Assembly: GCA_030674455.1 (NCBI GenBank) | Contig: JAUSGQ010000044.1 | Coordinates: 13,080 to 77,079, forward strand | Source: a bacterium | GTDB lineage: Bacteria; Patescibacteriota; Minisyncoccia; Phycocordibacterales; UBA2100 | Direction of reading: 5' to 3' | Length of the DNA stretch: 64,000 nt | Shown here: positions 1 through 64,000 of the stretch, piece after piece | Numbering within the stretch: position 1 is the stretch's first letter | How the letters are laid out: every line of letters begins with the position of its first letter | The notes under the pieces: generated by a model | Told to the model about the DNA's origin: nothing | Seen by the model: only the letters and a program-made list of their open reading frames with translations | Databases searched by the model: none | Translations under genes and position numbers: made by a program

Positions 1-48
1 GCGTCAATATATTATTCGACATAATGTTGTATTTAGAATTTATTAAAA

Positions 49-77
49 CCTATAACCTGACACCTATAACCTAAAAC
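49..77 (-). promoter_or_regulatory. AGGTTATAGG-type tandem leader motif before a probable rpsR start at the window edge
   Basis: Plus strand: aacctataacctgacacctataacctaaaac. Confidence 0.4.
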
Positions 78-529
78 GGTATATCCTCCGGATTAATATC
101 GTCTTTCGGATACTCGATACCGTTTCCTCCGCTCGCCGCTTGCTCCTCGCCTCGGCTTGCTTGCCCTCCGCCTGTCGAAGGGGTGCCGGAACTGCCGCTT
201 CCTTTTGGTCCGAATTGTACCCGTTCGGCAATAATCTCCGTTCTATATTTCTTCTCGCCGCTTGTCTTATCGTCCCAATTGCGCGTCTGCAAACGGCCTT
301 CAATAAATGCGGAGCTTCCCTTCTTCAAATACTGCGCCACCGTATCCGCTTGTTTGCCAAATATAACAATGTTGTGGAACTCGGTCTGTTCCTGTTTCTT
401 GCCGTCGCGGTCGCGATATACGCGGTTCGTGGCAAGTCCAAAGTTTACGACATTCATGCCGGACGGGAGCGCTTTTAATTCCGGATCGCGCGTCAAGTTT
501 CCAAATAGTAATACCTTGTTGATGTACAT
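71..529 (-). CDS. ssb: single-stranded DNA-binding protein
   Basis: 152 aa. OB-fold N-terminus (LTRDPELK..), Gly/Ser-rich linker and acidic C-terminal tail ending DIPF. Lies between rpsF and a probable rpsR start at the window edge, matching the conserved rpsF-ssb-rpsR order. Confidence 0.9.
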   Translation of the reverse strand: MYINKVLLFGNLTRDPELKALPSGMNVVNFGLATNRVYRDRDGKKQEQTEFHNIVIFGKQADTVAQYLKKGSSAFIEGRLQTRNWDDKTSGEKKYRTEIIAERVQFGPKGSGSSGTPSTGGGQASRGEEQAASGGNGIEYPKDDINPEDIPF

Positions 530-533
530 ACGA

Positions 534-566
534 GTAGGTTTTAGGTTTTAGGCACTAGGCAATATT
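534..566 (-). promoter_or_regulatory. AGGTTTTAGG/CACTAGGCAAT leader motif abutting the ssb start
   Basis: gtaggttttaggttttaggcactaggcaatatt. Confidence 0.4.
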
Positions 567-592
567 AGAACTCAAAATATAAAAAGCAACAT

Positions 593-1141
593 CTATTCAG
601 ACGTGATGTCTTTCAGGGCTTTCTCCAAATCTTCCTCCGATACCGGCACGGCGCTTTCTTCAGTCGCAGCTCGGCGTGGAGTCGACTTTATCGTATCTAC
701 GCGTTTCACTTCCCGCAATGTCGGGGCCTTTATTTTCGCGCGCGTATCCTCGCGGACGGTCCTCCAAATGACAAAACGGAGAATGCTGGGGTTTGCTTTC
801 AAAGAGTCATTCAAAATGGCCACAATTGAAGCCGGTGCTTCAAACTTTATCCATCCGAAATAACCGCGATCATATTCAGTATATTTCTCTCCCACGCGCA
901 CAGACATGGGGTACGCAAGCTTTAAGAGACTCGGTGCTCCTTCAGCAATAAATGCGGCCTTTCCTGTGGACGACTCGATAACCTTGCGGACCTCACCAAC
1001 CGTTTTCTCTATGTCTTCCTCTTTTACCGTAGGAATGATGTGATAGCCGATTTCGTATATGCGCGGCTCGGCGGGAACTTCCTCAATAGGTAGCGTGGCG
1101 GCCAAATCCGCGTCTAATAGTGTTGTTTCTTCTGTAACCAT
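593..1141 (-). CDS. rpsF: 30S ribosomal protein S6 (long C-terminal tail); start trimmed to internal ATG (MVTEETT..)
   Basis: S6-like core (YEIGYHIIP.., GWIKFEAP..). Immediately upstream of ssb. The 278-aa ORF in the track has an implausible 96-aa N-terminal extension. Confidence 0.75.
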   Translation of the reverse strand: MVTEETTLLDADLAATLPIEEVPAEPRIYEIGYHIIPTVKEEDIEKTVGEVRKVIESSTGKAAFIAEGAPSLLKLAYPMSVRVGEKYTEYDRGYFGWIKFEAPASIVAILNDSLKANPSILRFVIWRTVREDTRAKIKAPTLREVKRVDTIKSTPRRAATEESAVPVSEEDLEKALKDITSE

Positions 1142-1155
1142 GTAGCCGGCACTGT

Positions 1156-1187
1156 AACATAGGCAATGGGCACTAGGCAATAGGCTG
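1156..1187 (-). promoter_or_regulatory. related leader motif upstream of rpsF (shares TTGCCTAGTGCC with the ssb leader)
   Basis: acataggcaatgggcactaggcaataggctg. Confidence 0.4.
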
Positions 1188-1248
1188 TACGAGATGAGTA
1201 CATCGGCGAATTCTGACGATATTGGTCGTGAGGTGTTAATAACTAGCC

Positions 1249-1280
1249 ATAAACACTCACGGTCGTGATAGTTTATGGCT
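1249..1280 (+). repeat. 30-bp palindromic direct repeat, left copy (ccataaacaCTCACGGTCGTgatagtttatgg); overlaps start codon of the PaaX-like gene
   Basis: Near-identical copy at 1912..1945. The CTCACGGYCGTG core recurs on both sides of the paralog at 43.1 kb. Confidence 0.6.
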
Positions 1281-1859
1281 ATGGGGAATATCGAACGAGA
1301 AGCGAGAAGAAAGCGAGTCCGCGGATATGTACAAAAAGCCGTACTCGCAACCATAGCGATATCAGGAGTGCTGCTTGTTACCATGGCTGCGCCGAATACG
1401 TTACAGCTCCTAAAATACGTGCCCGGCATCAGACGCTACCGTTTTAACCAGCAGGCAGAAACTGCCCTTAGTCGCCTTGCACAGAAGAAGTGGATTACAT
1501 TTGAGAGGCACAATGGAAAGCGATTTGCTCGCATTACCGAGGCCGGGAGACATGCGTTCATGGCAGAGAACCGAAAAAACAAATTGATACCTCTCATAAA
1601 AAGACGATGGGATAAAAGATGGCGAGTAGTTATTTTCGATGTCCCAGAAAAACGCAGAGACGTGCGCGACCGGCTACGCTCCATGATGCGCGAGTTTGGT
1701 TTTGAGCATTTGCAAGACAGCGTATGGGTATATCCTTATGACTGCGAAGATATGGTTGCGCTTCTCAAGGCGGAACTTAAAATCGGATTTTCCGTACTAT
1801 ATATGGTTGTTGAACAAATCGAGAATGAGAAATACCTGAAAGAGAGATTCGACTTGTAA
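1275..1859 (+). CDS. PaaX-like small regulator with N-terminal TM helix (paralog of 43159..43728)
   Basis: 194 aa. TM helix, winged-helix-like segment (..RFARITEAGRHAF), then the motif RRWDKRWRVVIFDVPE..R..LR..GF..LQDSVWVYPYD shared with PaaX C-domains. Clear paralogy to the second copy. Confidence 0.6.
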   Translation: MAMGNIEREARRKRVRGYVQKAVLATIAISGVLLVTMAAPNTLQLLKYVPGIRRYRFNQQAETALSRLAQKKWITFERHNGKRFARITEAGRHAFMAENRKNKLIPLIKRRWDKRWRVVIFDVPEKRRDVRDRLRSMMREFGFEHLQDSVWVYPYDCEDMVALLKAELKIGFSVLYMVVEQIENEKYLKERFDL

Positions 1860-1911
1860 CAATAAAACCTGAAACAAGGTATCAGCCCTTTTCCCCCCCC
1901 CATCCCACTAA

Positions 1912-1945
1912 CCACAAACGCTCACGGTCGTAAGTATTTGTGGTG
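1912..1945 (+). repeat. 30-bp palindromic direct repeat, right copy (accacaaacgCTCACGGTCGTaagtatttgtggt)
   Basis: Direct repeat of 1249..1280. Hairpin-capable (accacaaa/tttgtggt). Confidence 0.6.
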
Positions 1946-2114
1946 TCCCTAGCAACTAGGTATACGGAATTGCGGGATGAGTACATGGGTGATTTTTATA
2001 AAAAATTGCCCGACCGAAGCCGGGCAAATACTATCAGCAAGAGGTTGCAAAAAAATGCCCGACCGCACGTGCGCATATCGAGCATTTTGAAAGAGCAAGA
2101 ATAGCTCTTCTTCA

Positions 2115-2267
2115 CTATCTTCTGCAGGTGTCGATGAATACCAACACCATCCCAACCAGGCCGACCACCACCACCAAAACAGTCAGGAGCGCAAGCAACC
2201 GCCCCATAAACGTTGGGGCAGAGAAAATCAATAGGACCATGTCCCAAAACGGAAGAAACAATTCCAT
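2115..2267 (-). CDS. candidate small hydrophobic membrane peptide (~50 aa from MELFLPFW..)
   Basis: Two predicted TM segments in an otherwise empty 570-bp gap. No recognisable family, so weak. Confidence 0.2.
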   Translation of the reverse strand: MELFLPFWDMVLLIFSAPTFMGRLLALLTVLVVVVGLVGMVLVFIDTCRR

Positions 2268-2432
2268 AGCGCCTCCTGAGGATGTAAAAGAGCCGCTGTG
2301 ACGCGGCTCGGGGTTCATGTAATTGTAGAGGTTTCCCTACAAAAAGATTCCACAGCCCACGGCATAACCGCGTCCTATGGAAAGTTTTTGAGAGAGGCTT
2401 TGACCTGATCCTCTACTAATAAAATTAGACGC

Positions 2433-3287
2433 CTATTGTGATGTCTTGTCAATCGCGAAAACGCGCTTTGTATTAAACATTATTTGAGCACTTACCTTTT
2501 CCACATCCTCCCCGCGGATTCTCGCTATGGCTCGCACGACTTCCTGAACATACTGCGGTTCGTTGCGCTTTCCGCGGTATGGGACTGGCGTGACATATGG
2601 CGCGTCCGTTTCTGAAAGGAGCATGTCGAGCGGAGCATTTTTGACGACTTCGTCGTAATCATGGGTAAACGTTAGAACCCCTGTAAACGAGAGCGTGAAG
2701 CCGATATCAAGAAACTTCTTCGCGGTATTCCAGTCCCCAGCAAAAAAATGCACGTCTCCCTTAACTTTTGCATGCGCTTTTAATAATTCGAGTGCATCCT
2801 CGTATGCGTTGCCTACTTCGCCAAGGCTTCGAAGGCCAGGCCTGATATGGAGCATCAAGGGCTTCTTTAATGTATTTGCAAGATCAATTTGCTGGATGAA
2901 TGCGTCCTTCTGAACAGATTTGGTGCTTGCGTCCGAGCGATAGTAGTCCAGTCCGCACTCCCCGACCGCTATCACGCGCGGGTTCTTGCCCAGTGCTTCA
3001 TAGGCAGCCATGTCAAAGACTTCCCCGCGGGATGTAAACTCTTTTCCTCCAACACCCAATTCTTGTACATCGTGATACGACTTTGTCGTGTGGACGGGGT
3101 GGAGACCGATAATGGCATACACGTTGTCGTATCTCTCTGCGAGTGCCACCGCAGCTTTGGATGTGTCTAACTGAGTTCCGACCACATTCATTCCCACGCC
3201 CGCATCCTTCGCGCGCAGAATCACCTCTTCGCGGTCCTCGTTGTAAGCGACAAAATTCGTATGAGTATGACTGTCAAAATATTTCAT
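2433..3287 (-). CDS. tatD: TatD-family metal-dependent DNase/hydrolase
   Basis: MKYFDSHTHT.. N-terminus, GLHP, GECGLDY and SETDAPY motifs. Start taken at the internal ATG (3285-3287). Confidence 0.85.
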   Translation of the reverse strand: MKYFDSHTHTNFVAYNEDREEVILRAKDAGVGMNVVGTQLDTSKAAVALAERYDNVYAIIGLHPVHTTKSYHDVQELGVGGKEFTSRGEVFDMAAYEALGKNPRVIAVGECGLDYYRSDASTKSVQKDAFIQQIDLANTLKKPLMLHIRPGLRSLGEVGNAYEDALELLKAHAKVKGDVHFFAGDWNTAKKFLDIGFTLSFTGVLTFTHDYDEVVKNAPLDMLLSETDAPYVTPVPYRGKRNEPQYVQEVVRAIARIRGEDVEKVSAQIMFNTKRVFAIDKTSQ

Positions 3288-3295
3288 ATTTTGAT

Positions 3296-3345
3296 GAAGC
3301 TCCAAAATCCAAGCTCCAAATCTCAAACAAAAAGAATGCAAAACT
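3296..3345 (+). repeat. ~50-bp repeat copy 1 (gaAGCTCCAAAATCcAAGCTCCAAATCtcaaacaaaaagaat..)
   Basis: Near-identical to 4645..4700 and inverted relative to 3711..3760. Contains a tandem 13-mer AAGCTCCAAAWYC. Confidence 0.7.
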
Positions 3346-3710
3346 CATAACTTAGATAAAATGGAGCTAAAAATCTTTAATAACTCGATTGATTCTCTGA
3401 TTAAACCATCGCGCTCCACGCCAAGCTCTTCTGGTATCTGTTCGAACATTTGCAACCAATATCGCGTTTCTTTAGCTTCCTTTCGACAAATCTTTACGCG
3501 CATACCAAAGTCTTTTTTACTCAGAGACTCGTTGGCCTCGATATAATTCGCACCAACATATCCCGAAGAGCGAACCACTTGCTTTGCGTCTTCATTGTTT
3601 ACGATATCTCTTGGCAACTTTTTGATGAAACGTCTGACATTCAGCGCGAGAAGTCGCGTGCGTTCTTCTAAATCATTTTTGTATTGTTTATGTTCTTGAG
3701 GTTTATTCAT
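3345..3710 (-). CDS. four-helix-bundle protein (23S rRNA IVS-encoded protein / bAvd-like family)
   Basis: 121 aa. Family motifs such as QMFEQIPEELGVERDGLIRESIELLKIF, GYVGANYIEANES and RYWL. Bracketed by inverted copies of a ~45-bp repeat. Confidence 0.8.
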   Translation of the reverse strand: MNKPQEHKQYKNDLEERTRLLALNVRRFIKKLPRDIVNNEDAKQVVRSSGYVGANYIEANESLSKKDFGMRVKICRKEAKETRYWLQMFEQIPEELGVERDGLIRESIELLKIFSSILSKL

Positions 3711-3760
3711 TTTGAGTTTGTTTGGATCTTGGAGCTTGAGTTTTGGAGCTTCTACTTTAT
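3711..3760 (-). repeat. ~50-bp repeat copy 2 (inverted); forms the 5' leader of the four-helix-bundle gene
   Basis: Reverse complement reads gaagctccaaaactcaagctccaagatccaaacaaactcaaa followed by ATG. Confidence 0.7.
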
Positions 3761-4636
3761 TCAGGATGAATAAAGTAGCCCTATTGCAAGGAATGATACG
3801 ACAATCGCGAGTATTTTGCGAAGGTTGATGTGGTCTTTATACCACCATACGGAAAGGACGATTGGTATAAGAATATAGTGCGCATGGATGACATACACGA
3901 GACTGACGAGGCCGGTAGTTAATGCCTTAATAAGTGTATACGTGGCAACAGTACCGAGGGCTGCTGCAATGAATCCTAGGTAAACATCCCTTTTGTCGAA
4001 TGTGATTCCTTGGGAAAGTCGAGTCCCTCTCTGCTTTACGAGAATTGCCGCGGAAGATACCGTACCTGCAATCTGCGATATTCCCACAATGAATAAGGCG
4101 GCCGATTCATATGAAGTCGCTTGTTTAACGAAAATCACCGAAGTTGCCGTGAGAATGGTCGAGAGAACGACGAATATCATTCCCTGACGCAGGTTGTTCT
4201 GACGATGATGTTCGGCCGAAGAGATGAGAAGAAGAGGTACAAGAAAACTCGTCCCGATTCCAATGTATTGTTGAGTCGTAAGCGGGTCACGCAACAGCAG
4301 TACCCCTAATATTACGACTAGGAGCGGTCCTAGAACCTTATTTATCGGGAAATATATAACGCTATCGATATGTTTTAGAGCTTCAATACGAAAGTAATTC
4401 CCGATTCCGTGTAGCGCTCCGCTTGCCAGCGCAAAAATTCCTATAATGAGCCATGCGCTCGGCACATCAGAGTAAAGGAACAAAATAATGAAAACTGTTA
4501 TGGCAGAAAACCCGTACATCAAGAGTCCGTTGAAAGCCGAGTCCCTTTTTTCTTGCGCGACAACTTTCTGGAAGAATAACTGTATGCCGCCAAATATAGT
4601 GGCAGCAATTGTCCAATAAAATGTCGTTTGGTCCAT
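3761..4636 (-). CDS. EamA/DMT-family transporter
   Basis: 291 aa, about 10 TM helices in a two-fold EamA-like arrangement. Confidence 0.65.
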   Translation of the reverse strand: MDQTTFYWTIAATIFGGIQLFFQKVVAQEKRDSAFNGLLMYGFSAITVFIILFLYSDVPSAWLIIGIFALASGALHGIGNYFRIEALKHIDSVIYFPINKVLGPLLVVILGVLLLRDPLTTQQYIGIGTSFLVPLLLISSAEHHRQNNLRQGMIFVVLSTILTATSVIFVKQATSYESAALFIVGISQIAGTVSSAAILVKQRGTRLSQGITFDKRDVYLGFIAAALGTVATYTLIKALTTGLVSLVYVIHAHYILIPIVLSVWWYKDHINLRKILAIVVSFLAIGLLYSS

Positions 4637-4644
4637 ATTTTATT

Positions 4645-4700
4645 AAATCCCAAAATCCAAGCTCCAAATCTCAAACAAAAAGAATTCAAAACTCATAATT
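4645..4700 (+). repeat. ~50-bp repeat copy 3
   Basis: ccaaaatccaagctccaaatctcaaacaaaaagaattcaaaactcataat. Sits between the metG stop and the DMT start. Confidence 0.7.
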
Positions 4701-4717
4701 TCGAAGAAACGGAGTTT

Positions 4718-6223
4718 TTACTCTTTGCGCGGAAAGAGGTTCTCGGGCTTTTTATTCCTTTTTATTGCATCAAGAATCTTCTCACTAGTTGATGGCATGC
4801 AGGGAGCAAGAAGGTAAGCAATTGAAGCTACGTCCCTCACAAATACAGATAAAACAAGACGCCCAAATTGAGGATCTTGTTTAATGATTTTAAACGGTTC
4901 TTTTACGGATATAGCTTTGTCTAACTCTTGAATTCTATTCCATATACTATCCATTGCGCGACTTACCTCGAAGGTTTCGAGGGCTTGTTTATACTTTTTG
5001 ATATATTCCTCATCAACATAAACATTCATATCTGGTAGCTCAGCTGGACTATCGAGGTATTTCTCTGACAGGGCCATGACTCGAGACACAAAGTTGCCTA
5101 ATCCGTTAGCAAGATTGGCGTTGTAGGCTTCCTTAAATTTCTCCATCGTGAAATCGGAATCTTCGAACGGATGAATATGACGCGCGAGATAGTAGCGCAA
5201 AGCATCAGCGCCGTATTCATCCACTATCGCTATCGGGTCGATGACATTTCCGAGCGATTTGGACATTTTCTGGCCGCCGACATTAATGAAACCGTGAATG
5301 AGTATTTGTTTTGACGGGGGCAAACCGGCCGACATGAGCATCGCCTGCCACATCGCCGCCTGTTGCCGTATCTGGTCTTTCCCAGCCATTTGAATGCCGT
5401 TTGGCCGTTCAACTGTTCCCCAAAACTTGGTGAAGTTTGCCTCGTCGTCAGGCCACCCGAGTGTTGAAATGTAATTTATGAGCGCATCAAACCAGACGAA
5501 CATCACATGCCCTGGATCATCCGGAACTGGAACGCCCCATGGCATTTTCTTTTTGAGGCGGGAAATGCTGAAGTCTTCCAGTCCCGTTTCTACAAATTTC
5601 TTTATCTCGTTGAAACGAAAATCCGGCACTACCAAATCCGGCTGCTTCTTGTAAAGCTCAAGCAGCTCCTTTTGATACTTTGACCAGCGGAAAAAATAGT
5701 TCTCCTCGTTGATGAGTTCGATTTCAAGGTTCGGATGTATCGGGCATCGGCCGTCCACGAGTTCCGAATCCGTTTTTTCCAATTCGCACCCGACGCAATA
5801 TTTCAGCTGATAATTTTTCTTGTAGATGTCGCCTTTTTTGAGACATCGGCGCCAAAATTCCTGCGCCGCCGCTTTGTGGTCTGCATCGGTAGTGCGAATA
5901 AAGTGCAGGTCTGGATAGAGATTCAGCTTCTCTTTGAGATTCCGGAATTTGTCGGCGTACTCGTCCACATACTTTTGCGTGTTTTTCCCCTCTTCAAGCG
6001 CTTTGCGATGAATTTTGATTCCGTGTTCGTCCGTCCCAGTATTAAAGAAGACTTCGTCCCCGCAGAGCTTGTGATACCGCGCAGCGATATCCGCGTGAAC
6101 TATCTCAAGCGCGAAACCGATATGCGGTTCCGCGTTCACATATGGAAGGGTGGTCGTGAGATAAAAGTTTTTGCTTGCCCCGTTAGAGGCAGGTCGCGAC
6201 TGTGTAGATTTCTGTGAAGCCAT
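4718..6223 (-). CDS. metG: methionine--tRNA ligase
   Basis: HIGH-type motif (PHIGF), KMSKS, and zinc-knuckle cysteines. ATG at 6221-6223 (MASQKST..) preferred; the longer ORF to 6298 uses TTG. The N-terminus is encoded inside a duplicated inverted-repeat module. Confidence 0.9.
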   Translation of the reverse strand: MASQKSTQSRPASNGASKNFYLTTTLPYVNAEPHIGFALEIVHADIAARYHKLCGDEVFFNTGTDEHGIKIHRKALEEGKNTQKYVDEYADKFRNLKEKLNLYPDLHFIRTTDADHKAAAQEFWRRCLKKGDIYKKNYQLKYCVGCELEKTDSELVDGRCPIHPNLEIELINEENYFFRWSKYQKELLELYKKQPDLVVPDFRFNEIKKFVETGLEDFSISRLKKKMPWGVPVPDDPGHVMFVWFDALINYISTLGWPDDEANFTKFWGTVERPNGIQMAGKDQIRQQAAMWQAMLMSAGLPPSKQILIHGFINVGGQKMSKSLGNVIDPIAIVDEYGADALRYYLARHIHPFEDSDFTMEKFKEAYNANLANGLGNFVSRVMALSEKYLDSPAELPDMNVYVDEEYIKKYKQALETFEVSRAMDSIWNRIQELDKAISVKEPFKIIKQDPQFGRLVLSVFVRDVASIAYLLAPCMPSTSEKILDAIKRNKKPENLFPRKE

Positions 6224-6294
6224 GGGATTAGTCAGGTGAGAATGAGCAACTTGAGATTGGAAATTGTTTTGCGCGACCGCGGCCTCTAATGGGG
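6177..6294 (-). promoter_or_regulatory. start-codon-spanning inverted-repeat module, copy A (CCCCGTTAGAGGC...GCCTCTAATGGGG) at metG
   Basis: 13-nt arms ~85 nt apart. Downstream arm encodes SRPASNG of MetRS. Second copy at 50178..50293. Confidence 0.6.
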
Positions 6295-6300
6295 ACAATG

Positions 6301-7359
6301 TTAATCCTCATTACTGGCGAACTTACGCTTGCTCTCGACATCCTTGATAAATTCTTGGAGAGCACCGGCCATTGGTACAGAAAGAAGTATGCCTAAAAAG
6401 CCCGCCAATTTCGCCCCCACGATGAGCGCCAAAATAACGAGAAGCGGAGGAACACCGACCACGCGAGTTACGACCAACGGATAAATCAGATGATTCTCAA
6501 ACTGCTGGGCAATGATGTACAAAGCAACGGTCAGCAATCCGAGTGTTGCGCCCCCGTCGACAAATCCGATGATAATTGCGGGGACGGAAGCAAGCGTTGG
6601 GCCGAATACGGGAATAATCTCAAATACCGCAGCAACGACGGCAAGAAAGAGACTGTGCTTTACTCCCAAAATCGTAAGGCCGAGATAAATCAGGACTCCC
6701 ATAATAACCGCGAGGAGGAGCTGCCCTTGCATCCATAGTCCGATTTTGTGCTGGGAACGGTTCCAGAGATTTAGAACGTATGTCTCATATTTTCTTGGGG
6801 TGACAATGCGCAGGAAATCCGTTACCCCTGTCTCAATCACGGCAAAATAAAATGAGAGGACGATGATTAGAATGAATGAAAGAACTCCTCCGAATATTTT
6901 GCTGACCGCGCTGAATGCATTGCCGAACGTGTCGCCTAGATTCAACACGTTGCGCACGGTATCCATGATTTCGTTCGTGGCTGCGCTTGGCGTAGCGACG
7001 CCCAAAATCCGCGCATAGTCATCAAATGCTCCCACGCGGCTGAACGCCTCAAGATAACTCGGGAGCGAAGCGACGAACGTCGCCAAATCCTCCAATACTG
7101 ACGGCAAAAAGAAATAGAAAATCCCAAAAAATACGCAGAATAAAAGAATGTAAATGATTATGACGGAGAGAAGCCGAGGCACTTTCCGCTTTACCAATCC
7201 CCTGATACCCGGCTCCATCGCTGATGCGAACACTACGGCAGTCACAACGACAAGCACGAGGTCGCGCAGGTAAAACAAAAGCCAAGCTCCGACGAGCAAA
7301 ACAACGATTTTTATGACCGTACCAAGCGTTATGGAGATGTTAAGCGGTCGGGATTCCAT
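6301..7359 (-). CDS. AI-2E family transporter (PerM/UPF0118)
   Basis: 352 aa polytopic membrane protein with typical AI-2E topology and conserved C-terminal region. Confidence 0.8.
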   Translation of the reverse strand: MESRPLNISITLGTVIKIVVLLVGAWLLFYLRDLVLVVVTAVVFASAMEPGIRGLVKRKVPRLLSVIIIYILLFCVFFGIFYFFLPSVLEDLATFVASLPSYLEAFSRVGAFDDYARILGVATPSAATNEIMDTVRNVLNLGDTFGNAFSAVSKIFGGVLSFILIIVLSFYFAVIETGVTDFLRIVTPRKYETYVLNLWNRSQHKIGLWMQGQLLLAVIMGVLIYLGLTILGVKHSLFLAVVAAVFEIIPVFGPTLASVPAIIIGFVDGGATLGLLTVALYIIAQQFENHLIYPLVVTRVVGVPPLLVILALIVGAKLAGFLGILLSVPMAGALQEFIKDVESKRKFASNED

Positions 7360-7414
7360 TAAGGCAATCCTAGCACAATCACAAAATTAGGGCTAAAGCC
7401 CTGCAATGAATGCT

Positions 7415-7452
7415 GTCATCATGTAATGTCCGGCCGGACATTACATGATGAC
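7415..7452. repeat. 38-bp perfect palindrome GTCATCATGTAATGTCCGGCCGGACATTACATGATGAC
   Basis: Read directly from the sequence. Lies in the perM-glyS spacer with no U-tract after it. Confidence 0.7.
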
Positions 7453-7498
7453 ATGAAGATCCAATGTAATTCTTTCGACGTTATTCACTGCCTTGTTT

Positions 7499-7538
7499 CC
7501 TGTACCATTCACTGACAGGTGTCAATGAATGGTACAGG
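7499..7538. repeat. 40-bp near-perfect nested palindrome CCTGTACCATTCACTGACAGGTGTCAATGAATGGTACAGG
   Basis: 13-bp outer arms plus an internal TGACAGGTGTCA palindrome. Confidence 0.7.
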
Positions 7539-7584
7539 AATAGACAAAACTTCCGTTCTCCCATTCCATATCTCCCTAGCCTGC

Positions 7585-8934
7585 TTAATTCACTTTGATT
7601 TGTTGCTCAAGCTCTGATACCGAAACCCGCTCCTGCTTACCCGTGTCGCGGTCGCGCACCGTCACGGTATCATCCTCGAGTGTCTGGAAATCAATGGTGA
7701 TGCAAACAGGCGTTCCTATCTCATCCTGCCGGCGATAACGCTTGCCGATGTTGCCGTTGTCGTCCCACATGATTTGCGGGACATTTTTCTTGAGACTCGT
7801 GTATACTTCGCGTGCTTTCGCGACAAGTTCCGGCTTATTTTTCAGCAAAGGAAACACGGCCGCTTTCACCGGAGCTACGGCCGGATTGAATTTGAGATAC
7901 GTCCTTGCTTCCTTTCCTAATGTGTCCTCCGTATACGCCGTTTGAAGTACTGCCAATATAATCCGCTCGACGCCGAACGAAGGCTCAATGACATGAGGAA
8001 TGAATTTGCCTTCCCCTTCTTCCAAATACTTGAGTTCAACTCCGCTCGAAGCTTCGTGTCTTGATAAGTCGAAATCCGTCCGGTATGCAAGACCGAACAG
8101 TTCTTTGCGTCCGAACGGAAAATCAAATTCAAAATCAATTGTTCTCTTGGAGTAGTGCGCGCGGTCTTCGGGCGATACTTCCAGTTCGTGAATAGAAGAT
8201 TTTTCTACCCCGATGCTTTTTAGGAAACCGAGAGACTGCTCGCGCCATATTTCAAAGCTCTCTTTCCATTCTTTCTCCCGAACAAAATATTCAATTTCCA
8301 TCTGCTCAAATTCGCGCGCGCGGAAAACGAAATCACGCGGGGCTATTTCGTTCCTGAATGCTTTGCCTATCTGTGCCATGCCGAACGGAAGCTTCGGATG
8401 GAACGAGTCGATAATGTTTTTAAAGTTGACGAATATTCCGCCGGCTGTTTCCGGACGCAGGTACGACGTTGATGATTCATCCTCCGTTGGGCCGACGTAC
8501 GTCTTAAACATCATGTTGAATTGGCGTACTTCAAACTTTTCATTATCTGCTCCGCAATTTTCACAAACCCATTTTTCTTTTCCAGCCAAAATCTTTCCCA
8601 GCTCGTTTTTTTGATACTTAATGCTCACGTGGTCTGCTCGGAATCGCCTCTTGCATTTCTTGCATTCCACCACGGGGTCGGAAAATCCGGCCACGTGGCC
8701 GCTCGCCTCCCACGCCTTCTTTTGCATGATGATTGCCGCGTCGACTCCGTACATATCGTCGCGCTCCTGCACGAACATTCTCCACCAGAGATTCTTGATA
8801 TTATTTTTTAGTTCCAACCCAAGCGGGCCGTAATCCCAGAACCCCGAAAGCCCGCCGTAAATCTCGGAGCCAGGATATATGAACCCACGCCTCTTAGCGA
8901 GCGACACTATCTTTTCCATTGTGACTTCAGTCAT
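7585..8934 (-). CDS. glyQS: glycine--tRNA ligase (class II, GlyQS type)
   Basis: N-terminus RRGFIYPGSEIYGGLSGFWDYGPLG is diagnostic, plus class-II motifs. Confidence 0.9.
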   Translation of the reverse strand: MTEVTMEKIVSLAKRRGFIYPGSEIYGGLSGFWDYGPLGLELKNNIKNLWWRMFVQERDDMYGVDAAIIMQKKAWEASGHVAGFSDPVVECKKCKRRFRADHVSIKYQKNELGKILAGKEKWVCENCGADNEKFEVRQFNMMFKTYVGPTEDESSTSYLRPETAGGIFVNFKNIIDSFHPKLPFGMAQIGKAFRNEIAPRDFVFRAREFEQMEIEYFVREKEWKESFEIWREQSLGFLKSIGVEKSSIHELEVSPEDRAHYSKRTIDFEFDFPFGRKELFGLAYRTDFDLSRHEASSGVELKYLEEGEGKFIPHVIEPSFGVERIILAVLQTAYTEDTLGKEARTYLKFNPAVAPVKAAVFPLLKNKPELVAKAREVYTSLKKNVPQIMWDDNGNIGKRYRRQDEIGTPVCITIDFQTLEDDTVTVRDRDTGKQERVSVSELEQQIKVN

Positions 8935-8935
8935 A

Positions 8936-9045
8936 GCATTAGTATTCTGTATTTTGTATTCCGTATTCAGTATATTGAACTGGAACCTTTGAATCTCCTA
9001 GTGTGGCCATACTGAATACTGTATACCGAATACCGCATACTGCAT
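8936..9045. repeat. large imperfect hairpin of GTATTCN heptad repeats (..GTATTCAGTAT ... ATACTGAATAC..) upstream of glyS
   Basis: Left arm agtattctgtattttgtattccgtattcagtat; right arm atactgaatactgtataccgaataccgcatactgca. Related copy at 36322..36396. Confidence 0.6.
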
Positions 9046-9048
9046 TTT

Positions 9049-11034
9049 CTACCTAACTACCACCGATTCCGTCGAACTAAATCCCGGGTCGCTCATCAGA
9101 TTGGTCGTTACATCTCTAGCCGTTCGAGAAACATCCGCGCCTGTCGCGGCATCGGTTCCCGTAAATGAAATGTTCTGCAAGATTACTGGCTGTGTCCCTA
9201 TCTGGCTCGTGGAAGGGGTAAACCCTATGGCAATTGCCGCCTGCCTCGGAGGCGCGCCGTTCACTCCCACCCCCGGCTCTATGTCGCCGATATTCCACGT
9301 AACTGAACCGTCATCCCTGTTGAACGTGATTTTTTCCGAGAGCGGTAAATACATCGCTGGCCCGAGCGAACGGATGTAGCTGGGCATGACTGCCGTAAGT
9401 TTGGCGTCAGTTATCTTGCTCGTGGTGTTGGTCACGACAAAACGTATCGCATACGTGGTCTCTTTTCCTGTTTGCGGCGGAACGCTGCCCGAAGAGCCGA
9501 ATGGATTGTTATGGTAGTACCCTTCAGCGGCAATGCCGAGGTCGCTTGCCACTTTTATAGTTTTGGAAACCGTGGATTGAAGACTTTCCGAAACCCCCGA
9601 TTCCGAGAGGCGTTTGCCCGCGGCGTGGACCGTGATGCTCAAACTTGGTTCTCTTATTGTTTGTAAAATCTCGCTCGGCGGCATCTGGAAATTGAATCCT
9701 ACCGCTCCGCTACCTCCTCCCGCAACAATAGCTAGCGTTCCTGAAGTGGTCGTCTTGTCCCACAGAACTGCATTGTCGGACGAGCGGTAAAATCCATCGT
9801 TAGATTTTACGGTTGTACCGTCTATCTCGAGACCCGAGAGGCGCGCGACTATGACTGCGTCTCTAATCTCCGTCGTTAAATTATTCTTCCATAGGACCGA
9901 TACGCCGACGTTGCCGCCGGGAGTAACGACAACGCTTCCATCGTTAGACCCGTTCACAGAAAGTGAAAGTCCCAAAAACGGTTTTGATATCGTTACGCGG
10001 AACGGCGATTCCGAAAACACCGTATCTATTCCCGAACTGTCTTTTGCTTTGCGCGTGCCGGCGGCGACCCGAAAGACACGCTCGTCTCCCGACTCGCCGA
10101 TGAGTGTGCCGCTCAATGTTATGAGAACGGATTTCCCCGGCATGATGTCTCCAATCTCCCAGACCCCTTCTTTTGCCTGTCGCGGACTTGCAGAGGAGAA
10201 CGCAAAGCCGAACGGGTATCCGATACTAAGAATGGCGTCTTTTATCGGGGCTGTTGCGTTGGAAGTGACGGTCACGGTAAGAGATGTCGGCTGTCCCGAA
10301 ACAATTTCGGAATTCCCGTCAATCGTTATAGCGAGAGGACTCGAACTGAATACAAGGTCATAATCCTGCGATTCAGCGACAAAAACCGCGCTTGAACCCG
10401 TAACTCGATACTCAAGCTGGGCTTTTAGGTTGGCTTGTCCTCCTTCCGCGCCCGCAAATACAGCTCGTATCGGAACATTCACAACGCCTCCGGAATTAAT
10501 AACCCCGATGGAAATTCTCTGGCTCGGCATATCGGTCGAACTATTCGGCGACGAGCGCGTTCCCGGAGGATACAGAACGACGAGGTCGGCAAGTTCAAGC
10601 CCGGATTTATTCTGATTGGAGACAGTAATTTGAAGCGTCGTCGGTTCGCCTCCGGAAACGCGCGAGGGTCCGGAAATCGTTATGCCGATATTGCCTGCAG
10701 ATCCCTGCGAAGCGCCTCCTCCTATCGTGAAATAGTATGCAAGGAATCCCGCAACACCGATAAAAAATGCGATGAGAGCGATGCCGAGCCACCGCGCGAC
10801 ACTTCTCCACTCCAGGTACCGAGGGGCGACCGTAGTGCCTTGCAGTTGGGGTTCCTGCCGTTTCCAATCTTCAGGCACAGATATTCCATCGTCTTCAAGA
10901 ACGCGCCTTTGATGCTCCTTCAATTTTGGAGAAAGGGAGCGCGAATACATCGCGCGGCGCAGGCGATTCATTTTCTCTTCGTCATTCGGCATAGGGTCTA
11001 CCATGTACTCAATAATACCAGAAATTCCAGTCAC
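9049..11034 (-). CDS. large membrane-anchored extracellular protein (hypothetical)
   Basis: 661 aa. Cytoplasmic N-terminus and one TM (GIALIAFFIGVAGFLAYYF), then a ~560-aa Thr/Ser/Gly/Val-rich beta-type ectodomain. Confidence 0.5.
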   Translation of the reverse strand: MTGISGIIEYMVDPMPNDEEKMNRLRRAMYSRSLSPKLKEHQRRVLEDDGISVPEDWKRQEPQLQGTTVAPRYLEWRSVARWLGIALIAFFIGVAGFLAYYFTIGGGASQGSAGNIGITISGPSRVSGGEPTTLQITVSNQNKSGLELADLVVLYPPGTRSSPNSSTDMPSQRISIGVINSGGVVNVPIRAVFAGAEGGQANLKAQLEYRVTGSSAVFVAESQDYDLVFSSSPLAITIDGNSEIVSGQPTSLTVTVTSNATAPIKDAILSIGYPFGFAFSSASPRQAKEGVWEIGDIMPGKSVLITLSGTLIGESGDERVFRVAAGTRKAKDSSGIDTVFSESPFRVTISKPFLGLSLSVNGSNDGSVVVTPGGNVGVSVLWKNNLTTEIRDAVIVARLSGLEIDGTTVKSNDGFYRSSDNAVLWDKTTTSGTLAIVAGGGSGAVGFNFQMPPSEILQTIREPSLSITVHAAGKRLSESGVSESLQSTVSKTIKVASDLGIAAEGYYHNNPFGSSGSVPPQTGKETTYAIRFVVTNTTSKITDAKLTAVMPSYIRSLGPAMYLPLSEKITFNRDDGSVTWNIGDIEPGVGVNGAPPRQAAIAIGFTPSTSQIGTQPVILQNISFTGTDAATGADVSRTARDVTTNLMSDPGFSSTESVVVR

Positions 11035-11101
11035 GTTTGTTTTTAAACTGCATGCTAGCGATATATACTGAAGGGGAGTTTATCAGTATAGATTCAATAT
11101 T

Positions 11102-11479
11102 ATGGAAATTCTACGATTGGTAACAAAAGCGTTTGCGATAGTCTTTTCTTTCATCTGGATATTGAGTCTTGTGATTTTCTTGTCCCCCACTGTATACCCA
11201 CCTATTGTAGGATTGATTGGCGGAGGAGGTCCTAGTAGTGGCATAGGTCTCGCTGGGGCTGGCCCTATTCCTACATTACTGGTGATTATTGTCAGTTTTG
11301 GCTGGCCATTTGTTTTGCTGAGCTGGGGATTCCATGGTGTTGTGGACGGATGGATAAAGAAAAGAAATGGGATTGAGCCCGTGTCACGAAATTACAATCG
11401 TCGCGTTCTTCTTGATGTCATTTTCCTAATCGCTTTTGTAATATGCATGTTTTTTGTTTTCCGATTTGGATTTGTTTGA
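11102..11479 (+). CDS. small Gly-rich membrane protein (hypothetical)
   Basis: 125 aa with 3-4 TM segments. Divergent from the large surface-protein gene. Confidence 0.35.
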   Translation: MEILRLVTKAFAIVFSFIWILSLVIFLSPTVYPPIVGLIGGGGPSSGIGLAGAGPIPTLLVIIVSFGWPFVLLSWGFHGVVDGWIKKRNGIEPVSRNYNRRVLLDVIFLIAFVICMFFVFRFGFV

Positions 11480-11514
11480 GATTCTTTGCTTGAAATCTGG
11501 TGCCTATTCCCTGC

Positions 11515-12090
11515 CTATAAGTGTGTTTCTGAAATGGCCTGATTGATGGATGAAAGAAGCTTTTCGCGTACAAGTTCGGCCTCGCGCAAATGTTCATCCG
11601 CGTATGCCGTGTGTGTAAGAAGAGCGCTTTTTAGCGCTTCATTGGAAATATATCCGAGCGCATAGAGAACACGCGCAACGCACACAAGTTCTATGGTCGC
11701 CCACGCTTCGCACTTCTCCTGCGCAAGGGTGGAGCGCGCTTCGCACAAAATATCGAAAAGCCCTTTGTTCGCCTCCTCTCCCGCGACAAACCGCACGACA
11801 AGTCCTGCGATGCGCGCGAATGCCTGCATGCCCTTTATGTCTCTCACTTTTGAACTTCCTAAAGCAGTTGCTCCCGCCAGGCGCCAGCCCTGCTTTCCTT
11901 TGACGAGAGAAATGCTTGCGAAAGAATAATTCTGCAGAGCATATCGCATTTTAGATTTTACCGAGCGGATTCCTCTGCCCCGCGCTCGCACAAGCCCGAA
12001 GTCGCGCGTGTAGAGCGCGAGCACGCGGTCTGATTCTCCGATTTCGCGGCTTGCGAGCACCAGCGCGTCGGTGTGATACTTTTGGTACAT
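11515..12090 (-). CDS. recO: DNA repair protein RecO (short form)
   Basis: N-terminal OB-fold signature (DALVLASREIGESDRVLALYTRDFG). Confidence 0.6.
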   Translation of the reverse strand: MYQKYHTDALVLASREIGESDRVLALYTRDFGLVRARGRGIRSVKSKMRYALQNYSFASISLVKGKQGWRLAGATALGSSKVRDIKGMQAFARIAGLVVRFVAGEEANKGLFDILCEARSTLAQEKCEAWATIELVCVARVLYALGYISNEALKSALLTHTAYADEHLREAELVREKLLSSINQAISETHL

Positions 12091-12094
12091 GCGG

Positions 12095-12130
12095 AGCAGG
12101 TTATAGGTTTTAGGTTATAGGTTTTAGGGA
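12095..12130 (-). promoter_or_regulatory. AGGTTATAGGTTTTAGG tandem motif between ileS stop and recO start (overlaps ileS last codons)
   Basis: aggttataggttttaggttataggttttaggg. Confidence 0.4.
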
Positions 12131-15094
12131 AATCTTTGTATTCGTTGCTTTTTGGATAGCATCGAGATTTTTTTCGATAACAGCACGGTTTTCTTGCGCG
12201 ACCGTAATGGAAACACTCCCGCGTTCTCCCGCTCTCATCTTTGCCGCTTTGCGTGCGTCTTGCACAAGGCGCACGACATCCCGCACAATTCCCTCTTCCT
12301 TTAACTCCGGCGTAAGTTCAATATCAAGCGATACAACGGATGTCCCGCCATCAGAGCTTTCCAACACGACTTCTTTTACGTTGACTTCATCGGCAATGAG
12401 CGGCGCCACATCCTTCCAAAAAGGAATTTCTGCCCCTTTGTGCTTTATGGTGAGCTTTGCGAGCGGCTGGCGAACTTTAATTCCCGCTTCTGAACGCTGC
12501 ATCAGAGCCATCGTGACAAAACCTCTTGCGGCCATCATGACGGCTAAAATTGCGGGCGCATCAAAATCAAGTTTCGGCATTTCCGGCCACGACGCGAGGT
12601 GTACGCTCTCCTCGTCTTCTTCCTCGCGAACATCCTGGAACAAATGCTCGGCAAGAAACGGCATAGACGGAGCAATGACCCGCGAGAGCGTGTGGAGCAC
12701 ATATCGCAATGTTGCGAGAGCGGCCTTTTTGTCTGCTCCGTCCTCTTTAATTCGAACGCGCGAGCGGCGCAAGTACCAAACGGAAAGGTCGTCAATAAAA
12801 AGCGCGAGCGGACGCACCGCCTTGTCCAACTGATACTTTTCATATCCTTCGGTAGTTTCTCCTATCAAAGCCGCGAGGCGGGTTAGAATCCATCTGTCCA
12901 AAATATTCGTACTCTTATAGTCGCGCGGGGTATCGTTTTCATAAAGTTTATAAAACGCGAGTACATTATTGAGCCGTCCGATATTTTTCTTTGCGACTTC
13001 ATTCACTCCGCTTTCCGCAAAGCACAAGTTTTCGGCTTGCACGACTGGCGATGATAATAGATAGAGCCGTAACGCGTCCGCGCCGTATTTATCAACAACC
13101 TCCATCGGGTCGGGATAATTATTGAGCTTTTTCGACATTTTCTTGCCGTCTTCGGCCATGACGATGCCTGTCACGATGCAGTGCTTGAATGCCTCCTTGT
13201 CGAAGAGCGCGCCCATGAGTACGTGCTGGTAGTAAAACCACGCGCGGCACTGGTCCTGCGCCTCGGCGATGAAATCAGCAGGTACGCGTTTTTTTAACGT
13301 CGCTTCGTTTTCCTTCGGGTAGTGGAGAATAGCAAACGGCACCGAGCCGGAATCAAACCATGTGTCCAGCACATCAGGAATCCTCTTCATTTTTCCGCCA
13401 CACTCGCACGATACCGTAATCTCATCAACAACATCCTTGTGAAGGTCTGTAACTTTTGTCCCGCTCGCTTTTTCTAGCTCTAGAGCAGAACCGAAAACTC
13501 GCTCCGCTTTGCACTTTTCGCATCTCCATATGGGAATGGTATTTGCCCAAAAGCGCTGGCGTGAAATTGACCAGTCGCGCGCGCCTTTGAGCCATTCGCC
13601 GAACCTTCCATCCTTGATGTGCGCCGGAGACCATTCGATATTTTCCGCAGTTTTCAAGAGTTTGTCTTTGATTTTCGTGACCGCAACAAACCACGAGGAT
13701 GTGGCATAGTTGAGAAGCGGCGTATCACAGCGCCAACAATGCGGATATGAGTGCGTAATATTTTCTTTTAAAAAGAGTGTTCCATGTTCCTGCAAATATT
13801 TCAGTATCGCAATATCCGCGCCAAGCCGAACCTTATCGTCTTCAGATTGAGGTTTAACCTCAATTCCCGCGAAATCAGCCACTTCCGGCCTGAATGTTCC
13901 GTCCATATTGACATGCTGAACGAATGGCAAATTCTTTTCTTTGCCAAGGGCCATGTCGTCTTCACCGAAAGCAGGAGCGATATGCACGATGCCGGTTCCC
14001 GTTTCTGTCGTCACGAAGTCTGCGGCATAAACTTTCCAACCGTTCTCGCGATTCTTGAGCGATTCATCTTTTGAGTAGTAATCAAAGAGAGGTTCGTATT
14101 CAAGGCCGACAAGTGCGTTTCCTTTTATTTTTTGCTTTATCTCAAATCTTTCTGGCACTCTTTCAAGCGCAACAATGTACTGTTCATCGTCATTCAACGA
14201 CATTCCAACATTCTCAAGAATGTTGGAATGTTCCGAGGAAATGGCGGAGGTGAGCGCATATGTAATATCAGCTCCAACCGCAAGAGCAACGTTCCCGGGC
14301 AGAGTCCACGGAGTCGTCGTCCACGCGAGTAGGTACACTTCGCCTTTCAATCCGAGCTTTTCCGGATTCTTTACCTTGAACTTTACCGTCACGGAAATAT
14401 CCTTCACATCCTTGTACCCGTCAGCAACTTCGCCCTGGCTCAATGTCGTCTCACAGCGCGGGCAAATGTGCATCGAGCGATAACTTTCGTAAATAAGTCC
14501 GTCGTCATAGAGCTTCTTGAAAGCCCACCACTCGCTCTCCATGTAGGCGAAGTCCATCGTGCGGTATGGATTCTCCATGTCGGCCCATCGGCCGAAGCGC
14601 GGAATGATGCGCTCCCATTCGTGAATGAATGTGAATATGCGCTCTCGGCAGAGGTCATTAAATTTCTTCACGCCCATCGCTACGATGTCTTTCTTCGATT
14701 TTGTGCCTATTTCTTTTTCGACGATGTTTTCGATAGGAAGCCCGTGGCAGTCCCAACCCCACTGACGCTCGACGTGAAATCCCTGCATCGTTTTATAGCG
14801 CGGAATTACGTCTTTAACCGCGCTCTGCAGAAGATGCCCGTAGTGCGGAAGCCCTGTAGCAAAAGGCGGGCCATCATAAAAAACGTAGTCGCCCTTTGGC
14901 GCGCTTCGCTCAAGCGATTTCTTGAAAATGTCATTTTTGAGCCAAAACTCCAAAATAGTTTCCTCGCGCAACGCTGTCTCGGATTTCTTCCCTTGCCCTC
15001 CTGTAGCTTTACTGTGTCCGTCCGTAGCCTTGTGCGGAGGAGGAGCGGAGGAGGGCTCGCGCTTCGCAGTTTCGCTCTTTGGAACCTCTTTCAT
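12110..15094 (-). CDS. ileS: isoleucine--tRNA ligase
   Basis: 994 aa with HYGH, KMSKK and an editing domain. The ~45-aa low-complexity N-terminal extension may be upstream of the true start. Confidence 0.9.
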   Translation of the reverse strand: MKEVPKSETAKREPSSAPPPHKATDGHSKATGGQGKKSETALREETILEFWLKNDIFKKSLERSAPKGDYVFYDGPPFATGLPHYGHLLQSAVKDVIPRYKTMQGFHVERQWGWDCHGLPIENIVEKEIGTKSKKDIVAMGVKKFNDLCRERIFTFIHEWERIIPRFGRWADMENPYRTMDFAYMESEWWAFKKLYDDGLIYESYRSMHICPRCETTLSQGEVADGYKDVKDISVTVKFKVKNPEKLGLKGEVYLLAWTTTPWTLPGNVALAVGADITYALTSAISSEHSNILENVGMSLNDDEQYIVALERVPERFEIKQKIKGNALVGLEYEPLFDYYSKDESLKNRENGWKVYAADFVTTETGTGIVHIAPAFGEDDMALGKEKNLPFVQHVNMDGTFRPEVADFAGIEVKPQSEDDKVRLGADIAILKYLQEHGTLFLKENITHSYPHCWRCDTPLLNYATSSWFVAVTKIKDKLLKTAENIEWSPAHIKDGRFGEWLKGARDWSISRQRFWANTIPIWRCEKCKAERVFGSALELEKASGTKVTDLHKDVVDEITVSCECGGKMKRIPDVLDTWFDSGSVPFAILHYPKENEATLKKRVPADFIAEAQDQCRAWFYYQHVLMGALFDKEAFKHCIVTGIVMAEDGKKMSKKLNNYPDPMEVVDKYGADALRLYLLSSPVVQAENLCFAESGVNEVAKKNIGRLNNVLAFYKLYENDTPRDYKSTNILDRWILTRLAALIGETTEGYEKYQLDKAVRPLALFIDDLSVWYLRRSRVRIKEDGADKKAALATLRYVLHTLSRVIAPSMPFLAEHLFQDVREEEDEESVHLASWPEMPKLDFDAPAILAVMMAARGFVTMALMQRSEAGIKVRQPLAKLTIKHKGAEIPFWKDVAPLIADEVNVKEVVLESSDGGTSVVSLDIELTPELKEEGIVRDVVRLVQDARKAAKMRAGERGSVSITVAQENRAVIEKNLDAIQKATNTKISLKPIT

Positions 15095-15152
15095 CGCTCT
15101 ATCCTAGCAGAAAAACCGCTATTCTGCGGGTTTAACTCTTTTCTAACAGCCA

Positions 15153-15374
15153 TTATGCGACGACTGTCGAAACTGGAATGCCGGAGCGAATAGTTTTATT
15201 GATACTTTTGCGCGGCATCTGCGAGGAAACGAAAAGAATTTCGACGCCGAGTGCGCGGCCTTTTTTATCAACATCAACAAGAATTGAGTCGCTTATTTCA
15301 AGCGTTTTATAGACTTTCCCGTTCTTGACGCGAATATTCATGGCGTCAGCTTCTTTGTCGTATGTAGCTTTCAT
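15153..15374 (-). CDS. DUF2283 family protein (orphan)
   Basis: MKATYDKEADAMNIRV...DVDKKGRALGVEIL matches the DUF2283 pattern. No DUF4258 partner is adjacent. Confidence 0.5.
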   Translation of the reverse strand: MKATYDKEADAMNIRVKNGKVYKTLEISDSILVDVDKKGRALGVEILFVSSQMPRKSINKTIRSGIPVSTVVA

Positions 15375-15522
15375 AAGTAGTACGCGGTGATTATATATCC
15401 TATTTTGGTCAGCTCTCGCTATTGCAGTCTTTTGCAAAACACTAGCATAGAAAAGAGTGCGCAGAAAAACCGAAGTATGGTTAAATATCTCTTGTCACTC
15501 TTCCCAGCTTCAGCGAAAAGAA

Positions 15523-15580
15523 CCCTGTGGTTTTTAACGGTGCGGGTTCATCTTCCGTTAAAAACTACAGGGTCTTTGAG
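15523..15580 (-). terminator. possible terminator hairpin downstream of argS (ACCCTGTGGTTTTTAACGG / CCGTTAAAAACTACAGGGT)
   Basis: 18-bp stem with one mismatch; weak U-tract. Confidence 0.35.
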
Positions 15581-15586
15581 TACCTT

Positions 15587-17311
15587 TCACATCTTCTCCG
15601 GTGCGGAAATGCCCAGGAGCCACAGACCGTTCTTTAGCGTTGCGCGGACTGCGTCGACTATCGCGACTTTGTGCGGTGCTTCTTTTGTTCCGTCCAAAAT
15701 ATGGACCTGTGCGTACCAACTATTGAACGCACCTGCGAGCCCAATGAGATAATTCACGAGAAGATGCGGTTCAAGTTCGTTCGCCGCATACAAGACAACT
15801 TCCGGAAAGCGTGTGACAAGGCGAGAGACATCCGCCTGCGCCAAGGCTCCGGCGGACAAGTCATTCGGCCATGCCTTTATATCCAACTTTGGTTTTATTC
15901 CTTCCGCGTGCGCTCTTTCAACTACCTGCTTTGCCCGCGCGTGCGCATATTGCAAGTACGGCCCCGAATCGCCTTCAAGAGAAAGTGCGCGCTCACGGTC
16001 AAATATTATGTCTCTGCCCGATGCCTGCCTCAAGATTTGATACTTAATGGCGGATATTGCTATCTGCTCCGCGAGCTGTGCGGGATTGTCCGAGCGGCTC
16101 ACTTTAGCTCGCGCGGTCGCACGTTCCTTTAGCTCCTCTATAAGCGACTCGCCAGTTATCACAACGCCTGTGCGTGATGACATCTTGCCGGAAGTGAGCC
16201 GCATCATGCCGTGCGATACGTGCTTCACTTTTGACGCAAGTTCCGGCAAAACTTCGCCGAGCGCCGCTTTAACCACCTGGAAATATTCGTTCTGCTCGTT
16301 GGCGGTTATCGTTACGGATTCGTCAAACGGCCACTTTTCCGCTTTCATTTCCAAAAGGCCGAGCTCTTTTGCTTCGTATGTCGGCAATCCGCGCGAAGTG
16401 ATGAACACACGGGTGTGCAGGCCGTGCCTCTCGCCCTTAAAGACGATAGCGCCATCGCTTTCCGGAAATACGTCTTTATTGGCTCGCACAATTTCCATTC
16501 CTTTCGGCGCTGTTTCACCTTCAAAGAAATAAAAATCAAATTTTGTGCCAAGAGTCTTGTAGATTTCCTCGAAATGTTTGAGGGATGCCTCGCGTCCGGC
16601 GTCGTATATCGCGTTTATTTCTTTGTCGGAGCGGTCATAGATTTTTGAATTGAGCGCATCAATTTCCGATTTCACATTCGTGTCGCTTTCATACGCTTTT
16701 GCTCCTTCCGCATATGCCTTTCCCAAAACTTTGGCGTCATGGGCATCCCATCCGTTCTTTTGGATACTCCAAATTGCTTTTGCGACATGCGGGCCGACAT
16801 CGCCCTGATAATTCGCACGCTTCACCTCCGCGCCTGAATATTGCACGAGGCGCGAAATTGATTCGCCGATTGCATTGCTCATCAAATGCCCGATGTGGAA
16901 TTCCTTGAAAGGATTCGGGTCTGTGTACTCAACCATCACGCGCGAACCTTTTTGCGATTTATTCTTTCCCCATGCTTTCTCATTTGAAATCACTTCTTGC
17001 AAGACTGCGTTGATAGCGTCGGGCGTGAGACGAAAATTGATAAAACCCGGCTTCACGACTTCAACGCTTTTGACGCCGTCCAGTGTTCCCAATCCCGCAA
17101 CTATCTTTTCTGCAAGTTTGATGGGCGGCATGCCGATTTGCTTTGCATACTGCAAAGCCGCGCCCGTAGCATAATCACCATGCGAAAGCTCCTTCGGCCG
17201 CTCAAGCGACACATTTTCGGCAACAACTTTGATTCCGACCGTATCCAAAGAGCGCACAAGCCCTTTTCTGATTATTTCGGCGACCGACATATCGGAATTG
17301 TAACAGAACAC
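15587..17311 (-). CDS. argS: arginine--tRNA ligase
   Basis: Class-I HIGH (FHIGHLMSNAIGESISR), a DALR anticodon-binding C-terminus and an N-terminal Arg-tRNA add-on domain. The start may be MSVAEII (17290). Confidence 0.9.
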   Translation of the reverse strand: MFCYNSDMSVAEIIRKGLVRSLDTVGIKVVAENVSLERPKELSHGDYATGAALQYAKQIGMPPIKLAEKIVAGLGTLDGVKSVEVVKPGFINFRLTPDAINAVLQEVISNEKAWGKNKSQKGSRVMVEYTDPNPFKEFHIGHLMSNAIGESISRLVQYSGAEVKRANYQGDVGPHVAKAIWSIQKNGWDAHDAKVLGKAYAEGAKAYESDTNVKSEIDALNSKIYDRSDKEINAIYDAGREASLKHFEEIYKTLGTKFDFYFFEGETAPKGMEIVRANKDVFPESDGAIVFKGERHGLHTRVFITSRGLPTYEAKELGLLEMKAEKWPFDESVTITANEQNEYFQVVKAALGEVLPELASKVKHVSHGMMRLTSGKMSSRTGVVITGESLIEELKERATARAKVSRSDNPAQLAEQIAISAIKYQILRQASGRDIIFDRERALSLEGDSGPYLQYAHARAKQVVERAHAEGIKPKLDIKAWPNDLSAGALAQADVSRLVTRFPEVVLYAANELEPHLLVNYLIGLAGAFNSWYAQVHILDGTKEAPHKVAIVDAVRATLKNGLWLLGISAPEKM

Positions 17312-17934
17312 TACTGCAATATCTTTCGCGCGATGTTCCAGACATCCGCATCTACCTCCTCTTTCGTACGATTTGAATTCACAACGTGCGCACTCGGCCC
17401 GATTACCTTTGCGAACTTCTTAAAACCGCTTTGCACCCGTGCTTGGTATGCCCGGTCTTTTTCGTCAAAACGGTCTTTTTGCGGCTTACGGCCTGCACGG
17501 CGCTTCTCTGCCGCGAGAACCGGAATATCAAGGACGATGTATGCGTCCGGCTCAAATTTCCCCAAAACCGCTTTGCGCGCTTCCCAAAAAAGTTTCTCGA
17601 GTTCCGGATGTTTTTCGCCAACAATTTGAAAGGCAAATGTCGAGGAGTCAAAGCGATCGCAAATAACATCTCGGCCTTCGCGAAGCGCCGGTACAATTCG
17701 CTCCCGCATATGCTCCGCGCGCGCTGTCCAAAAAAGGAAGAACTGGGTTGCAACATCCGTGGTAGGAATAATGTCTCCCAAAAGCAGTTTCCGGATTTTT
17801 TCCCCGAGCGGCGTTCCGCCCGGCTCATGCGTAAGCACGGTTCCTTTCTTCATCCTCGCATGCAGAAGTTTCGCGTGAGTCGACTTTCCGCACCCTCCGA
17901 TGCCGTCTATCACAATGAATCTTCCCTTTCGCAT
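17311..17934 (-). CDS. tmk: thymidylate kinase
   Basis: P-loop IVIDGIGGCGKST and a DRF/LID region. Start trimmed to ATG 17932-17934. Confidence 0.85.
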   Translation of the reverse strand: MRKGRFIVIDGIGGCGKSTHAKLLHARMKKGTVLTHEPGGTPLGEKIRKLLLGDIIPTTDVATQFFLFWTARAEHMRERIVPALREGRDVICDRFDSSTFAFQIVGEKHPELEKLFWEARKAVLGKFEPDAYIVLDIPVLAAEKRRAGRKPQKDRFDEKDRAYQARVQSGFKKFAKVIGPSAHVVNSNRTKEEVDADVWNIARKILQ

Positions 17935-17985
17935 TTGTGGATTATGCGCTAAAGGCGAGTCGCGGTCGAGGCATAAGATATGCGT

Positions 17986-18062
17986 GTCATTGCGAGCTAT
18001 GCGAAGCAATCTAGAGGACTCTGTTGAATCATTCTGGATTGCTTCGCTGCGCTCGCAATGAC
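17986..18062. repeat. palindromic repeat family member a (GTCATTGCGAGCtatGCGAAGCAATC...GATTGCTTCGCtgcGCTCGCAATGAC)
   Basis: 77-bp near-perfect hairpin downstream of the 18081..18731 gene. Family members also at 26488, 30089, 40403 and a degenerate one at 31296. Confidence 0.7.
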
Positions 18063-18080
18063 AGCACGTCCGATTCGTTA

Positions 18081-18731
18081 TTATGACGTGATCCGTTTGA
18101 TTGCAGAAAAGGCGCGATCGATATCTTTGTCAGCAAAAATAGTGCTGAATTCTGTCCCGATAGACATGACTTCCACGAGACTGATGCCATCCTCCGCAAT
18201 CGCTTTCAAAATCGGGTAGTACAGCCCCGGCACATTTAAGCTCGGCTCCGGCAGGCGCATGGTAATGGCCGAGAGGCCGCCCACTCGTTTCAAATACTTC
18301 TGATTGTCGAACGATGCCACCACTTCTTTTTCAATCTCTTGGCTCACGATAAGAAGCGACTCGTAGAGTCCGCGTGAAAAGTTGAGGAACACGCCTTTTT
18401 TATTTTTTGCGATGCGCGAGATCTTTCCTAATACGCCGGATAGATCTGCCGAGTTCGGAAAAACGAACTGCACCAAATTCGAGCGCACCGTGATGTCGCT
18501 CATCTGTTTTAAAAATCGCGTTCCGTACGGAACAACTTTGTAATCTTTCGCTATCCGGTGGAGTGCCATCGCGATTGACCCTTCGGAAACTTCCTCAAGC
18601 AAGATTTTCTCCACTTCAGGTTTTATCCTGCGGGCGATTTGCGCGTTGTTGGCCAACCCCTCGGCCATCGCCTCGGCTAGGAAGGGCGACCGGTGGATTA
18701 TGCCTTCAACGACTTGGCTTACAGTTCTCAT
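18081..18731 (-). CDS. hypothetical protein (possible ACT-like regulatory domain at C-terminus)
   Basis: 216 aa, divergent from asd-lysC. The C-terminus ISLVEVMSIGTEFSTIFADKDIDRAFSAIKRI resembles aspartokinase ACT ends. Its start codon coincides with the end of MITE copy 1. Confidence 0.5.
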   Translation of the reverse strand: MRTVSQVVEGIIHRSPFLAEAMAEGLANNAQIARRIKPEVEKILLEEVSEGSIAMALHRIAKDYKVVPYGTRFLKQMSDITVRSNLVQFVFPNSADLSGVLGKISRIAKNKKGVFLNFSRGLYESLLIVSQEIEKEVVASFDNQKYLKRVGGLSAITMRLPEPSLNVPGLYYPILKAIAEDGISLVEVMSIGTEFSTIFADKDIDRAFSAIKRITS

Positions 18732-18871
18732 ACCCGGTTAGTACAATTTCGAATAATTCCTGCCGTAGATGCGCCAGCGAATATTTGGAAAGACTGCTTA
18801 ATCAATTTTCTTTTCATATGATGTTGATTTGTTCATAACAAGGCGATTCGAAATTGTCCTACCGGGCATAT
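18729..18871 (+). mobile_element. MITE copy 1 (gene-less derivative of the GIY-YIG TIR element) with CATA target-site duplication
   Basis: TIRs CCCGGTTAGTACAATTTCGAAT (18733..18754) and ATTCGAAATTGTCCTACCGGG (18846..18866). Flanking direct repeats CATA at 18729-18732 and 18867-18870. The interior keeps an MPGRTISNR... remnant of the GIY-YIG ORF. Confidence 0.8.
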
Positions 18872-18983
18872 CGTTACAATTATAACAAACTGGTACAATT
18901 CTGTCAATATTCTCAAGAAATTTGGCTAAAAACGCGTTCGGGCGCACTATTGCCTCTTCTTAATAAATAGTAGCTTAATTACT

Positions 18984-20081
18984 ATGGCAAAAACAACACA
19001 AAAACTTTCCGTAGGAATTCTCGGCGCCACCGGCATGGTCGGCCAGAGATTCATAACATTGCTTGAAAACCACCCATGGTTTGAGGTACGTGCGGTTGCC
19101 GCATCAAGGAGCTCTGCGGGAAAGACCTACGCGGAAGCGGTTAAGGGCCGCTGGAAATATCCGACGCCGATTCCTTCGAGCGTGCAAGACTTAATCGTCT
19201 ACTCCGCCCCCGACGACGTGGAGAAGATAGTGAATCATGTGGACTTCGTATTCTCGGCAATTGAAATGGACAAGCATGCAATCCAAACCCTTGAAGAGTT
19301 GTACGCTTCGCGCGGAGTGCCGGTAGTTTCCAACAACTCCGCTCACCGATGGACAGCCGATGTGCCGATGATACTGCCCGAAGTAAATGCGTCCCATCTC
19401 GCCATGATTCCCATCCAGCAAAAAAATCGCGGTTGGAAGACGGGATTCATTGTCGTCAAACCGAACTGTTCGGTGCAATCATATATTCCCGCGCTAGAGG
19501 CGCTCAAACGTTTTGGTCCGCAGAAAGTGATTGTTTCAACTCTTCAGGCAATTTCGGGTGCAGGAAAAACCTTTGAAACAATGCCTGAAATCCTCGACAA
19601 CGTTATTCCCTACATCGGGGGCGAGGAAGAGAAATCGGAAAAAGAACCGATGAAAATCTGGGGTAGCATTGTGAAAGGAAAATTCAAACTCGCTACCGCG
19701 CCGAAAATCTCGGCCACCTGCATCCGAGTTCCCGTTGCCGACGGGCACATGGCATCTGTCGCGGTTTCATTCAAAACAAAACCGACCCGAGACGCAATCC
19801 TTAAAGCGTGGCGAACATACAAAAGCCCGCTCTCGGGGCTCGGCCTTCCATCAGCACCTGAAAAATTCCTGACGTACTTCGAGGAAGATAATCGCCCGCA
19901 GACAAAACTCGATCGCGACATCGGGCGCGGCATGGGTGTCTCCGTCGGCCGTCTGCGCGAAGACCCGATACTGGGATGGAAATTTATTTCGCTTTCTCAC
20001 AACACCATCCGCGGTGCAGCAGGCGGAGCCGTCCTCGGAGCAGAACTCTTAAAAGCCAAAGGATACCTGAAAGCCAGATAA
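18984..20081 (+). CDS. asd: aspartate-semialdehyde dehydrogenase
   Basis: [14 protein letters not shown].. N-terminus and an active-site Cys region. Confidence 0.9.
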
Positions 20082-20089
20082 ATTAATGT

Positions 20090-21445
20090 ATGGAAAAAAC
20101 TCCCAGCAACATCGTCATAAAATTCGGCGGCACTTCGGTCGCTACCAAAGAAGCGGTCCACGCAATCATCGCGATAGTTAAACGATACCGGAAATCGAAT
20201 CCCGTTGTCGTTGTTTCCGCCCTTCGCGGCGTAACCGAAGGATTGCTCGGGCTTTCCAAATGCCCTAAAGCCCAGCTTCCAGGCCGTATTTCGGCTCTGC
20301 GTGCCATGCATCAAAAATTGGCTTCCGACCTCTTCCCTACAGATAAAGACGTGGCCGAGGTGATGGCATATGTGGATGAGCAGCTCGCCGCAACGGAAAA
20401 AGTCGCGCGCAAAGGACGATTCAATCCCGCAGCTATGGACCAGCTCGTATCCGCCGGAGAAATCATGTCGTCATTTCTCATCGCAAAAGCGCTTGAGACG
20501 AACGACATCGCGTCAAGGCAGGTAGTCTCGACAGAAATAGTTGCTACCGACGACAATTTCATGCAGGCGGAATTCCAACCGAAAGAGACGGAGAAAAATG
20601 CGCGGAGAATTCTTGCCCCGCTTATTCGCCGCGGCATCGTTCCTGTCGTTACCGGATTCTTGGGTTCAACAAAAAAAGGACAGACGACCACGCTCGGACG
20701 CGGCGGCTCTGATTACTCCGCATCTATAATCGGGCGCTCGCTAGATGCAAAAGAAATACAAATTTGGACGGATGTCGACGGAATCTTTACGGCCGACCCG
20801 CGCGTCGTTAAAAACGCGCGCATTATTTCCGACATATCGTACCGCGAGGCGTCCGAAATGGCCGCGTTCGGAGCAAAAGTCTTGCACCCGAGAACCATCA
20901 GGCCGGCAGTCGAAAAAAACATTCCCGTGCGCGTACTCAACACTTTTAATCTTAAAGCTTCGGGAACCCTGGTGAGCCCGCGCTCAACCGGAACGGGACT
21001 CAAAGCGATAGCGTTCAAAAAAAACGTTGTGCTCGTCAACGTTTACTCGGATTCAATGCTTTTCTCGCGCGGATTTCTCGCCCGCATGTTCGAGGTATTC
21101 GCACGGCATCAGATCTCAATCGATTTGGTCTCGGTCTCCGAGGTAAGCGTTTCTGTAACTTTAGATAGCAACAACGGACACCTTGATGCCGCGGTAAAAG
21201 AACTGGAAGCGTTCTCCAAAGTGAGCGTACACAAAGATAGCTTCGGGATGATATCGCTCATAGGAGAGGGAATCGCCTCTGCGCAGGATATAATGACGAA
21301 TGTATCCGCACAGTTTAGCCGTCATCGAATTCCCCTGCGGATGATCTCTATGGGAGCGTCTGACATCAATATCAGTTTGGTAATACCCGCGGCAGATGTC
21401 GTGCGCGCGGCCAACATGGTTCACGATGAATTCTTGAGAAACTAA
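20090..21445 (+). CDS. lysC: aspartate kinase
   Basis: VIKFGGTSV.. N-terminus and C-terminal ACT domains. Confidence 0.9.
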   Translation: MEKTPSNIVIKFGGTSVATKEAVHAIIAIVKRYRKSNPVVVVSALRGVTEGLLGLSKCPKAQLPGRISALRAMHQKLASDLFPTDKDVAEVMAYVDEQLAATEKVARKGRFNPAAMDQLVSAGEIMSSFLIAKALETNDIASRQVVSTEIVATDDNFMQAEFQPKETEKNARRILAPLIRRGIVPVVTGFLGSTKKGQTTTLGRGGSDYSASIIGRSLDAKEIQIWTDVDGIFTADPRVVKNARIISDISYREASEMAAFGAKVLHPRTIRPAVEKNIPVRVLNTFNLKASGTLVSPRSTGTGLKAIAFKKNVVLVNVYSDSMLFSRGFLARMFEVFARHQISIDLVSVSEVSVSVTLDSNNGHLDAAVKELEAFSKVSVHKDSFGMISLIGEGIASAQDIMTNVSAQFSRHRIPLRMISMGASDINISLVIPAADVVRAANMVHDEFLRN

Positions 21446-21448
21446 TTG

Positions 21449-21588
21449 TATGCCCGGTAGGACAATTTCGAATCGCCTCATATGACTATTCGCCATCACA
21501 TGAAAAGAAGATTGTTGGAGCGGTCGTTACAGATGTCCGCAGGTGTAACTACGGCAGAAATTATTCGAAATTGTACTAACCGGGTATG
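21449..21588 (-). mobile_element. MITE copy 2 (inverted relative to copy 1) with TATG target-site duplication; exactly fills the lysC-dapB spacer
   Basis: TIRs CCCGGTAGGACAATTTCGAAT (21453..21473) and ATTCGAAATTGTACTAACCGGG (21563..21584). TATG at 21449-21452 and 21585-21588; the latter contains the dapB ATG. Confidence 0.8.
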
Positions 21589-22326
21589 AACATTGCACTG
21601 CTAGGACATGGAAATATGGGGCTGGAGATCGAACGGCTTGTTCGGGCTTCCGGCACGCACACAGTTTCCGTAATAGGAATGGAGGAGCCAAGCGGCGCGA
21701 TAGATACAGCTGGCCTCAAAAACGCCGAAGTTGTAATCGATTTTACGTCGCCGGAAATAGTGATGAACGATATTCGCACCGTGGCAAAAGAGGGGAAAAA
21801 TCTCGTCGTGGGAACTACGGGATGGCAGGAACACCTGCCGGAGGTGGAAAAAATCGTTCGCGAGAGCGGAATTGGCCTGATTTACGGCCAGAATTTCTCG
21901 ATAGGCGCGAATATCTTTTTCCGCGCGGTAGCTCATGCGACAAAACTATTCTCTGCATTTAAAGACTACGATGTGTACGGTTTGGAAATTCACCATGCCG
22001 GGAAAAAAGACAGTCCATCGGGGACTGCCCTGCGGACCGCGCAAGAAATTCTGCAGAACTCAAGCACCAAAAAAATCCTAACGACAGGTAAACTCGACAG
22101 AAAAGTACGTCCGGAAGAACTGCACTTCGCGTCCGTGCGAGGCGGCGTGAATCCCGGATTCCACGAAGTGGTTTTCGACAGCCCCGCCGATGCGGTTACT
22201 ATTTCTCATTCCGCGCACAACAGGGAGGGATTTGCGCAGGGCGCTATCCTTGCGGCAGAATTCATTCAAGGGAAAAAAGGCCTGTTTACATTTGATGACG
22301 TGATGAAAGCTCATGGCATAAAATAA
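21586..22326 (+). CDS. dapB: 4-hydroxy-tetrahydrodipicolinate reductase
   Basis: NAD-binding N-terminus (IALLGHGNMG) and HHAGKKDSPSGTA motif. Confidence 0.9.
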   Translation: MNIALLGHGNMGLEIERLVRASGTHTVSVIGMEEPSGAIDTAGLKNAEVVIDFTSPEIVMNDIRTVAKEGKNLVVGTTGWQEHLPEVEKIVRESGIGLIYGQNFSIGANIFFRAVAHATKLFSAFKDYDVYGLEIHHAGKKDSPSGTALRTAQEILQNSSTKKILTTGKLDRKVRPEELHFASVRGGVNPGFHEVVFDSPADAVTISHSAHNREGFAQGAILAAEFIQGKKGLFTFDDVMKAHGIK

Positions 22327-22327
22327 T

Positions 22328-23218
22328 ATGACTAAACTTCTGCTACAAGGCGCACTGACTGCAATCGTAACGCCGTTCACAAAAAGCGGCGCGGTGGATT
22401 TTCCCGCGTTCCGAAAATTGCTTAACCGACAAGTGAATGCCGGTATTAACGGCATCGTGGTGTGCGGCTCAACCGGCGAAGCCGTCACATTGAACGACAA
22501 AGAGTACGCTGCGGTAATTAAATTCGCGGTGAAAGAAGTCGGCGGCCGCGTACCCGTGATAGCGGGTGCCGGTTCGAACAACACGGCACGGGCAATCGAG
22601 CTCTCGAAAATCGCGCAGGCGCAAGGCGTTGTGGGGCTTTTGCACGTTACTCCCTTCTACAATAAACCGACGCCGAACGGCTTGGTCGCGCATTACAAAG
22701 CTATATGCAATGCCGTTCCCCTTCCCGTTATTCTCTACAACGTGCCCGGCCGCACCGGTTCAAATGTTTTGCCCGAAACCGTTATCCGAATTGCCAAAGA
22801 AGTCCCCGGTATGATCGCAGTGAAAGAGGCGTCCGGAAATATCAGCCAGATACGGGATATTATAAAAGGCGCTCCGCGCGGATTCACCGTGCTCTCGGGA
22901 GATGACGCCTTGACGTATCCTGCGATGAAGCTAGGTGCCTCGGGCTGCATCAGCGTCGTCTCGAACGAAGTGCCCGAAGAATTTACCGAGCTTTGCCAGA
23001 GTGCCTTAAGGGGCGACTGGAAAAGAGCGCGGGCACTCCATCTTCGGCTTCTGCCGCTCATGGACATTAATTTCATCGAATCGAACCCGCTTCCCGTTAA
23101 AGCCGCACTTTCCATGATGGGGCTTATCGAGGAATCTTTCCGGTTGCCGCTTGTACCAATGGAAAGCCGGAACAAACCGAAACTGAAAAAATGCCTGCAA
23201 AGTTTGGGGCTACTATAA
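22328..23218 (+). CDS. dapA: 4-hydroxy-tetrahydrodipicolinate synthase
   Basis: AIVTPF...GIVVCGSTGE; typical DapA length. Confidence 0.9.
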   Translation: MTKLLLQGALTAIVTPFTKSGAVDFPAFRKLLNRQVNAGINGIVVCGSTGEAVTLNDKEYAAVIKFAVKEVGGRVPVIAGAGSNNTARAIELSKIAQAQGVVGLLHVTPFYNKPTPNGLVAHYKAICNAVPLPVILYNVPGRTGSNVLPETVIRIAKEVPGMIAVKEASGNISQIRDIIKGAPRGFTVLSGDDALTYPAMKLGASGCISVVSNEVPEEFTELCQSALRGDWKRARALHLRLLPLMDINFIESNPLPVKAALSMMGLIEESFRLPLVPMESRNKPKLKKCLQSLGLL

Positions 23219-23415
23219 AGAAATTGTTATGCGCGAAGCAAATTACAAGTTCTTTACCCGCCCAAATTTCCAGCTCCAATCTGGTATGCACGGAACAACG
23301 TCTTCAGAGACCCATCTACACAGATTGCCGAAAGCAATGACATTAGCGGAAGCAGGAAATTTAGGCGGGTCTAAGATTTATTAAGCTCGCTTCGCTTACT
23401 AATTAAATCTAAGAC

Positions 23416-24612
23416 ATGGCAAAAATTAATTCGCGGTACCAAAAAGTCTCGCAGGGATATTTCTCCACCGAGATTGCAAAACGGGCCAAACCGTTCTTAG
23501 ATTCGCACCCCGGCGCGGAGATTTACCGGCTCGGAATCGGCAACACGACAGAAGCAATCGTCCCTTCTGTCATAGAGGGCCTTCGCAAAGGAGTCGAAAA
23601 ATTGGCCAAAACAGAGACTTATACGGGGTACGGAGATGAGCAGGGCGATTCACGACTGCGCGAAGCAATTTCCAAATGGTACGCAAAACGAGCGGTGAGC
23701 GTAGAGCCCTCGGCAGTTTTTGTAAGCGACGGCGCAAAGAGCGACTGTGCCAATATTCCCTCTATATTTTCCGATGACGCCGTCGTGGCCGTGAGCGACC
23801 CCGGATACCCGGTACATCGGGAAGCCGCTGTGATATCAGGAAAGAAAGTTGTCTCTATGGAATGCCTGGAGAAAAATAACTTCATGCCGACGATGCCCGA
23901 GCGTGCTGACCTGCTATACATTTGCAGCCCTAATAATCCGACTGGGACGGTCGCCACAAGAAAACAATTAGAGTCGTTCGTCGCATACGCAAGAAAAAAT
24001 AAAGCGATAATAATTTTTGACGCCGCCTATTCTGAATACGTTAGCGACCAAGCACTACCGCGCAGCATCTACGAGATAGAGGGCGCGAAATCGTGCGCCA
24101 TAGAAATACAGAGTCTTTCTAAAGCCGCCGGCTTCACGGGAGTGCGCTTGGGTTGGACTATCGTGCCGAAAGAGCTGCAAACCGAAGACGGCGCGGAAGG
24201 AATGTTGAATAGGTTCTGGTCGAGGAGGCAGACCACGATGTTTAACGGCGCTTCAAACATCGCGCAGGAAGGAGGACTTGCCGTTCTCTCCCCAAAAGGA
24301 CAGCGCGAGACGCACGAACAAGTCGCTTACTACATGGAAAACGCCCGCATCATACGAGAGGGACTTAGCGCCGCAAAAATGACGATACATGGAGGCGTAG
24401 ATGCTCCATACATCTGGTTGCAATGCCCTCGAGGCCTTTCCTCGTGGGAATTCTTCGACGAGCTACTCACGAAAGCACATGTTATTGCAACGCCGGGGAT
24501 AGTTTTCGGCAAAGGCGGCGAAGGCTACATGCGCATATCTGCATTCGGCCACCGAGAAGATGTAGAGAAGGCAGTACATTCAATACGGAAAAACTTTGGT
24601 ACTATTGCTTAA
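23416..24612 (+). CDS. dapL: LL-diaminopimelate aminotransferase
   Basis: 398 aa fold-type-I aminotransferase. The N-terminus INSRYQKVSQGYFSTEIAKR resembles DapL ([20 protein letters not shown]). Operon context with dapA/dapB/lysA. Confidence 0.75.
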   Translation: MAKINSRYQKVSQGYFSTEIAKRAKPFLDSHPGAEIYRLGIGNTTEAIVPSVIEGLRKGVEKLAKTETYTGYGDEQGDSRLREAISKWYAKRAVSVEPSAVFVSDGAKSDCANIPSIFSDDAVVAVSDPGYPVHREAAVISGKKVVSMECLEKNNFMPTMPERADLLYICSPNNPTGTVATRKQLESFVAYARKNKAIIIFDAAYSEYVSDQALPRSIYEIEGAKSCAIEIQSLSKAAGFTGVRLGWTIVPKELQTEDGAEGMLNRFWSRRQTTMFNGASNIAQEGGLAVLSPKGQRETHEQVAYYMENARIIREGLSAAKMTIHGGVDAPYIWLQCPRGLSSWEFFDELLTKAHVIATPGIVFGKGGEGYMRISAFGHREDVEKAVHSIRKNFGTIA

Positions 24613-24618
24613 ACACTT

Positions 24619-25854
24619 ATGAGCAAAGTACCATTCACAAAAACGCAGATTGCGGAGCTGATTAAAAAATACCCGACTCCTTTTTATATTTATGAGGAGG
24701 CCGGAATCCGGCAAGCTACGAATGACCTAGCGCGAAGTTTCTCATGGAATAAGGGATTCAAGCAATATTTCGCGGTGAAAGCTACTCCCAATCCGAGCAT
24801 TTTAGAAATCCTAAAAGAAGAAGGCTCCGGAGCTGATTGCAGTTCACTGCCGGAGCTTCTGCTATCGAAGAAAGTTGGAATTACAGGCGAGAACATTATG
24901 TTCACTTCCAACGACACGCCTGCTGAAGAGTTTGTAAAAGCACGCGAACTGGGAGCGATAATCAACCTCGACGATATACGGCACATAGAATTCCTTGAAA
25001 AAAACGCGGGACTGCCGGAGCTCCTTTCCTTCCGCTATAACCCGGGAACTTCGCGGAAAGGAAACGCCATTATCGGCAACCCGGCCGAGGCCAAATTCGG
25101 AATGACGAGAGAGCAAATATTGGAATCGTATGCGATTGCGAGGAAAAAAGGCGTGAAGCGCTTTGGTCTGCACACGATGGTCGCCACTAGCCAGCTGCAG
25201 ACAGAGTATCTGGTGATGAACGCAAAAATGCTTTTCGCATTAGCCCACGAGATACGAGAGAAAACTGGGGTGGAGTTTGAGTTCATTAACCTCGGCGGCG
25301 GGCTTGGTATTCCCTACCGGCCTGAACAGAAAGCCATAGATATCAAGGCAATATCGGCCGGTGTCCGCGAGGTGTACGAGGAAGCGGTACAAAAAGGATT
25401 GATGCCGCCTGTAAAGATATTCACGGAATGTGGACGATACATTACCGGTCCGTATGGATATCTCGTCTCTACGGTGCGGCACATGAAAGAAACATATAAA
25501 AAATATGTCGGGCTTGATGCATGCATGGCAAATTTGATGCGTCCGGCACTCTATGGCGCGTATCACCACATAACTGTTCTCGGGAAAGAAAACATGCCAT
25601 CGAATAATACGTACGACGTGGTGGGTTCGCTTTGCGAGAATAACGATAAATTCGCGATTGACAGAAAACTGCCCGAAATGGAACCCGAAGACATCGTGGT
25701 ATTCCACGACGCAGGCGCGCACGGCCACGCCATGGGCTTTAATTACAACGGCAAACTGCGCTCGGCGGAATTCTTGCTGTCGCCGAGTGGAGAATTCAAA
25801 ATGATCCGCCGAGCGGAAACATCAGACGATTATTTTGCTACGCTGAGCTTTTAG
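24619..25854 (+). CDS. lysA: diaminopimelate decarboxylase
   Basis: 411 aa fold-III PLP decarboxylase. Last gene of the lys operon. Confidence 0.9.
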   Translation: MSKVPFTKTQIAELIKKYPTPFYIYEEAGIRQATNDLARSFSWNKGFKQYFAVKATPNPSILEILKEEGSGADCSSLPELLLSKKVGITGENIMFTSNDTPAEEFVKARELGAIINLDDIRHIEFLEKNAGLPELLSFRYNPGTSRKGNAIIGNPAEAKFGMTREQILESYAIARKKGVKRFGLHTMVATSQLQTEYLVMNAKMLFALAHEIREKTGVEFEFINLGGGLGIPYRPEQKAIDIKAISAGVREVYEEAVQKGLMPPVKIFTECGRYITGPYGYLVSTVRHMKETYKKYVGLDACMANLMRPALYGAYHHITVLGKENMPSNNTYDVVGSLCENNDKFAIDRKLPEMEPEDIVVFHDAGAHGHAMGFNYNGKLRSAEFLLSPSGEFKMIRRAETSDDYFATLSF

Positions 25855-25894
25855 CTTCTATTCAGGCGTGAATGCCGTTAGTACCGCGAACCAT

Positions 25895-26152
25895 TTACGA
25901 ATACAATTCCGAATGGGTTCCGATGTTAACAAACACGACAACGTCGCCTCGTTGCTTGAATATGGCTCGGTAGTCGCCGGTCACGTTGATGCTTCTGCAA
26001 CCCGGATAGGCGCGTTCGACCGAATGATTATTGAGAATCGGATGAAATGGCGTATTTCGGAAAAGATTTTTCCGCTCAACGAATTTTACACGCACGTTCT
26101 TCGGCATTTTCTTAAACCTTTTGAGAAACAACCGATGAAGGATAATCTCCAT
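25895..26152 (-). CDS. type II toxin, RelE/ParE superfamily
   Basis: 85 aa. C-terminal ...GDYRAIFKQRGDVVVFVNIGTHSELY matches the RelE/StbE pattern. Lies immediately downstream of the antitoxin gene. Confidence 0.75.
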   Translation of the reverse strand: MEIILHRLFLKRFKKMPKNVRVKFVERKNLFRNTPFHPILNNHSVERAYPGCRSINVTGDYRAIFKQRGDVVVFVNIGTHSELYS

Positions 26153-26158
26153 GTACCC

Positions 26159-26434
26159 TTAAATCGAGAGCAGGTAATCGTCCATTGCTTTCGAGTTCTT
26201 GAAGGACACAAGATTCTTTCCCTTTTTTATATCGCGCAGTGCGGCGCGAATTTCCCGAGCCGTCTTCGCGTTGAAATGCTCTTCACTTGCAATATCGACA
26301 GTGAGGCGGCCTTCGGCGTATGCTTTCGTCGCAAGTTTCAATACGGATGCAAAAGGAACGCCTTCGCGCTTGGCGCGGCGCATCGCCTGCGATTTTACGG
26401 CAGGGTCAACCCGAAACATTACTTGAGTAGTCAT
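26159..26434 (-). CDS. type II antitoxin, RelB/DinJ-like
   Basis: 91 aa. N-terminal RHH-like segment (VMFRVDPAVKSQAMRRAKREGVPFASV). 6-bp gap to the toxin gene. Confidence 0.65.
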   Translation of the reverse strand: MTTQVMFRVDPAVKSQAMRRAKREGVPFASVLKLATKAYAEGRLTVDIASEEHFNAKTAREIRAALRDIKKGKNLVSFKNSKAMDDYLLSI

Positions 26435-26487
26435 ATGTGTATCTTATACATATCTAAAAGATATGTCAATCAACCAAAAAGTTCGAG

Positions 26488-26565
26488 GTCATTGCGAGCA
26501 ACGCGAAGCAATCCAGTGGATTGTACAAATTACTCTAGTTTGCTTCGCTAAGCTCGCAAAGACGG
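26488..26565. repeat. palindromic repeat family member b (GTCATTGCGAGCaacGCGAAGCAATCC...TTTGCTTCGCtaaGCTCGCAAAGAC)
   Basis: Directly downstream of rplK. Confidence 0.65.
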
Positions 26566-26590
26566 GTACGAGAACTATCGCTAAGCTCCG

Positions 26591-27013
26591 TTATTCGGTC
26601 GTGATACCCATCGAGCGCGCAGTTCCGGCGATGATTTTCTTTGCTTGTTCCAAATTATTCGCGTTCAGGTCTTCCATCTTCTCTTTCGCGATGTCTTCCA
26701 CTTGCTTGTTGGTGAGCTTCCCTACCTTGTTGGAATGCGGCTTGTCGGAACCCTTTTCGAGACCGGCGGATTTGAGAATCAAGCGAGATGCCGGCGGCTT
26801 CTTGATTATGAAATCAAACGAGCGGTCGCTGTAAACCTTCATTAATACGGGAAGGATGCTTCCGGCCATCGCCTTGGTCTTTGTGTTGAACTGGTTGACG
26901 AATTCGCCGATGTTGACGCCCGCAGGCCCCAAGGCGGTTCCCACTGGCGGAGCAGGAGTCGCGGCACCTGCCGGAATCTGAAGCTTTATGATTTTTGTTA
27001 CTTGTTTGGCCAT
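26591..27013 (-). CDS. rplK: 50S ribosomal protein L11
   Basis: [35 protein letters not shown].. Confidence 0.9.
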
Positions 27014-27192
27014 GTTAGATTTTGTTACGAGCGAAGCGAATTAGAAAATCTTACACCCAGCACCTTTTACGCCTAAAAAGCTGTTTGAACGATGATAATA
27101 CTTTGAAAATCTGTTTTGGGCAATGTGGTTCATAGTGAAGTTAAAGGTGCTGGGTAGTGAAAAATATACTTACTTCGTTCGTTATTTTTCTA

Positions 27193-27738
27193 CTATACCC
27201 TCTGCACCTGGTCGGCTTCGAGTTCGACTGGCGTCTCTCTTCCGAACATCGGAACTAACACCTTAACCTTTCCACGCTCTTCGTCAATCTCCCCCACTTT
27301 TCCTTCCAAATCTTTAAAAGGTCCGTCGATTATTACCACCGCATCGTCGAGTGCGAGATCAATCGCGTGGCGCACCGTGTCGCCGTCGGTCCGCTTCAAG
27401 ATTTTGTCCACCTCTTCTTGCGAAAGCGGGACCGCCTGATTTGCCGTGCCGACGAATCCGGTAACCTGCGGCGTGTTGCGGACAACGCTCCATGCATCGT
27501 CGGTGGCTATCATGTCCACGAGGACGTAGCCGGGGAAAATCTTCTCCTTCACCTCCGTCTTGCGGCCGTTCTTTATCTTTATTTTTTTTTCCGTAGGAAC
27601 TACGACGGAGAATATTTTGTCTTTCATGCCGAAGGAATCAATGCGCTGCTTTAGGTTGCGGGCTACCGCATCTTCATAGCCGGAATACGTGTGGATTGCG
27701 TACCATTGTCTTTCAGAACCGTGTGTTTGTTTGGACAT
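27193..27738 (-). CDS. nusG: transcription termination/antitermination factor NusG
   Basis: NGN domain (WYAIHTYSGYEDAV) and KOW (GKVGEIDEERGKVKVLVPMFGRETPVEL). Confidence 0.9.
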   Translation of the reverse strand: MSKQTHGSERQWYAIHTYSGYEDAVARNLKQRIDSFGMKDKIFSVVVPTEKKIKIKNGRKTEVKEKIFPGYVLVDMIATDDAWSVVRNTPQVTGFVGTANQAVPLSQEEVDKILKRTDGDTVRHAIDLALDDAVVIIDGPFKDLEGKVGEIDEERGKVKVLVPMFGRETPVELEADQVQRV

Positions 27739-27740
27739 AG

Positions 27741-27775
27741 GGGTAGGTTATAGGTGTTAGGTTACAGGTTATAGG
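27741..27775 (-). promoter_or_regulatory. tandem AGGTTAYAGGT motif abutting the nusG start
   Basis: gggtaggttataggtgttaggttacaggttatagg. Confidence 0.4.
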
Positions 27776-27778
27776 AAA

Positions 27779-28060
27779 TTACGGAGTGGTTGTGTCGGAG
27801 GTTGTTGCCGCTGCAGGAGTTGTAGTCGAGAGATTGATATTATCAATCGTAACTGCCGGAACGTTTGCTACAGGCAGGGTTTCTAGCACGCTGCGCAATC
27901 CGGTAGTAAAAATGTAGTCAAAGAGGCCGAGGTATAGAGCAATGAAAACGGAAAGCAAAATGACGATTATCGTATACACGATGGTCTGAAGCTGCGTAGG
28001 CCAAGCCACGTGCCGTAATTCCCCGCGCGTATCTTTGAGGTACTGAAAGAAGGATGACAT
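27779..28060 (-). CDS. secE: preprotein translocase subunit SecE (with Thr-rich C-terminal tail)
   Basis: 93 aa. TRGELRHVAWPTQLQT followed by a TM helix. Position upstream of nusG-rplK. Confidence 0.7.
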   Translation of the reverse strand: MSSFFQYLKDTRGELRHVAWPTQLQTIVYTIIVILLSVFIALYLGLFDYIFTTGLRSVLETLPVANVPAVTIDNINLSTTTPAAATTSDTTTP

Positions 28061-28105
28061 AGGTTACAGGTGCTAGGTTTTAGGGAATAGGTTATAGGTT
28101 ATAGT
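28061..28105 (-). promoter_or_regulatory. tandem AGGTTAYAGG motif abutting the secE start
   Basis: aggttacaggtgctaggttttagggaataggttataggttatag. Confidence 0.4.
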
Positions 28106-28130
28106 AAATTCGTCAAAACTCTCCCTAATC

Positions 28131-28150
28131 AAAAACCCCTCGCGGGGTTT
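28131..28150 (-). terminator. Rho-independent terminator (ccccgcgagggg + U-run on minus strand)
   Basis: GC hairpin 28136..28147 adjacent to an A5 run on the plus strand. Confidence 0.5.
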
Positions 28151-28214
28151 AAATACATGATAATCCAATGATGTTTAAAGTCAAGGGACAAAAAGTACTA
28201 CCATTGAGAACCAT

Positions 28215-28248
28215 TTAAAAAAACGTGGGGCAGATCCGGCTGCCCCAC
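28215..28248 (-). terminator. Rho-independent terminator (gtggggcagccggatctgccccac + U8)
   Basis: Perfect 9-bp GC-rich stem followed by 8 U on the minus-strand transcript. Downstream of the 28280..28618 gene. Confidence 0.7.
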
Positions 28249-28279
28249 ACAAAATCCCTGCCTGACCCGACGACCCTGG

Positions 28280-28618
28280 TCAGCGTCCGAACCCTGCTTT
28301 CAGCTGCACTGATTGTTTTTCTTTCTCGAGTGTCTCGAGTTTTTTGTCGATGATGGCCGCAGTTGAACGCACTTTGCGCGCCCATTCGGGCTCATGCATG
28401 CTCGTCAGCTTTCGAGCAACTTCGTGCAACCTATTGCTGGCCGGTTCGAGTTCCTCCGCCGTGAATTTCGCATGCTTTAGGGTTTCACACGCTTCGGTGA
28501 TGGTTTGCCCAATTCCGACCCTAACATCAACCGCGCTTTCGATAGCAGCGATTGCCGTACCTGTGACGTCGTCTGGCATAATTCCTCCAATAAGGACCAG
28601 TGGAAACACTTGCACCAC
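28280..28618 (-). CDS. hypothetical protein
   Basis: 112 aa, ordinary composition. Followed by two tandem terminators on its own strand. No recognisable family. Confidence 0.4.
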   Translation of the reverse strand: MVQVFPLVLIGGIMPDDVTGTAIAAIESAVDVRVGIGQTITEACETLKHAKFTAEELEPASNRLHEVARKLTSMHEPEWARKVRSTAAIIDKKLETLEKEKQSVQLKAGFGR

Positions 28619-28799
28619 GATATTCTGTGGCTTAAATTCACTCTATCAGCGGCAATTTCTGTGTCAATGTTGGGATAGTAAAAAAGCCGCCTCGCTATCT
28701 TCAATAGATAAACGCTCGAATTTCCCATCCCAATACTTAGTTTTTTAACTAAGTATTGGGATTCATAACAATGTAAATCTCCGAGGACTACCCTCGGAA

Positions 28800-29987
28800 T
28801 CAGACCACCCCGAATTTCTTGCCTACTTTTGTGAATTCTTCGACTGCCTTTTCAATATCTTTCTTTGTATGCGCGGCGGAGATTTGCACTCTGATGCGCG
28901 CTTTGCCTTTGGGGACGACGGGGAACGCGAAGCCGATGACGTAAATTCCTTCGTCAAAAAGCGCCTTCGCCATTTCAACCGCTTTCTTTTCATCGCCGAG
29001 CATTATGGGCGTTATCGGGTGCTGGGCGTTTGGTACGGCAAAACCATTCTTTTTCATCAAGTCGCGGAAGAGTTTCGTATTCTCCCACAAACGCTCGCGG
29101 AATTCCGCGTGCTTTTTCAGGTGATTGATTACGAAAAGAGATGTGCCGGTAACTGCCGTGTCCAGAGAATTTGAGAACAGGTATGAGCGCGAGCGATTGC
29201 GCAGATAATCGGCCGCCTCCGCGCGCGTGGCGATAAATGCTCCACCAGCGCCTCCGAGCGCCTTGCCGAATGTTCCAGTCACAAAATCCACGCGCCCGAC
29301 TACGCCGCAATGCTCCGGCGTGCCGCCGCCGTTCTTCCCCATCACACCCGTGGCATGTGCGTCGTCTACCATGACGAGGGCGTCGTATTTATCCGCAAGG
29401 TCGCAAATTTCTTTTAGCGGCGCGATGTCGCCGTCCATGCTGTAGACGCCGTCGGTCGCAACAACGCGCAGGCGCTTGCCACTAGACGCCTTAAGTTTTT
29501 CTTCCAAGTCGGCCATGTCCATGTGCTTATAGACCGCTCTCTCCGCTTTTGAGAGGCGCACCGCATCAATGATAGAGGCATGGTTCAGCTCATCGCTGAT
29601 GATTACATCCTGCTCGCCGAAGAATGTCTGAAAAAGTCCGACATTCGCCATAAAGCACGAAGAATACAAAACGGCATCTTCCGTGCCGACGAGTCTTGCC
29701 ACCGCGCTTTCCAAATCTTTGTGGACGGTTTGCGTCCCGCAAATAAATCGCACCGAGGCAAGTCCGAATCCCCACTTTTTAACTGCCTCTTCGGATGCTT
29801 TTTCCAAAAGTTCCGTGCCGGCTAGTCCCAAATAGTTATTCGCGCAGAAGTTCAGGTATTTTTTCCCGCCGACAGTTATCTCTCTGCCCTGCGAAGATTC
29901 GAGCACGCGCTCAACCTTATATGTGCCATTTTCCTTCGCGGCGGCAAGTTCAGCATCAAGAATCGGCTTCAATGTCTTGTACATCAA
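28800..29987 (-). CDS. kbl: glycine C-acetyltransferase (2-amino-3-ketobutyrate CoA ligase)
   Basis: 395 aa alpha-oxoamine synthase with ..NFCANNYLGLAG.., a PLP-lysine region and a GKALGGAGG motif. Confidence 0.8.
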   Translation of the reverse strand: MMYKTLKPILDAELAAAKENGTYKVERVLESSQGREITVGGKKYLNFCANNYLGLAGTELLEKASEEAVKKWGFGLASVRFICGTQTVHKDLESAVARLVGTEDAVLYSSCFMANVGLFQTFFGEQDVIISDELNHASIIDAVRLSKAERAVYKHMDMADLEEKLKASSGKRLRVVATDGVYSMDGDIAPLKEICDLADKYDALVMVDDAHATGVMGKNGGGTPEHCGVVGRVDFVTGTFGKALGGAGGAFIATRAEAADYLRNRSRSYLFSNSLDTAVTGTSLFVINHLKKHAEFRERLWENTKLFRDLMKKNGFAVPNAQHPITPIMLGDEKKAVEMAKALFDEGIYVIGFAFPVVPKGKARIRVQISAAHTKKDIEKAVEEFTKVGKKFGVV

Positions 29988-30088
29988 AAAATACTATCAC
30001 AGTATTTTTTGATGTACCAATTAACGCCCCTCACTTGGCGGTTGAACCGCCAAGTGACTTATCTTCCACAGATACGCCTTAAACTCCT

Positions 30089-30128
30089 GGATTGCTTCCC
30101 GCCACGCTATGCTCTCGGTCGCAATGAC
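30089..30128. repeat. palindromic repeat family member c (half element GGATTGCTTC...GGTCGCAATGAC)
   Basis: Shares AACTCCTGGATTGCTTC with member d. Preceded by the hairpin CACTTGGCGGTTGAACCGCCAAGTG (30031..30057). Confidence 0.55.
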
Positions 30129-30149
30129 GAGCGCTAGTTGGGAATGATA

Positions 30150-31244
30150 TTAGTTTGTCGTAAACGTTAAGTTATCTCCGCGAACCGTGCCGGAGGCATT
30201 TTGCGCCACGGTGCGGTAGTAATACGTAGTTGAAGCTGTAAGACCCGATATGCCGGCTGAAACTGAAACCGTGGTTGCGCCTGCTCCGGCCGACCGGTGC
30301 GGCGTCGATTTCAACGAGGCAGAAGCGAGAAGCGAATCCGTGCTGTATTCAAACCAGTACGTCGTCTGACTGCCGCTCGGATTAACCGTACCGCGCACGG
30401 TCGCCGAGCGTGTCGAAATAGAACTTGCGACCTGCGTCGTTACTACAGGAGAAACGGCGGCGGCGGGACCCGATGTCTTGAACGTAAGTATCGCGCCGTT
30501 CACGGTGCCGAATTGATTCTGTGCATTGAGGCGATAGTAGTAAGTCGTGGCAGGGTCGATATCGGCAATCGCGGCAGATGCCGAAATAATCGCGCCTCCG
30601 TTACCGATTGATGTGAGGCCGGTCGTAAAGCCAAGGTTGCCGTCTTTTCCATACTCAAACCAATACTGCGTCGTCGATTTATTAGGAGTCACATTTCCCG
30701 CCAAAGTGGCGCTTGTTCGTGTTATCCCGCTCGCAGATAATGTCTTTACCGTCGGGACACTTCCCACAGGAGGAGGATTGCTGTTGGTATTGAAGCCGAA
30801 TGTCGCGCCGTTTGCAGTGCCGTACGCATTATTCGCGCTTAAGCGGAAATAGTAGAGCGTGCCCGTGCGCAATCCCGTGATGTAGCCCGGAGAAGCAATT
30901 GATTGATAACCGGAGCCGATGGTCTGCGACGCGGTTTTCGCTCCGAGAGCTGTTGATACCCCATATTCATACCAATACGTTGTTGCGGCGCCGTTCGGCG
31001 TTACCGTTCCCGTTACAACCGCGGTTGAATTGGACGGTACCGCATCGGCTTTTGTAACGACAGTGGGAGCGCTCGCGGTCGGAGCGGAAGGAATGGGATT
31101 TGTGTTCCCATCAGTACTGGTATTGACGGTGGTCATAGGGGTCTCAACGGTATCCGAACCCGGGGCGTTCATCGTAAATAGATAATATCCGCCTATCAAA
31201 ATAACGGCAGCCAAAAGCACGCCGATTATAAGATTCTTATTCAT
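30150..31244 (-). CDS. secreted/anchored protein with three tandem FN3-like repeats
   Basis: 364 aa. Signal anchor, then three ~95-aa repeats each carrying T.YW(F/Y)EYG ... T.YY(Y/F)R..A.N..GT..G...TF.T. Confidence 0.7.
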   Translation of the reverse strand: MNKNLIIGVLLAAVILIGGYYLFTMNAPGSDTVETPMTTVNTSTDGNTNPIPSAPTASAPTVVTKADAVPSNSTAVVTGTVTPNGAATTYWYEYGVSTALGAKTASQTIGSGYQSIASPGYITGLRTGTLYYFRLSANNAYGTANGATFGFNTNSNPPPVGSVPTVKTLSASGITRTSATLAGNVTPNKSTTQYWFEYGKDGNLGFTTGLTSIGNGGAIISASAAIADIDPATTYYYRLNAQNQFGTVNGAILTFKTSGPAAAVSPVVTTQVASSISTRSATVRGTVNPSGSQTTYWFEYSTDSLLASASLKSTPHRSAGAGATTVSVSAGISGLTASTTYYYRTVAQNASGTVRGDNLTFTTN

Positions 31245-31570
31245 ACATTTGTTAATTGATTAATAATTGTGAGCTAATAAGCCTTTTCGGGAGCGAGTCG
31301 AATCACGCTTCGCAAAAGCGCTCGCATCATTGCATTTCCCTGCTGAAGCAATGATGAATCTTCATGAATTGGGTTCACGGATACTTCATCATGTGTCCTT
31401 TAGGATAAATGAAGTTTTGCATGAAGTGCGATTCTTTAAAGAAAATATTAAACACCCGAATAATCAAGTAAAAACGAGGTATTTTAAGACTTCACAATCC
31501 TTCATGATAAATTCATGTAGCCATAGTACACTGTAGCAATATTCAGTTTCTTAATGCTTTTTACATATTT

Positions 31571-32266
31571 ATGCGTCTTTTAATCGACGAGGATGAGGAG
31601 TCATTGGCAAAAAACCTGAAGCGGTTGCTTGAACTCAAGGGTTTCGCCGTCGATTGGCTCACAACCGCCGAAAAGGCGCGAACGCGGATAATGCTTTATA
31701 GGAATGAATATGGGGCAATACTTTTGGACCTTACACTTCCCGGAATGAGCGGCACGGAACTTACAAAGAGCGTACGGGCCGAAGGCGTGACGACACCCAT
31801 AATAATCCTGACTGGAAAAAGCGAAACGCAATATAAGATAGAGCTCTTAAACAGCGGCGCCGACGACTACGTCGTGAAGCCCTTTTCGTCTGACGAACTG
31901 ATAGCGAGAATCTCTTCGGTAGTGCGGCGACCCGTCCAGGAAATCCCTATCGTGCGAACTGTAGGCCAGCTTTCCATAGATTCGTCAGCGCGTCGCGTTA
32001 CTGCGAGCGGCACGCACTTAACGCTAACGCTCAAAGAGTATTCGCTTCTGGAATGTTTTATGCGCCGACCCAACGAAATCTTAACGCGCGAGGATCTCTC
32101 GAATCAGATATGGGACTTTAATTCCCTCACGATGAGCAACGTACTGGACGTACATATGAAGAACCTGCGCAAAAAAATAAGTTCGGCAGCCGGCAATGCC
32201 GCGAGGTTTGAGACCGTCCGCGGCGTGGGGTATCGCCTCGTCTTATCGCAGGACGAATATGCTTAA
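31571..32266 (+). CDS. OmpR-family response regulator
   Basis: Receiver plus winged-helix (..RFETVRGVGYRL). Ends in ATGCTTAA overlapping the kinase start. Confidence 0.85.
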   Translation: MRLLIDEDEESLAKNLKRLLELKGFAVDWLTTAEKARTRIMLYRNEYGAILLDLTLPGMSGTELTKSVRAEGVTTPIIILTGKSETQYKIELLNSGADDYVVKPFSSDELIARISSVVRRPVQEIPIVRTVGQLSIDSSARRVTASGTHLTLTLKEYSLLECFMRRPNEILTREDLSNQIWDFNSLTMSNVLDVHMKNLRKKISSAAGNAARFETVRGVGYRLVLSQDEYA

Positions 32267-34352
32267 AACCACGGCTTTTTCCACGATAACTTTTCCCATT
32301 TCATTCATCCGTTCAATCCCGCGCAGGCGCCTTCTTTTAGGTTCTCTTATTTTCTCGGCGTACCTCGTGGCGGCGGGCATCGGATTGCTCCTGCACCCTG
32401 CTGGCACGCTCCAGACCATCATCTGGCCGCCTACGGGCATCGCGCTTGCGGCCTTCGCGCTGTATGGCTACCGATTTTGGCCGGCCGTGGCGCTTGCGGT
32501 GCTTATCACCAATCTCTGGACCGGAGAATACTTTCTTTCCGCGCTCGGCGTCGCGGCAGGAAACACACTTGGTCCGCTTCTTGGAGCATTGGTATTGAAA
32601 CGATATTTTGGCTTCCTTCCACGAAGGATACGTTTGCGCGACAGCGTCGGCATTTTGGCCGCCGCATGTCTCTCCCCGCTAGTGACCGCCGGCATTGCGG
32701 CTGCGAGCCTGTGGCTGACAGGCGCTTTCGATAAAGAAAGTGTCGCCGCTACATGGGTCATGTGGTGGATAATTGCCGACGCTCTAGGCATACTCGTCTT
32801 CGGTTCGATGTTCATCAACTGGCTCATGCCGTCCCTCTATTCGAGAACAAAAAAACAATATCTTGAACTTGCGTGCGTACTCATTGCGACGGCGGTTGCC
32901 GCGTACTTTATTTTTTGGTTGCCGCAGAACCGTTTTTCCTACTATATATTTATCCCGCTTGGGTGGGCGGCACTTCGTACCGGACCGCGCGGCACATCGT
33001 TCGCCGTAATGCTTGCGGCCGCTATTTCGTCATGGGGGACGCTTGCCGGGTTTGGGCCGTTTGCCCACCTGAATGTTCTCTATCTTCAGGGATTCCTCAT
33101 CATAATGACAGTTCTGCCGCTCTTTTTCAGCGCTCTTGTTGAGGAAAACCGAAATAACGCAATGGCGCTCACCAAACACGTCAATGACCTTGAACGCGCG
33201 CTCTACAAAATAAGTTCCGAGGATGAAGCAAAAAAGGAATTCATAGCGATTCTCGCGCATGAATTGCGAAATCCCTTGTCGGCGATTTTGAGTTCGGTCG
33301 AGCTTCTTAAATTGCAGGGCACTGGCGCGTCAGACAGCCCGCAACAACTCCAGATGATAGACGAGCGAGTGCGCTCCATGGCAATCATTCTTGAGAACCT
33401 GTTGGATATTTCCCGCATATCGCACAATAAATTCAAGCTGGATAAAAAAGTCATCGCGCTCTGTGATGTTATTGAACGTTCCGCTTCAACACTTCAAACC
33501 GCCATGCATGCGCGTAAACAAACGCTATCCATTACCAAACCACCCGAAAAAATATACATAGAAGCGGACGCTACTCGCTTTGAGCAGGTAATCAACAATC
33601 TCCTTTCTAACGCGATTAAATACACCGCTCCCGGCGGCGCCATCGAAATTGTAATCACGCGCGAGGACGCAACCGCTGTCATCCGCGTGCGCGATAGCGG
33701 AATCGGTATCCCGCAGACCATGTTGACGCGCATCTTTGAGCCGTTCTTCCAGATCAACCGGGCGAACCGTACATCGGCCGGCCTCGGAATCGGACTCTCG
33801 CTCGCGCGCCAACTCGTGGAAATGCATGGCGGAACGATAGAAGCGGTAAGCCAGGGTGAAAGCAAGGGTTCTGAATTCATTGTGCGCTTGCCGATTATCG
33901 TGCATCCCAACTTAGAGCCCGCCACCGACACAAAAACATTGGGTGCGAGTCCTAATCGCACAGTGCGGCAGGCTAAGAACTCCTTAAGAATTCTGGTCGT
34001 CGATGACAACGAACCTGCCGCTGAATCGCTCGGACGATTGCTCTTTCTTCGCGGCCATACGGTCGAAGTCGCATTCAATGGGGCAGAAGCAATAGAAAAA
34101 ACGCGCCGCTTGCGGCCACAGGCCGTGATATTGGATATAGGATTGCCGGATATGGACGGGTACGCTGTCGCGCACATGATAAGGCGCAGCAAAGGTCCGC
34201 AGCCATTTCTCATAGCGCTTACCGGCTACGGGCAACGCGAAGATAAAGAACAGGCGCGAAAGGTCGGATTCGACAGGCATCTCACTAAGCCCGTCGGTCT
34301 TAAGGAGGTGGAAGCGGCGCTGCGAAAAATGCCACGAACCAGCGAGGACTAA
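32259..34352 (+). CDS. hybrid sensor histidine kinase (MASE1-like 8-TM sensor, HisKA, HATPase_c, C-terminal receiver)
   Basis: IWPPTGIALAAFALYG.. MASE1-like N-terminus, H-box ILAHELRNPLSAI, N/G boxes, then a REC domain (ILVVDDNEPAAESL..DIGLPDMDG). Confidence 0.85.
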   Translation: MLKTTAFSTITFPISFIRSIPRRRLLLGSLIFSAYLVAAGIGLLLHPAGTLQTIIWPPTGIALAAFALYGYRFWPAVALAVLITNLWTGEYFLSALGVAAGNTLGPLLGALVLKRYFGFLPRRIRLRDSVGILAAACLSPLVTAGIAAASLWLTGAFDKESVAATWVMWWIIADALGILVFGSMFINWLMPSLYSRTKKQYLELACVLIATAVAAYFIFWLPQNRFSYYIFIPLGWAALRTGPRGTSFAVMLAAAISSWGTLAGFGPFAHLNVLYLQGFLIIMTVLPLFFSALVEENRNNAMALTKHVNDLERALYKISSEDEAKKEFIAILAHELRNPLSAILSSVELLKLQGTGASDSPQQLQMIDERVRSMAIILENLLDISRISHNKFKLDKKVIALCDVIERSASTLQTAMHARKQTLSITKPPEKIYIEADATRFEQVINNLLSNAIKYTAPGGAIEIVITREDATAVIRVRDSGIGIPQTMLTRIFEPFFQINRANRTSAGLGIGLSLARQLVEMHGGTIEAVSQGESKGSEFIVRLPIIVHPNLEPATDTKTLGASPNRTVRQAKNSLRILVVDDNEPAAESLGRLLFLRGHTVEVAFNGAEAIEKTRRLRPQAVILDIGLPDMDGYAVAHMIRRSKGPQPFLIALTGYGQREDKEQARKVGFDRHLTKPVGLKEVEAALRKMPRTSED

Positions 34353-34355
34353 ATG

Positions 34356-35570
34356 TTAGTAGGAAACGGAGGAAGTAGGTGAGGAAATGGGAACAACGAG
34401 AGGAAATGAAGTTCTGCCATTAACGTCGGGCGAATTCTCAGCGTCAGTGCTCGTTTCGCTATTGTTGGTTCTTTCGGAATTCCCGGATGTTGATGTGGTG
34501 AGCGATGCCTTTTCTTTCGATTGTTCGGGAAACTTCTCATTCCCGTTTCCCTTTCGCAGCTTGTTGTTGTCGGAACCATCCTTGTTCGGCTCGGTAATAA
34601 GCAATCCGGTGCTTTTGTGAATGCGGGAGCTGGTCTGCAAGAGAACATGTATCTTTTCCGTGTCGGAAAGGGCGTTTTGGAACGCGCCAAGCGCCTGCGG
34701 CTCTGCGTCAATGCCGAGGAAATTCTCTCCGGCCGAAATCGTGGCGCTCGCATGCGCGAGATTCTGCGCGATAGTTTCTGCAGACGAAGAGGCAAACGCG
34801 GCATGGACTTCGCCCGATAATTTCACAGAGTCATCCAATCCTTTTTTTGCGGCATCGCGCATACGAGCCACCGCCTCTGCTTTAGCTGCGGTTGTTCCCG
34901 ATTCTGCGCGCACCTGCGCACGTACCAATATGGAGGACACGCGTTCGCGTTCCGCTTGAACGGATGAAGCGAGCGTGCTGGCGGATCCACCTTTCGCGCT
35001 CCCCACTTCAACGAGAACGCGCTCGTATTCGGAGAGTTGGGCTTCAAAACGGACTGCCGCCTCGGCGCTTCGGCCGGGGCTTGTTTCCGACCGTTGTCCC
35101 ATATTATCGCTCGCTTTGCGCGCATGCTCCTCGAAACTTGCCCGCAGTTCCAGCTCCGTATTTTCATCCAAGCGGCCTTGTGCGGCAAGCGTTGCGGCCT
35201 CCTTCAAGCGCTCGCCTGCAACGCTCATCGCCAACTCTTGTTTCGCATCCGTAGATATGGCAAGCGCTTCTTTTAGAGGCTCATTCACCTCCGTCTTTAT
35301 CGCATACAGAACATCTCCCGGAAGCGCACTGCGGGCGGCATAGGAAATCCCGGCTGAAGAAGCAAATACCGCAAGTGCCAAAACGGCGGCAACCGGTCGA
35401 AGCAGGCTGAAACCCCAGAACGATATCTCCGCAGACACTTCTGTGGGTGTACGCAGAGGCTTCATAGCCATGTATTCGCGGAGCATGCCCTTCATTTTTT
35501 CGCGCTCCGCGCGCGTGAGAGAGATGTTTTCTCCGGACTTTTTGATGTATGTGTTGAATTTGTTATTCAT
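34356..35570 (-). CDS. putative anti-sigma factor (DUF5667-like, single TM, coiled-coil/Ala-rich ectodomain)
   Basis: Immediately downstream of the ECF sigma gene, with the topology and composition expected of an anti-sigma partner. Confidence 0.5.
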   Translation of the reverse strand: MNNKFNTYIKKSGENISLTRAEREKMKGMLREYMAMKPLRTPTEVSAEISFWGFSLLRPVAAVLALAVFASSAGISYAARSALPGDVLYAIKTEVNEPLKEALAISTDAKQELAMSVAGERLKEAATLAAQGRLDENTELELRASFEEHARKASDNMGQRSETSPGRSAEAAVRFEAQLSEYERVLVEVGSAKGGSASTLASSVQAERERVSSILVRAQVRAESGTTAAKAEAVARMRDAAKKGLDDSVKLSGEVHAAFASSSAETIAQNLAHASATISAGENFLGIDAEPQALGAFQNALSDTEKIHVLLQTSSRIHKSTGLLITEPNKDGSDNNKLRKGNGNEKFPEQSKEKASLTTSTSGNSERTNNSETSTDAENSPDVNGRTSFPLVVPISSPTSSVSY

Positions 35571-35579
35571 ACTTGATAT

Positions 35580-36110
35580 TTATATTTGACAGAGTGCGCG
35601 CAATTTTGCGATTCCACGATGCAGACGCACGGAAACGACATTTTCGGAAACGCCGATTGTCCTGGCGATTTCTCCGATGGAAAAATCATCAATGAAACGG
35701 AGCGTGACAGCGACGCGATACTGCTCGGGCAATTCCGGTATGTGCGAACGAATTTTCTCAACCAATACTCGTTCGTCAATGCGCTCCTCGTTTTCGCGGC
35801 CGTCATCATTTGAGAGAAGCGCCTCCACAGCCGGCGCGCTCGCCTCATCTTCAAGCATTTCATCGAGAGAAACGGAATATTTCTTACGGTATTCATCGAT
35901 AATGAGATTGTGCAGGATCCGATAGAGGAAACTTTTGTAATGTGCGACAGTGCCTCCTCCCCTAAGATAATTCCATGCTTTGAGAAATGTTTCTTGAGTA
36001 AGGTCATACGCACGTTCTCGGTCACCGATACGGAATGATGCGTGCCGAAACAATGCATCGGCATTTGTGTCGAACGCTTCAAGTAAGGCCCGTTCCTCTT
36101 TCGTTTCCAT
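35580..36110 (-). CDS. ECF-subfamily RNA polymerase sigma factor
   Basis: Sigma-70 region 2 (..YDLTQETFLKAWNYL..) and region 4 HTH (FSIGEIARTIGVSENVVSVRLHRG). Start trimmed to METKEE (ATG 36108-36110). Confidence 0.8.
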   Translation of the reverse strand: METKEERALLEAFDTNADALFRHASFRIGDRERAYDLTQETFLKAWNYLRGGGTVAHYKSFLYRILHNLIIDEYRKKYSVSLDEMLEDEASAPAVEALLSNDDGRENEERIDERVLVEKIRSHIPELPEQYRVAVTLRFIDDFSIGEIARTIGVSENVVSVRLHRGIAKLRALCQI

Positions 36111-36228
36111 TGTCGGGTCCTGCCACTTAAGACGCGGTGGGAAGAGACTTCTTACCCGCGCTCTAACCGGAAGGTAGAAGCATAGTACATTACGCTCTCC
36201 GACGCGGAAAGCTCCGCGAGACAAATTT

Positions 36229-36267
36229 AAAAAGCCCGTGAATCCAAGGTCCTAAGGATTCACGGGC
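36229..36267 (-). terminator. Rho-independent terminator (gcccgtgaatcc..ggattcacgggc + U5)
   Basis: 12-bp stem followed by a U-run on the minus strand. Separates the RR2-HK2 operon from the sigma gene. Confidence 0.65.
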
Positions 36268-36321
36268 TTATATGTATAAGACGACCGGGTGCGCGGCAAC
36301 TTACCGGGAATCTGGAATCGG

Positions 36322-36396
36322 TATTCTGTATATAGTATTCAGTATGCTTTTTCTGCATTTATACTGAATACACGATACTGTATATACACGATACTT
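36322..36396. repeat. second GTATTCAGTAT...ATACTGAATAC heptad hairpin, upstream of the ECF sigma gene
   Basis: ggtattctgtatatagtattcagtat...atactgaatacacgatactgtatatacacgatact. Confidence 0.6.
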
Positions 36397-36691
36397 CGCT
36401 AGCATTTGCGCCGGAGGCCGCGCGCCCCGTAGGACTGCACGGCCTCCGACTCACATGATTAGTTTCCTTGTTCGCTCGCAACTCGCTTCATCTCCAACAA
36501 TAGGAGAAAGTGCGTCGTGCATATGGACCTTTATATTATTCTAGTAACCATGCGCGCTCATGGAGTCCCGGTGGACCGCAGTGTCAGGCACTTTTTGGCC
36601 GTTTTATAGACACTGCGGACGGGACTTGCGCAAAGAACGTCTATATCAATAGTACGTATTGAAGATGAGGCCTTTATGAAGTTGACGGTTA

Positions 36692-37900
36692 TCAGGCTTT
36701 ACGACGTACATTGTGCGAGTAGTCAACGGCTATTTCGCTCGCTGTGTCGTTTTCATCACGCACGGAATCTCTTATGCCTACAAACTGTTTTCCCGCAGGG
36801 AACAAGATGGTGACAGTAGTGCCGCGCCCCTCGGCGCTCCTGACGGTAATTTTCCCGTTGTGGAGTTTTACGAGTTCGGAGACGATTGCCAAGCCCAATC
36901 CGCTTCCGCCGTTCCCGCGGGTTCTTGATATATCCACCCGATAGTACGGCTCAAAAATACGGAACAAATTCTTCCGCGCGATGCCTGTCCCCGAATCCTG
37001 CACAGTAAATTCTATATAATCCGGATATACCGGTTCCACGGTGATTAAAATGCGGCCGCCGCGCGATGTATAGACGATGGCGTTCTTGACGATGTTCATG
37101 GCAATCTGCTCGAGCGCGGCCGGGTTTCCGTGAACGCTCCGGCGCTCGCTCATGCGTTCCGTGAGCTCAAGTTGTTTTTGCTGCGCAAGCCCGGTAAGCT
37201 TGCCCATTACCCTTTGGATAACATTACCCAAATCCACGTCGCTGAATTCTATCCGCTCCGGACGAATGGAAGCGGAGAGCGAGAGCAGGTTGTTTATTAT
37301 CTCCGAGATTCGGTCCAATTCTTCCACCGTACTCTCAAATGTCTTTCTGGACTCCGTCGTTATATCCACAGACATGAGGGCGACTTCGGTATTGGTTTTG
37401 ATGATAGAAAGAGGGGTTCTAAGCTCGTGGGCAATATTGCCGATAAAACGCTTCTGCGATTCGAGTGCGTCGCGCGTTGGTTGTAGGGCGATGCGCGCGA
37501 TGACGTAACCAAAGATAAGCGTGATGCCTATAATGGCAAAGGCTGCGATCGCAACAGTGCGCGAGCGCAGCGAGCTCAGCTGCGCCGTAATCGCATCTCC
37601 TATGGAAATAGGCGTTGCGTCCGGAGCGAGCGCCTTGCTGATACCCTCGGTGACCGCGACTGAAACATCTCGATAGAGAGTGCCTGCGATCGCCGCGAGA
37701 ATAAGAAATATAATGCAGGCAAAGCCGATTTGGAGCGCAACCACGCTCACCTCTGTGCGAAAAAACGGGTCAAAGCGGTAGCTATGTGCAAAGCCGGTAA
37801 CCAATCCCGCGAATCGTTTCCAATAAGCGATCAGAGTCTTCCCCAAGCTTTCGACGAAGGTTTTTGACATGGACATCAACGACATTACTAAATCCCGCAT
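36692..37900 (-). CDS. sensor histidine kinase (2 TM, HisKA, HATPase_c)
   Basis: H-box IAHELRTPLSII, N/G1/G2 boxes. Start uncertain: the ORF overlaps the upstream regulator by ~90-119 nt, and an internal alternative start is possible. Confidence 0.8.
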   Translation of the reverse strand: MRDLVMSLMSMSKTFVESLGKTLIAYWKRFAGLVTGFAHSYRFDPFFRTEVSVVALQIGFACIIFLILAAIAGTLYRDVSVAVTEGISKALAPDATPISIGDAITAQLSSLRSRTVAIAAFAIIGITLIFGYVIARIALQPTRDALESQKRFIGNIAHELRTPLSIIKTNTEVALMSVDITTESRKTFESTVEELDRISEIINNLLSLSASIRPERIEFSDVDLGNVIQRVMGKLTGLAQQKQLELTERMSERRSVHGNPAALEQIAMNIVKNAIVYTSRGGRILITVEPVYPDYIEFTVQDSGTGIARKNLFRIFEPYYRVDISRTRGNGGSGLGLAIVSELVKLHNGKITVRSAEGRGTTVTILFPAGKQFVGIRDSVRDENDTASEIAVDYSHNVRRKA

Positions 37901-38453
37901 AATTAAAATCCCAAAGATGAGTAAGTAGATCCTCCCGATTCACGACCTGATTCGGGTGGCGCATGAAATACTCCAAGAGGCTGAATTCCTTAAGGGTTAG
38001 TAAAATGTTGCGCCCCGAGCGCGTTGCCCGCCGCGTGCCGGGGTCGAGTTCGATATCCGCAACATGCAATATTTCCGGCAGGCTGTCGGAAGGTCTGCGC
38101 AAAAGCGCGCGTACGCGCGCGGAGAGTTCTTCGAAAGAGAACGGCTTGACCAAGTAATCATCCGCGCCCGCCGAAAGCAAAGTTACTTTGGTGTCCGTTT
38201 CCGCGCGTGCGGTCAAGACCAAAATCGGAAGCGTGATGTTCCGCGAACGCACTTCCCTGCATATTTCAAGTCCGTCCATGGATGGGAGCATAAGGTCAAG
38301 AATAATCAGGTCATAATCGCTACGATGCAGCGATATTCGAGTCAATGCTTTCTTGCCGTCCTCCACGATATCGACGGCATATCCCCCAATTTCAAGTCCG
38401 CGTTTTAGTGCGTCCGCAAGCTTTTGTTCATCTTCAACGACCAGTATCTTCAT
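37782..38453 (-). CDS. OmpR-family response regulator (paralog of 31571..32266)
   Basis: MKILVVEDEQKLADALKRGLE.. receiver and wHTH (..IRGIGYRL). Confidence 0.85.
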   Translation of the reverse strand: MKILVVEDEQKLADALKRGLEIGGYAVDIVEDGKKALTRISLHRSDYDLIILDLMLPSMDGLEICREVRSRNITLPILVLTARAETDTKVTLLSAGADDYLVKPFSFEELSARVRALLRRPSDSLPEILHVADIELDPGTRRATRSGRNILLTLKEFSLLEYFMRHPNQVVNREDLLTHLWDFNYAGFSNVVDVHVKNLRRKLGEDSDRLLETIRGIGYRLCT

Positions 38454-39018
38454 AATTTATGCGTTTCCCCGGACTAAATAAAAATATCCGCTGTAATGCA
38501 ATCATAAAGCGGCGATAGTGAAGTTTTCATGAGTACACTCGGTATTAGACGCGTGGCACGCATGTTGCTTACAGTTGTCAGTCAGTTGTCCAGTTGTCAA
38601 TTCACATTTTCTCCATGGTCAGTAATAGATACTGTACGCATGCGTCTTCCGTAAGTAAGCCAGATAAAAAAGAAGAACGCATATGCCTATGAAACACATT
38701 AGCGAATTTCTTGTCATTCGAAGACGCGAACTTGAAAGAGTCCGCCAGATTTCTTTGTTCGATGCGACTCCCGAAAAAGGAAGCGTTGAGTGGGGTACCT
38801 TTAATTCTCTGCGCGATGACACAATCGACGGTTATCCTGTACTCATCTCACAGAAGCCCATCGTAGTTGCAGAGCCGCACCACATATTGCGCATTGTGTA
38901 TCCTCGACCAAAGCAGGCTTAAAAAAACAATCCGCTAGGAGGCGACTTGGGGGTTGAACCGCCAAGTGAGAACCTACAAGTCAAAGAGCGGTAAGAACTT
39001 TCCTTCTCGAGCGTCTTC

Positions 39019-40356
39019 ATGAGTATGATGTCCACGATAGCCTTACTCTTAGCATCTGTATTTATTGCGGCTTCGGGTGCATATATAGTAAACGCGCAAA
39101 CGAGCAGCGTCTCATCTTCTTTGCAGGGTGCGGTATCGAGTAGCAACCCCGCGCGACCGTGTAAAGCACTCGCTATCGGCCTGCGTTTTGGCATGCGCGA
39201 CCAAGCGCCCGGTGGAGATATTGAATATCTTCAGAACTTTTTGATACAGGAAGGCTACCTCAATGTGAATGCTACCGGATTTTTCGGCCCACTAACATTT
39301 CGCGCAGTCACAAACTTTCAGGCAAGTAATGGAATATCGGCTATAGGACTTGTCGGCCCCATGACGCGCGCCGCCATCAATGCGCGGCGCTGCGGAAATC
39401 CTCCGCCCTTTTCCTCGGTAAGTATCTCTAACATCAACCCTTCATCCGGAGCGGTCGGCACGGTAGTAACCATCACGGGTTACGGGTTCACGAATGACAA
39501 CACAGTTAACTTCGGCTATGGCGCAATTGTGCATGTCCCCATCGCAACGAACGGCATTCGACAAACGCTTGTCTTCAGCGTCCCTGAATCGCTGACGCCT
39601 GCTTGTTTCTACAGCGCGCCCCGCTGTCTCTTGCCTACGCGGCAAACCTCACCCGGCGCTTACAATGTTTCCATAACAAATGGAAACGGAACGAGTAACG
39701 CATTCACGTACACCGTGACAGCGCCTGGCGTCCCGGCCCCAAACATCTCGTCCATCACTCCAAGTTCCGGCCCCACAGGAACTTTGGTCACGCTTTCAGG
39801 TTCCGGGTTCAGCAGTAACGACATCGTGCTTATTGACGGAGGAATGATTACTGCTAATTCGATCGGAAGCAATCAGATTTCTTTCATTCTGCCGGAAAGC
39901 GTCGGACCGTATTGCCCAACCGGCTTTATGTGCGCGATGTATATGCGCCTCCTTACTCCCGGTATGTATCAAATCTCGGTGAAAGATACCGCGAGCGACA
40001 AGACGAGCAATAGCGTTGCGTTCACAATCACACCTAGGAACACAGCAGGCGGCATTTCGATAAGCGGAATTGACGGGCCTCCGGTACTTTCTCTGGGAAT
40101 AACCGGAACCTGGACGGTACGAGCTTCCGTGCAAAGTAATTTCTCCGGCAATCTCCGCTACAGTGTCGTGTGGGGTGACGAAAACATCTACGCGGTTGGG
40201 ATTATGGCGCCACGCGTCGAAACCGTGCAGACGTCCGCATCATTTACGCACAGCTACCAGCGCACCGGAGTATATAGCCCTACGTTCACAGTATCCGACG
40301 AGTTCGGACACTCGGCGACAGTAAGTTCTTCCGTAAGTGTGACGCCTCTCTATTGA
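39019..40356 (+). CDS. secreted protein with peptidoglycan-binding domain, two IPT/TIG-like domains and a C-terminal PKD-like domain
   Basis: Signal peptide; PG_binding_1-like DIEYLQNFLIQEGYL..GFFGPLTFRAVTNFQ; ISNINPSSGAVGTVVTITGYGF and ISSITPSSGPTGTLVTLSGSGF. Confidence 0.7.
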   Translation: MSMMSTIALLLASVFIAASGAYIVNAQTSSVSSSLQGAVSSSNPARPCKALAIGLRFGMRDQAPGGDIEYLQNFLIQEGYLNVNATGFFGPLTFRAVTNFQASNGISAIGLVGPMTRAAINARRCGNPPPFSSVSISNINPSSGAVGTVVTITGYGFTNDNTVNFGYGAIVHVPIATNGIRQTLVFSVPESLTPACFYSAPRCLLPTRQTSPGAYNVSITNGNGTSNAFTYTVTAPGVPAPNISSITPSSGPTGTLVTLSGSGFSSNDIVLIDGGMITANSIGSNQISFILPESVGPYCPTGFMCAMYMRLLTPGMYQISVKDTASDKTSNSVAFTITPRNTAGGISISGIDGPPVLSLGITGTWTVRASVQSNFSGNLRYSVVWGDENIYAVGIMAPRVETVQTSASFTHSYQRTGVYSPTFTVSDEFGHSATVSSSVSVTPLY

Positions 40357-40402
40357 TAGACCGGCCGGCGACAAATCTTATACCATCTCCAAGTAGCCTT
40401 TC

Positions 40403-40490
40403 GTCATTGCGAGGAATGAGGAGGAACGACGAATGACGAAGCAATCCAGGGTAACCTTCAGAACTCCTGGATTGCTTCGCTTCGCTCGAC
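40403..40490. repeat. palindromic repeat family member d (GTCATTGCGAGG...GAAGCAATCCAGG...CCTGGATTGCTTCGCTTCGCTCGAC)
   Basis: Sits between two convergent genes. Confidence 0.65.
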
Positions 40491-40503
40491 TCGACGAGTG
40501 TGA

Positions 40504-41148
40504 TTAAAACGTGCTTCTTCCGTCCCCCGTCAGGGGAATTTCGTCGCCCAAGTATTTCGGCTTCCTGTCTACCATCAAATCAATGATTGCTTTCTCGTTC
40601 GCAAGAATTTCACGCACATAGTTTTTTGAAAGCGAAGGCTCGGAATTGGCTTTCAGGCCGTAGGTTTTGAGCCCAAGTGAGCGCGCCAGAAAGATGGCTC
40701 TCGGCAGATGAAACGATTGGGTAGCGATAATGAGGGAATCTGCTCGAAAAATCTCGCGCGCGCGGTACATCGTGCTGTATGTGTCGAATCCCGCATGGTC
40801 AAGAAATATATCTTCATCCGGAATACCGGCCGCGAGAAGATACTTCCGAACGGGATTTACTTCGTTGTGGCTCACCGTGCTGTTGTCGCCCGAAACAAGG
40901 ATTTTGGAGACTTTTCCTGCCCTATATAAAACTACGGCAGTATCCGCGCGGTCTTTAAAAATAGGAGATAGCTCGCCTTTTGAGCTGACGGCGGCTCCCG
41001 GAATAACCGCGGCCTGCGCACTCGGAATACCTTCGGCGGATTCATACACGTATGGTTTGGAGGCGGCGTAAATATACGCATTGACTAAAAGAACGCTTAG
41101 CATGAGCGCAATCGATGCTCTTGCCAAGAATGAACATATCGGTGTCAT
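40504..41148 (-). CDS. SanA/YdcF (DUF218) family protein
   Basis: N-terminal TM plus a DUF218 core (..VLYRAGKVSKILVSGDNS..). Confidence 0.65.
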   Translation of the reverse strand: MTPICSFLARASIALMLSVLLVNAYIYAASKPYVYESAEGIPSAQAAVIPGAAVSSKGELSPIFKDRADTAVVLYRAGKVSKILVSGDNSTVSHNEVNPVRKYLLAAGIPDEDIFLDHAGFDTYSTMYRAREIFRADSLIIATQSFHLPRAIFLARSLGLKTYGLKANSEPSLSKNYVREILANEKAIIDLMVDRKPKYLGDEIPLTGDGRSTF

Positions 41149-41202
41149 ACGGCAAAAATACCACTATGACACGTGCGCGGATAGAGGCCTATTCCCTGAG
41201 GC

Positions 41203-41706
41203 CTATTCCCTGATGAAGTCCGCATTTATAATCGGCTCTGAACCTCCTCCAATAAGTTTTCCCGTTACTTTTATGATATCGCCGGCGGTGATGTCTGAAA
41301 GTTCTGCTTTTTCGCCCTTCTGTGAAAAGATTTTTGTATACTTTTCGGTTTGCACTGTCCACATGAAACGCTGTCCGCCCCAATTTTGGCCGATGCGAAT
41401 GCGCTTGCCTTCAATCGAAAGCACCTGCGCACCGCGCAAAAGAACGAGGCCATTGTTCGCGATATGCATTTCAAGCATCGGAGCATTGGCGGATGAGGTT
41501 GCTCCCGTTGCCGGAGAATCAGATGCTGTCGCCCCCACCGAAGAAACAAAACTTGCTTTGTCGGAGCGCGCGCGTGAAAGAGCCTTATCGTTAATATTAA
41601 AGAAAAGTAAGCCGGTAACAGTGAGAAGATACGCAATAGAAAGTGCCGAGACTGAAAGTGTTTTGCCCGATAAGCCGTACCTTTGTATTGCCAAATTCAT
41701 GTTCAT
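41203..41706 (-). CDS. hypothetical exported/anchored protein
   Basis: 167 aa. N-terminal TM/signal and a Ser/Ala/Thr-rich linker; no recognisable family. Confidence 0.4.
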   Translation of the reverse strand: MNMNLAIQRYGLSGKTLSVSALSIAYLLTVTGLLFFNINDKALSRARSDKASFVSSVGATASDSPATGATSSANAPMLEMHIANNGLVLLRGAQVLSIEGKRIRIGQNWGGQRFMWTVQTEKYTKIFSQKGEKAELSDITAGDIIKVTGKLIGGGSEPIINADFIRE

Positions 41707-41833
41707 ATAAAAATATTTTTGTGGCTGTCTCTCATGTATACAATGTCACGATGAATCAATCGTGAAATCAACTGCCGTTTTCGGCAATTTTTGGTAGGAG
41801 TTTTTCTTCTGAAAGCTTTCTAAACCAAATTTG

Positions 41834-43036
41834 TTAGCCGTTCACCTTAAATAGTATCTTCGGATTCGATTCCATCGCCTTTTCAAAACTCTGCGGCGTG
41901 AATTTATGGAAATCCAATATTGTTCCCTTCCCTTTTTTCAGAATAACGTTCCATATCGCGTCCTGGACGCCGTTTGATTTGTCGGAAAGCACGCGCTGTG
42001 CAATTTGCCATGTGCGGAAAATGCGGCGGCCGATAATGCCGTGGATTGTGAGGCCCCGCACGATTACGTTGCGCGAGAAATTCGGGATTGTAAACTCGCC
42101 ATCCTTTATGCCGAAGGCGACAACATCTCCGCCGCGACGCGTGGAAAGAATACAGTTGTTGAGCGATGATGGCGGTCCGGCCATTTCCATTGAGATGTCC
42201 ACCCCTTTGCCATAGGTTAGCTCCATTATTCGGTCAACAACTTTCGCATCGGCTTCCCAGCCGTGAACTTTCTTGCTCTTTTCGATGAGAATTGTTTCGT
42301 GCGCGCCCAACTGTTTTGCCATTTTTAGGTTTTCTTTGCTGATGTCTATTGCGATGACCTTGGCCGCGCCGAAATTGCGCGCGAGAAGAATGGAGAAAAG
42401 TCCTACGGGGCCGCACCCGAAAACCGCCGCGCGCTGCCCGCGGAAATCGACGCATGTCGTCGCGTGTACCGCGTTACCGAGCGGGTCAAAAATAGAGCCA
42501 ATCTCCGGGCGAATTCTTCTTTCATCAATTGCCCAGAGATTCCTCGCAGGGATTTTTACATATTCCGCAAAAATTCCGTCTATTGAAATTCCCAGTATCG
42601 CTTCATTGAGGCATACGTGCCCCTCGCCGATGCGGCATTGGTAGCATCGTCCGCAGGTCACGTGCGAATCGCCGGATACCAAACTCCCAACTTCAATCTT
42701 GGCGGGATTCTTTTCGTCAGGGTCGTAATACAAGCGCTCGACCATCGAGCCCACCTTGATGACTTCTCCCAAGAATTCGTGTCCCGTGATGCGTGTGGTT
42801 TTTTTCTCGCGTTTCAGAGAGTCGTGAACCATGTCTTTGAACGCGGTACGGTACCAGAGCCCGCGGTCGGAACCGCACACTCCCGCGTAACGGATTTTCA
42901 GGATGACAGAAAGCGCGTCTTCCGGATTCTTCTTCTCGTCCAAAACGGGCATTGGAACATCCCGCATCACAAACCCGCGGCTACCGTCCCACGCGTCCTT
43001 TTTGAGGTCTATTGTTAGTGCTCTAACCTTTTTCAT
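41834..43036 (-). CDS. tdh: L-threonine 3-dehydrogenase (zinc MDR family)
   Basis: GVCGSDRGLW, GHEFLGEV, CGRCYQCRIGEGHVC zinc site and Rossmann GCGPVG. Start trimmed to MKKVRAL (ATG 43034-43036). Confidence 0.8.
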   Translation of the reverse strand: MKKVRALTIDLKKDAWDGSRGFVMRDVPMPVLDEKKNPEDALSVILKIRYAGVCGSDRGLWYRTAFKDMVHDSLKREKKTTRITGHEFLGEVIKVGSMVERLYYDPDEKNPAKIEVGSLVSGDSHVTCGRCYQCRIGEGHVCLNEAILGISIDGIFAEYVKIPARNLWAIDERRIRPEIGSIFDPLGNAVHATTCVDFRGQRAAVFGCGPVGLFSILLARNFGAAKVIAIDISKENLKMAKQLGAHETILIEKSKKVHGWEADAKVVDRIMELTYGKGVDISMEMAGPPSSLNNCILSTRRGGDVVAFGIKDGEFTIPNFSRNVIVRGLTIHGIIGRRIFRTWQIAQRVLSDKSNGVQDAIWNVILKKGKGTILDFHKFTPQSFEKAMESNPKILFKVNG

Positions 43037-43125
43037 ATATGTACACCGCAGACTAACAGAAAATAGGAGAACAGAAAAGGTTGCGGCAGATTGCCGATCC
43101 GTAATCCGTTGCATTACATCCGTTC

Positions 43126-43146
43126 CACAATCCCTCACGGCCGTGT
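43126..43146 (+). repeat. direct repeat, left copy (caatccCTCACGGCCGTG) overlapping a -10-like TATAAT 8 nt before the ATG
   Basis: Repeated at 43745..43766 and related to 1249/1912 through the CTCACGGYCG core. Confidence 0.55.
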
Positions 43147-43158
43147 ATAATCGTTGAC

Positions 43159-43728
43159 ATGGGTAAATTGGAGTCCGAGTTCCGTTTGGAACGGCGAAAA
43201 GGATATGTGCGCGATGGCCTTCTTCTCGCCCTTGGGTTATCCGGTGCAATACTTTTTCCGTCCATAGCACTCGCTACACTCCAAATCATCGGTATAGCAG
43301 ACAGAAATAAACGCAAGTTCAGTTACCAGATAAAAAATGTTGCTTCCCGCTTGGCCAGTCAAGGTCTTGTTCGATTCAAGAACAAGGGATTTATCGAACT
43401 GACTGAAAGTGGACAGCGAGAATTTCACCGTTTAGAGCTGGAAATGGTACTGCGTTCCAACGTACGGCGAAAATGGGACAAAAGGTGGCGCATGGTCATA
43501 TTTGACATCCCGGAACGCTACCGGAATATCCGCGACAAACTTCGAGTGACACTTCAATCCTATGGATTTCACCAACTTCAACAAAGCGTTTGGATTTTCC
43601 CATACGACTGCGAGGACGTGGTTACGCTTCTGAAAGCTGATCTGGGTGTTGCTGGCTCGGTATTGTATGCAATAGTCGAGAAGCTCGAGAATGATTCGCG
43701 CCTTAAGCAGGAGTTCGGACTTCGGTAA
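43159..43728 (+). CDS. PaaX-like small regulator with N-terminal TM helix (paralog of 1275..1859)
   Basis: 189 aa. RRKWDKRWRMVIFDIPERYRNIRDKLR..GFHQLQQSVWIFPYDCEDVVTLLKADL is close to collinear with the first copy. Confidence 0.6.
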   Translation: MGKLESEFRLERRKGYVRDGLLLALGLSGAILFPSIALATLQIIGIADRNKRKFSYQIKNVASRLASQGLVRFKNKGFIELTESGQREFHRLELEMVLRSNVRRKWDKRWRMVIFDIPERYRNIRDKLRVTLQSYGFHQLQQSVWIFPYDCEDVVTLLKADLGVAGSVLYAIVEKLENDSRLKQEFGLR

Positions 43729-43744
43729 CGATGTCAACAATCCC

Positions 43745-43775
43745 TCACGGCCGCGAGGGATTGTTGACACGAGAG
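43745..43775 (+). repeat. direct repeat, right copy, palindromic (caacaatccCTCACGGCCGCGagggattgttgaca)
   Basis: Perfect 13-bp inverted arms around CACGGCCGCG. Same CTCACGGCCG core as the upstream copy. Confidence 0.55.
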
Positions 43776-43801
43776 TTGCACTGCGCGCTTTGCTCGCCAC
43801 G

Positions 43802-46180
43802 TTATGCTTTGTTATCCCTTTTGGCAAGATAGGACGCAAGGCCGCCCGGGCGCGAATATGCAAATACATTTTCGATTCCTGCATCTCTGGCAAGTACAAT
43901 CACTGCTTCAATTAGGCGCTGAGAGACTGGCGCATCGTCGTGAATGCGCACATCACCTTTAGGCTCCGGGTATTGCAGAAGCATGTTGTATCCGAGAGAA
44001 CTTTTGTCTTCCGGCCGGCCATTCGGGATGAGACCGACGAAATGTGCGCCTTCCGAAAGCCCCGCCTTCGGCTTTTGGTGGAATTTAAAAACGGCATCCT
44101 GCGGAACGTACGCGAGCACTTCTTTTTCCGAGGGCCGTCTACAGGTGCCGATGCCTATCCCATCGGCCATTTTAGAAACTTCCGGCACCGGCCTCGGCCT
44201 ATAATCAGCACTGCAGATTGAAATGCAGACGATATTTTTTCCCTGCGGAGCTAATACTTTCGGCGTAAGGAGTTCATCGTAGGTGATGCCGAGCAATTCT
44301 TTGCCCGAGAGGTCGGTGCGCACGAGCGCGATCTGCCCGGCGATGTGTTCGGCACTTGGCCGATGGGTTGGCATCGGCACCTGTCGACGGTCCGCGGCAA
44401 GAATAATGACCTGCTTCGGGATATTTTTTTCATACGCGGTCTTTTCCGCCATGAGCGGCTCCCAGCAGTGGTTGTAAAGTTCGTACGATTCCTTAACCCA
44501 TCGCGAATACCGATGAAGCACCGTGAAGCGATACTCCGGAGTTTTAAACAATCCATAGATCGATTCAAAGCTCTCGTATGGAAGCTGCTGTTTAAGGATT
44601 GTACGCTGAACTTTTCCCGTCGAGGTCGTCGGGAGTTCCGCGACAGTCATCGAAGTGATGTACTTCGGCGTTTCGTATGCGCTCAAGTACGGCGTACCGC
44701 ATAAAAGCGCCAATTTGAGCCGTCTTTTGGCGGCATCAGTATCAACTCCCTCTTTCCACGAAATCACGGCGCCGCATTCCTCGCCGTAGCGCTCATCGGC
44801 TACCGACACAACGTGAACCTGCGCGATGTCGGAAGATATTTTCTTGAGAGAATTTTCCACGGCAATCGGCGAAATGTTGATGCCGCCTTTGATGATAATT
44901 TCGCGCTTGCGCCCTTTGAGATAAAAATACGGCCTCCCCTCCTCAATGCGGAAATAGCCGATGTCGCCCGTCAAAAAATATCCGCGTGCCTCTGTAGGCA
45001 GGTCGCAAAACGCAGGCTCGCCGCCGACATACCCTTCCATCAAGGCTTCGCCTTTGACGATGATTTCTCCTTCTTCTCCCTCCCCCTGGAATTTCCCATT
45101 CTCATCTGCAATGCGCACATCCGCCCACGACATCGGAGCGCCGATCGAGTTTTCTTCCACGAGACGTTCATACAACTCTTCCGATAGTCCCATCGGCACG
45201 CCCGTCACGCGAAGCGCAGTTTCCGTCTGCCCGTATCCCTGATAGAGCGAGATGCCGAATTTCTTTCTGAATTCTTGCACCGTGCTGGCGATGACGGGAG
45301 CCGAACCTATCTGTATGCGCGAGAGAACGACATTTTTTCTCACCGCTGCGTATTCTTCCTCGCGGTTCAACTGGTCAAAGAGAATTGACTGCACGATAGA
45401 TGTAATCGTCGCGGAGGTCGCGGCTATCTGCTGCCAGAAGTGCGAGTTAGAGTATGCTGGTGGAATCGCGATGGAGCCGCCGGCAAGCAGCATCGCGAGG
45501 CAAAAGGTCGTTGAGTTAATGTGGTGCAGCGGGAGATTGACCAGGAACCTGTCTGTCTCGGTAATTCGAAGCCACTCGCCAATAGCCTCCGCATTGACGA
45601 TGAGATTCTTGAGCGAGAGCTTCGCACCCTTCGGATGCGCCGTCGTGCCGGAAGTAAATAAGACGAGAGCTTGATGCGAAAGCCCCGTTTCCCAAACAAC
45701 CTCTGTATCCTGCTTTTTAGGAAAGTCTGAAAATTCTTTGATATTCACTCCGCTTAAATGCGATTTATCTGCGTCTTTGAGCAAGCCTTTCTGTGCTACT
45801 AGTACTTTCGCACCGTTCAGTTTGATTTTGTATGCGTGCTGTTCGCCCGTGTCGCGTTTCGTGTCGAGCGGAATAGTAATGATTCCGGTACTCCACGCCG
45901 CCCACGAGATTATGAGAAGTTCGGCAGAATTCTTGAACGCGAGCGCGGCCCTGTCCCCTTTGCGCAGGCCCAATTCAGACAGATAGGAGGCAGCTGATTC
46001 CACTTCTTTAGCCAGCTCCCCAAAATTTATTTCACGCAGGATTTTCCCGGTCTCATCGCAACTCACAAGAGCTGCGCGAGAAGGATGCATTTGAGCAAGA
46101 TGTGCGATATGTTCGTGCAGACTTTTGATGCGTTTTTCGTGCATGTGGCTTACTTTACTCTTGAGGCCTCTTGCGCGCAA
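43802..46180 (-). CDS. acyl-AMP ligase (AMP-binding superfamily) fused to a ~280-aa C-terminal domain of unknown function
   Basis: 792 aa. TSGTTAHPKG, GYGQTE and ..TSTGKVQR.. adenylation motifs occupy the first ~510 aa. The remainder has no recognisable motif. Confidence 0.7.
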   Translation of the reverse strand: MRARGLKSKVSHMHEKRIKSLHEHIAHLAQMHPSRAALVSCDETGKILREINFGELAKEVESAASYLSELGLRKGDRAALAFKNSAELLIISWAAWSTGIITIPLDTKRDTGEQHAYKIKLNGAKVLVAQKGLLKDADKSHLSGVNIKEFSDFPKKQDTEVVWETGLSHQALVLFTSGTTAHPKGAKLSLKNLIVNAEAIGEWLRITETDRFLVNLPLHHINSTTFCLAMLLAGGSIAIPPAYSNSHFWQQIAATSATITSIVQSILFDQLNREEEYAAVRKNVVLSRIQIGSAPVIASTVQEFRKKFGISLYQGYGQTETALRVTGVPMGLSEELYERLVEENSIGAPMSWADVRIADENGKFQGEGEEGEIIVKGEALMEGYVGGEPAFCDLPTEARGYFLTGDIGYFRIEEGRPYFYLKGRKREIIIKGGINISPIAVENSLKKISSDIAQVHVVSVADERYGEECGAVISWKEGVDTDAAKRRLKLALLCGTPYLSAYETPKYITSMTVAELPTTSTGKVQRTILKQQLPYESFESIYGLFKTPEYRFTVLHRYSRWVKESYELYNHCWEPLMAEKTAYEKNIPKQVIILAADRRQVPMPTHRPSAEHIAGQIALVRTDLSGKELLGITYDELLTPKVLAPQGKNIVCISICSADYRPRPVPEVSKMADGIGIGTCRRPSEKEVLAYVPQDAVFKFHQKPKAGLSEGAHFVGLIPNGRPEDKSSLGYNMLLQYPEPKGDVRIHDDAPVSQRLIEAVIVLARDAGIENVFAYSRPGGLASYLAKRDNKA

Positions 46181-46865
46181 TTATCAGAAGACCGGTTCCG
46201 AATGGCAACGAAATGAATCTTATGAGCATAGATTCAATTTTTACAACAGCGAAAAAAATCGCGTTGAGTAAGCGCGGCATCCTCAAAGAGCTGTCGCCTG
46301 ACCTTCCCAAGAGGCGCATGAGCGCGGCAGGAATGAAAAGCAGCATGTTCCAGTAACTCGCGTATTCAACTTCAAATCCGGCGTCATTCAATACAGCGCG
46401 CATTGAGGCTTTCGTATACCTTCGGAAATGATGGTGGTTAACATCATGAATGCCCCAGAGAAATTGGAACGCGGGCACTGTTATTGCGAGGTGGCCGCCG
46501 CTCTTTAGCGCCCCGTGGGCTTTTACCAGAAACTCCCTGTCATGCTCGATGTGTTCAACAACATCAAATAGCCCTATCAAATCGTACGCTCGTCCCAGTG
46601 CCTCGCTTTCAGTTGATAATGCACGCAGATAGCCGCGCTTGCTGGCGGCTTCTCGCGCTTCCGCATCCGGCTCGTAGGCATATATATTCTTTCCGATGCG
46701 CGAAAGGTCTTTATACATTCCTCCGTAACCCGCGCCGAAATCAAGAACATCTTCTGCCCGCTTCGCGCCGCACTTCGCAAGCCCGGCGTGAATTGCCGCG
46801 GCACGGCCTCGGTACCACCAGGATTTCTCCATGTCACTCAAAAGTTTAAAAGCGTTTCTCTCCAT
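46155..46865 (-). CDS. class I SAM-dependent methyltransferase
   Basis: VLDFGAGYGG motif I. The start ATG lies inside the left terminus of the GIY-YIG element. Confidence 0.8.
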   Translation of the reverse strand: MERNAFKLLSDMEKSWWYRGRAAAIHAGLAKCGAKRAEDVLDFGAGYGGMYKDLSRIGKNIYAYEPDAEAREAASKRGYLRALSTESEALGRAYDLIGLFDVVEHIEHDREFLVKAHGALKSGGHLAITVPAFQFLWGIHDVNHHHFRRYTKASMRAVLNDAGFEVEYASYWNMLLFIPAALMRLLGRSGDSSLRMPRLLNAIFFAVVKIESMLIRFISLPFGTGLLIIARKRPQE

Positions 46866-47172
46866 ACCCGGTTAGTACAATTTCGAATTATTCCGTCCGT
46901 AATAATCTTTCAATCGCTTTGCAAGAAAGCGACGGCCTCCCGTGGTTTTGAAATATTGTTCTCGACGTTTTGCGTCAACCAGAGAACGACATGCTTCGTA
47001 GTACGCAAGTATAAAAGGCCGTCGTGGTGCTGTGGCAAAACTTTTACCCTGCTGGTGTTGATCCATGCGCTTTCGCAGATCACTCGTATATCCAATATAT
47101 TGCTTATAGTCTTTCATACTCTGCAAGACATAGACATAATAAAAGCGATTCGAAATTGTCCTACCGGGCATA
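46863..47172 (-). mobile_element. TIR-bounded GIY-YIG element (autonomous-looking copy): 22-bp terminal inverted repeats, 4-bp CATA target-site duplication, single 99-aa GIY-YIG gene
   Basis: TIR-L CCCGGTTAGTACAATTTCGAAT (46867..46888), TIR-R ATTCGAAATTGTCCTACCGGG (47148..47168). CATA at 46863-46866 and 47169-47172. The first 8 codons of the GIY-YIG ORF (MPGRTISN) are encoded by the TIR itself. Confidence 0.8.
46872..47171 (-). CDS. GIY-YIG nuclease family protein (YhbQ/UPF0213-like)
   Basis: YYVYVLQS..YIGYTSDLRKRMDQHQQGKS..RRPFILAYYEAC..AKRREQYFK matches the GIY-YIG motifs. Confidence 0.8.
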   Translation of the reverse strand: MPGRTISNRFYYVYVLQSMKDYKQYIGYTSDLRKRMDQHQQGKSFATAPRRPFILAYYEACRSLVDAKRREQYFKTTGGRRFLAKRLKDYYGRNNSKLY

Positions 47173-47174
47173 TA

Positions 47175-47876
47175 TTATTTTGAAATTACGTTTCTAATTC
47201 TAAACATGGCCCGTAAAGCACCGACACTGTCACGCAAAAGAACAAGTTTGCTTTTCCTGTCTTCGAACCGGTGTTCATTCCAATGAACCGGCACTTCTTT
47301 GATGCTAAGCCCTGCACGTTCAGCGCGCGCAAGAAATTCCATATCAAGGAACCATCCCTTTTCCGTACAGCCCGCAAGGATTTTTCTCCCTCGCGCATTC
47401 ATTATCTTCAGCCCGCACTGGGTATCTTCCACACTCCTCACCCCTACTATCATCTTTCTCAATATGTTGAATGCCTTGGATGACAGCGTTCGAAATGCGC
47501 CGCGCTTAACCATCGTGGTTTCGATAAGGCGCGAACCGATTGCAATATCAAAACCGCTCTTCTCTACCAACGGGAGAAGGTTCAGGATGTCTTCGGGGTC
47601 TGCGGAAAGGTCGGCATCAATAAATCCGAAAAAATCAGCGCCAGAATGGCGCGCGGCAGCGGCGACAGCCGCTCCCTTTCCCCGTATAGGGATTGATAAG
47701 ACGGATACGCCTGGAATGCCCTTTGCGGCGCTTGCCGTACCGTCCGTTGAATCATTGTCGGCAACAATGACAGCAACATCCTCGCCTGTTTTTTGAAGTA
47801 CGCGCAGTACCGCGCCCGCAGATTCCGCAATAATGCGCTCTTCGTTGTAAGCGGGAATGCAGATTTCAATGGCCAT
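47175..47876 (-). CDS. family 2 glycosyltransferase (polyprenyl-phosphate sugar synthase-like)
   Basis: CIPAYNEERIIAESA..VADNDSTDGT..IDADL; DPM1-like GT2. Confidence 0.85.
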   Translation of the reverse strand: MAIEICIPAYNEERIIAESAGAVLRVLQKTGEDVAVIVADNDSTDGTASAAKGIPGVSVLSIPIRGKGAAVAAAARHSGADFFGFIDADLSADPEDILNLLPLVEKSGFDIAIGSRLIETTMVKRGAFRTLSSKAFNILRKMIVGVRSVEDTQCGLKIMNARGRKILAGCTEKGWFLDMEFLARAERAGLSIKEVPVHWNEHRFEDRKSKLVLLRDSVGALRAMFRIRNVISK

Positions 47877-49386
47877 AATGTTTCCTCATTCGTTTGACTA
47901 GCTCATGAGCCCCTGCGGCTGCGAGAATTAGAAGATACGGCTCCGCAGGAATCCGGTACCGCGAATTGGACATGGGGCCGGTAAGCGCCGCAAAATACGC
48001 AACTAACACAAATAACAGAAGTATCGCAAAATCTCTGCGGCGCAATACGGTAGCAACAAGCGCCAAAAGCGTAATGCAGAGCCACCAAAATATTTCCAGC
48101 GCTATGGGCGAAAGATTCCGCACAGCACTGATAAATGAACTCGCACTTTCGGGATGGCGAATTTTCCGCAACGAATCAAGGATTGAGAGCGTTACCGGTG
48201 CATAGAAACCCTCATTATCGCGCAGCTGTCGTTCGATTTGCTTATATGAAGCAACACTGCTGGATATAAAAAACGGTATCGTATTCACCGTATGAAAATA
48301 CGCGTATCTCACAGGGTCGCGCATGATGTAGTAAATGGCAAGTTTTCCTTCATAGTTATCGGAGTCCTTTCCCGGTGGAGTTATCTCAGCGAGCCTTTTT
48401 GCCACGTCCGTATCAACAACAGAAAACACGGGATCATTAAAATGTCTCATGGCGAGAATCGCTGGCAATTGCTCGGGAGTCCCCGCAAGAGTTCTCCACG
48501 CAAGAAATCCGCGTACGTTGTTTATTAGAAGATTATGTCCGCCAAGAGGAGATATTTCGAAAGATTCGAACTGCGAGTAGTTGCGCGCAATCCACGGGGT
48601 CACGATGACCGCAAATCCTAAAATGCACGCGATAATGACTTTCAGCCGAGAAACTTTTTCGCTCACTACTGTCGGATCCGCCTTTTTCGAAGCCATCGGG
48701 TTCGACGAGCTCACCGTGAACCATTCGCGTAAAAGGTACATTGCAGGAAATACAAACACTAGAAATTGCGCGATTGGTCGGATCATCGTTATCGCGCCAA
48801 GCAGAAGCCCTACAAGCCCCCACCGAGCGATTCCTTTTAATCGAGATTGTTGGCCTGCCTGCCTCGCTCCGCTTGGCGTAGGCAGGAAAAATGCGAAATA
48901 GACTATGAATATAAGAAGAGAGCTAAAAAGTCCGTCAGTCATAATTGCGGAATCCGTAAAAACAGCCATGGGGTCTATCGCGTATGCGAGCGCTGGCACA
49001 AGCGCATACGCACTCGGCACAAGAGTGCGCGCCATTCTATAGATAAGTACCGCGGCATATGCAGAGAGGATAATTTGCAGGATGACAATGGGCGCCATGC
49101 TTCCGGTGAGAGCCTTCGTTGCCGCAAGCAAGGCGGGATATCCTGGAGGCGCGGCGTGCAGGGGTACTCCCTTCGGGTTTTCATAGGCGTGAAATTCTAG
49201 AAGGTTGTCGGCCCAGAGCGCGTAATATGAAGAGTCGCCGGACACGACCGGGTACGGATGCGCGGCGGGATTCGTGCTCGCGAGCGATGAGAGATATCCG
49301 AAAGACAGCAGGCGCGCGCATATGGCGAGCACTACAAGGATAACCACAATCGCAGACTCATTTGATACGCGCTCAAATAATTTCAT
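47866..49386 (-). CDS. GT-C family membrane glycosyltransferase (ArnT/PMT-like)
   Basis: 506 aa, >10 TM with a large periplasmic loop. Overlaps the GT2 gene as in polyprenyl-P-sugar donor/transferase pairs. Confidence 0.6.
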   Translation of the reverse strand: MKLFERVSNESAIVVILVVLAICARLLSFGYLSSLASTNPAAHPYPVVSGDSSYYALWADNLLEFHAYENPKGVPLHAAPPGYPALLAATKALTGSMAPIVILQIILSAYAAVLIYRMARTLVPSAYALVPALAYAIDPMAVFTDSAIMTDGLFSSLLIFIVYFAFFLPTPSGARQAGQQSRLKGIARWGLVGLLLGAITMIRPIAQFLVFVFPAMYLLREWFTVSSSNPMASKKADPTVVSEKVSRLKVIIACILGFAVIVTPWIARNYSQFESFEISPLGGHNLLINNVRGFLAWRTLAGTPEQLPAILAMRHFNDPVFSVVDTDVAKRLAEITPPGKDSDNYEGKLAIYYIMRDPVRYAYFHTVNTIPFFISSSVASYKQIERQLRDNEGFYAPVTLSILDSLRKIRHPESASSFISAVRNLSPIALEIFWWLCITLLALVATVLRRRDFAILLLFVLVAYFAALTGPMSNSRYRIPAEPYLLILAAAGAHELVKRMRKHYGH

Positions 49387-49395
49387 ATAGATGCG

Positions 49396-50223
49396 CTACA
49401 TTCTTCCATGATCATCCTCAATGCGCACGATGTCGTCCTCGCTGAAATCTCCGTAGGCAACTTCTACAACGACCCCACCGTACTTGGAGAACAGCCTGTG
49501 TACCTGCTTTTTCACGACCCGGAAGACTTCGCCTTTTTTGAGCGCGACCGTCCGCTTTCCGGAAGAATCATGAACAATCGCGGAAGCATCGCCTTCCACG
49601 AGCAACCACCACTCCTCGCGGTTATGGTGGTACTGCAGGCTCAAGCGTTGCGCCGGTTTTATGTAGATTGTTTTCAGGTTCCACCCTTCTCCGTTATCCC
49701 ATCCGTAATATTCACCCCACGGGCGCACCGTCTTGGATGCGTGGCGGCGCGAAGCCTTAATCATCCACGACGACGATTGCACTTTGCCGCCCTCGCCGAC
49801 GTTGAAAACCATTCTTGTGCCGAGCTTTTTGCATGTGGCTACTTCCGGTATGTTGCTTTTGAATCGGTCCCCGCCGTTGGCAAAAACAGCCGGCTTCAAT
49901 TTCTCTATCGCACGGCATACGCTCGTATCAACATCCCCCTTTTTGTGGTCGGTAATCACCACCTTATCTACAGTGGGCAACGAGCGCAGGAGTTCGGCCC
50001 GCTCTTTCTGCGGCATGAAAACAAATCCCTTTTTTGCCTTCAGCCAATGGTCATTATTGAGTATCACCACGAGTCTGTCGCCGAGCTTTCGGGCCTCCTT
50101 GAACATGCGGATGTGTCCGATATGCAGCGGATCAAAGCCACCGGAAACGGCTATCCAGCGAGTTGAGTTCTTCTTCACCCCGTTAGAGGCAGGGCGCGGT
50201 CGTTTTGATTCTTTGGTATTCAT
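49396..50223 (-). CDS. cytidylyl/adenylyltransferase (HIGH nucleotidyltransferase) fused to a cupin domain
   Basis: IAVSGGFDPLHIGHIRMF (HxGH), then a C-terminal cupin (..LQYHHNREEWWLLVEGDA..). The N-terminus MNTKESKRPRPASNG is encoded within the duplicated inverted-repeat module. Confidence 0.7.
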   Translation of the reverse strand: MNTKESKRPRPASNGVKKNSTRWIAVSGGFDPLHIGHIRMFKEARKLGDRLVVILNNDHWLKAKKGFVFMPQKERAELLRSLPTVDKVVITDHKKGDVDTSVCRAIEKLKPAVFANGGDRFKSNIPEVATCKKLGTRMVFNVGEGGKVQSSSWMIKASRRHASKTVRPWGEYYGWDNGEGWNLKTIYIKPAQRLSLQYHHNREEWWLLVEGDASAIVHDSSGKRTVALKKGEVFRVVKKQVHRLFSKYGGVVVEVAYGDFSEDDIVRIEDDHGRM

Positions 50224-50293
50224 ACTGACATCAATAGTATTGATACGTTGCCGTTCTTAAGATATGTAAGTGCGGCCGCGGCCTCTAACGGGG
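50178..50293 (-). promoter_or_regulatory. start-codon-spanning inverted-repeat module, copy B (CCCCGTTAGAGGC...GCCTCTAACGGGG) at the cytidylyltransferase-cupin gene
   Basis: Same arms with a diverged spacer. Downstream arm encodes RPRPASNG. Confidence 0.6.
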
Positions 50294-50372
50294 TTCATAT
50301 GAGGATTAAGATATCACACAACGAATCAAGAATGTACGAGGCAACCCCTGGGACTCCCCTGATAGTATCGCG

Positions 50373-51116
50373 TTATGATAAGCGCTTTATTTCATCGTCA
50401 AGAAACGCGAGAGTCTCCTCTTTGAGTATGTGCCGAACCTTTTGGAATTGATCGGGCAACAAAAGCACGTTGAGATCTTGGGTAATGATAGCGTCAGTAA
50501 CATGGCTCGAAATAAATGTGCGGAGCTCTTTCAAATATTCCAGGGCCGGCACTCCGCGCCGGTCCTGCAACACACCGCTGTCATAGGAGAAACCGTTCAG
50601 AAAGAAATGGTGGATGTCGTAGACATCACGCCCCGCGATGGAGCCGTGCCGCTCGTACCGATCCACGAGTGCAACGAGCTTGTGTGCAAACATTGTCCCA
50701 ATCGTCTGGCACGAAAATACTCGGTCAATATCCGCGAGTCGCACCTTCTCGATTTTATTGGCAGTACTCATGAGTGTCGTCGCCTCAAACTTAAGCGTAT
50801 TGCGCCTATGCTCGCCCGCCGGATACTTTAAGAAATATTGCGGCACCTCTTTGCTTGCGTCTTTCACGGTAAGCCCAATATCGGAAAAAGATTTCTCCAG
50901 TCGCTTTCGTATCGCGATTGTTTCATCCGCACTTCCGATATAATCAAAATCAAGGTCAACCGAAAAACGGTCGAGAAAATCGCGCATTGCAGCGCACGTC
51001 CCGCCTTTAAAAACGAGTACTTTCGTGAGGTTCGCGTCATCAGCGACTGCGCGCAGGACTCGGAACATCCACGCCTTGTGTATCGCGTCTTTTTTGTCGG
51101 GAAGGATCAGTGTCAT
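50373..51116 (-). CDS. AbiEii/AbiGii-family nucleotidyltransferase toxin (DUF1814)
   Basis: FKGGTCAAMRDFLDRFSVDLDFDY matches the GGT...RFSxDxDF signature. Confidence 0.7.
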   Translation of the reverse strand: MTLILPDKKDAIHKAWMFRVLRAVADDANLTKVLVFKGGTCAAMRDFLDRFSVDLDFDYIGSADETIAIRKRLEKSFSDIGLTVKDASKEVPQYFLKYPAGEHRRNTLKFEATTLMSTANKIEKVRLADIDRVFSCQTIGTMFAHKLVALVDRYERHGSIAGRDVYDIHHFFLNGFSYDSGVLQDRRGVPALEYLKELRTFISSHVTDAIITQDLNVLLLPDQFQKVRHILKEETLAFLDDEIKRLS

Positions 51117-51123
51117 ACGTTAT

Positions 51124-51723
51124 TCATATATTCTTGTTACGCGTAATTACGTATCCGACATCTTTTTGTATACGATTCACCTCGCTCCAATCAATATGTG
51201 CAGACGCATCAAAATGATACCGCGGATTGAAGTGCAGCATATCAGCAATTGCGCGCAGAGAAGACGCGATGCGTACACTTCCCGCGCGCTCTATTCCCGT
51301 CTCATTGAATAGGTATATGTCCCTCAGACGGCGTGAACGGAAATTATGCCCGGCGAGCCTGAATTGCCTGCTTACTGAACTCACGAGTGTGACACGCAAC
51401 ACCTGCTGTTGAATGATGCCGGCACGTGAAAGAACAGTCTCCGTACTCACATAACAAAATCCGTGTATCGCCTTACTTCCGATAAGAAGCGGGTCAAGCG
51501 CGTGATGAGGTTTTATGGAATAGAGGCCGTTTTGCAAACGAAACAAGAGTCCCGCTCGCGCATAGCGTGAGAGTATCGTGTGGAGCGTGTTTACGTTTGT
51601 GATTCCCCAGATAACAGCCGCGTCGCGAGCATGAAATACTATCTCGCCCATGCGGGCCAGTGCGGCAAATCGAGCATCCACAGCAGATGATTTGGGAGGT
51701 ATGGTGTGTTTTCCTGTACGCAT
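51124..51723 (-). CDS. AbiEi-family antitoxin/transcriptional regulator
   Basis: 199 aa immediately upstream of the AbiEii gene. FHARDAAVIWGI..LSRYARAGLLFRLQNGLY matches the AbiEi N-terminal wHTH. Confidence 0.6.
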   Translation of the reverse strand: MRTGKHTIPPKSSAVDARFAALARMGEIVFHARDAAVIWGITNVNTLHTILSRYARAGLLFRLQNGLYSIKPHHALDPLLIGSKAIHGFCYVSTETVLSRAGIIQQQVLRVTLVSSVSRQFRLAGHNFRSRRLRDIYLFNETGIERAGSVRIASSLRAIADMLHFNPRYHFDASAHIDWSEVNRIQKDVGYVITRNKNI

Positions 51724-51851
51724 GTGTACAGATTACCATAACGTTTCTGCCTTGCAAGGCGTAATCGTGCCTTGAACAATATCTTTACCGTGTACTTTTA
51801 AGAAAGAATCCGGCAAAGGGAATGCTCTTGAGCTTACGCGCGCACGCGTCC

Positions 51852-52685
51852 TTACGGCAAAATGAGCACGATTGAGGCACCGAGCATAAGCACGAGAAAG
51901 AGCTTGATGAGGATATGGCTCTCGTGAAAATAAATCCTGCCGGAGATGAGCGACCAGGAGACTTCCCCAATGCGTTTCAAGGCAGTGATGATGGAAGCCG
52001 CGCCATAGAGGTATGCAAAGCTTATGAGTACGGCGGCTATACCAATCGTGAACGATTGCGCAAAGAATCCTACTTTGCGAAAAGCGCGGAAAGAATTCTC
52101 CTTGAGCACTAAAAGATTGTAAAAAAAGAGTAAGATAAGCATGATGAGGTAGGCCAAGAACTGTTCCGCTTCCAGAGAGTTGTAGTGCGTGATGTCATAT
52201 TTGAATAAAGATAACGTAATGGCGGCGCCCACCGTGAGTACTGCCACAAGGAACGCGCCTCGTTTATCTATGCCTTTACTGAATGCTAAAACTACGATTA
52301 CTGCGCAAAATAATAGAATGCCCGCGAGTTGGCTCGGGGATATAGCGTATCCAAGAAATATATCAATCGCGAGGAGAAGAGGTATCGTCCCGCTATGAAT
52401 GAAAGAAAAAGTCGAGCGGTCCGCGAGAGCGATGGCCTTAAGTCCGACGATAAGAATGGCAAACTCTAATATGATCCTTGTCCCAAATACCGGAAGCGAC
52501 TCGAGGGCGAAAACAAAATTACCGCTATACAATATAATGGACAAGAAAAATAACGTTACAAAAAACAAATTGAGAAAACCGGCTGTGTATACGCTTTCTC
52601 TGCGGTCCGATATTCCCTTTTTCGTGAAAACGCTTGAAACCTCTTCAAAGAAAGTCGCGCTTAGGATTAGAACGAGCGTCAGCAT
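51852..52685 (-). CDS. polytopic membrane protein (EamA/DMT-like; putative sugar/nucleotide-sugar transporter)
   Basis: 277 aa, about 9-10 TM. Confidence 0.5.
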   Translation of the reverse strand: MLTLVLILSATFFEEVSSVFTKKGISDRRESVYTAGFLNLFFVTLFFLSIILYSGNFVFALESLPVFGTRIILEFAILIVGLKAIALADRSTFSFIHSGTIPLLLAIDIFLGYAISPSQLAGILLFCAVIVVLAFSKGIDKRGAFLVAVLTVGAAITLSLFKYDITHYNSLEAEQFLAYLIMLILLFFYNLLVLKENSFRAFRKVGFFAQSFTIGIAAVLISFAYLYGAASIITALKRIGEVSWSLISGRIYFHESHILIKLFLVLMLGASIVLILP

Positions 52686-52714
52686 ATCTTAGGTAGTCTG
52701 AAAACCGATTGTGG

Positions 52715-54253
52715 TTACGCGCGCACCTTTGATGCGATGAGGCCAGCGAATGCCGAAAGTTGTTTTTCCCTTTCGGCTCCCCCGCCAAACTCCCAAATAT
52801 TGAGCATGTCCGCTTTCACGGAGTCTTCAAATATCGCGGCAACAAAACGAACGAGTGCATCCTCGTCAAAGGTAAAGTTCACGAGCTTCTCTCTCACAAG
52901 CGCCGGCAACTCTTCCGGCGTACTCGAACGCGTAACCGAAGGCAGTGCATTGTAGAACACGTTGCCGAACGTGATGACCGGCTTCCCGAAAAGCGCCGCT
53001 TCCCATCCTGCGGTTCCAGCAACCAACGTAACGAGCGCTGCGCGCGCAATCACGTCAAATCCAGAAATCTCCGGGCGGATGAGCATTACGTTTGGGATTT
53101 TCTTTATTTCTTTGTAAAAACGGCGGGGACGAAAGGACACCATCTGCGGATGTTCCTTGACGACGAGCTTCATTCCCACGGGAAGAGATTGCGCAACACG
53201 GCGGATTAAAACAACCTGGTCGATATCGAACCGGGCCATAAGAAGAAGATTCAATTCAGGCTCCAGATGAAGCGGGTAAAACGCAAACGGGTGGGAATAA
53301 TTCCAATCATCATACAAATCGTCGAATCCAATCAAGTTGCGTGTTTTACGTCTCATGGCGTCACGGATAAAATTCCATGGACGAATGGTTGAGTAATCGC
53401 CGCGCGCCTCTCGGTTGTTCCACCACTCTCGAGTCATCTCGAGAATCCAACCAAGCATGGGCGCGAACTTTTGTGGTGCGAGAAAACTGAAGTGCTGGCG
53501 GCGCGTGAATTTCCTTCGAGCCGGCTCATGTACTGCGGAGTAGACGCGCGGCCTCTCTCGAAATTCACGAATAAAGCTTCGTGCGTCCTCGAAATGCGGG
53601 ATGGTTTCAGTCGGCTGTTTTTGATGCTTCTCCACGAATGATTCAACGAACGTGAAGCGGTCGTACCACTCCGAAACAAGTGCACGGTTGCGAATACACG
53701 GAAACCCCATGATAAAGATCCGAACATCCATCTTTTTTGCAATGTGGTGAAAAAGAACCGTACACATTGCGCCGGGAGGCGAAGAAAAGAGGAATGTGGG
53801 TTTTTCCTTCTCAAGAAAAACAATTATCGCTTTCGCGTAGCATTGGAGCATTTTCAGCATATCTTCGTGGCTGTAGTGTGGCGTATCGTGCGGATATTCG
53901 CGAACGAGTTGTCCAAAGCGAATTACCCGATCCACATTTATATACGGCCACAGATTGGGCATTCCATATTCACGCTCCAGCCATTGGAGATACGCCCAAT
54001 CTATAACTTCGTCCCGATAGCGGCGCTGTATGTCCTCGTCGAGGAGAAGCTCCGAGTAAGAAACGTCTTTTTGCCGCAACAGAAATTTGAGACTCGTCCT
54101 TGTAGAGACAAGAGCGCAAAACTCTTCAATACCGTGCTCGCGTCGCAGAATTTTTACGATATCGTGGCCCACATACGCGAAGCGGCGTTGTAGAATGAGA
54201 CAAGCTTTTATTCTTCTGTGTGGAGTATTCATATCGTATGAAGACGCGTGCAA
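52715..54253 (-). CDS. capsule polysaccharide biosynthesis protein family (KpsS/KpsC-like); candidate transferase for the nonulosonic acid
   Basis: 512 aa with overall resemblance to PF05159-type proteins. Context next to the NulO genes. Assignment is tentative. Confidence 0.5.
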   Translation of the reverse strand: MHASSYDMNTPHRRIKACLILQRRFAYVGHDIVKILRREHGIEEFCALVSTRTSLKFLLRQKDVSYSELLLDEDIQRRYRDEVIDWAYLQWLEREYGMPNLWPYINVDRVIRFGQLVREYPHDTPHYSHEDMLKMLQCYAKAIIVFLEKEKPTFLFSSPPGAMCTVLFHHIAKKMDVRIFIMGFPCIRNRALVSEWYDRFTFVESFVEKHQKQPTETIPHFEDARSFIREFRERPRVYSAVHEPARRKFTRRQHFSFLAPQKFAPMLGWILEMTREWWNNREARGDYSTIRPWNFIRDAMRRKTRNLIGFDDLYDDWNYSHPFAFYPLHLEPELNLLLMARFDIDQVVLIRRVAQSLPVGMKLVVKEHPQMVSFRPRRFYKEIKKIPNVMLIRPEISGFDVIARAALVTLVAGTAGWEAALFGKPVITFGNVFYNALPSVTRSSTPEELPALVREKLVNFTFDEDALVRFVAAIFEDSVKADMLNIWEFGGGAEREKQLSAFAGLIASKVRA

Positions 54254-54272
54254 GAAACGATTCCTATTTGGA

Positions 54273-55067
54273 TTACCAGGTGGTTTGGCCGCCGTCCATG
54301 ATGAGCGTTTGAGCCGTCATGAAGGCAGACGCATCGCTCGCAAGAAATACGAGCGCTCCATGATATTCATCCGGGCTCGCGGGGCGGCCGAGCATATTTC
54401 GTCCCTTGAGTTTCTCCAAAAGTTCGGGAGTAATTTCTTTGAAATTGACCGCGCCGAGGCATAATGCGTTGACGCGGACATCCGGTGCGCCCACGGCGGA
54501 GAAATACGATGCCCATGCGCGCGTGAGGCCTAAAAGTCCGGTTTTGACCGTTGGGTATGCGGCCGACTTGAAACGCCCCGCCGGATACTTGGAGTGATTC
54601 GGAGCTGTGATACCGGAAGTAGAAGAAATTTGTATGACAGACCCTTTCTTCTGCTTTATCATGATAGGTGCCACCGCCTGTAGAGAATACTGCGCACCAG
54701 AGAGGCCAACACTAATCTCCTTCTCCCACTGCGCTTGTGGAAATTCCGGATATGCTTCCCAGCCCGCTTCGCCTTCTTTCGGCAGGGGCGGGTCAATGAC
54801 AGCGTTATTTACAAGAATATCAATGCGGCCCGAATCTTTGATGACCTGCGAGACGGCGCGAGCAATCTGTTCCGGCTCCGTGATATCAACATCAATGTGT
54901 GTCGCTACTTTCGCGAGCGCATCCGAACGGACTGTATCAAATGAATACACAGTGGCGCCCGCTACGCTCAATGCTTTTGCATGCTCAATGCCAAGACGCC
55001 CGTCGCCGCCTGTCACAATTGCGACGCGTCCCTCCAGTGAAAAAAGATTTTTGATTTTGTTTGTCAT
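54273..55067 (-). CDS. SDR-family oxidoreductase
   Basis: VAIVTGGDGRLG, NNAV, and a catalytic Y..K region. Start trimmed to ATG 55065-55067. Confidence 0.8.
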   Translation of the reverse strand: MTNKIKNLFSLEGRVAIVTGGDGRLGIEHAKALSVAGATVYSFDTVRSDALAKVATHIDVDITEPEQIARAVSQVIKDSGRIDILVNNAVIDPPLPKEGEAGWEAYPEFPQAQWEKEISVGLSGAQYSLQAVAPIMIKQKKGSVIQISSTSGITAPNHSKYPAGRFKSAAYPTVKTGLLGLTRAWASYFSAVGAPDVRVNALCLGAVNFKEITPELLEKLKGRNMLGRPASPDEYHGALVFLASDASAFMTAQTLIMDGGQTTW

Positions 55068-55165
55068 GATATTTCTAAATCTCAACCATAGTATACGCCG
55101 AAGGTCTCCGGTGCCAATGCTTTTCCAACTTGCCACGAGAGGAGTTAGTAGTAGAGTGTGACGAT

Positions 55166-55951
55166 ATGGAAAATAAAGACCTTAAAAAGATCTACGAAAA
55201 AGCCTATAAAAAAGGAGAAAATAAGCACTTTACCAATCTTATCGAGGGACTTCATTCCGAGGAGCGCGAGATTCTTAATGCAACACAATGGAAGGGTAAG
55301 AAAGTGCTGGATGTGGGATGCGGGACAGGTCTCTTTGTACATGAAGCGGCAAAACGCGGCGCGTTTGTGATAGGGCTCGACTACGTGCCACAGGCAATCG
55401 AAATTGCCAAGCGAACACACAAACATCCCAATATTGAATTTCGTTGTGAAGATATTCATAAAACAATCAACAAATATAAGGGGCGGAAATTCGACGTGGT
55501 GGTGTCTGTGGGAACGGTAGAACACTTGGATAAACCATTCGCCATGCTGAAACTTTTCAAACAGATTGTTAAGCCTCGGGGAGAAATCATTTTTACTTGT
55601 CCCAACTGGATAAACCCCCGCGGACTCATACTCCAGACCATGCGGTACTTGTTTGACGCGCCCATCACACTTGCCGATCTGCATTATTTTTCTCCAAGAA
55701 TCTTTGAACGGTGGGCAGCAAAAAATAAACTGCAACTGCGTTGGAAGACCTTTGATACGTCGTGGGGTGCGGGAGACATGCTTTTGCGCGATCTTAAGCG
55801 CCGGCTTCCCAATGTGCTGCGCGATATGGGACTGAAGAATGACCGGGGCATAAAGAATTTCCTTAAATGGCTTAAAGACGAAGCTCTTCAGGTCCCGTGG
55901 ACAGGGAAATATGTGGGAGTGAACACGCTTTACCACGTGAAGAAGAAATAG
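55166..55951 (+). CDS. class I SAM-dependent methyltransferase
   Basis: VLDVGCGTGLF. The ATG at 55166 is preferred over the TTG at 55130. Confidence 0.8.
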   Translation: MENKDLKKIYEKAYKKGENKHFTNLIEGLHSEEREILNATQWKGKKVLDVGCGTGLFVHEAAKRGAFVIGLDYVPQAIEIAKRTHKHPNIEFRCEDIHKTINKYKGRKFDVVVSVGTVEHLDKPFAMLKLFKQIVKPRGEIIFTCPNWINPRGLILQTMRYLFDAPITLADLHYFSPRIFERWAAKNKLQLRWKTFDTSWGAGDMLLRDLKRRLPNVLRDMGLKNDRGIKNFLKWLKDEALQVPWTGKYVGVNTLYHVKKK

Positions 55952-56026
55952 CTTCTGCGTTTGCCATGCGATTTGACCGTTGTCTCCGCCAGTAATAACG
56001 GCAAGCGATCTTTGAGCGGAAATAAA

Positions 56027-56845
56027 TCAGAGGCATTCTTCGATATATTTTTTATACTGCGCATTAAGCGCCAGCTCTCCCCCGTCTTCTTTCCGCGCGC
56101 CTTGCAAGATAAGAGGTCTCCGGTAGCCGATATCACGCAGAGCATTCAGCGCGGCGGGAAGGTCTGCGCACCCTTCTCCAAATGGTACCGACGTGCTTTC
56201 CTCATTAGGGTCTGTATTAAGTAAACGGTCTTTAATGTGAACTCCAGCTATTTTTGTATTGAGCAGCCGTATTTCGTCCACCACAGGGAATCCGCACGCA
56301 AACTGATTGCCCAAATCATAATATGACCCGAACGCAGAAGGGGTTTCAGATTGCATAATAAAATCCAAGACGGTCTGCGCAGGAAGCTCTGCCTCTATAC
56401 CAAGGGTGATGCCAAGCTGTGCGGCATGCCTTGCCGCGGGAGCAAGAAGTTCATGCGCGCGCTTCCATGTTGCGTCAGGCAAGATTCCAAGTTTCTTCTC
56501 ATGAAAGAACGACACTAGTATTACTTTCGCGCCAAGGTCCGCCGTCGCGTGGACAATGTCGAACAAGTCTTTCGCATACCCATCTTCCGGCACGTAGTAA
56601 CCGTGAACAGAAGGAATGGCAATGTGAGTCGTATCCCTAATCTCGCGCAGTCGGGTACGCCCCGCTTCTGTCATAAGAGGGTGTTCGCGCAAACCTTTCG
56701 GGCGCATTAGAAGTTCGATTGCGCCCAGCCCGATCTCGCGCGCATCGCTGAATTCCTGCTCCCAATTATCTTTGGGAAAAAACTGTATGCCGCGTCCGCT
56801 GCTCGGCGTGAGCCTTCCCTGCAATATACCTATGAGCGGTTTCAT
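56027..56845 (-). CDS. sugar phosphate isomerase/epimerase (xylose-isomerase-like TIM barrel)
   Basis: 272 aa with AP-endonuclease-2/XylA-like barrel motifs. Confidence 0.7.
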   Translation of the reverse strand: MKPLIGILQGRLTPSSGRGIQFFPKDNWEQEFSDAREIGLGAIELLMRPKGLREHPLMTEAGRTRLREIRDTTHIAIPSVHGYYVPEDGYAKDLFDIVHATADLGAKVILVSFFHEKKLGILPDATWKRAHELLAPAARHAAQLGITLGIEAELPAQTVLDFIMQSETPSAFGSYYDLGNQFACGFPVVDEIRLLNTKIAGVHIKDRLLNTDPNEESTSVPFGEGCADLPAALNALRDIGYRRPLILQGARKEDGGELALNAQYKKYIEECL

Positions 56846-56846
56846 A

Positions 56847-57512
56847 TCACCGCGGTTTTGTACCAGTGCCGAGGATCATTAGCTCGCGCGACCAACGGAT
56901 AAACTTATTTCTGTGGAGTTTCTTAACAGGCCCCAAGAGTTGCAACAATTTTGACACGAACATGATCGACGGGTAGCGCCAAAGAACCGGCAACTGGTAA
57001 AAAAGCATTGCCTGCACATCTACAACTTCCATAATCCGCAGAAGGTCGCGCATGCCCCGAATGGTGAACGGACGCTGATGCGTGTGATCGTCCCAAAAAA
57101 TATACATCTGCGTGTACCAGTCGGGCGTGAGGCATATGAGCCTGCCACCGGGTTTCAGCACACGCAAATTCTCTGCAATAAAATGTTCGGGGTTAGTGAC
57201 GTGCTCTATAACTGATTTTGAAAAGACAATATCGAACGTCCCATCTTTGTACGGGAGCGGCTCGTACACCAGATCAGCCGCAGTGAAAGTAACTGAGTTA
57301 GGAAAATGTCCTGCCCTCTCGCGATCAACACCATGCACAATAAGCCCCGCTCCCGCGAACGCTTCGGCAAAATCGCCCCGCCCACAGCCGATATCAAGAA
57401 TGGTCATGCCATCCTTGAGTTGAAACATCTCTTTAAGATGCAGCGCGAGTTCGTTTGGGTAATCCGTTTTTGGCCGTGCGGCGTGCGAATAAATAGTCTC
57501 AAGGTAACTCAT
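56847..57512 (-). CDS. class I SAM-dependent methyltransferase
   Basis: ILDIGCGRGDF. Confidence 0.8.
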   Translation of the reverse strand: MSYLETIYSHAARPKTDYPNELALHLKEMFQLKDGMTILDIGCGRGDFAEAFAGAGLIVHGVDRERAGHFPNSVTFTAADLVYEPLPYKDGTFDIVFSKSVIEHVTNPEHFIAENLRVLKPGGRLICLTPDWYTQMYIFWDDHTHQRPFTIRGMRDLLRIMEVVDVQAMLFYQLPVLWRYPSIMFVSKLLQLLGPVKKLHRNKFIRWSRELMILGTGTKPR

Positions 57513-57528
57513 ATATTAAGTTTTAATA

Positions 57529-58479
57529 TTAAGCTTTTTTAGGCCAGCGCGCAGGGTCCACTTCTCCTGGATCTTTAATAGCCAGAGCTTTGAGGGCGTC
57601 GACCGCGTCTTTCGAGAGCGGGCCTTTTTCCATCGCGGCACATGCGGCCTCAACGTGCGCAACATTTGACGTTCCGATGAGAGACACCGCTATCGCCGAC
57701 TCCGACAGCGTATAACGAAGGGCGAGTTCCGGCAATGTTATACCCGCATCATCCGCTATTTTCTCCGCAACCGCGACCGCCCACTTCAGTTTGACAAGAT
57801 TTTCTGGAAGATGATTTGCCTTACCTGCAAACGCCCCTTTCAAGTACACGGAGCGATTGACGACGCCTACTCCCCGTTCCACAGCTCTCGGAAATATTCG
57901 CGCAGACATGCGCTGGTCGGCAATGCTGAATGCGACCTGCACAACATCAGCCCAATTGCGTTTCATCAAGGCGAGCGGCGGCTCTTCTCCGCGGGTGGAA
58001 GCGCCGGAAAAACGGATTTTCCCCTCCGTCTTCAGCTTCCCAATAATCTCTTCCAAAATCCCTTCTTCAATCTGCTCTGCGGAGGGTCCGTGCAAAAGAA
58101 GTAGCGGCAGTATTTCAATTCCCAATGTTCTTAAACTTCCTTCCACCTGTTCAAAAATCTTCTTCTCCATCTGCGCCGGGGTAAGGACTTCTCCATCCTC
58201 AAGGAATTTTGCGCACTTGGTGCATACGACGACGCGCGGGTCTTTTAATATGCCGGATTTCCCTATCCTATCCTCCGCAAGGCCGTAGTAATTTGCGGTA
58301 TCAAAGAAAGTAACCCCAAGTTCCACAGCAGTTTTCAAAAGTTTTATTGCGTCGGCCTCGCTCGGAAGCTCCGGCACTCCGAGTCCGTAGGCAAATCCGA
58401 TTTCCGCGGTTCCGAGTCCGAGACGCGACACCGCAAGGCCGGTTTTTCCCAGTGTTCCCTGCGTACGTGCGACTGTCAT
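57529..58479 (-). CDS. aldo/keto reductase
   Basis: GLGTAEIG, ..FFDTANYYG... Start trimmed to MTVARTQ (ATG 58477-58479). Confidence 0.8.
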   Translation of the reverse strand: MTVARTQGTLGKTGLAVSRLGLGTAEIGFAYGLGVPELPSEADAIKLLKTAVELGVTFFDTANYYGLAEDRIGKSGILKDPRVVVCTKCAKFLEDGEVLTPAQMEKKIFEQVEGSLRTLGIEILPLLLLHGPSAEQIEEGILEEIIGKLKTEGKIRFSGASTRGEEPPLALMKRNWADVVQVAFSIADQRMSARIFPRAVERGVGVVNRSVYLKGAFAGKANHLPENLVKLKWAVAVAEKIADDAGITLPELALRYTLSESAIAVSLIGTSNVAHVEAACAAMEKGPLSKDAVDALKALAIKDPGEVDPARWPKKA

Positions 58480-58506
58480 TGGCCTATCATAGAAGAAAAC
58501 GCGCCA

Positions 58507-59808
58507 ATGACAAACCGGAATGAATACCGTACAATCGCCCATATGGCGATTAAAACAAAATATCGAAACATCAGGGCCGATTTCAAACTGCGCGAAACTC
58601 CGCTCTTTAAGAAGCTCGTCTCGCTTGAGCCTGCTTCAACCAAAAACACGCTGCCAATCACGTGGGCCAAGGCGAAAGATTTCTCTGTCTGGGACGACAA
58701 GGGCAACAAATGGATAGATATGACCTCCGGCATCTTCGTCGCAAACGCAGGACACGCTAATCCCAAAATAAAAGCGGCTATCAAAAAACAGCTTGATAGC
58801 GATCTTCTGTTCGCATACAACTACCCGACAGAAATAAAAAAGAAATTTATAGAGAAACTGCTTGCCATTTCACCAAAACATTTCAACGCGACAACACTGC
58901 TTAACTCTGGCTCGGAGGCAATGGACACCGCCTACAAGCTCATCAAACTCTATGGCAATAAAACGGGGAAGAAGTATGTCGTGAGCTTCACGGGCAACTA
59001 CCATGGCCGCGGGCTAAGCAACGAATTGATTTCCGGCGGACCGAAAAGCGCAGCGTGGGCGGGCGTTACGGATTCGGACATCGTATTCTTGGATTTTCCT
59101 TACGATATGAAAGCAGAGTTTGATTACAAGAAACTTCCGCAAGGCACGGATATCGCTGGGTTCGTCATAGAGACATTTCAGGGCTGGGGGTGCTGGATGT
59201 ACCCGAAAAAATTCCTGCGCGACTTATACACCTTTGCCAAAAAGAACAAGGCGTTGGTCTGCTTCGATGAAATGCAGTCGGGCTTTTACCGCATGGGCCC
59301 GCTTTACGGATACATGACCTACGGCGATTTCAAGCCGGATATTTTGGGTCTGGGAAAAGGCATCTCCTCTTCTCTTCCGCTGTCCGCCGTACTGTCTAGG
59401 AAAGAATTGTTTGATATCGACAAGAATGCCGACCTTCACGGCACGCACTCCGGAAATGCCTTATGCGTAGCGGCCGGACTCGCTAACTTGGAATTCTTGA
59501 GTTCGCACGAGGAAATCGCGCGGCGCAAAAAGACTTCGGCAATTTTTGAAAAAGAATTGCTGGCGCTGGAAAAGTCCCCGCTCGTTCGCCAAGTCAATGT
59601 AAGCGGGCTCATCGCCGGCATTATTTTTGAGGACAAAGAAGATTCAATGGCTATCGTGCGCGAGTGCGTTAATCGCGGCGTACTCGCGATGCTCATTCCG
59701 CGCAACTCCATCAAGCTAGCGCCTCCGATGACTATCACGCCACAGGCGCTCACGGAAGCCATGGGTGTCCTTCGCGAAGCGATAGCGAAACGCGAAGCGA
59801 ACGCCTAA
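58507..59808 (+). CDS. class-III PLP aminotransferase
   Basis: GSEAMDTAYKLIK.., DEMQSGFYRMG and GKGISSSLP motifs. Start could be 58543. Confidence 0.8.
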   Translation: MTNRNEYRTIAHMAIKTKYRNIRADFKLRETPLFKKLVSLEPASTKNTLPITWAKAKDFSVWDDKGNKWIDMTSGIFVANAGHANPKIKAAIKKQLDSDLLFAYNYPTEIKKKFIEKLLAISPKHFNATTLLNSGSEAMDTAYKLIKLYGNKTGKKYVVSFTGNYHGRGLSNELISGGPKSAAWAGVTDSDIVFLDFPYDMKAEFDYKKLPQGTDIAGFVIETFQGWGCWMYPKKFLRDLYTFAKKNKALVCFDEMQSGFYRMGPLYGYMTYGDFKPDILGLGKGISSSLPLSAVLSRKELFDIDKNADLHGTHSGNALCVAAGLANLEFLSSHEEIARRKKTSAIFEKELLALEKSPLVRQVNVSGLIAGIIFEDKEDSMAIVRECVNRGVLAMLIPRNSIKLAPPMTITPQALTEAMGVLREAIAKREANA

Positions 59809-60539
59809 GAGAAATTCTTTTTCAGATAGTCGTATATCTCCCACGAACCATTCTTGAGCGTGTATTCCGCGAATGCGAAGTCTTCTTGCTTGTCTATCTC
59901 GCCGGTATCTGGGCTTACAAACGCGAGAATTTTATTGCCATGCATCACGTGTGTCTTTTGTATAAAATCTGTCCTCAAAACATCCACGTACCCGTCTGGC
60001 TGATAGACCGGCGGAAATGTCTGGCGTGGCAGATTCCAATATTCCGGTCGCGAGTCCTGCGGGAAAAGTCCCGTAAAATATCCGTCTTTAATACCGAATA
60101 GTTTAAACGGCGACTCGCGAATTTCGTGGCCTGAGCGAAGAGAAGTCGCATCCTTATGCTCTGTGAGCATTTCTATTGCACTATCGATGTCATTCGGTTT
60201 GCGCAGAGGAGTCGTCGGCCGCAAATGCACTAAATATTCCGGAACTTGGTTCTCATTCTCCTTCAACCACTCTATCGCATGCCGGACAAATTCAATGTCG
60301 GGAGAATCATCGCGCGCAAATTCCGCTGGACGCATGAATGGTGTTTCTGCGCCAAAACTTCTGGCAACTTCGGCCATCTCTTCGCTATCGGTGGAAACAA
60401 TAACACGTTCTACTTTCTTTGAGAGTTTAGCAACAGCTATTGAATACGCGATAAGCGGAAAACCACCCAAAAGGGCGATGCTTTTTTTGGGCAATCCTTT
60501 CGAGCCGCCACGCGCCGGAATGATTGCGAACGCATTCAT
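59805..60539 (-). CDS. acylneuraminate cytidylyltransferase family (CMP-nonulosonate synthetase), copy 1
   Basis: AIIPARGGSKGLPKKS.. N-terminus typical of NeuA/PseF/LegF. Confidence 0.8.
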   Translation of the reverse strand: MNAFAIIPARGGSKGLPKKSIALLGGFPLIAYSIAVAKLSKKVERVIVSTDSEEMAEVARSFGAETPFMRPAEFARDDSPDIEFVRHAIEWLKENENQVPEYLVHLRPTTPLRKPNDIDSAIEMLTEHKDATSLRSGHEIRESPFKLFGIKDGYFTGLFPQDSRPEYWNLPRQTFPPVYQPDGYVDVLRTDFIQKTHVMHGNKILAFVSPDTGEIDKQEDFAFAEYTLKNGSWEIYDYLKKNFS

Positions 60540-61495
60540 TTTCGGCGCAACTTCTTGATAACATCAACTTCTTCTGGATGAATATTCTTTTCTCCGTCGC
60601 CGAGAGAGATATGATGCTCGCGAATCCAGCGGCATAAGCTCAAGAACGGCCCAGGTTCCACTGAACTTGCCTGGTCACTCCCCCACATCCCGCGCTCAAG
60701 CGTGAGATGTTTTTCTACAAGCACGGCACCCATAGCGACCGCGGCAAACGTCGGCACAATACCTGAGTCATTTCCGGAGAAACCGACTGGGACATTAGGG
60801 AATTCTTTCTGAAGGGTGTGTATTCCGCGCAAGTTAATCATCGAGAGCATGCGCTCCGATTCAGCCTTAGGATACACGCCAGTACACTGAAGCACGACAA
60901 GGTCGTTGGTACCTAGCACTTCAACCGCATGCCGCACCATGGCGAGGTTGCTCATTCCTGTTGAAAGAATGACCGGGCGGCCCTTTGAGCGTATGTGCCG
61001 AAGAAGCCCGTCATCGGTGAGCGATGCGGATGCGATTTTGTATGCGGGCGGGTCGAACTCCTCAAGAAAATCGACGGCTTCCTCGTCCCACGGCGAAGCG
61101 AACCACAAAATACCTTTCTCTTTGCAATAGCGGTCAATCTCCGCGTACTCTTCCTTGGTGAACTCAAGCGCATACTTCTGGTCGCCATTTCGCGTATCTT
61201 TGAAATCGCTCGCCTTGAGTCGCTTAACCGACTCTTGCGGAAGAACACCGCGCGCGATTGCGTTTTCTATTATAAATCGCGGTACCTCGCGCGGCTTGTC
61301 GCGCTCCCCCGGCGAGAAGACAATATCAACTGTCCGCTTCTGAAATTTCACCGCGTCAGCTCCTGCCTCAACTGCTTTATCTATGAGTTTCTTGGCAATC
61401 TGTATATCGCCGTTGTGGTTTATGCCGAGTTCGGCAACGATAAAAGCCGGTTCAGAATGGCCGACGACTTTATGCGCGATTGATACTTTTGCCAT
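60536..61495 (-). CDS. N-acetylneuraminate synthase family (NeuB/PseI/LegI-like), copy 1, short C-terminus
   Basis: PAFIVAELGINHNGDIQIAKKLID..ADAVKFQ TIM-barrel core. At 319 aa the SAF domain looks truncated or absent. Confidence 0.8.
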   Translation of the reverse strand: MAKVSIAHKVVGHSEPAFIVAELGINHNGDIQIAKKLIDKAVEAGADAVKFQKRTVDIVFSPGERDKPREVPRFIIENAIARGVLPQESVKRLKASDFKDTRNGDQKYALEFTKEEYAEIDRYCKEKGILWFASPWDEEAVDFLEEFDPPAYKIASASLTDDGLLRHIRSKGRPVILSTGMSNLAMVRHAVEVLGTNDLVVLQCTGVYPKAESERMLSMINLRGIHTLQKEFPNVPVGFSGNDSGIVPTFAAVAMGAVLVEKHLTLERGMWGSDQASSVEPGPFLSLCRWIREHHISLGDGEKNIHPEEVDVIKKLRRK

Positions 61496-61579
61496 ATGCG
61501 AAAGGCTTTCATTATACCCCGCCTCGTATTCTTTGGAAACTTATTGTTCATGAAACTTATTTCAAATCCAGAATAGCGG

Positions 61580-62260
61580 TCACACGTCCTTGCGGCGCAG
61601 TATTTCTTCAACTTTCGCAAAATCTTCAGGATAATCAACGTCAATGTTCTCATCTGACTCCATGAGAAGCACCCGCGCATGGTCAGCGACTAGTTGTTTG
61701 CGCACAATGGATGCGCGAGTCATATAGATGGCGCCGTTCTCCTTGAACAGAGGATGTTGGTACTGGCTGTTTACGAGCTCAATCGGATACAGCCGTTTCC
61801 ACGCATCGCCCTCTTGTATCCAGTAGTGGCCCTTATCGTAATGCCCGCTTATGACCGAATCGGCGTCCGTCTTGACTGCCAGCGCGATAGCCTGCTCAAT
61901 ACGCTCGCGCGATAAGAGGGGGGATGTCGGATAGAGTAAGAGTACATAGTCCGGCTGGTATCCTTCTTGCGATTTAAGCGTATCGAGAGCGTGCATGAGC
62001 ACTTCCTGGGACGTCGCTGCATCCGTAGTGAGTTCTTGTGGGCGGAGAAATGGAACCTCAGCGCCATAACGTTCGGCGACTTTTTTTATCTCCTCGGACT
62101 CGGTAGTGACAATTACACGGCTCACTCCCCGTGCAGATTTCGCTGTCTCAATGATGTACGCCATCATCGGCTTGCCACAAAGGTCTTTCAGGTTCTTGCC
62201 GGGAATACGCGTTGAGCGCGCCTTAGCCGGAATAACAACGAGTACGGAATGGTTTGTCAT
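61580..62260 (-). CDS. acylneuraminate cytidylyltransferase family, copy 2
   Basis: VVIPAKARSTRIPGKNL.. N-terminus. Confidence 0.8.
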   Translation of the reverse strand: MTNHSVLVVIPAKARSTRIPGKNLKDLCGKPMMAYIIETAKSARGVSRVIVTTESEEIKKVAERYGAEVPFLRPQELTTDAATSQEVLMHALDTLKSQEGYQPDYVLLLYPTSPLLSRERIEQAIALAVKTDADSVISGHYDKGHYWIQEGDAWKRLYPIELVNSQYQHPLFKENGAIYMTRASIVRKQLVADHARVLLMESDENIDVDYPEDFAKVEEILRRKDV

Positions 62261-62273
62261 GATATGCCCAATG

Positions 62274-63323
62274 TTACGCTATCAAATTGCGTCGCAAAGG
62301 GGTTGCACGCGCAATGTCGCGCGCAGCACGCTTCCCCATTATAAAACGATAGAACTTGGGAGCGAGCCCGTTGCCAGGGCGGATTGAGCGCACGTTCTCT
62401 GGCGTAAACCTTTCACCTTTTTTGATATCTTTCACGACAAAAAGCGATTTGCGAAAAACAATATTCTTTTTCTCGTCCGTGCTTTGTTTATATGAAGGTT
62501 TGCCGAGTGCCGCTTCTACTAATCGTACCGAGCTTACAAGAGAGGCAAATTCCTTCGGCTCAAGAGAGAAGCTTGAGTCCGGCCCTCCATCTTTCCGTCG
62601 TAACGTAAAGTGCTTTTCTATAATGGCGGCGCCAAGAGCAATTGCGGCAACCGCAACATTAGTGCCGAGAGTGTGGTCAGAGAGTCCAACTTGCACGTTA
62701 AAACGCTTATGCATGTCGGAAATGGTAGAGATGTTCATGTCGGTTGAACTTGCCGGATATGCACTCACGCAATGCAAAAGAATGATGTCCTTGGTCCCGA
62801 ACCTCCGTAACGTCTTCATGGCCAGCCGGATTTCTTCAACAGACGCCATTCCGCGCGACATGATGACAGGCTTTTTTGTTTTCCCGATTCTCTCCAATAA
62901 GGGAATATCCACTATCTCAAATGAGGCGACTTTGTACACAGGATTATCTAATGTCTCCAAGAAATCGACTGCCGTCGTATCGAACGGCGTAGAAAAGCAC
63001 ATGAGTCCGCGTTTTTTTGCATGAGCAAATAAGTCTTTGTGCCACTTCCATGGTGTATGCGCCTCTTCGTACAAATCATAAAGTGTACGGCGCTTGCCAT
63101 TCCACGTAACCATAAACGGCTTCGTGTCAGAATCTATCGTGAGCGTATCCGGCGTGTAGGTTTGAAGTTTTATTGCGTCAGCGCCCGCCAGTGCGGCAGC
63201 GTCTATTATTTTAAGCGCCCTTTTAATGTCGTGATTATGATTGCCGGACATCTCCGCAATGATAAGCGCAGGTTCTCCCGACCCAATAATGTGCTTGCCA
63301 AGCTGTATATTTGTCGTGCGCAT
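62274..63323 (-). CDS. N-acetylneuraminate synthase family, copy 2 (with SAF domain)
   Basis: PALIIAEMSGNHNHDIKRALKIID..ADAIKLQTY plus a C-terminal SAF (..VVKDIKKGERFTPENVRSIRPG..). Confidence 0.85.
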   Translation of the reverse strand: MRTTNIQLGKHIIGSGEPALIIAEMSGNHNHDIKRALKIIDAAALAGADAIKLQTYTPDTLTIDSDTKPFMVTWNGKRRTLYDLYEEAHTPWKWHKDLFAHAKKRGLMCFSTPFDTTAVDFLETLDNPVYKVASFEIVDIPLLERIGKTKKPVIMSRGMASVEEIRLAMKTLRRFGTKDIILLHCVSAYPASSTDMNISTISDMHKRFNVQVGLSDHTLGTNVAVAAIALGAAIIEKHFTLRRKDGGPDSSFSLEPKEFASLVSSVRLVEAALGKPSYKQSTDEKKNIVFRKSLFVVKDIKKGERFTPENVRSIRPGNGLAPKFYRFIMGKRAARDIARATPLRRNLIA

Positions 63324-63326
63324 AGG

Positions 63327-63977
63327 TTATTTTGACCCTCCTCTCTTGGAGATATTGATGATATAGGTGTGTCCGCGATGAGTAAAGAATGCCGGATACC
63401 GCTCATTGTCAGCGACTCGCAACTGATTGAAAAGCTCCACTAAAGATTTGTTCGGGTCCAACTCGCTGTCTTTGGGTGTTCGCTTCGGGTAGAAGCTCTC
63501 ATCGCCCTTTTGCGGCGTGCCAACGACATCGGGATATCTGTCTGCAAACCATAGCGCAAGCTTGATAATAGCTTCCCCTTCCTTTTGCCGCATTTCATCA
63601 ATGAGTTCATGTCCCTCAAAAAGAATTGTCGCAGTCGCGTATACTTCTCCGGCATCAACTTCATCGGCCGCTTCAAATAGCGTGAGCGTAATTTCATTCT
63701 TTCCTTCCAAAACTTGCCAGCTAAGAGGAGACCATCCCTTGCCCTGCGGTAAGGCGCTCGCGTGTATAACGACGCTGTGCGTATTGCGATTCCGAAAGTC
63801 TTTTTTTATGAGATGTTCGCAACTGAGAAAGAAAACGATATCACCCTGCGGAATATCCTGCGGACTCAATACATTAACTACCTCGTGACCGCGTTCGCGC
63901 AACTGACGGGCGAGCTCCTGCCCATAGGGCACGGCCCAGCTTCCGGGATTGTCTATAAGTATCGATATTTTTGCCAT
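63327..63977 (-). CDS. formyltransferase (Fmt/PurN N-terminal-domain family); probable sugar N-formyltransferase
   Basis: 216 aa with ..HASALPQGKGWSPLSWQV.. N10-formyl-THF transferase motifs. Sits at the head of the glycan locus. Confidence 0.7.
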   Translation of the reverse strand: MAKISILIDNPGSWAVPYGQELARQLRERGHEVVNVLSPQDIPQGDIVFFLSCEHLIKKDFRNRNTHSVVIHASALPQGKGWSPLSWQVLEGKNEITLTLFEAADEVDAGEVYATATILFEGHELIDEMRQKEGEAIIKLALWFADRYPDVVGTPQKGDESFYPKRTPKDSELDPNKSLVELFNQLRVADNERYPAFFTHRGHTYIINISKRGGSK

Positions 63978-64000
63978 GATTGTTATTTGAAATTGTACGT

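Follow-up and report, generated by a model that had tools for sequence, protein, structure and literature searches.

A tandem AGGTTAYAGG motif before housekeeping genes of a CPR bacterium is probably one family of STRR-like heptanucleotide repeats in intergenic gaps

The stretch of DNA analysed here (the window, 64,000 nucleotides, to which all coordinates refer) carries secE, nusG, ileS, recO, rpsF, ssb and rpsR on its minus strand. The NusG protein is 88–96% identical to Kaiserbacteria proteins and, judging from sequence, the host is a member of Candidatus Kaiserbacteria, a CPR / Paceibacteria lineage. An initial annotation of this DNA had drawn attention to a tandem AGGTTAYAGG motif abutting the start codons of translation-machinery genes, and had regarded it as a dedicated translation-initiation signal. 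That the motif is real was confirmed. AGGTTWYAGG has 14 matches in the window against 0.25 expected, a number reached in none of 100 shuffles. The matches form five clusters (49–72, 536–552, 12098–12128, 27745–27775 and 28061–28098), all of which are arrays with a period of 7 or 14 (TRF).

On the mRNA, the arrays before secE, nusG, recO and ssb read CCUANNN (family A). The array in the secE 5' leader (28061–28104, minus strand) consists of approximately six units, CUAUAAC CUAUAAC CUAUUCC CUAAAAC CUAGCAC CUGUAAC CU, and its last CCU adjoins the ATG at 28060 with 0 nt between them. The array in the secE-nusG spacer (27745–27775, minus strand) fills this 40-nt spacer (27739–27778); its last CCU is 6 nt upstream of the nusG ATG at 27738, and its last unit is TAACCT at -12 to -7. 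At the ileS/recO junction (12098–12129, minus strand), the ileS stop codon (12110–12112) lies inside the array, as had been claimed, and the last CCU is 7 nt upstream of the recO ATG at 12090. In the rpsF-ssb spacer (534–560, minus strand; GCCUAGU GCCUAAAA CCUAAAA CCUAC), the last CCU is 6 nt upstream of the ssb ATG at 529. Arrays had been assigned to six minus-strand starts; the four above (0–7 nt) were found as described, and those of rpsF and rpsR were not. The array in the ssb-rpsR gap (45–73, minus strand; mRNA UAGGUUA UAGGUGUC AGGUUA UAGGUUUU) has the opposite orientation, with an mRNA reading of UAGGUUAUAGG. Its first bases lie inside the ssb stop codon, and it ends 26 nt before the rpsR ATG (position 22). 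The rpsR gene (S18, 66 aa) was itself confirmed by locus L206. A family-A-like array, CCTATTC CCTGAGG CCTATTC CCT, is found on the other DNA strand (41188–41211, plus strand). In total, family A occupies seven places in the window and two arms in L206, all at or between gene ends. The unit family occurs in at least eight places within ~90 kb of the source genome, and also in contigs of 26–74% G+C. The arrays contain 0–2 G per 19–44 nt. No AGGTTAYAGG-type array precedes rplK, ileS or glyS.

We examined the rpsF and secE upstream regions. The in-frame start of rpsF is ATG 1141. In place of the AGGTTAYAGG array proposed to lie at this start, we found variant heptamers (CCTATTG CCTAGTG CCCATTG CCTATGT; 1157–1184, minus strand) that stop 15 nt upstream, and that lie over the -35 (TTGCCT) and spacer of the rpsF promoter. 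The extended -10 element of this promoter, TGTTACAGT (1151–1159, minus strand), is located 9 nt before the ATG, and is of the same class as the TGnTAnnnT signal found throughout the lineage. The layout (TTGCTT/TTGCCT, 18 nt, TGn with TAAAGT/TACAGT, 9 nt, ATG) is kept in L210, L212 and L213. It was established from true rpsF orthologues; genes with TGTTACAGT in L014 and L032 were ruled out as such by BLASTP. The argument that the motif stands before each gene of rpsF-ssb-rpsR, and is thus a signal of the translation initiation region and not of a promoter, cannot be maintained, as the copy at rpsF belongs to a promoter and that at rpsR is inverted. As for secE, a sigma-70-like promoter (TTGACT-16-TATCAT; 28157–28184, minus strand), with a counterpart TTGACT..TACTAT in L081, lies upstream of the array, which places the array inside the 5' UTR. 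The predicted 5' end of the leader, also upstream of the array, carries a GC hairpin, AAACCCCGCGAGGGGUUU (28133–28150, minus strand), kept in L081–83 with a loop change. Screening of the entire window against Rfam at gathering thresholds gave 0 matches, a search of the secE upstream region at a lax E-value gave two chance-level matches well below gathering, and ARAGORN detected no tRNA or tmRNA in the window. We therefore rejected a known leader, riboswitch or tRNA as an explanation. A non-coding RNA between kbl and secE was also rejected, this region being better explained by a 112-aa ORF that has a promoter and a terminator of its own.

Periods of 4–12 were tested in the window, and arrays were found at period 7 only. 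In 1.34 Mb (the window and Paceibacteria loci), there were 36 arrays at period 7, 19 at period 14 and 1–7 at any other period between 4 and 13. The heptamers fall into many unit families, of which AGGTTAYAGG is the commonest local version, and often occur as inverted pairs spanning the gap between stop and start codons. Such pairs are present in L030 (four pairs), L015, L014, L063, L066 and L206–209, and in the window at 8942–9043 and 36319–36394. Families B and C have four and three arms in the window, respectively, at or between gene ends. The family-B pair at 8942–9043 (minus strand), made up of a GGUAUUC-type arm (9007–9043) and a GAAUACN-type arm (8942–8975), folds at -31.6 kcal/mol into a hairpin that takes up the entire 114-nt spacer upstream of glyS. 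The reported absence of the motif before tRNA synthetase genes is thus valid for the AGGTTAYAGG unit, but glyS is preceded by another heptamer. The second family-B pair (GUAUUCA/UGAAUAC; 36319–36394, minus strand) lies upstream of an ECF-type sigma factor gene. The family-C arrays (3302–3752, minus strand) have arms at 3716–3752 (AAGCUCC-type) and 3302–3328 (UUGGAGC-type) that flank a four-helix-bundle gene (3345–3710); when joined, the flanks give a stem of ~40 bp at -45.4 kcal/mol. A direct copy of the 3302–3328 arm is present at 4650–4676 (minus strand), upstream of the EamA gene (3761–4636). The four-helix-bundle gene within a long inverted-repeat loop recalls the IVS cassettes (TIGR02436 / 23S rRNA IVS protein). 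IVS cassettes reside in rRNA, whereas this gene lies between protein-coding genes and its stem is built from heptamer arrays. Where arrays of the set are paired, the order 5'-AGG arm..CCT arm-3' is found 18 times and the reverse 4 times. The arrays flanking ssb could pair at -24.4 kcal/mol; those of secE, nusG and recO are single arms and lack the hairpin-forming feature.

Orientation relative to genes was counted with crude ORF calls in independent metagenome contigs, at loci selected by the motif itself. On this basis, the CCT strand was sense in 28 cases and the AGG strand in 7 within 20 nt upstream of ATG-ORFs, while after stop codons UAGG arrays outnumbered CCUA arrays by 44 to 16. Telomere-like (CCCTAAA)n matches, probably eukaryotic, were left out of the counts. 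The distance between the last CCT and the ATG was most commonly 6–7 nt, and 9 of 23 cases from outside the window lay at 5–8 nt (p = 0.02). The association of the motif with gene starts was upheld. In addition, the array-preceded genes of the window rank 1, 2, 3, 4, 5 and 7 of 43 for the least folded start region (p = 6 × 10−5). Specificity for translation or ribosome genes was not upheld: the motif also precedes recO, ssb and secE, and elsewhere the genes downstream of the family-A unit, including those for O-antigen ligase, carbonic anhydrase, DNA ligase, PurA, glycosyltransferases and others, are all non-translational. In one metagenome match (L170), (CCTAAAA)3 stands six nt before the ATG of a gene of the CRR7 family, which belongs to cyanobacteria and plants.

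The lack of a Shine-Dalgarno sequence before these genes is genuine, but holds for the lineage as a whole and is not special to them. Among 230 Kaiserbacteria starts, GGAG and GAGG were depleted rather than enriched at -20 to -1, and ACCT and CCTA showed only a slight rise (19 and 23 matches), derived in part from the arrays themselves. The canonical 16S 3' tail is CACCUCCU. ACCU has the same sense as its CACCUCC and is not complementary to it, so that the motif could not pair with this tail; no 16S or other rRNA gene was found in the window or any fetched locus. A different signal is frequent in the lineage. TANNNT is present at -12/-13 in 57 of the 230 genes, 25 of them with TGn, and peaks at -12 (41 against a background of ~4). 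Of the array-preceded genes, nusG and recO have TANNNT 6–7 nt before the ATG (TAACCT), ssb has it partly (AAACCT) and secE does not. The array hexamers are without TGn, and no two-hexamer promoter was called in the arrays. A literature search on heptanucleotide repeats, Shine-Dalgarno use and leaderless mRNAs in CPR/Patescibacteria gave nothing on point.

Comparison with relatives indicated that the arrays are gained and lost between close relatives; their presence does not follow gene function. In most Kaiserbacteria, secE abuts nusG and ileS abuts recO without an array, the ileS-recO gap in the syntenic L213 being 2 nt. The spacer before glyS is 13 nt in L213, compared with 114 nt in the window. 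L081–83 possess a 5-unit array at the secE position, with a unit order different from that of the window. The ssb array has a homologue in L213, and therefore not every array is short-lived; L207–210 instead have a (GTTTACA)n..(TGTAAAC)n hairpin. The rpsF-ssb-rpsR gaps of L207–209 hold (GTTTACA)n..(TGTAAAC)n, (TTTCAAA)n and (CTNGTAG)n. A dedicated signal is difficult to reconcile with junctions that carry no array in most Kaiserbacteria and other heptamers in a close relative. L081, L082 and L083 agree in all 5 units but for one base, and the window and L206 are identical. As there is no variation in unit number between near-identical contigs, a phase-variable contingency locus was rejected; the genes are housekeeping genes.

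The known elements closest to these arrays are the cyanobacterial STRRs, 7-bp repeats that form hairpins between cistrons, for example between hupS and hupL, and that have been suggested to act in transcript stability or in translational coupling (PMC2670836). In both kinds, units of 7 bp are repeated in tandem in short, imperfect arrays, a genome has several unit families, each at many intergenic places, and hairpins often form between cistrons, here in the glyS spacer and in the flanks of the four-helix-bundle gene. They differ in unit (CCTAWAA, GAATACN and GGAGCTT here; CCCCAGT and others in STRRs), and the arrays described here are short, with 3–7 units, unlike STRRs. The STRR host is a heterocystous cyanobacterium with a large genome, whereas ours is a CPR/Patescibacteria member with a genome below ~1 Mb. 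The cyanobacterial host is the taxonomic limit of the original STRR description and not a structural feature. To our knowledge, an orientation bias toward start and stop codons, as seen here, has not been reported for STRRs. The REP/BIME elements of enterobacteria are also short, hairpin-forming intergenic repeats that occur many times per genome, within operons and after stop codons, and are thought to protect or punctuate mRNA. REPs, however, are single palindromes of ~35 bp and not tandem heptamers, and are linked to RAYT transposases, none of which was noticed in an unsystematic look through the window. Mobile palindromes of the REP/MITE type are of fixed length and have terminal inverted repeats or a linked transposase, and our arrays vary in both length and unit.

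We consider the repeats to be STRR-like heptanucleotide arrays, with AGGTTAYAGG as their dominant unit family (CCTANNN/NNNTAGG) and the G-poor strand retained as an unstructured spacer, and give this reading a probability of about 0.6. As observed, 7-bp arrays of several unrelated units populate short intergenic gaps in this and other Paceibacteria, either as single arms or as inverted pairs that extend from the stop codon of one gene to the start codon of the next. Since ancestral gaps would have been only ~0–15 nt long, an array born in one would adjoin both neighbouring genes. Survival might then favour the orientation in which the mRNA has the nearly G-free CCUANNN immediately before the start codon. 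This strand is predicted not to fold, is free of AUG, GUG and UUG, and offers UAA stops in all three frames; such an unfoldable, start-free and stop-rich stretch would be a harmless or mildly helpful spacer. With such a spacer, ribosomes would remain able to initiate, or to re-initiate past the preceding stop codon, with no need of a Shine-Dalgarno sequence. SD-independent initiation and termination-reinitiation share with our arrays the lack of SD and a G-poor, structure-free stretch before the ATG, and the arrays sit where the genes of relatives are directly coupled (secE/nusG, ileS/recO); neither process, however, requires a repeat or particular sequence. The inverted pairs would act as intercistronic RNA hairpins in stability, processing or termination. 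That one strand is preferred before start codons and the other after stop codons speaks against the repeats being mere junk.

Several observations count against the spacer interpretation. Pure local slippage leaves the wide recurrence of one unit family unexplained; the recurrence of the family-A unit hints at copying between loci or sequence-specific selection. A purely passive spacer does not predict the preference for 6–7 nt between CCT and ATG, and useless DNA ought to be lost from a streamlined genome. A bolder reading, which we regard as rather unlikely, takes the heptamer arrays for a functional intergenic module with a defined register, used by CPR bacteria that lack SD and perhaps by cyanobacteria too. 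A 7-nt-step RNA/ssDNA-binding factor or templated copying would make and homogenise the unit families, the UAGG arm would mark the cistron end, and the CCUA arm, stopping 6–7 nt before the ATG, would be the site at which ribosome or polymerase enters the following cistron.

Another possibility is that the CCUANNN arrays are 3' hairpin arms that pair with UAGGNNN arms into double-stranded RNA and serve in RNase III processing, mRNA-end protection or termination, single arms being remnants or members of long-range pairs, as perhaps around ssb. The preponderance of AGG..CCT pairs, one of which follows rpsR in the source genome (L206), the potential pairing of the ssb flanks and the long stem bracketing the four-helix-bundle gene are in line with this proposal. 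CPR bacteria retain RNase III (PMC12641178), and the STRR hairpins provide a precedent (PMC2670836). Nevertheless, no complementary arm lies close to the secE, nusG or recO array, the local folds of these arrays are structure-free, and a hairpin extending up to a start codon ought to impede initiation rather than aid it. We find this proposal improbable.

To a similar extent, we doubt that the last array unit (TAACCT/AAACCT) is a -10 hexamer giving a leaderless mRNA that begins at the ATG. Taking into account that about a quarter of Kaiserbacteria genes carry TANNNT at -12/-13, the geometry is suggestive: TAACCT lies at -12 in nusG and -13 in recO, and AAACCT at -12 in ssb and in the nusG of L030, while the nusG of L081 has TACTAT at -11. 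As in extended -10 leaderless promoters, the unit puts A at -11 and T at -7 (nusG, recO, ssb) in the TGnTAnnnT geometry, and the 6–7 nt that follow it (ACCCCT, GCTCCGC, ACTCGT) are GC-rich, like local discriminators. The hexamers are weak, however, matching TATAAT in 2–3 of 6 positions without TGn or -35. The secE array misfits, as it adjoins the ATG downstream of a canonical promoter. Other start-adjacent heptamer families are inconsistent with the geometry, and the reverse strand also gives TAGGTT, which leaves the orientation bias unexplained. In addition, the recO and nusG genes of relatives are each coupled to the gene before them, which makes a promoter unnecessary.

Less probable still is that the arrays serve as tandem binding sites of a protein (cold-shock, OB-fold or HutP-like) with a 7-nt step along RNA or ssDNA, which would impose the period and spread the units. 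The period is strictly 7 nt over many unit sequences and phyla, with a constant CCT/AGG core and four variable positions, and UAGG-N3 equals UAG-N4, the pattern of HutP sites, a possible parallel. We found no candidate protein, a single sequence-specific binder would not accommodate units so diverse, and at 5 of the 6 sites in the window it is the antisense strand that carries UAG.

The initially proposed element, a sequence-specific non-SD landing pad for the ribosome or S1, or an autoregulator site, on translation-machinery genes, we judge very unlikely, and a dedicated translation-gene signal is not supported. The sense bias, the SD-like ATG spacing of 6–7 nt, the SD-less lineage, the unstructured start regions and the sharing of one unit by several housekeeping genes of the window all count in its favour. 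The genes served, however, are not translation-specific in the window or elsewhere; rplK, ileS and glyS have no such array; orthologous junctions of most relatives lack one, and unrelated heptamers take its place in a close relative. The promoter character of the rpsF copy, the inversion of the rpsR copy and the inability to pair with the canonical 16S tail also speak against it. A Rho utilisation (rut) site was dismissed, as the G-poor composition fits but the arrays (19–44 nt) fall short of the ~60–80 nt or more required.

As originally claimed, then, AGGTTAYAGG has a negative outcome, with no regulon signal for translation genes. The results bear on start calling in CPR genomes, as Kaiserbacteria do without SD and about a quarter of their genes have a leaderless-type -10 before the ATG. 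If the bolder reading of a functional module were true, the arrays would be a genuine alternative to the layout of Shine-Dalgarno sequence and intergenic promoter. STRR-type repeats have been known in cyanobacteria for decades with no function assigned. A repeat of this kind is now seen in a streamlined CPR genome, in gaps that are 0–15 nt long in relatives, which offers a small and simple system for asking what heptamer repeats do.

The window contains 14 copies of the motif AGGTTWYAGG where 0.25 would be expected, a count reached in none of 100 shuffles. The copies form five clusters (49-72, 536-552, 12098-12128, 27745-27775 and 28061-28098), each called by Tandem Repeats Finder as a period-7 or period-14 array, and belong to a family of CCTANNN/NNNTAGG heptamers (family A). 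The neighbouring genes, named by NCBIfam and all on the minus strand, are ssb (71-529), S6/rpsF (domain within 593-1429), a RecO-like gene (11515-12090), ileS (12110-15094), rplK (26591-27013), nusG (27193-27738) and secE (27779-28060). The initial annotation had placed the motif directly before the start codons of six translation-machinery genes. We found this to be the case for secE, nusG, recO and ssb, where the mRNA strand carries CCUANNN repeats whose last CCU lies 0, 6, 7 and 6 nt from the ATG, respectively; the ileS stop codon lies inside the recO array. It is not the case for the other two. The in-frame start of rpsF is the ATG at 1141, and the heptamers there are variants (CCTATTG CCTAGTG CCCATTG CCTATGT, 1157-1184) that end 15 nt upstream of it. 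The ssb-rpsR array (45-73) is inverted, reads UAGGUUAUAGG on the mRNA and runs from within the ssb stop codon to a point 26 nt upstream of the ATG of rpsR (S18), a gene confirmed by a short contig of the same organism. The 278-aa ORF at 593-1429 was rejected as rpsF, being an artefactual extension beyond the true start. A protein with a PaaX-middle/Cas2-like domain is encoded divergently from rpsF at 1275-1859 (+).

Period 7 is a general feature. In a lag-autocorrelation scan of the window, tandem arrays were detected, among periods 4-12, solely at period 7. In 1.34 Mb comprising the window and 80 Paceibacteria loci, 36 arrays had period 7 and 19 period 14; each remaining period between 4 and 13 accounted for 1-7. 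Many different units occur (CCTAAAA, TTGAAAA, ATAAGCT, AATAAGC, CGAAGCA, TCAAAAG, CAAATCN and others), and arrays of complementary units in inverted order very often span the entire stop-to-start gap (four pairs in locus L030; also L015, L014, L063 and L066). In the window, family B (GAATACN/GTATTCN) folds into a hairpin (-31.6 kcal/mol) within the 114-nt gap upstream of glyS, with a second pair at 36319-36394, and family C (GGAGCTT/AAGCTCC) forms a stem of about 40 bp (-45.4 kcal/mol) whose loop contains a four-helix-bundle gene. One family, A, is present at no fewer than 8 places in the window's genome, and also across phyla.

The four-helix-bundle gene (TIGR02436 / IVS-protein family, 3345-3710) lies with an EamA transporter gene (3761-4636) between cysS and tatD, which have a single nucleotide between them in L213, a syntenic relative. 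On either side of this insert (3302-4676) stands a direct copy of GTTTGAGATTTGGAGCTTGGATTTTGG (4650-4676 and 3302-3328). The sole other homologue in the fetched loci (L159, 1-600) is also within heptamer arrays, with about 60 nt of duplicated leader on each side of it and, ahead of the next gene, an inverted array; the association is thus seen in two of two cases.

NusG shares 88-96% identity with proteins that carry the names Candidatus Kaiserbacteria, Parcubacteria or Paceibacterota, and the 80 genome loci retrieved through it belong to Kaiserbacteria and other Paceibacteria, indicating that the window derives from a CPR/Patescibacteria genome. Most Kaiserbacteria have no array between secE and nusG, whose ATG directly adjoins or overlaps the secE stop (for example CAATAAT ATG). 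In the nearest relatives (L081-83, NusG 96%) the secE array also ends in AACCT ATG, but its 5 units are ordered differently; upstream of nusG these have only a decayed array, and L085 (95%) has none. L213 has 2 nt between ileS and recO and 13 nt before glyS, so the window arrays at these places are insertions. The rpsF-ssb gap of L213 holds a homologous family-A array (CCTAGTA CCTAGAA CCTAACA), and its ssb-rpsR gap has (TAGCNNN)3 at the start and AAAACCT ATG at the end. A close relative (L207-209, SSB 87%) has other heptamers in all three gaps: (GTTTACA)4..(TGTAAAC)4 in rpsF-ssb, (TTTCAAA)n in ssb-rpsR and (CTNGTAG)n..(CTACNAG)n 3' of rpsR. In the window's own genome a family-A inverted pair follows rpsR, between convergent genes and far from any start codon. 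The gap contents of the relatives thus indicate that the places of the arrays are favoured, without conservation of sequence. Unit number did not vary among the near-identical contigs compared.

A metagenome scan for CCTAWAACCTAWAACCT gave at least 120 contigs of 26-74% G+C, with telomere-like (CCCTAAA)n contigs left out of the counts; the long arrays of this type at contig ends (L144, L165, L166, L196, L130 and others) are probably eukaryotic (plant-type) telomeric, not bacterial. Among the matches listed, with crude ORF calls and motif-chosen loci making all survey counts indicative only, an ATG-ORF began within 20 nt after the array in 28 cases on the CCT strand vs 7 on the AGG strand (p = 5e-4), or 22 vs 7 without the window and L081 (p = 0.008), in agreement with the start-proximal orientation originally noted. 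In these matches the commonest distance from the last CCT to the ATG was 6-7 nt, with 5-8 nt in 9 of 23 non-window cases (p = 0.02), and the end of an ORF lay at or inside an array in 44 cases on the UAGG strand vs 16 on the CCUA strand. Paired arrays were ordered 5'-AGG arm..loop..CCT arm-3' in 18 cases and reversed in 4 among the matches listed, a few contigs giving more than one pair. The proposed tie to ribosome-related genes did not hold: downstream genes among the matches listed encode O-antigen ligase, DUF695/RraB, YdjM, CRR7 (a family of cyanobacteria and plants), carbonic anhydrase, DNA ligase, nucleotidyl- and glycosyl-transferases, Mur ligase and adenylosuccinate synthetase, and none is translational. 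One locus (L145, 12750-13290, 53% G+C) carries a higher-order repeat of at least three tandem modules, each made up of one AGG-arm and one CCT-arm together with GC-rich hairpins.

On the sense strand, arrays of 19-44 nt have 0-2 G; no AUG, GUG or UUG was seen in them, and UAA recurs every 7 nt. When the region -45..+20 was folded for 43 ATG-start genes, array-preceded genes took least-structure ranks 1, 2, 3, 4, 5 and 7, their starts folding at 0 to -4 kcal/mol vs a median of -7.3 (Mann-Whitney p = 6e-5).

Concerning start signals, neither GGAG nor GAGG was enriched at -20..-1 of 230 Kaiserbacteria gene starts (window and loci L001-L018, L022 and L032). The Shine-Dalgarno (SD) sequence is indeed absent at the motif sites, as had been remarked, and this is ordinary for the lineage. 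In the same sample the first T of TANNNT peaks sharply at -12 (41 cases; 16 at -13; background about 4). TGn precedes 25 of these 57 hexamers (6% expected), and T is preferred at -1 (50%). The pattern looks like the signature of extended -10 promoters giving widespread leaderless mRNAs. Examples are TGCTAGGAT-AGAGCG-ATG of ileS (15095-15110), conserved in L012, and TATAAT-CGTTGAC-ATG before 43159.

The claim that the motif is not a promoter is contradicted at rpsF. There the window and the true orthologues in L210, L212 and L213 share the layout TTGCTT/TTGCCT-18 nt-TAAAGT/TACAGT (preceded by TGn)-9 nt-ATG, and the heptamers cover the -35 and spacer. Judged from this layout, the rpsF copy is predicted promoter DNA; if transcription starts after this -10, the heptamers lie outside the mRNA. 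The secE array lies downstream of a predicted sigma-70-like promoter (TTGACT-16-TATCAT, 28184-28157) and of a 5' hairpin that is conserved, and is therefore 5' UTR. Further upstream, the kbl-secE region (28215-28670, -) has a promoter-like TTGACA-16-TAGAGT with TG (28667-28640) and a strong terminator (28250-28223) enclosing a 112-aa ORF (28280-28618) without a Pfam match; the region gave no significant Rfam match, and the homologous interval of L081 differs in sequence.

Other repeats occur nearby. A near-identical leader, (A)ATTATTCGAAATTGTACTAACCGGGT, directly precedes the ATG of three unrelated genes (a 216-aa unknown, dapB and a methyltransferase) at 18732-18757 (-), 21560-21585 (+) and about 46866-46891 (-), with related inverted copies, CCCGGTAGGACAATTTCGAAT, at 18860-18890 and 21455-21480; it may be a shared operator or promoter. 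A dispersed repeat, GTCATTGCGA..GAAGCAATCC, palindromic in some copies (17986-18062, 26488-26514, 30089-30128, 40403-40478), is the source of spurious 'LRFARND'-type ORFs in many environmental genomes and may make the thymidylate kinase ORF seem longer at its 5' end. A small hairpin ending at the ATG, TAAGATTT..loop with TCGCTTCGCT..AAATCTAA(C/GAC) ATG, precedes rplK (27014-27060) and the gene at 23416 (+) (23370-23415), making this a second kind of recurrent element next to start codons.

The evidence best supports reading the window arrays as heptanucleotide repeats resembling the short tandemly repeated repetitive sequences (STRRs) of cyanobacteria. STRRs are 7-bp repeats able to form hairpins between cistrons, as in hupS-hupL, with a suggested role in transcript stability or translational coupling (PMC2670836). 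The window arrays share the 7-bp unit, tandem arrangement, dispersed families, intergenic location and hairpin-forming pairs, and depart only in host taxon. It is also possible that the arrays are orphan hairpin arms, or that a putative protein reads them in 7-nt steps. That the last unit serves as a -10 element fits the geometry, with TAACCT at -12/-13 for nusG and recO and AAACCT for ssb and the L030 nusG, but the hexamer is weak and lacks TGn and a -35, secE does not fit, and a consensus promoter scan of the arrays gave no match. A dedicated signal for translation genes fails on specificity, conservation and the rpsF and rpsR sites. The initial annotation is partly confirmed as an observation, and its interpretation stands solely for start-proximal orientation and SD absence.

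As to why the arrays abut start codons, the ancestral gaps are a few nucleotides long, and any array born there would therefore touch both genes. The orientation bias, together with the unstructured, start-codon-free and stop-rich CCUANNN strand, suggests selective retention, and we infer that arrays are kept in the orientation least harmful, or helpful, for initiation without an SD or for reinitiation past the upstream stop codon. Since CPR bacteria retain RNase III (PMC12641178), the paired arrays could plausibly be hairpins for processing or stabilisation. This kind of repeat was already known; what is new here is the phylum and the units.

Follow-up and report, generated by a model that had tools for sequence, protein, structure and literature searches.

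The window, meaning the whole stretch of 64,000 nucleotides of DNA from an ultra-small, uncultured patescibacterium that was analysed, contains two paralogous PaaX-like genes, henceforth referred to as locus 1 (W1) and locus 2 (W2), each lying between two palindromic elements. The features of both loci are listed below.

Positions 1244 to 1281, + strand: upstream element of locus 1, TAGCCATAAAC..GTTTATGGCTA, with the core ACGGTCGT at 1259-1266.
Positions 1281 to 1859, + strand: gene of the locus 1 paralog, coding for 192 aa that share 42% identity with locus 2.
Positions 1910 to 1945, + strand: downstream copy at locus 1, AACCACAAAC..TATTTGTGGT, with the core ACGGTCGT at 1924-1931; repeat family D16.
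Positions 43,123 to 43,158, + strand: upstream operator-like element of locus 2, recognised from the CTCACGGYCG copies, repeat family D6 with the pair I3, and conservation in orthologues.
Positions 43,124 to 43,129, + strand: -35-like hexamer TCCACA of locus 2, from a consensus scan and kept in orthologues.
Positions 43,146 to 43,151, + strand: -10 hexamer TATAAT of locus 2, 7 nt 5' of the ATG and within the right arm of the operator-like element.
Positions 43,159 to 43,728, + strand: locus 2 gene, 189 aa, matching PF20803 (E 2.5e-22), with a conserved MGKLE start; modelled with AF2 and searched with Foldseek.
Positions 43,732 to 43,769, + strand: downstream element of locus 2, a second copy of the upstream one; a 38-bp near-perfect palindrome conserved in orthologues.

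The sequence 5' of locus 2, caatccCTCACGGCCGTGTATAAT, carries TATAAT at 43146-43151 in front of ATG 43159, so the hexamer that the first-pass annotation had described as ending 8 nt before the ATG is indeed there; every sequence quoted in that annotation was found in the window. Together with the -35-like hexamer, from which it is separated by a 16-bp spacer, it accounts for 10 of 12 consensus matches in the consensus scan. The surrounding element has TCCACAAT and ATCGTTGA as its outer half-sites and the core ACGGCCGT at 43137-43144, with its centre (43140/43141) 18 nt 5' of the ATG. The element is conserved in the orthologues L001, L002, L081, L082 and L126, and orthologues of locus 2 keep TCCACAAT-N5-yACGGCCGTrTATAATCGTTGAyATGGG.

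The downstream element of locus 2, TGTCAACAATCCCTCACGGCCGCGAGGGATTGTTGACA, begins 3 nt past the stop codon and has its core, ACGGCCGC, at 43747-43754. A palindrome with 13-bp arms had been reported here. The palindrome is present and the arms had been drawn too short, as it extends over 38 bp and contains 15 perfect outer pairs, one A.C mismatch and 3 further pairs. Judged by its sequence, it is a second operator-like copy, a point that was absent from the first-pass annotation.

At locus 1, the analogous motif CTCACGGTCGTGATAGT was located at 1256-1272, upstream of the gene. The family-conserved start aligns at ATG 1281 (MGNIE aligned with MGKLE) and not at the in-frame ATG 1275. The upstream element holds an extended -10-like sequence, TGATAGTTT, in which TAGTTT (1269-1274) lies 6 nt 5' of ATG 1281. 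A further copy of the motif, not mentioned in the first-pass annotation, was observed 3' of locus 1 at 1921-1932, within the element at 1910-1945, so that both genes have copies at either end (families D6 and D16, pair I3). In the 64-kb window there are exactly four instances of the CTCACGGYCG core, one 5' and one 3' of each paralog, and the distance from the core start to the ATG is 25 nt in both. The pattern CTCACGGYCGYG, allowing at most one mismatch, gave 6 matches against 1.34 expected, a number that none of 100 shuffles reached.

The 189-residue protein encoded at locus 2 consists of a predicted N-terminal winged-helix domain followed by a Cas2-like PaaX_M domain (residues ~106-189). For the Pfam PaaX_M model (PF20803) the scores were 79.2 and 75.4 bits, the cut-off being 24. 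For the equivalog model TIGR02277 they were only 38 and 50 bits, where the cut-off is 264.55, and the match was limited to model positions 37-139. No Pfam match to the PaaX_C domain was obtained, the protein ending at residue 189, and the Pfam PaaX N-terminal model was likewise unmatched, with weak matches to other wHTH models. The AF2 model shows a helix at ~51-67, the putative recognition helix, and a beta-hairpin at 71-81, the putative wing; residues 1-49 have a pLDDT below 50. Foldseek placed PaaX (8a39) and Rv0674 (3kfw) at the top, with alignments of 151-176 columns for the two (151 for 8a39), followed by Cas2 proteins, and a sequence search of solved structures returned only a weak match to 3kfw. 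On the strength of the alignment to PaaX models, the N-terminal 49 residues probably form part of the winged-helix core. A membrane protein was considered and judged improbable: residues 20-46 are hydrophobic and poorly modelled, yet their counterparts in the alignment are helices 1-2 of the winged-helix domain in PaaX. The product is best described as a minimal PaaX-type regulator, in which a predicted winged helix is joined to a Cas2-like dimerisation domain and the C-terminal, ligand-binding part of PaaX is missing.

The protein of the window and several of its relatives bear the NCBI name Cas2, other public names being 'hypothetical protein' and 'PaaX'. The NCBIfam Cas2 model (TIGR01573) was passed at 26.6 and 25.4 bits against 24.5, with a match that spans ~35-41 residues, and this nominal pass plausibly gave rise to the public name 'CRISPR-associated endonuclease Cas2'. 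Pfam CRISPR_Cas2 (PF09827), at 20.5 and 21.6 bits, fell short of its threshold of 23.8. The 64 kb yielded no CRISPR-like array, and the called neighbours of relatives included no cas genes. The Cas2 name is probably wrong. Within the family, Asp116, which corresponds to the catalytic Asp of Cas2, and a PYDCE motif show little or no variation.

The family comprises 449 clusters (50% identity, E <= 1e-30), with thousands more at remote similarity. Eighty homologous loci, all from Patescibacteria (CPR-type) assemblies or uncultured MAGs, were compared. In at least 85% of the 80 loci, the gene lies between two matching, locus-specific palindromes of ~36-40 bp. The best ungapped match between the upstream and downstream flanks of the same locus had a median score of 22.75, compared to 8.5 for mismatched locus pairs, and 68 of the 80 loci exceeded the 99th percentile of this mismatched-pair control. 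Upstream/downstream identity was 0.64-0.93 within +-21 nt of the centre and 0.27-0.33 outside. The first-pass annotation had proposed a conserved motif overlapping the -10/start region and compatible with an operator; this proposal is supported by the comparison, in which the motif falls at the centre of the locus-specific palindrome. A central RC-N4-GY and palindromic outer arms are retained across the family; the literal CTCACGG string is not.

The palindromes have a tripartite architecture, composed of the RC-N4-GY core, a loose 6-bp spacer and an 8-bp outer half-site. C at -3 and G at +3 were observed in 62-63 of 64 anchored loci. Complementarity was 0.89-0.98 at +-2 to 4, dropped to 0.52-0.70 at +-5 to 10 and rose again to 0.78-0.98 at +-11 to 18. 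A strong core and strong outer arms separated by a weakly complementary spacer give the profile of a protein site and not that of a continuous stem. This bears on the possibility that the palindromes act as nucleic-acid hairpins, the downstream copy being a terminator (perhaps bidirectional) or an mRNA-stabilising stem-loop and the upstream copy the terminator of a neighbouring gene or a structural by-product. The downstream palindrome of locus 2, which is placed between convergent genes, does fold well as RNA (-27.7 kcal/mol on the + strand and -30.8 kcal/mol on the - strand, z ~ -6), as does the upstream element of locus 1 (-19.7 kcal/mol), and some downstream copies in the family are perfect 40-bp palindromes that would make very stable RNA hairpins. 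At least 16 of 17 pairs are formed in 20 of 64 downstream copies, but an equal number form 12 or fewer. The upstream copy of locus 2 has no RNA fold (z +0.9) and, given a leaderless start, would stay untranscribed. A T-run 3' of the element was found in 6 of 64 loci against a background of 5%; canonical terminators that do end in a T-run occur in this genome (2006-2027). Moreover, generic terminators would not be expected to match across the two flanks of a gene while differing between loci. Hairpins are considered an unlikely function. An intrinsic terminator in particular was rejected, as the U-tract is not enriched and the spacer is only partly complementary, and an RNA family was rejected upon a search of the whole window against Rfam without a match.

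A very improbable alternative is that the palindromes are bound by something else in the host, for instance a global regulator or a nucleoid protein, or are members of a repeat family spread over the genome, and that their position by PaaX-like genes is incidental. The window does hold further families of intergenic hairpins and repeats, as well as two solo 40-bp palindromes (7413-7453 and 7498-7538), the first with a family-like core. Against this, the arms are locus-specific yet common to both flanks of each gene, CTCACGG-type copies in the 64 kb are confined to the four flanking ones, and 86 of 95 strict operator matches in 464 kb of scanned loci flank a family gene. A third operator copy within +-3 kb was found at only 2 of 64 loci.

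A further point against an unrelated factor is co-variation between the half-site and the recognition helix of the protein encoded next to it. With kinship ignored, half-site positions -16 to -18 co-vary with residues 53-57, where the recognition helix begins, and the mean co-variation with the outer half-site was 0.344 in the winged-helix region compared to 0.129 in the Cas2-like domain, likewise ignoring kinship. Co-variation was also observed between core position -4 and residue 122, which lies in helix 1 of the Cas2-like domain: R is paired with A in 27 of 40 loci and K with G in 20 of 21 (kinship again ignored).

The leaderless or near-leaderless reading of the first-pass annotation is favoured by the family-wide arrangement of the promoter. 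Ahead of the conserved ATGGG start, a TAnnnT box is found at a gap of 6 nt in 49% of loci and of 7 nt in 17%, together 66%, compared to 9% of other candidate starts in the window at the same 6-7 nt gap. TATAAT with at least 5 of 6 matches was present at 48% of loci and 2.9% of random positions, and SD-like 4-mers were seen at 4 of 82 loci. The start of locus 2 is probably leaderless. In 27 of the 64 anchored loci the palindrome centre is 17-18 nt from the ATG, which places the -10 within the right arm and the end of that arm at the ATG. Most of the other loci have the centre 30-66 nt upstream, where the element overlaps or abuts the -35 region.

Taken together, these data make it likely, with a probability of roughly 0.6, that locus 2 and locus 1 alike are self-contained, monocistronic, leaderless and autorepressed cassettes with long palindromic operators of the PaaX type on both flanks; most likely, the small regulator would repress itself from sites on both sides of its own gene. 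From the sequence comparisons, we infer that a dimer of the protein would bind the two-fold symmetric ~36-40 bp operator, with its two winged helices reading the locus-specific outer half-sites at +-11 to +-18 and the Cas2-like dimer placed over the central RC-N4-GY core. ATG 43159 is the predicted transcription start of the leaderless mRNA. Since the putative upstream operator (43123-43158) covers the -10 and ends at this predicted start, its occupancy would exclude RNA polymerase and result in negative autoregulation. A leaderless start would also mean that only transcripts from the gene's own promoter are translated, making expression independent of neighbours and their orientation. The downstream copy (43732-43769) would most likely be an auxiliary operator, acting by cooperative binding or by looping across the gene (610 bp), and/or may end the transcript as a protein or hairpin roadblock. 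Looping between the two operators is conjectural: the distance between operator centres showed a 10-bp periodicity (R = 0.35, p ~0.005) before redundancy reduction, and the 10.0-bp signal was lost after it (p 0.05-0.55, depending on the identity threshold), so helical phasing was not retained. Two observations count against simple autorepression. Occlusion fits less well in about one third of loci, where the operator centre is 45-66 nt or more upstream, and the detectable targets only flank the regulator's own gene, which offers no obvious benefit to the host.

The genomic context of the cassette was compared with regard to mobility. The palindromes may be envisaged as the ends or recombination sites of a small, perhaps formerly, mobile element, with the wHTH-Cas2-like protein binding these ends and possibly acting on them catalytically. 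The cassette is always monocistronic, with random orientation of its neighbours (22 ++, 20 --, 17 +- and 15 -+), and genomes carry several diverged paralogs. The orthogroup of locus 2 occurs in four contexts (tdh-like/AMP-binding, ilvD/NifU, RNR/hypothetical and gyrA), and both palindromes move together with the gene. The cassette is missing in the relatives L087, L088 and L090, in which the tdh-like protein is 89-90% identical, and in outgroups. The near-invariance of Asp116 and the PYDCE motif also suits a catalytic role. These points are outweighed by several others, and mobility is regarded as improbable. No target-site duplication was found outside the palindromes (boundary offsets 16 to 29 nt), and empty sites have no solo palindrome, their intergenic DNA being unrelated. 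Identical proteins keep a single context (P0025 on 23 contigs, P0009 on 18); where the upstream context of P0025 seemed to vary, the DNA was identical and only the gene calls differed. Within a genome, paralogs share only ~40% identity, so recent copying is not evident, and dispersed near-identical copies were not found. In many loci the two copies have different central dinucleotides, or the same one inverted, which is unfavourable for recombination between them. Comparison with empty sites of relatives that have acs and tdh adjacent gave an unrelated inverted-repeat element between these genes, with no definable boundary or footprint. Phage origin was rejected, as the family was not found on viral contigs in IMG/VR.

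A bolder form of this proposal, which is quite doubtful, is that the wHTH-Cas2-like gene and its two cognate palindromes constitute an unrecognised class of minimal selfish cassette, in which the protein would recognise the ~40-bp repeats as the ends of its own element and help to move or duplicate them via Asp116/PYDCE, by analogy with Cas1-Cas2 at CRISPR arrays. If true, it would explain the relocation between contexts, the presence or absence among close relatives and the orthogonal sets of paralogs. A gene between cognate palindromes that differ among paralogs, gained and lost as a modular unit, also recalls RAYT/REP systems, IS terminal repeats and pdif (Xer) modules; in contrast to these, the present family has no HUH, DDE or tyrosine-recombinase domain, no dispersed REP-like or near-identical copies and no target-site duplication. 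A regulator that seems to act on itself alone, and whose gene comes, goes and relocates together with its sites, prompts the question whether such cassettes benefit reduced genomes or are selfish.

The autorepression reading is closest to PaaX, the repressor of the phenylacetate catabolon in E. coli and Pseudomonas (PDB 8a39, 3L09). E. coli PaaX binds TGATTC-N27-GAATCA (39 bp) and represses its own promoter Px by excluding RNA polymerase (PMC9493321). Common to both are a Cas2-like dimerisation domain (PF20803), preceded by a winged helix that is predicted in the present protein, and a long split palindromic operator (39 bp, ~36-40 bp here) that overlaps the protein's own promoter, here as predicted from sequence. 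The present protein is shorter (189 aa, compared to the 305-residue chain in 8a39) and, in the absence of PaaX_C, has no evident phenylacetyl-CoA pocket. Its operator-like element has an extra conserved central core and is found on both sides of the gene, the promoter is predicted to be leaderless, and there are many orthogonal paralogs per genome, restricted to Patescibacteria among the loci retrieved. No paa genes were consistently nearby, the neighbours varying as described above, and a functional link to the neighbouring AMP-binding (PaaK-like) gene was rejected since each is found apart from the other, the cassette in further contexts and the AMP-binding gene at places that lack the cassette.

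Cas2 (CRISPR adaptation) and VapD are further related systems, and the fold matches many Cas2 structures. Here, however, the Cas2-like domain is fused to a predicted winged helix, and the repeats are 600 bp apart and enclose a gene, not spacers. In the lac (O1/O2) and gal (OE/OI) systems, a promoter operator and a second site a few hundred bp downstream act jointly by DNA looping. The arrangement at locus 2 is alike in having a promoter operator-like element plus a second downstream site, and differs in that the latter lies just past the stop codon of the regulator itself and in that the helical-phasing signal is lost upon redundancy reduction. Literature searches on PaaX with Cas2 or Patescibacteria, and on orphan Cas2, returned nothing on the wHTH-Cas2-like family.

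If the family is shown to be a minimal PaaX-type DNA binder whose cognate site can be read, its Cas2 annotation would be corrected. The -10 box 6-7 nt from the ATG would provide a clean, testable example of a leaderless gene in CPR bacteria, whose promoters and translation signals are poorly known. Finally, paralogs of one genome carry different half-sites (W1 compared to W2, and also L005, L053 and L071), and the family would offer dozens of natural orthogonal protein-operator pairs for the study of DNA reading by wHTH/Cas2-like proteins and as regulatory parts.

Every sequence quoted in the first-pass annotation, which had proposed a candidate operator and a near-leaderless promoter at locus 2, was located in the window. 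The DNA immediately 5' of the ORF at 43159-43728 ends in ...TCCACAATCCCTCACGGCCGTGTATAATCGTTGAC, directly followed by ATG. The features considered here are the following.

1281-1859, + strand: locus 1, paralogous gene
43124-43129: TCCACA, pairing with TATAAT at 16-bp spacing (consensus scan, 10/12 matches)
43146-43151: TATAAT, 7 nt 5' of the locus 2 ATG
43159-43728, + strand: locus 2, PaaX-like gene
43732-43769: TGTCAACAATCCCTCACGGCCGCGAGGGATTGTTGACA, a palindrome of 38 bp, perfect but for one A.C mismatch, starting 3 nt past the locus 2 stop

The 12-mer CTCACGGYCGYG matched the window six times at no more than one mismatch, where 1.34 matches were expected; all of 100 shuffles gave fewer than six. 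The four meaningful copies lie at 1256 and 1921 (locus 1) and at 43134 and 43744 (locus 2). The first-pass annotation had captured half of this distribution, which is in fact one copy on each side of each paralog. The core starts 25 nt before the ATG at both loci, where the start of locus 1 was set at 1281 because the MG(K)LE start is conserved. These are the only two paralogs detected by tblastn in the 64 kb, and their products share 42% identity.

Eighty homologous loci from species-representative genomes, all Patescibacteria or Paceibacteria-type MAGs and frequently with several paralogs in one genome, were compared over the 70 nt 5' of the start and the 110 nt 3' of the stop. In nearly every locus the palindrome 5' of the gene is repeated 3' of it, and the gene with its two palindromes is henceforth referred to as the cassette. 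The arms vary between loci around a centre of one type (ACGGCCGT, ACGACCGT, GCGGTCGC, GCTATAGC or GCCATGGC). The best ungapped match of a locus's own upstream to its own downstream region had a median score of 22.75, compared to 8.5 for mismatched locus pairs, and 68/80 loci exceeded the 99th percentile of that control. Identity between the two copies was 0.64-0.93 within ±21 nt of the centre and 0.27-0.33 just beyond. The palindrome previously noted downstream of locus 2 thus appears as a second copy of the candidate operator, which extends the original interpretation. The flanked architecture is old, since a distant subfamily (28% identity) also displays flanking palindromes with a C(-3)/G(+3) centre. 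Members of this PaaX_M subfamily in three relatives (L104, L105 and L106) lie near the tdh-like gene. In L104 and L106 they are on the minus strand (about 7610-8170 and 3114-3670, respectively), with C(-3)/G(+3)-centred palindromes on both sides, ACATATGT upstream and a CATATG-centred element downstream. L105 has a comparable downstream palindrome, ACAATTGT, and its upstream region lies beyond the contig end.

The anatomy of the element was determined from 64 pairs anchored on their centres. Arm-to-arm complementarity was 0.89-0.98 at positions ±2 to 4, 0.52-0.70 at ±5 to 10 and 0.78-0.98 at ±11 to 18, and fell off past position 19. Nearly all loci (62-63/64) have C at -3 and G at +3; the central dinucleotide was unconstrained (GC, AC or GT, TA, AT). 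The outer half-site has a weak consensus across loci, tCcacAA, yet is strongly palindromic inside each locus. As judged from these alignments, the tripartite profile is that expected from a two-fold symmetric protein complex and not from a hairpin requirement. Predicted folding energies of the four window copies ranged from z = -6 to z = +0.9 with core and half-sites kept in all, a spread consistent with a protein site over a hairpin. Upstream of locus 2 orthologues, TCCACAAT-N5-yACGGCCGTrTATAATCGTTGAyATGGG is nearly invariant; their downstream copy keeps ATCAACAAT-N5-ACGGCCGT-N5-GATTGTTGA and lacks TATAAT. The total span of the element, 36-40 bp, is similar to that of the E. coli PaaX operator, TGATTC-N27-GAATCA. 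E. coli PaaX represses its own Px promoter through RNA polymerase exclusion (PMC9493321), and by analogy the cassette system would work like PaaX autoregulation.

Of 82 genes, 49% have a TAnnnT hexamer exactly 6 nt 5' of the ATG and 17% have it exactly 7 nt 5'. Hexamers agreeing with TATAAT in at least 5/6 positions, 5-9 nt from the ATG, were observed in 48% of these genes compared to 2.9% of random positions, and an SD-like 4-mer in only 4/82. The arrangement appears specific to the cassette family because only 9% of other candidate starts in the window carry TAnnnT at the same gap. SD-like 4-mers precede 12% of candidate long-ORF starts across the whole window, which is about background, and the organism seems to make little general use of SD sequences. 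The centre lies 17-18 nt from the ATG in 27/64 loci, including both window loci, and here the right arm holds the -10 and stops at, or takes in, the ATG. In most remaining loci the centre is 30-66 nt upstream, with the right arm over or beside the -35 region. The arrangement at locus 2 is real, and strong comparative evidence supports the first-pass reading of an operator overlapping a leaderless promoter. Binding, repression, the transcription start site and looping are all points that we infer from sequence.

The downstream copy often begins a few nt past the stop, with a stop-to-centre distance of 18-25 nt in 23/64 loci. A canonical terminator was rejected, as a T-run follows 6/64 copies compared to a 5% background and a third of the copies pair poorly. 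Centre-to-centre distances of 602-749 bp (median 647 bp) were periodic at 10.0 bp (R = 0.35; p about 0.005 against a jitter null), which hints at helical phasing of the two operators. The signal weakened after redundancy reduction, to p 0.05-0.12 with identity thresholds of 70%, 60% and 55% and to about 0.56 at 50% (16 representatives). It is therefore only proposed that the downstream copy could serve as an auxiliary operator and/or roadblock.

Both products matched Pfam PaaX_M ("central Cas2-like domain") with E about 1e-22. Their alignments to the NCBIfam PaaX model cover model positions 37-139 and score 38 and 50 bits, compared to a cut-off of 264, and neither product contains a PaaX_C domain. 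The AlphaFold2 model is confident over residues 106-189 (pLDDT about 90) and poor over residues 1-49, and predicts a helix spanning 51-67 and, after it, a beta-hairpin spanning 71-81. The top Foldseek hits were E. coli PaaX (8a39) and M. tuberculosis Rv0674 (3kfw), ahead of about thirty Cas2 chains. Together, the domain matches, model and ranking indicate a predicted two-domain protein at locus 2, with a PaaX-like winged helix and a Cas2-like dimerisation module. An identical protein is named "CRISPR-associated endonuclease Cas2" at NCBI, and the TIGR01573 (Cas2) cut-off was barely exceeded, over 35-41 residues. No CRISPR array was found in the window, nor were cas genes among the called neighbours of relatives. 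By these tests the cassette system belongs neither with bona fide PaaX nor with Cas2, and the Cas2 annotation of some family members, including the window's protein, is probably wrong. The family is large: a profile search returned 449 clusters at 50% identity with E <= 1e-30, a number that rises to 3134 with E <= 1e-10, and nearly all members are 180-200 aa. No description of the cassette architecture was found in the searchable literature.

The protein alignment was scored for co-variation with the consensus half-operator by MI-APC, ignoring kinship among loci. On this measure, the N-terminal part of the predicted recognition helix (residues 53-57) co-varies with positions -16 to -18, and residues 122 and 126, in helix 1 of the Cas2-like domain, with core position -4. 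R122 occurs with A at -4 in 27/40 loci and K122 with G in 20/21. Mean co-variation with the outer half-site was 0.344 in the winged-helix region, compared to 0.129 in the Cas2-like domain. R125 and R129 are invariant and share a helix face with residue 122; we infer that the invariant G:C pairs at ±3 are recognised by these two residues. In Cas1-Cas2-prespacer structures, the Cas2 dimer can be positioned along a DNA duplex. The co-variation is suggestive only, a lead and not proof that the adjacent protein reads the flanking site.

Strict operator matches in 464 kb flanked a family gene in 86/95 cases, and a third copy of a locus's own operator within ±3 kb was present in only 2/64 loci. Such copies were observed 1.6-2.7 kb from the cassette in two relatives. 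In L037 (centre 1363) the copy is directly 5' of the ATGGG start of a 74-aa ORF; in L043 (centre 299) a small HTH gene and gatB converge on it with their 3' ends, and the obg-gatB unit is likewise bracketed by two copies. Neighbour orientation was random (++ 22, -- 20, +- 17, -+ 15), and the surroundings of the locus 2 orthogroup varied as follows.

Genomic contexts of the locus 2 orthogroup (W, window; L numbers, loci from relatives), with identity to locus 2
tdh-like / AMP-binding ligase: W, L001, L081-84, L126; 80-87%
ilvD / NifU: L002, L167-170; 77%
ribonucleotide reductase / hypothetical: L085, L086; 75%
near gyrA: L171-173; 58%

The ligase and tdh genes are adjacent without the cassette in all outgroups and in three metagenome loci (L087, L088, L090) that share 89-90% identity with the window in their tdh-like protein. 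The cassette-less intergenic DNA is an unrelated inverted-repeat element. An inverted pair of CCCCGTTAGAGGCAGGTCG, about 75 nt apart, fills this gap in L087 (4860-5000), L088, L090 and L123, and the element is also present in the window at 6166-6210 and 50166-50210. No target-site duplications were found at the cassette and no solo palindromes at empty sites, identical proteins shared one context in every case, and a search of viral contigs yielded no family member. These results speak against recent mobility. The cassette thus appears as a modular unit that has been acquired, lost and moved between contexts on a long time scale, with no sign of an active transposon. The convergent neighbour of locus 2 (43802-46180, - strand) encodes an AMP-binding protein of 792 aa, similar to acyl-CoA ligases and with a long extension at its C-terminus, and recalls PaaK beside PaaX. 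This adjacency looks coincidental because the AMP-binding protein occurs without the cassette in many relatives.

Other repeats were observed in the window. Two perfect 40-bp palindromes (7413-7453 and 7498-7538), 85 bp apart, sit between glyS (7585-8934, - strand) and a permease gene (6301-7359, - strand). The first (...GTCCGGCCGGAC...) combines a C(-3)/G(+3) core of the family type with CATCA-like outer arms, has no adjoining PaaX-like gene, and may be either an orphan operator or just an ordinary hairpin. In two relatives (L038, L077), a PaaX-like cassette and other genes lie between the glyS and permease homologues. An intergenic hairpin family, GTCATTGCGAGC...GCGAAGCAATC, has three copies (17985-18063, 26488-26563 and 40403-40495) and no relation to the PaaX-type palindromes. 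Heptad-like arrays (TAGGTTT / ATAGGTT) occur at 531-569, 1160-1182, 12093-12131, 27740-27778 and 28049-28115, directly 5' of minus-strand gene starts (ssb, 11514-12090, 27192-27738), and possibly act as a common promoter or regulatory element. An approximately 100-bp repeat (...GGAATTATTCGAAATTGTACTAACCGGGTATG...) at 18728-18871, 21449-21589, 46863-46901 and 47142-47173 makes up the 5' region of several ORFs, in either orientation; a GIY-YIG-like ORF lies at 46872-47171.

Follow-up and report, generated by a model that had tools for sequence, protein, structure and literature searches.

A Patescibacteria surface-sugar gene island with a pseudaminic acid module and a second, uncharacterised synthase module

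Gene content of the island

We analyzed a 64,000-nucleotide (64-kb) stretch of DNA, referred to here as the window, from an uncultured Kaiserbacteria-like (Patescibacteria) genome, and found that it holds a surface-sugar gene island composed of a standard pseudaminic acid (Pse) module and a second, uncharacterised module (Table 1). The original prediction described two synthase genes of the NeuB family, a short form and a form with a SAF domain, together with two CMP-transferase genes, and all of these ORFs exist. Domain searches likewise recovered the other enzymes it had named, namely the formyltransferase, the class-III aminotransferase, three SAM methyltransferases, the short-chain dehydrogenase/reductase (SDR), the aldo/keto reductase (AKR), the xylose-isomerase-fold enzyme, the cytidylyltransferase-cupin fusion, the acyl-AMP ligase fusion, the GT2 and, by a weak Capsule_synth match, the KpsS/KpsC-like protein. 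Its two membrane assignments were not recovered: the supposed GT-C pair is a single GT-C-like ORF, and the two DMT transporters correspond to one polytopic membrane ORF with no recognisable DMT by Pfam or NCBIfam. The AbiEii toxin gene with its probable partner and the GIY-YIG gene inside the island had gone unremarked.

Table 1. Predicted genes of the island, with positions in the window and the domain evidence for each.
Position	Strand	Feature	Evidence
43802..46180	-	Acyl-CoA/acyl-AMP ligase (residues ~1-533) fused to rare GNAT-like domain (~535-792)	AMP-binding E 8e-62
46155..46865	-	SAM methyltransferase MT1, hydrophobic C-terminus	Methyltransf_23 E 1e-17
46872..47171	-	Small GIY-YIG domain protein	GIY-YIG E 3e-14
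47175..47876	-	GT2, polyprenyl-phosphate glycosyltransferase type	Glycos_transf_2 E 5e-24
47866..49386	-	GT-C-like integral membrane glycosyltransferase	PMT_2 E 3.6e-5, 24.5 bits, just under Pfam cut-off of 26.1
49396..50223	-	Cytidylyltransferase-like domain fused to mannose-6-phosphate-isomerase cupin	CTP_transf_like E 1e-14; MannoseP_isomer E 2.5e-20
50373..51116	-	AbiEii toxin	AbiEii E 3.6e-19
51124..51723	-	Probable toxin partner, 199 aa, upstream of toxin	No Pfam match
51852..52685	-	Polytopic membrane protein, possible transporter/flippase	~10-12 hydrophobic segments (hydropathy)
52715..54253	-	GT-B-fold protein with Capsule_synth (KpsC/KpsS-like) signature	PF05159, 32 bits (cut-off 20)
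54273..55136	-	SDR	adh_short_C2 E 1e-33
55130..55951	+	SAM methyltransferase MT2	Methyltransf_31, _11, _25, E ~1e-19 to 1e-20; Logan gene call
56027..56845	-	Xylose-isomerase-like TIM barrel (sugar/sugar-phosphate isomerase/epimerase family)	AP_endonuc_2 E 1.7e-23
56847..57512	-	SAM methyltransferase MT3	Methyltransf_11 E 3.5e-18
57529..58542	-	AKR	Aldo_ket_red E 1e-35
58507..59808	+	Class-III (omega-type) aminotransferase	Aminotran_3 E 2e-65
59805..60539	-	Second CMP-sugar synthetase	CTP_transf_3 E 1e-22
60536..61495	-	SAF-less NeuB-family synthase, Kdn-9-phosphate-synthase-like	NeuB domain only, E 2e-65
61580..62260	-	PseF-like CMP-sugar synthetase of Pse module	CTP_transf_3 E 3e-23
62274..63323	-	PseI, pseudaminic acid synthase	NeuB E 5e-90; SAF E 2.5e-12
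63327..63977	-	Formyltransferase-like protein, directly upstream of PseI	Formyl_trans_N E 1e-7

MT2 reads on the + strand, and an ORF overlapping it on the - strand has no Pfam match. The aminotransferase probably starts near 58543, since its annotated NCBI product is 421 aa long, and the Logan gene call for the AKR (316 aa) places its start near 58479.

The portion of the island from 43802 to 52685 includes genes that would form a lipid-carrier glycosylation set, namely the cytidylyltransferase-cupin fusion, the GT2 and the GT-C-like protein. The top NCBIfam matches of the GT2 are AglJ, dolichyl-phosphate hexose transferase, PpgS and ArnC, every one under its cut-off, and the fusion weakly matches RfaE domain II and GMP/PMI models. 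Orthologues of the fusion (72-75% identical) occur in related loci L092 and L095, and in L092 the fusion is followed by a 60% identical orthologue of the GT-C-like protein, which has approximately nine hydrophobic segments. The polytopic membrane protein matched no Pfam or NCBIfam model even at E<=1, and its best resemblance is to an EamA protein (26% identity, E 0.047); homologues 38-40% identical to it are found in Pse loci L092 and L095, adjoining PseF in the former. The extra C-terminal domain of the acyl ligase (262 residues) has no Pfam match and only 18 homologues in a search of 5.8 billion proteins. A Foldseek comparison of its AF2 model (pLDDT 87.8) ranked CurA, GphF and SxtA highest, through their GNAT-like loading/decarboxylase domains (E 3.5e-6 to 2.6e-4), and the ligase-GNAT fusion could N-acylate some amino sugar.

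An AbiE-like toxin-antitoxin pair and the GIY-YIG gene break up the island. The toxin-antitoxin pair is an insertion and not a glycan gene: when used as queries, its proteins matched none of 80 Pse loci, and in L092 the interval separating the gene of the membrane protein from that of the cytidylyltransferase-cupin fusion holds one Gfo/Idh/MocA gene and otherwise no protein of the window and no ORF of at least 120 aa.

The pseudaminic acid module

The long synthase is a pseudaminic acid synthase, as it scores 483.8 bits against a cut-off of 340.25 for the NCBIfam PseI equivalog, matches the solved PseI 8h2c at E 6e-92 and pairs with 8h2c in 97 of 100 neighbor-joining (NJ) bootstraps. The neighboring CMP-sugar synthetase reaches 141.7 bits with the PseF model, under its cut-off of 205.7; L091 and L092 have orthologues of it (76-77% identical) downstream of PseI, and in L092 the two genes adjoin directly. 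The formyltransferase-like protein weakly matches ArnA and formyltransferase models of NCBIfam. By eye, it keeps the His and Asp of the catalytic motif (Asn, His, Asp), while the position two before the His is apparently Val instead of Asn. The same gene also precedes PseI in L092, L093, L096 and L099, a pairing that is conserved among relatives.

The original prediction held that the dehydratase and the hydrolase were absent from the window and presumably lay beyond 63977. For the dehydratase and the aminotransferase the absence is confirmed: the PseB and DegT proteins of L084, used as tblastn queries, matched nothing anywhere in the 64 kb, and the missing early Pse genes are probably located beyond 63977. 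Two genes come next beyond the window, one of the DUF218 type and one encoding a WbuX/PseA-type N-acetyl-sugar amidotransferase, of which the C-terminus was seen. Among 80 metagenome loci with a related PseI, a PseB-like gene lies within 10 kb in 28 and a DegT-like gene in 35, mostly upstream, and the closest long relative contains a PseC equivalog and a PseB near the cut-off. For the genome of the window, none of PseB, PseC, PseG and PseH was seen, which counts against our main explanation.

The short synthase and its portable cassette

The short synthase was rejected as LegI or NeuB since it scores under both NCBIfam cut-offs; it also falls under the PseI cut-off and carries an insertion of approximately 30 residues relative to PseI. 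Our pairwise comparisons point to the Prymnesium Kdn-9-phosphate synthetase as its nearest relative among the characterised enzymes tested (29% identity over the full length, E 7e-35, compared with E 8e-14 for PseI). Phylogenetic placement of both synthases by NJ grouped the long copy with the solved PseI and put the short copy in a SAF-less clade, which was monophyletic in 42 of 50 bootstraps. The Prymnesium enzyme was sister to this SAF-less clade in 34 of 50 bootstraps (only 68%), in a tree with few characterised references. The clade of the short synthase is very large and environmental; species-representative genomes yielded no fewer than 594 matches.

The catalytic residues of the short synthase are intact: positions E25, K53, Q55, K129, S132, T155, Y186, S213, E234, H236 and D247 (numbering of Neisseria NeuB, NmNeuB) do not vary among all 24 close relatives compared. 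The position aligned to NmNeuB His215, which is reportedly a metal ligand, is Asn in the short synthase and in 11 of 21 other Patescibacteria-like relatives aligned. This substitution could mean that activity is altered or lost.

We found that the short synthase belongs to a portable block spanning 52715-61495. Most of the unusual tailoring set named in the original prediction (the aminotransferase, AKR and TIM barrel, two of the methyltransferases and the SDR) moves together with it as a single cassette and is not a set of genes for decorating pseudaminic acid. Locus L084 holds orthologues of the short synthase, cytidylyltransferase, aminotransferase, AKR, SDR (a fragment) and GT-B-fold protein at 80, 74, 62, 76, 92 and 67% identity, respectively, with the cytidylyltransferase at the same position as in the window, where its gene overlaps that of the short synthase by 4 nt. 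The aminotransferase keeps its position on the opposite strand in both L083 and L084. L083 contains the cassette and no Pse genes, while L092 (75% PseI identity) contains the formyltransferase, PseI, PseF, membrane protein, cupin fusion and GT-C in that order and no cassette. Among relatives the cassette is also found beside a different module, or alone. The short synthase, cytidylyltransferase, TIM barrel and SDR form a core that is seen again in L085-L087 and across many phyla; the SDR is among the commonest neighbors of the short synthase (40 of 80 genome loci, equal to the cytidylyltransferase), and the TIM barrel lies at most 10 kb away in 18 of the 80 as well as in L083, L085, L086 and L087. 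The TIM barrel weakly matches L-ribulose-5-phosphate 3-epimerase models, the sugar enzymes named among the top solved matches of the AKR are L-galactose dehydrogenases, and the best solved relatives of the aminotransferase are acetylornithine, GABA, ornithine and putrescine aminotransferases.

The GT-B-fold protein is a candidate CMP-ulosonate glycosyltransferase. It matches KpsC chains at E 2e-5 and, weakly, the BFO_1060 glycosyltransferase family and TIGR04396, and its AF2 model (pLDDT 88.6) has two Rossmann-like halves with GT-B enzymes as top Foldseek matches. Since its best structural matches are UDP-GlcNAc 2-epimerases, it could instead be a nucleotide-sugar hydrolase or epimerase, and since homologues adjoin PseI as well as short-NeuB genes in other loci, it may serve the Pse module.

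Proposed chemistry and comparison with Kdn enzymes

We consider it fairly probable that this is a cell-surface glycan island built of three separable modules, with the chemistry proposed here. The distal portion of the Pse pathway would comprise the formyltransferase-like gene, PseI and the PseF-like synthetase, continuing with the DUF218 gene and an acetamidino-type amidotransferase just beyond the window and with PseB/PseC further on. The cassette would have entered this Pse backbone at a point between PseF and the membrane protein, and the lipid-carrier set would be the third module. Within the cassette, the short synthase would condense phosphoenolpyruvate with an aldose, as in Kdn-9-phosphate synthases, the aldose most likely being non-N-acetylated or phosphorylated, and the translationally coupled cytidylyltransferase would convert the ulosonic acid to a CMP-sugar. 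Oxidation, epimerisation or reduction of this second sugar would fall to the SDR, the AKR and the TIM-barrel epimerase/isomerase, the class-III aminotransferase would supply an amino group and the two cassette methyltransferases its methylation. The GT-B-fold protein would move a CMP-ulosonate onto an acceptor. The analysis shows directly what the genes are, which families they belong to, the synteny of the cassette and the residue substitutions; we infer the substrates, the step order and the final sugar, including the identity of the second sugar.

The presence of a Pse module and a Kdn-9-phosphate-synthase-like module in one island suggests that two different acidic sugars are probably produced. 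The original prediction had left a choice between two sugars and duplicated steps, of legionaminic/pseudaminic type. One pseudaminic-type product agrees with the PseI assignment, and such a sugar is unlikely for the short copy given its place in the SAF-less clade near Kdn-9-phosphate synthetase. As the two synthases are only 33% identical, as are the two cytidylyltransferases, and the synthases fall in separate clades, two different products are far likelier than duplicated steps, and a tandem duplication of the pairs was ruled out. We therefore regard redundant pairs feeding one nonulosonic acid, or a short copy that is a decayed inactive paralogue, as highly improbable, despite the shared Pfam families (NeuB and CTP_transf_3), the missing SAF domain and the replaced ligand position. 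The short form is a widespread conserved family with 11 invariant catalytic-site positions, its Asn variant is shared by 12 separate clusters of the alignment (62-100% identity to the window protein), and cassette and Pse backbone each exist without the other. Quite improbable, too, is a 7- or 8-carbon ulosonic acid made from a pentose or tetrose phosphate prepared by the TIM-barrel epimerase and dehydrogenases before condensation. Ketose-phosphate 3-epimerases are the closest models to the TIM barrel, related cassettes contain SIS (GmhA-like) sugar-phosphate isomerases, and an enzyme with no SAF domain has no Arg314, which binds the hexosamine substrate in NmNeuB; however, the sole characterised SAF-less enzyme examined, that of Prymnesium, makes Kdn-9-phosphate out of mannose-6-phosphate, for which it is strictly specific, and uses neither arabinose-5-phosphate nor arabinose (PMC6200933).

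It is also rather unlikely that the module makes plain CMP-Kdn from mannose-6-phosphate and phosphoenolpyruvate, with an unlinked phosphatase and then CTP, while the other enzymes act on other glycan sugars. The relationship to the Prymnesium synthetase favors this route, as does the Ser that the two enzymes share at the position of NmNeuB Glu134; the mannose-6-phosphate-isomerase cupin domain of the island could provide mannose-6-phosphate, and the Prymnesium pathway is likewise without a recognisable dedicated phosphatase (PMC6200933). Yet the characterised enzyme is only 29% identical, and the subclade of the short synthase is separated from it by the His215-to-Asn change and the insertion. 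Moreover, the TIM barrel and SDR accompany the short synthase across phyla and the positions of the aminotransferase and AKR are fixed in close relatives, which argues that these enzymes work on the same sugar as the short synthase. In favor of our main explanation, the gene that usually comes after the short synthase in loci from non-Patescibacteria encodes a HAD (KdsC-type) phosphatase (27 loci, same strand in every case, median 688 bp), 32-37% identical to the Bacteroides thetaiotaomicron Kdn-9-phosphate phosphatase. The 64-kb window contains no KdsC-type phosphatase, so the locus itself lends no support to the use of a phosphorylated substrate, which weighs against our main explanation. 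We nevertheless favor a cassette whose enzymes together build and modify a second acidic sugar.

Gene content of the island and the pseudaminic acid module

The original prediction read this region as a glycan locus with two NeuB/NeuA pairs. We found that the genes it named are present at the coordinates listed in the table and that Pfam upholds their domain assignments. Its membrane components needed revision. Just one GT-C-like gene was found where a GT-C pair had been described, and the two DMT transporters are a single polytopic membrane ORF without a family match. The GT-C-like protein scores 24.5 bits against PMT_2 (gathering score 26.1) and has approximately nine hydrophobic segments. 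For the polytopic ORF, the strongest BLASTP match to any EamA protein has E 0.047, and neither Pfam nor NCBIfam matched it at all, EamA domains included, even at E ≤ 1. We rejected a minus-strand ORF (55145-55936) as a gene since it has no family matches and the plus-strand methyltransferase is the called gene. Both cytidylyltransferases exceed the PF02348 gathering score (81.2 and 83.2 bits vs 22.6) and fall below the PseF equivalog cut-off (128.3 and 141.7 bits vs 205.7).

Features of the window and its immediate flank
Feature	Position	Strand	Basis or remark
Apparent DAP/lysine operon	18984-25854	+	
DUF218 gene	40504-41148	-	
Zn-dependent alcohol dehydrogenase	41834-43270	-	
PaaX-like regulator ORF	43159-43728	+	
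AMP-binding ligase, 792 aa		-	Pfam
Ligase C-terminal domain, 262 residues	43802-44590	-	
Methyltransferase beside GIY-YIG ORF		-	Pfam
Small GIY-YIG gene, 99 aa	46872-47171	-	Between GT2 and methyltransferase
GT2		-	Pfam
PMT_2-like membrane protein		-	Pfam
Cytidylyltransferase-like domain fused to mannose-6-phosphate-isomerase cupin		-	Pfam
AbiEii toxin gene and upstream partner	50373-51723	-	Pfam for AbiEii
Polytopic membrane ORF	51852-52685		
512-aa protein, weak Capsule_synth match	52715-54253	-	Pfam
Methyltransferase, third	55130-55951	+	Pfam and gene call
SDR	Downstream of TIM barrel	-	Pfam
Xylose-isomerase-like TIM barrel	56027-56845		Pfam
Methyltransferase	56847-57512		Pfam
Aldo/keto reductase (AKR)	57529-58542		Pfam
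Class-III aminotransferase	58507-59808	+	Pfam
CTP_transf_3 cytidylyltransferase, second copy	59805-60539		Pfam
NeuB-only (short) synthase	60536-61495		Pfam domain
CTP_transf_3 cytidylyltransferase (PseF-like)	61580-62260		Pfam
NeuB and SAF (long) synthase (PseI)	62274-63323		Pfam domains
Formyltransferase-like	63327-63977		Pfam
DUF218 gene just past the window end	298-915 of locus L001		Beside formyltransferase

The remaining window holds housekeeping genes, namely aminoacyl-tRNA synthetases, thymidylate kinase, and an apparent DAP/lysine operon (aspartate-semialdehyde dehydrogenase, aspartokinase, DapB, DapA, a class I/II aminotransferase, and a LysA-type decarboxylase) in an otherwise Patescibacterium-looking genome. 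At the lower edge of the island lies a Zn-dependent alcohol dehydrogenase with an N-terminal extension of approximately 120 residues, and its ORF is overlapped by that of a PaaX-like regulator with a Cas2-like middle domain.

The two synthases are 33% identical to each other, as are the two cytidylyltransferases, which excludes a recent tandem duplication of the NeuB/NeuA pairs. The long synthase matches the PseI equivalog (TIGR03586) with 483.8 bits against a cut-off of 340.25 (NCBIfam). Its nearest solved structure is the pseudaminic acid synthase 8h2c (E 6e-92), with which it paired in 97 of 100 neighbour-joining bootstraps. The short synthase scores 232.2 bits against the NeuB equivalog (TIGR03569; cut-off 399.65), is also below the PseI cut-off, and falls in a different, SAF-less clade. 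That the island specifies two different acidic sugars, which the original prediction offered alongside duplicated steps, is thus well supported. The placement of the short synthase makes the legionaminic or pseudaminic type, which had also been suggested, unlikely for the second sugar.

We detected none of PseB, PseC, PseH, or PseG in the 64-kb window. Logan contigs of 3.8 kb and 14 kb (PseI, aminotransferase) added approximately 0.9 kb of sequence just past it, encoding a DUF218 protein and the C-terminal part of a WbuX/PseA-type N-acetyl-sugar amidotransferase (TIGR03573, E 6e-23). A set of 80 metagenome loci has a PseI related to that of the window. Within 10 kb of PseI, and mostly upstream, these contain PseB-like genes (28/80), DegT-like genes (35/80), DUF218 (21/80), and a formyltransferase-like gene (16/80). 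The dehydratase and hydrolase were expected to lie outside the window; their absence from it is borne out, and, by analogy, the PseB-like and DegT-like genes of the relatives support the presence of early Pse genes beyond 63977. In L092, a metagenome Pse locus, a formyltransferase-like gene directly precedes PseI, and neither that locus nor the window has a PseH or PseG equivalog. Since L092 combines this formyltransferase-like gene with the lack of a PseH equivalog, 7-N-formyl or acetamidino pseudaminic acid is a plausible product of the module. On visual inspection the formyltransferase motif shows no clear catalytic Asn, so this product stays a prediction. The retention of DUF218 near PseI in 21 of the 80 loci suggests that it may have an unrecognised role in Pse loci of this type; two DUF218 genes occur here, one in the window and one just past its end. 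In 24 of the 80 loci (L091-L170), PseI has a distant homologue of the class-III aminotransferase (23-28% identity to that of the window) no more than 10 kb away, and such an enzyme is thus recurrent in nonulosonic-acid loci and not peculiar to the window.

The SAF-less synthase clade

Pfam found no SAF domain in the short synthase, and the column of Neisseria NeuB (NmNeuB) Arg314, a residue that the SAF domain contributes, is a gap in the alignment. When one genome was scanned for each prokaryotic species, at least 594 matches to the short synthase were returned. The best 80 of these share 46-58% identity with it, and their loci belong to Parcubacteria, Saccharibacteria, Nitrospiraceae, Chloroflexota, Acidobacteriota, Melainabacteria, and others; close homologues carry the names Parcubacteria, Kaiserbacteria, or Paceibacterota. 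A 2021 survey reported that approximately 30% of NulO-synthase sequences, from environmental sources, are without SAF and gave no function for them (PMC8208679). Our limited literature search returned nothing directly relevant on nonulosonic acids in Patescibacteria or the Candidate Phyla Radiation, or on SAF-less NeuB.

The Kdn-9-phosphate synthetase of Prymnesium parvum is biochemically characterised, 312 aa long, and SAF-less (PMC6200933). We found that it aligns over its full length with the short synthase (29% identity, E 7e-35) and matches the PseI of the window with E 8e-14; other members of the SAF-less clade are 34-38% identical to it. Neighbour-joining recovered the short forms as a monophyletic group in 42 of 50 bootstraps and placed the Kdn enzyme as their sister in 34 of 50. 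The gene next downstream in non-Patescibacteria loci is typically a small HAD phosphatase (ORF cluster 4; 27/80 loci, always on the same strand, median 688 bp) that is 32-37% identical to the Kdn-9-P phosphatase of Bacteroides thetaiotaomicron. A tblastn search with the latter found no KdsC-type phosphatase in the window. Since the clade is homologous to the Kdn enzyme and neighbours a HAD phosphatase, homology and gene context indicate that the clade as a whole likely condenses PEP with a sugar phosphate.

We found that eleven active-site positions, in an alignment with NmNeuB, are invariant among the 24 closest relatives of the short synthase. The position of NmNeuB His215, reportedly a Mn2+ ligand (Gunawan et al. 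2005), is Asn242 in the short synthase and Asn in 11 of 21 other Patescibacteria-like clusters aligned. All 62 short forms from genome loci have His there, as does the Prymnesium enzyme. Asn in place of this putative metal ligand may change or abolish metal dependence. We dropped the idea that the substitution tracks an adjacent aminotransferase because the link is not strict: an aminotransferase adjoins the short synthase in four of six Asn-type loci (the window, L083, L084, and L085), does not do so in L088 and L089, and is present beside the His-type synthase of L023. Glu134, one of three proposed catalytic residues (PMC8208679), is replaced by Ser in all 24 closest relatives, most of the wider clade, and the Prymnesium enzyme.

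Relative to PseI, the short synthase also carries an insertion of approximately 30 residues following the strand with Lys53 and Gln55 (NmNeuB numbering), and the 47-residue stretch around it contains 11 Arg or Lys residues. In human sialic acid synthase, according to a source citing Cotton et al. 2014, the alpha2beta2 loop favours phosphosugar use. By its position in the alignment, the insertion would sit in that loop.

Modularity of the cassette and its neighbours

The cassette that surrounds the short synthase recurs in other loci. L084, whose short synthase is 80% identical to that of the window, has the order short synthase, cytidylyltransferase, aminotransferase (opposite strand), AKR, methyltransferase, SDR, and Capsule_synth protein, with orthologues 62-92% identical to those of the window. 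There the cassette follows another NulO module, with a SAF-containing synthase that shares only 31% identity with the PseI of the window. In L083 (short synthase 71%) the cassette is present without a NulO module beside it. L092, whose PseI is 75% identical to that of the window, carries a PseB-like gene, a PseC equivalog, an FMT-like gene, PseI, and a PseF-like gene, together with the cytidylyltransferase-cupin fusion, GT-C, and a protein homologous to the membrane protein. It contains neither the cassette nor the toxin-antitoxin pair, and the window therefore looks like an L092-like backbone with two apparent insertions, the cassette (52715-61495) and the AbiE-like pair. Distant Patescibacteria loci retain a core of short synthase, cytidylyltransferase, TIM barrel, and SDR with variable extras (methyltransferase, AKR, class-IV aminotransferase, SIS isomerase, or EamA), and the same core occurs in Chloroflexota, Nitrospiraceae, and Polyangia. 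One further locus, L087 (Kaiserbacteria contig, 783-21005), has both a short SAF-less and a SAF-containing synthase, with five CTP_transf_3 genes (one off the locus end), a sulfotransferase, an ATP sulfurylase fusion, and an APS kinase. Its gene content hints that it might make sulfated ulosonic-acid glycans.

The 512-aa protein matches Capsule_synth (PF05159) with 32 bits (cut-off 20) over residues 349-446 only, and resembles KpsC over only approximately 90 residues (E 2e-5). Its predicted structure (pLDDT 88.6) is GT-B-like with two domains. The best Foldseek matches of this model are UDP-GlcNAc 2-epimerases and GT1 enzymes, and KpsC is not in the top 50. Homologues adjoin PseI or short-synthase genes; the closest named relative is from Candidatus Kaiserbacteria (77% identity), and other named matches are mostly Patescibacteria. 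We regard this protein as a candidate CMP-ulosonate transferase, but it could instead act as a hydrolase or an epimerase. The best matches of GT2 are polyprenyl-phosphate glycosyltransferases (dolichyl- or undecaprenyl-phosphate), all below equivalog cut-offs; this resemblance fits a putative lipid-carrier glycosylation system formed by GT2 and GT-C.

Pfam recognises nothing in the C-terminal domain of the ligase, and a search of 5.8 billion proteins found only 18 homologues, either stand-alone or fused to AMP-binding ligases. Its model (pLDDT 87.8) has a GNAT-type fold that is nearest, by Foldseek, to the GNAT-like loading/decarboxylase domains of CurA, GphF, and SxtA. Cys122, Ser124, Cys126, His171, Arg192, and Asp195 (262-residue numbering) are invariant. 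From this model, an acyl-activating, acyl-transferring fusion is a reasonable prediction. The AbiEii nucleotidyltransferase toxin scores 70.1 bits (cut-off 22.5, Pfam), and the 199-aa ORF upstream, which would be the AbiEi antitoxin of a type IV AbiE system, has no Pfam or NCBIfam family match. The pair sits mid-island, and neither protein has a match in the 80 related Pse loci, syntenic L092 included. The GIY-YIG gene also interrupts the island, and a copy 47% identical to it occurs in the related Pse locus L095.

Proposed pathway and comparison with known systems

We hypothesized, tentatively and with considerable doubt, that the cassette specifies a pathway, associated with Patescibacteria, to an aminated and methylated CMP-activated ulosonic acid that has not been described before. 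Such a pathway would start with a SAF-less, Kdn-9-P-synthase-like enzyme that has Asn where the proposed metal-ligand His would be. Amino and methyl groups would then be put in by the SDR or AKR, the TIM barrel acting as an epimerase, the class-III aminotransferase, and methyltransferases acting on the sugar, a route that would differ from the nucleotide-hexosamine route to pseudaminic and legionaminic acids. The SAF-less clade, with its matches across species-representative genomes, would be the parent family of this pathway. What the pathway makes, in which order its steps run, and what the substitution does are all inferred.

Nonulosonic and related ulosonic acids shape recognition of bacterial surfaces, and to our knowledge nearly everything known of their biochemistry was learned from pathogens. 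Here, an uncultured small-genome Patescibacterium gives approximately 20 kb to two ulosonic-acid modules. The island provides a concrete, portable gene set for a large SAF-less NeuB class. The tie of this class to Kdn-9-phosphate synthase and an adjacent KdsC-type phosphatase makes its function testable, and so does the identification of a subclade in which a putative metal ligand has been replaced. If the second sugar is new, it would represent a further biosynthetic route to bacterial ulosonic acids and a possible chemical marker for Patescibacteria surfaces.

In Vibrionaceae (nab clusters) and in Leptospira, a single genome or locus reportedly encodes multiple nonulosonic-acid synthases or cytidylyltransferases. 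The two-pair arrangement therefore has precedents, because multi-pathway loci are known from other bacteria; what is of interest here is the SAF-less cassette and the lineage that hosts it. Compared by their descriptions, these loci differ from the island in that its second module is of the SAF-less class and its host is a Patescibacterium. The island shares with the Campylobacter/Helicobacter Pse pathway (PseB, PseC, PseH, PseG, PseI, PseF) a PseI followed by a CMP-transferase, PseB and PseC upstream in its relatives, and a WbuX/PseA-type amidotransferase nearby. It differs in the conserved formyltransferase-like and DUF218 neighbours of its PseI type, in a transferase below the PseF cut-off, and in having no PseH or PseG equivalog in the window or L092. 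Similar to ArnC/ArnT and GtrB/Gtr systems, the GT2 of the island adjoins a multi-span PMT_2-like protein, but no recognisable flippase subunit was found in the island.

In Shewanella, Kdo8N is formed when Kdo is oxidised by KdnB and then transaminated by KdnA. This dehydrogenase and aminotransferase pair is a chemical precedent for aminating an ulosonic acid once condensation has taken place; by description, the island is set apart by an AKR or SDR with a class-III aminotransferase. The CMP-Kdn pathway consists of Kdn-9-P synthase, Kdn-9-P phosphatase, and CMP-Kdn synthetase (PMC6200933). Like the Kdn enzymes of B. thetaiotaomicron and Prymnesium, the short synthase is SAF-less and approximately 300 aa long, has full-length homology to a characterised enzyme, shares Ser at Glu134 with the Prymnesium enzyme, and is accompanied by a dedicated CMP-transferase, and in the wider SAF-less clade a KdsC-type phosphatase adjoins the synthase. 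It differs in its 29% identity, Asn at His215, insertion of approximately 30 residues, and an island without the phosphatase; moreover, the Kdn pathway does not need the aminotransferase, AKR, TIM barrel, SDR, and methyltransferases that are co-inherited in the cassette.
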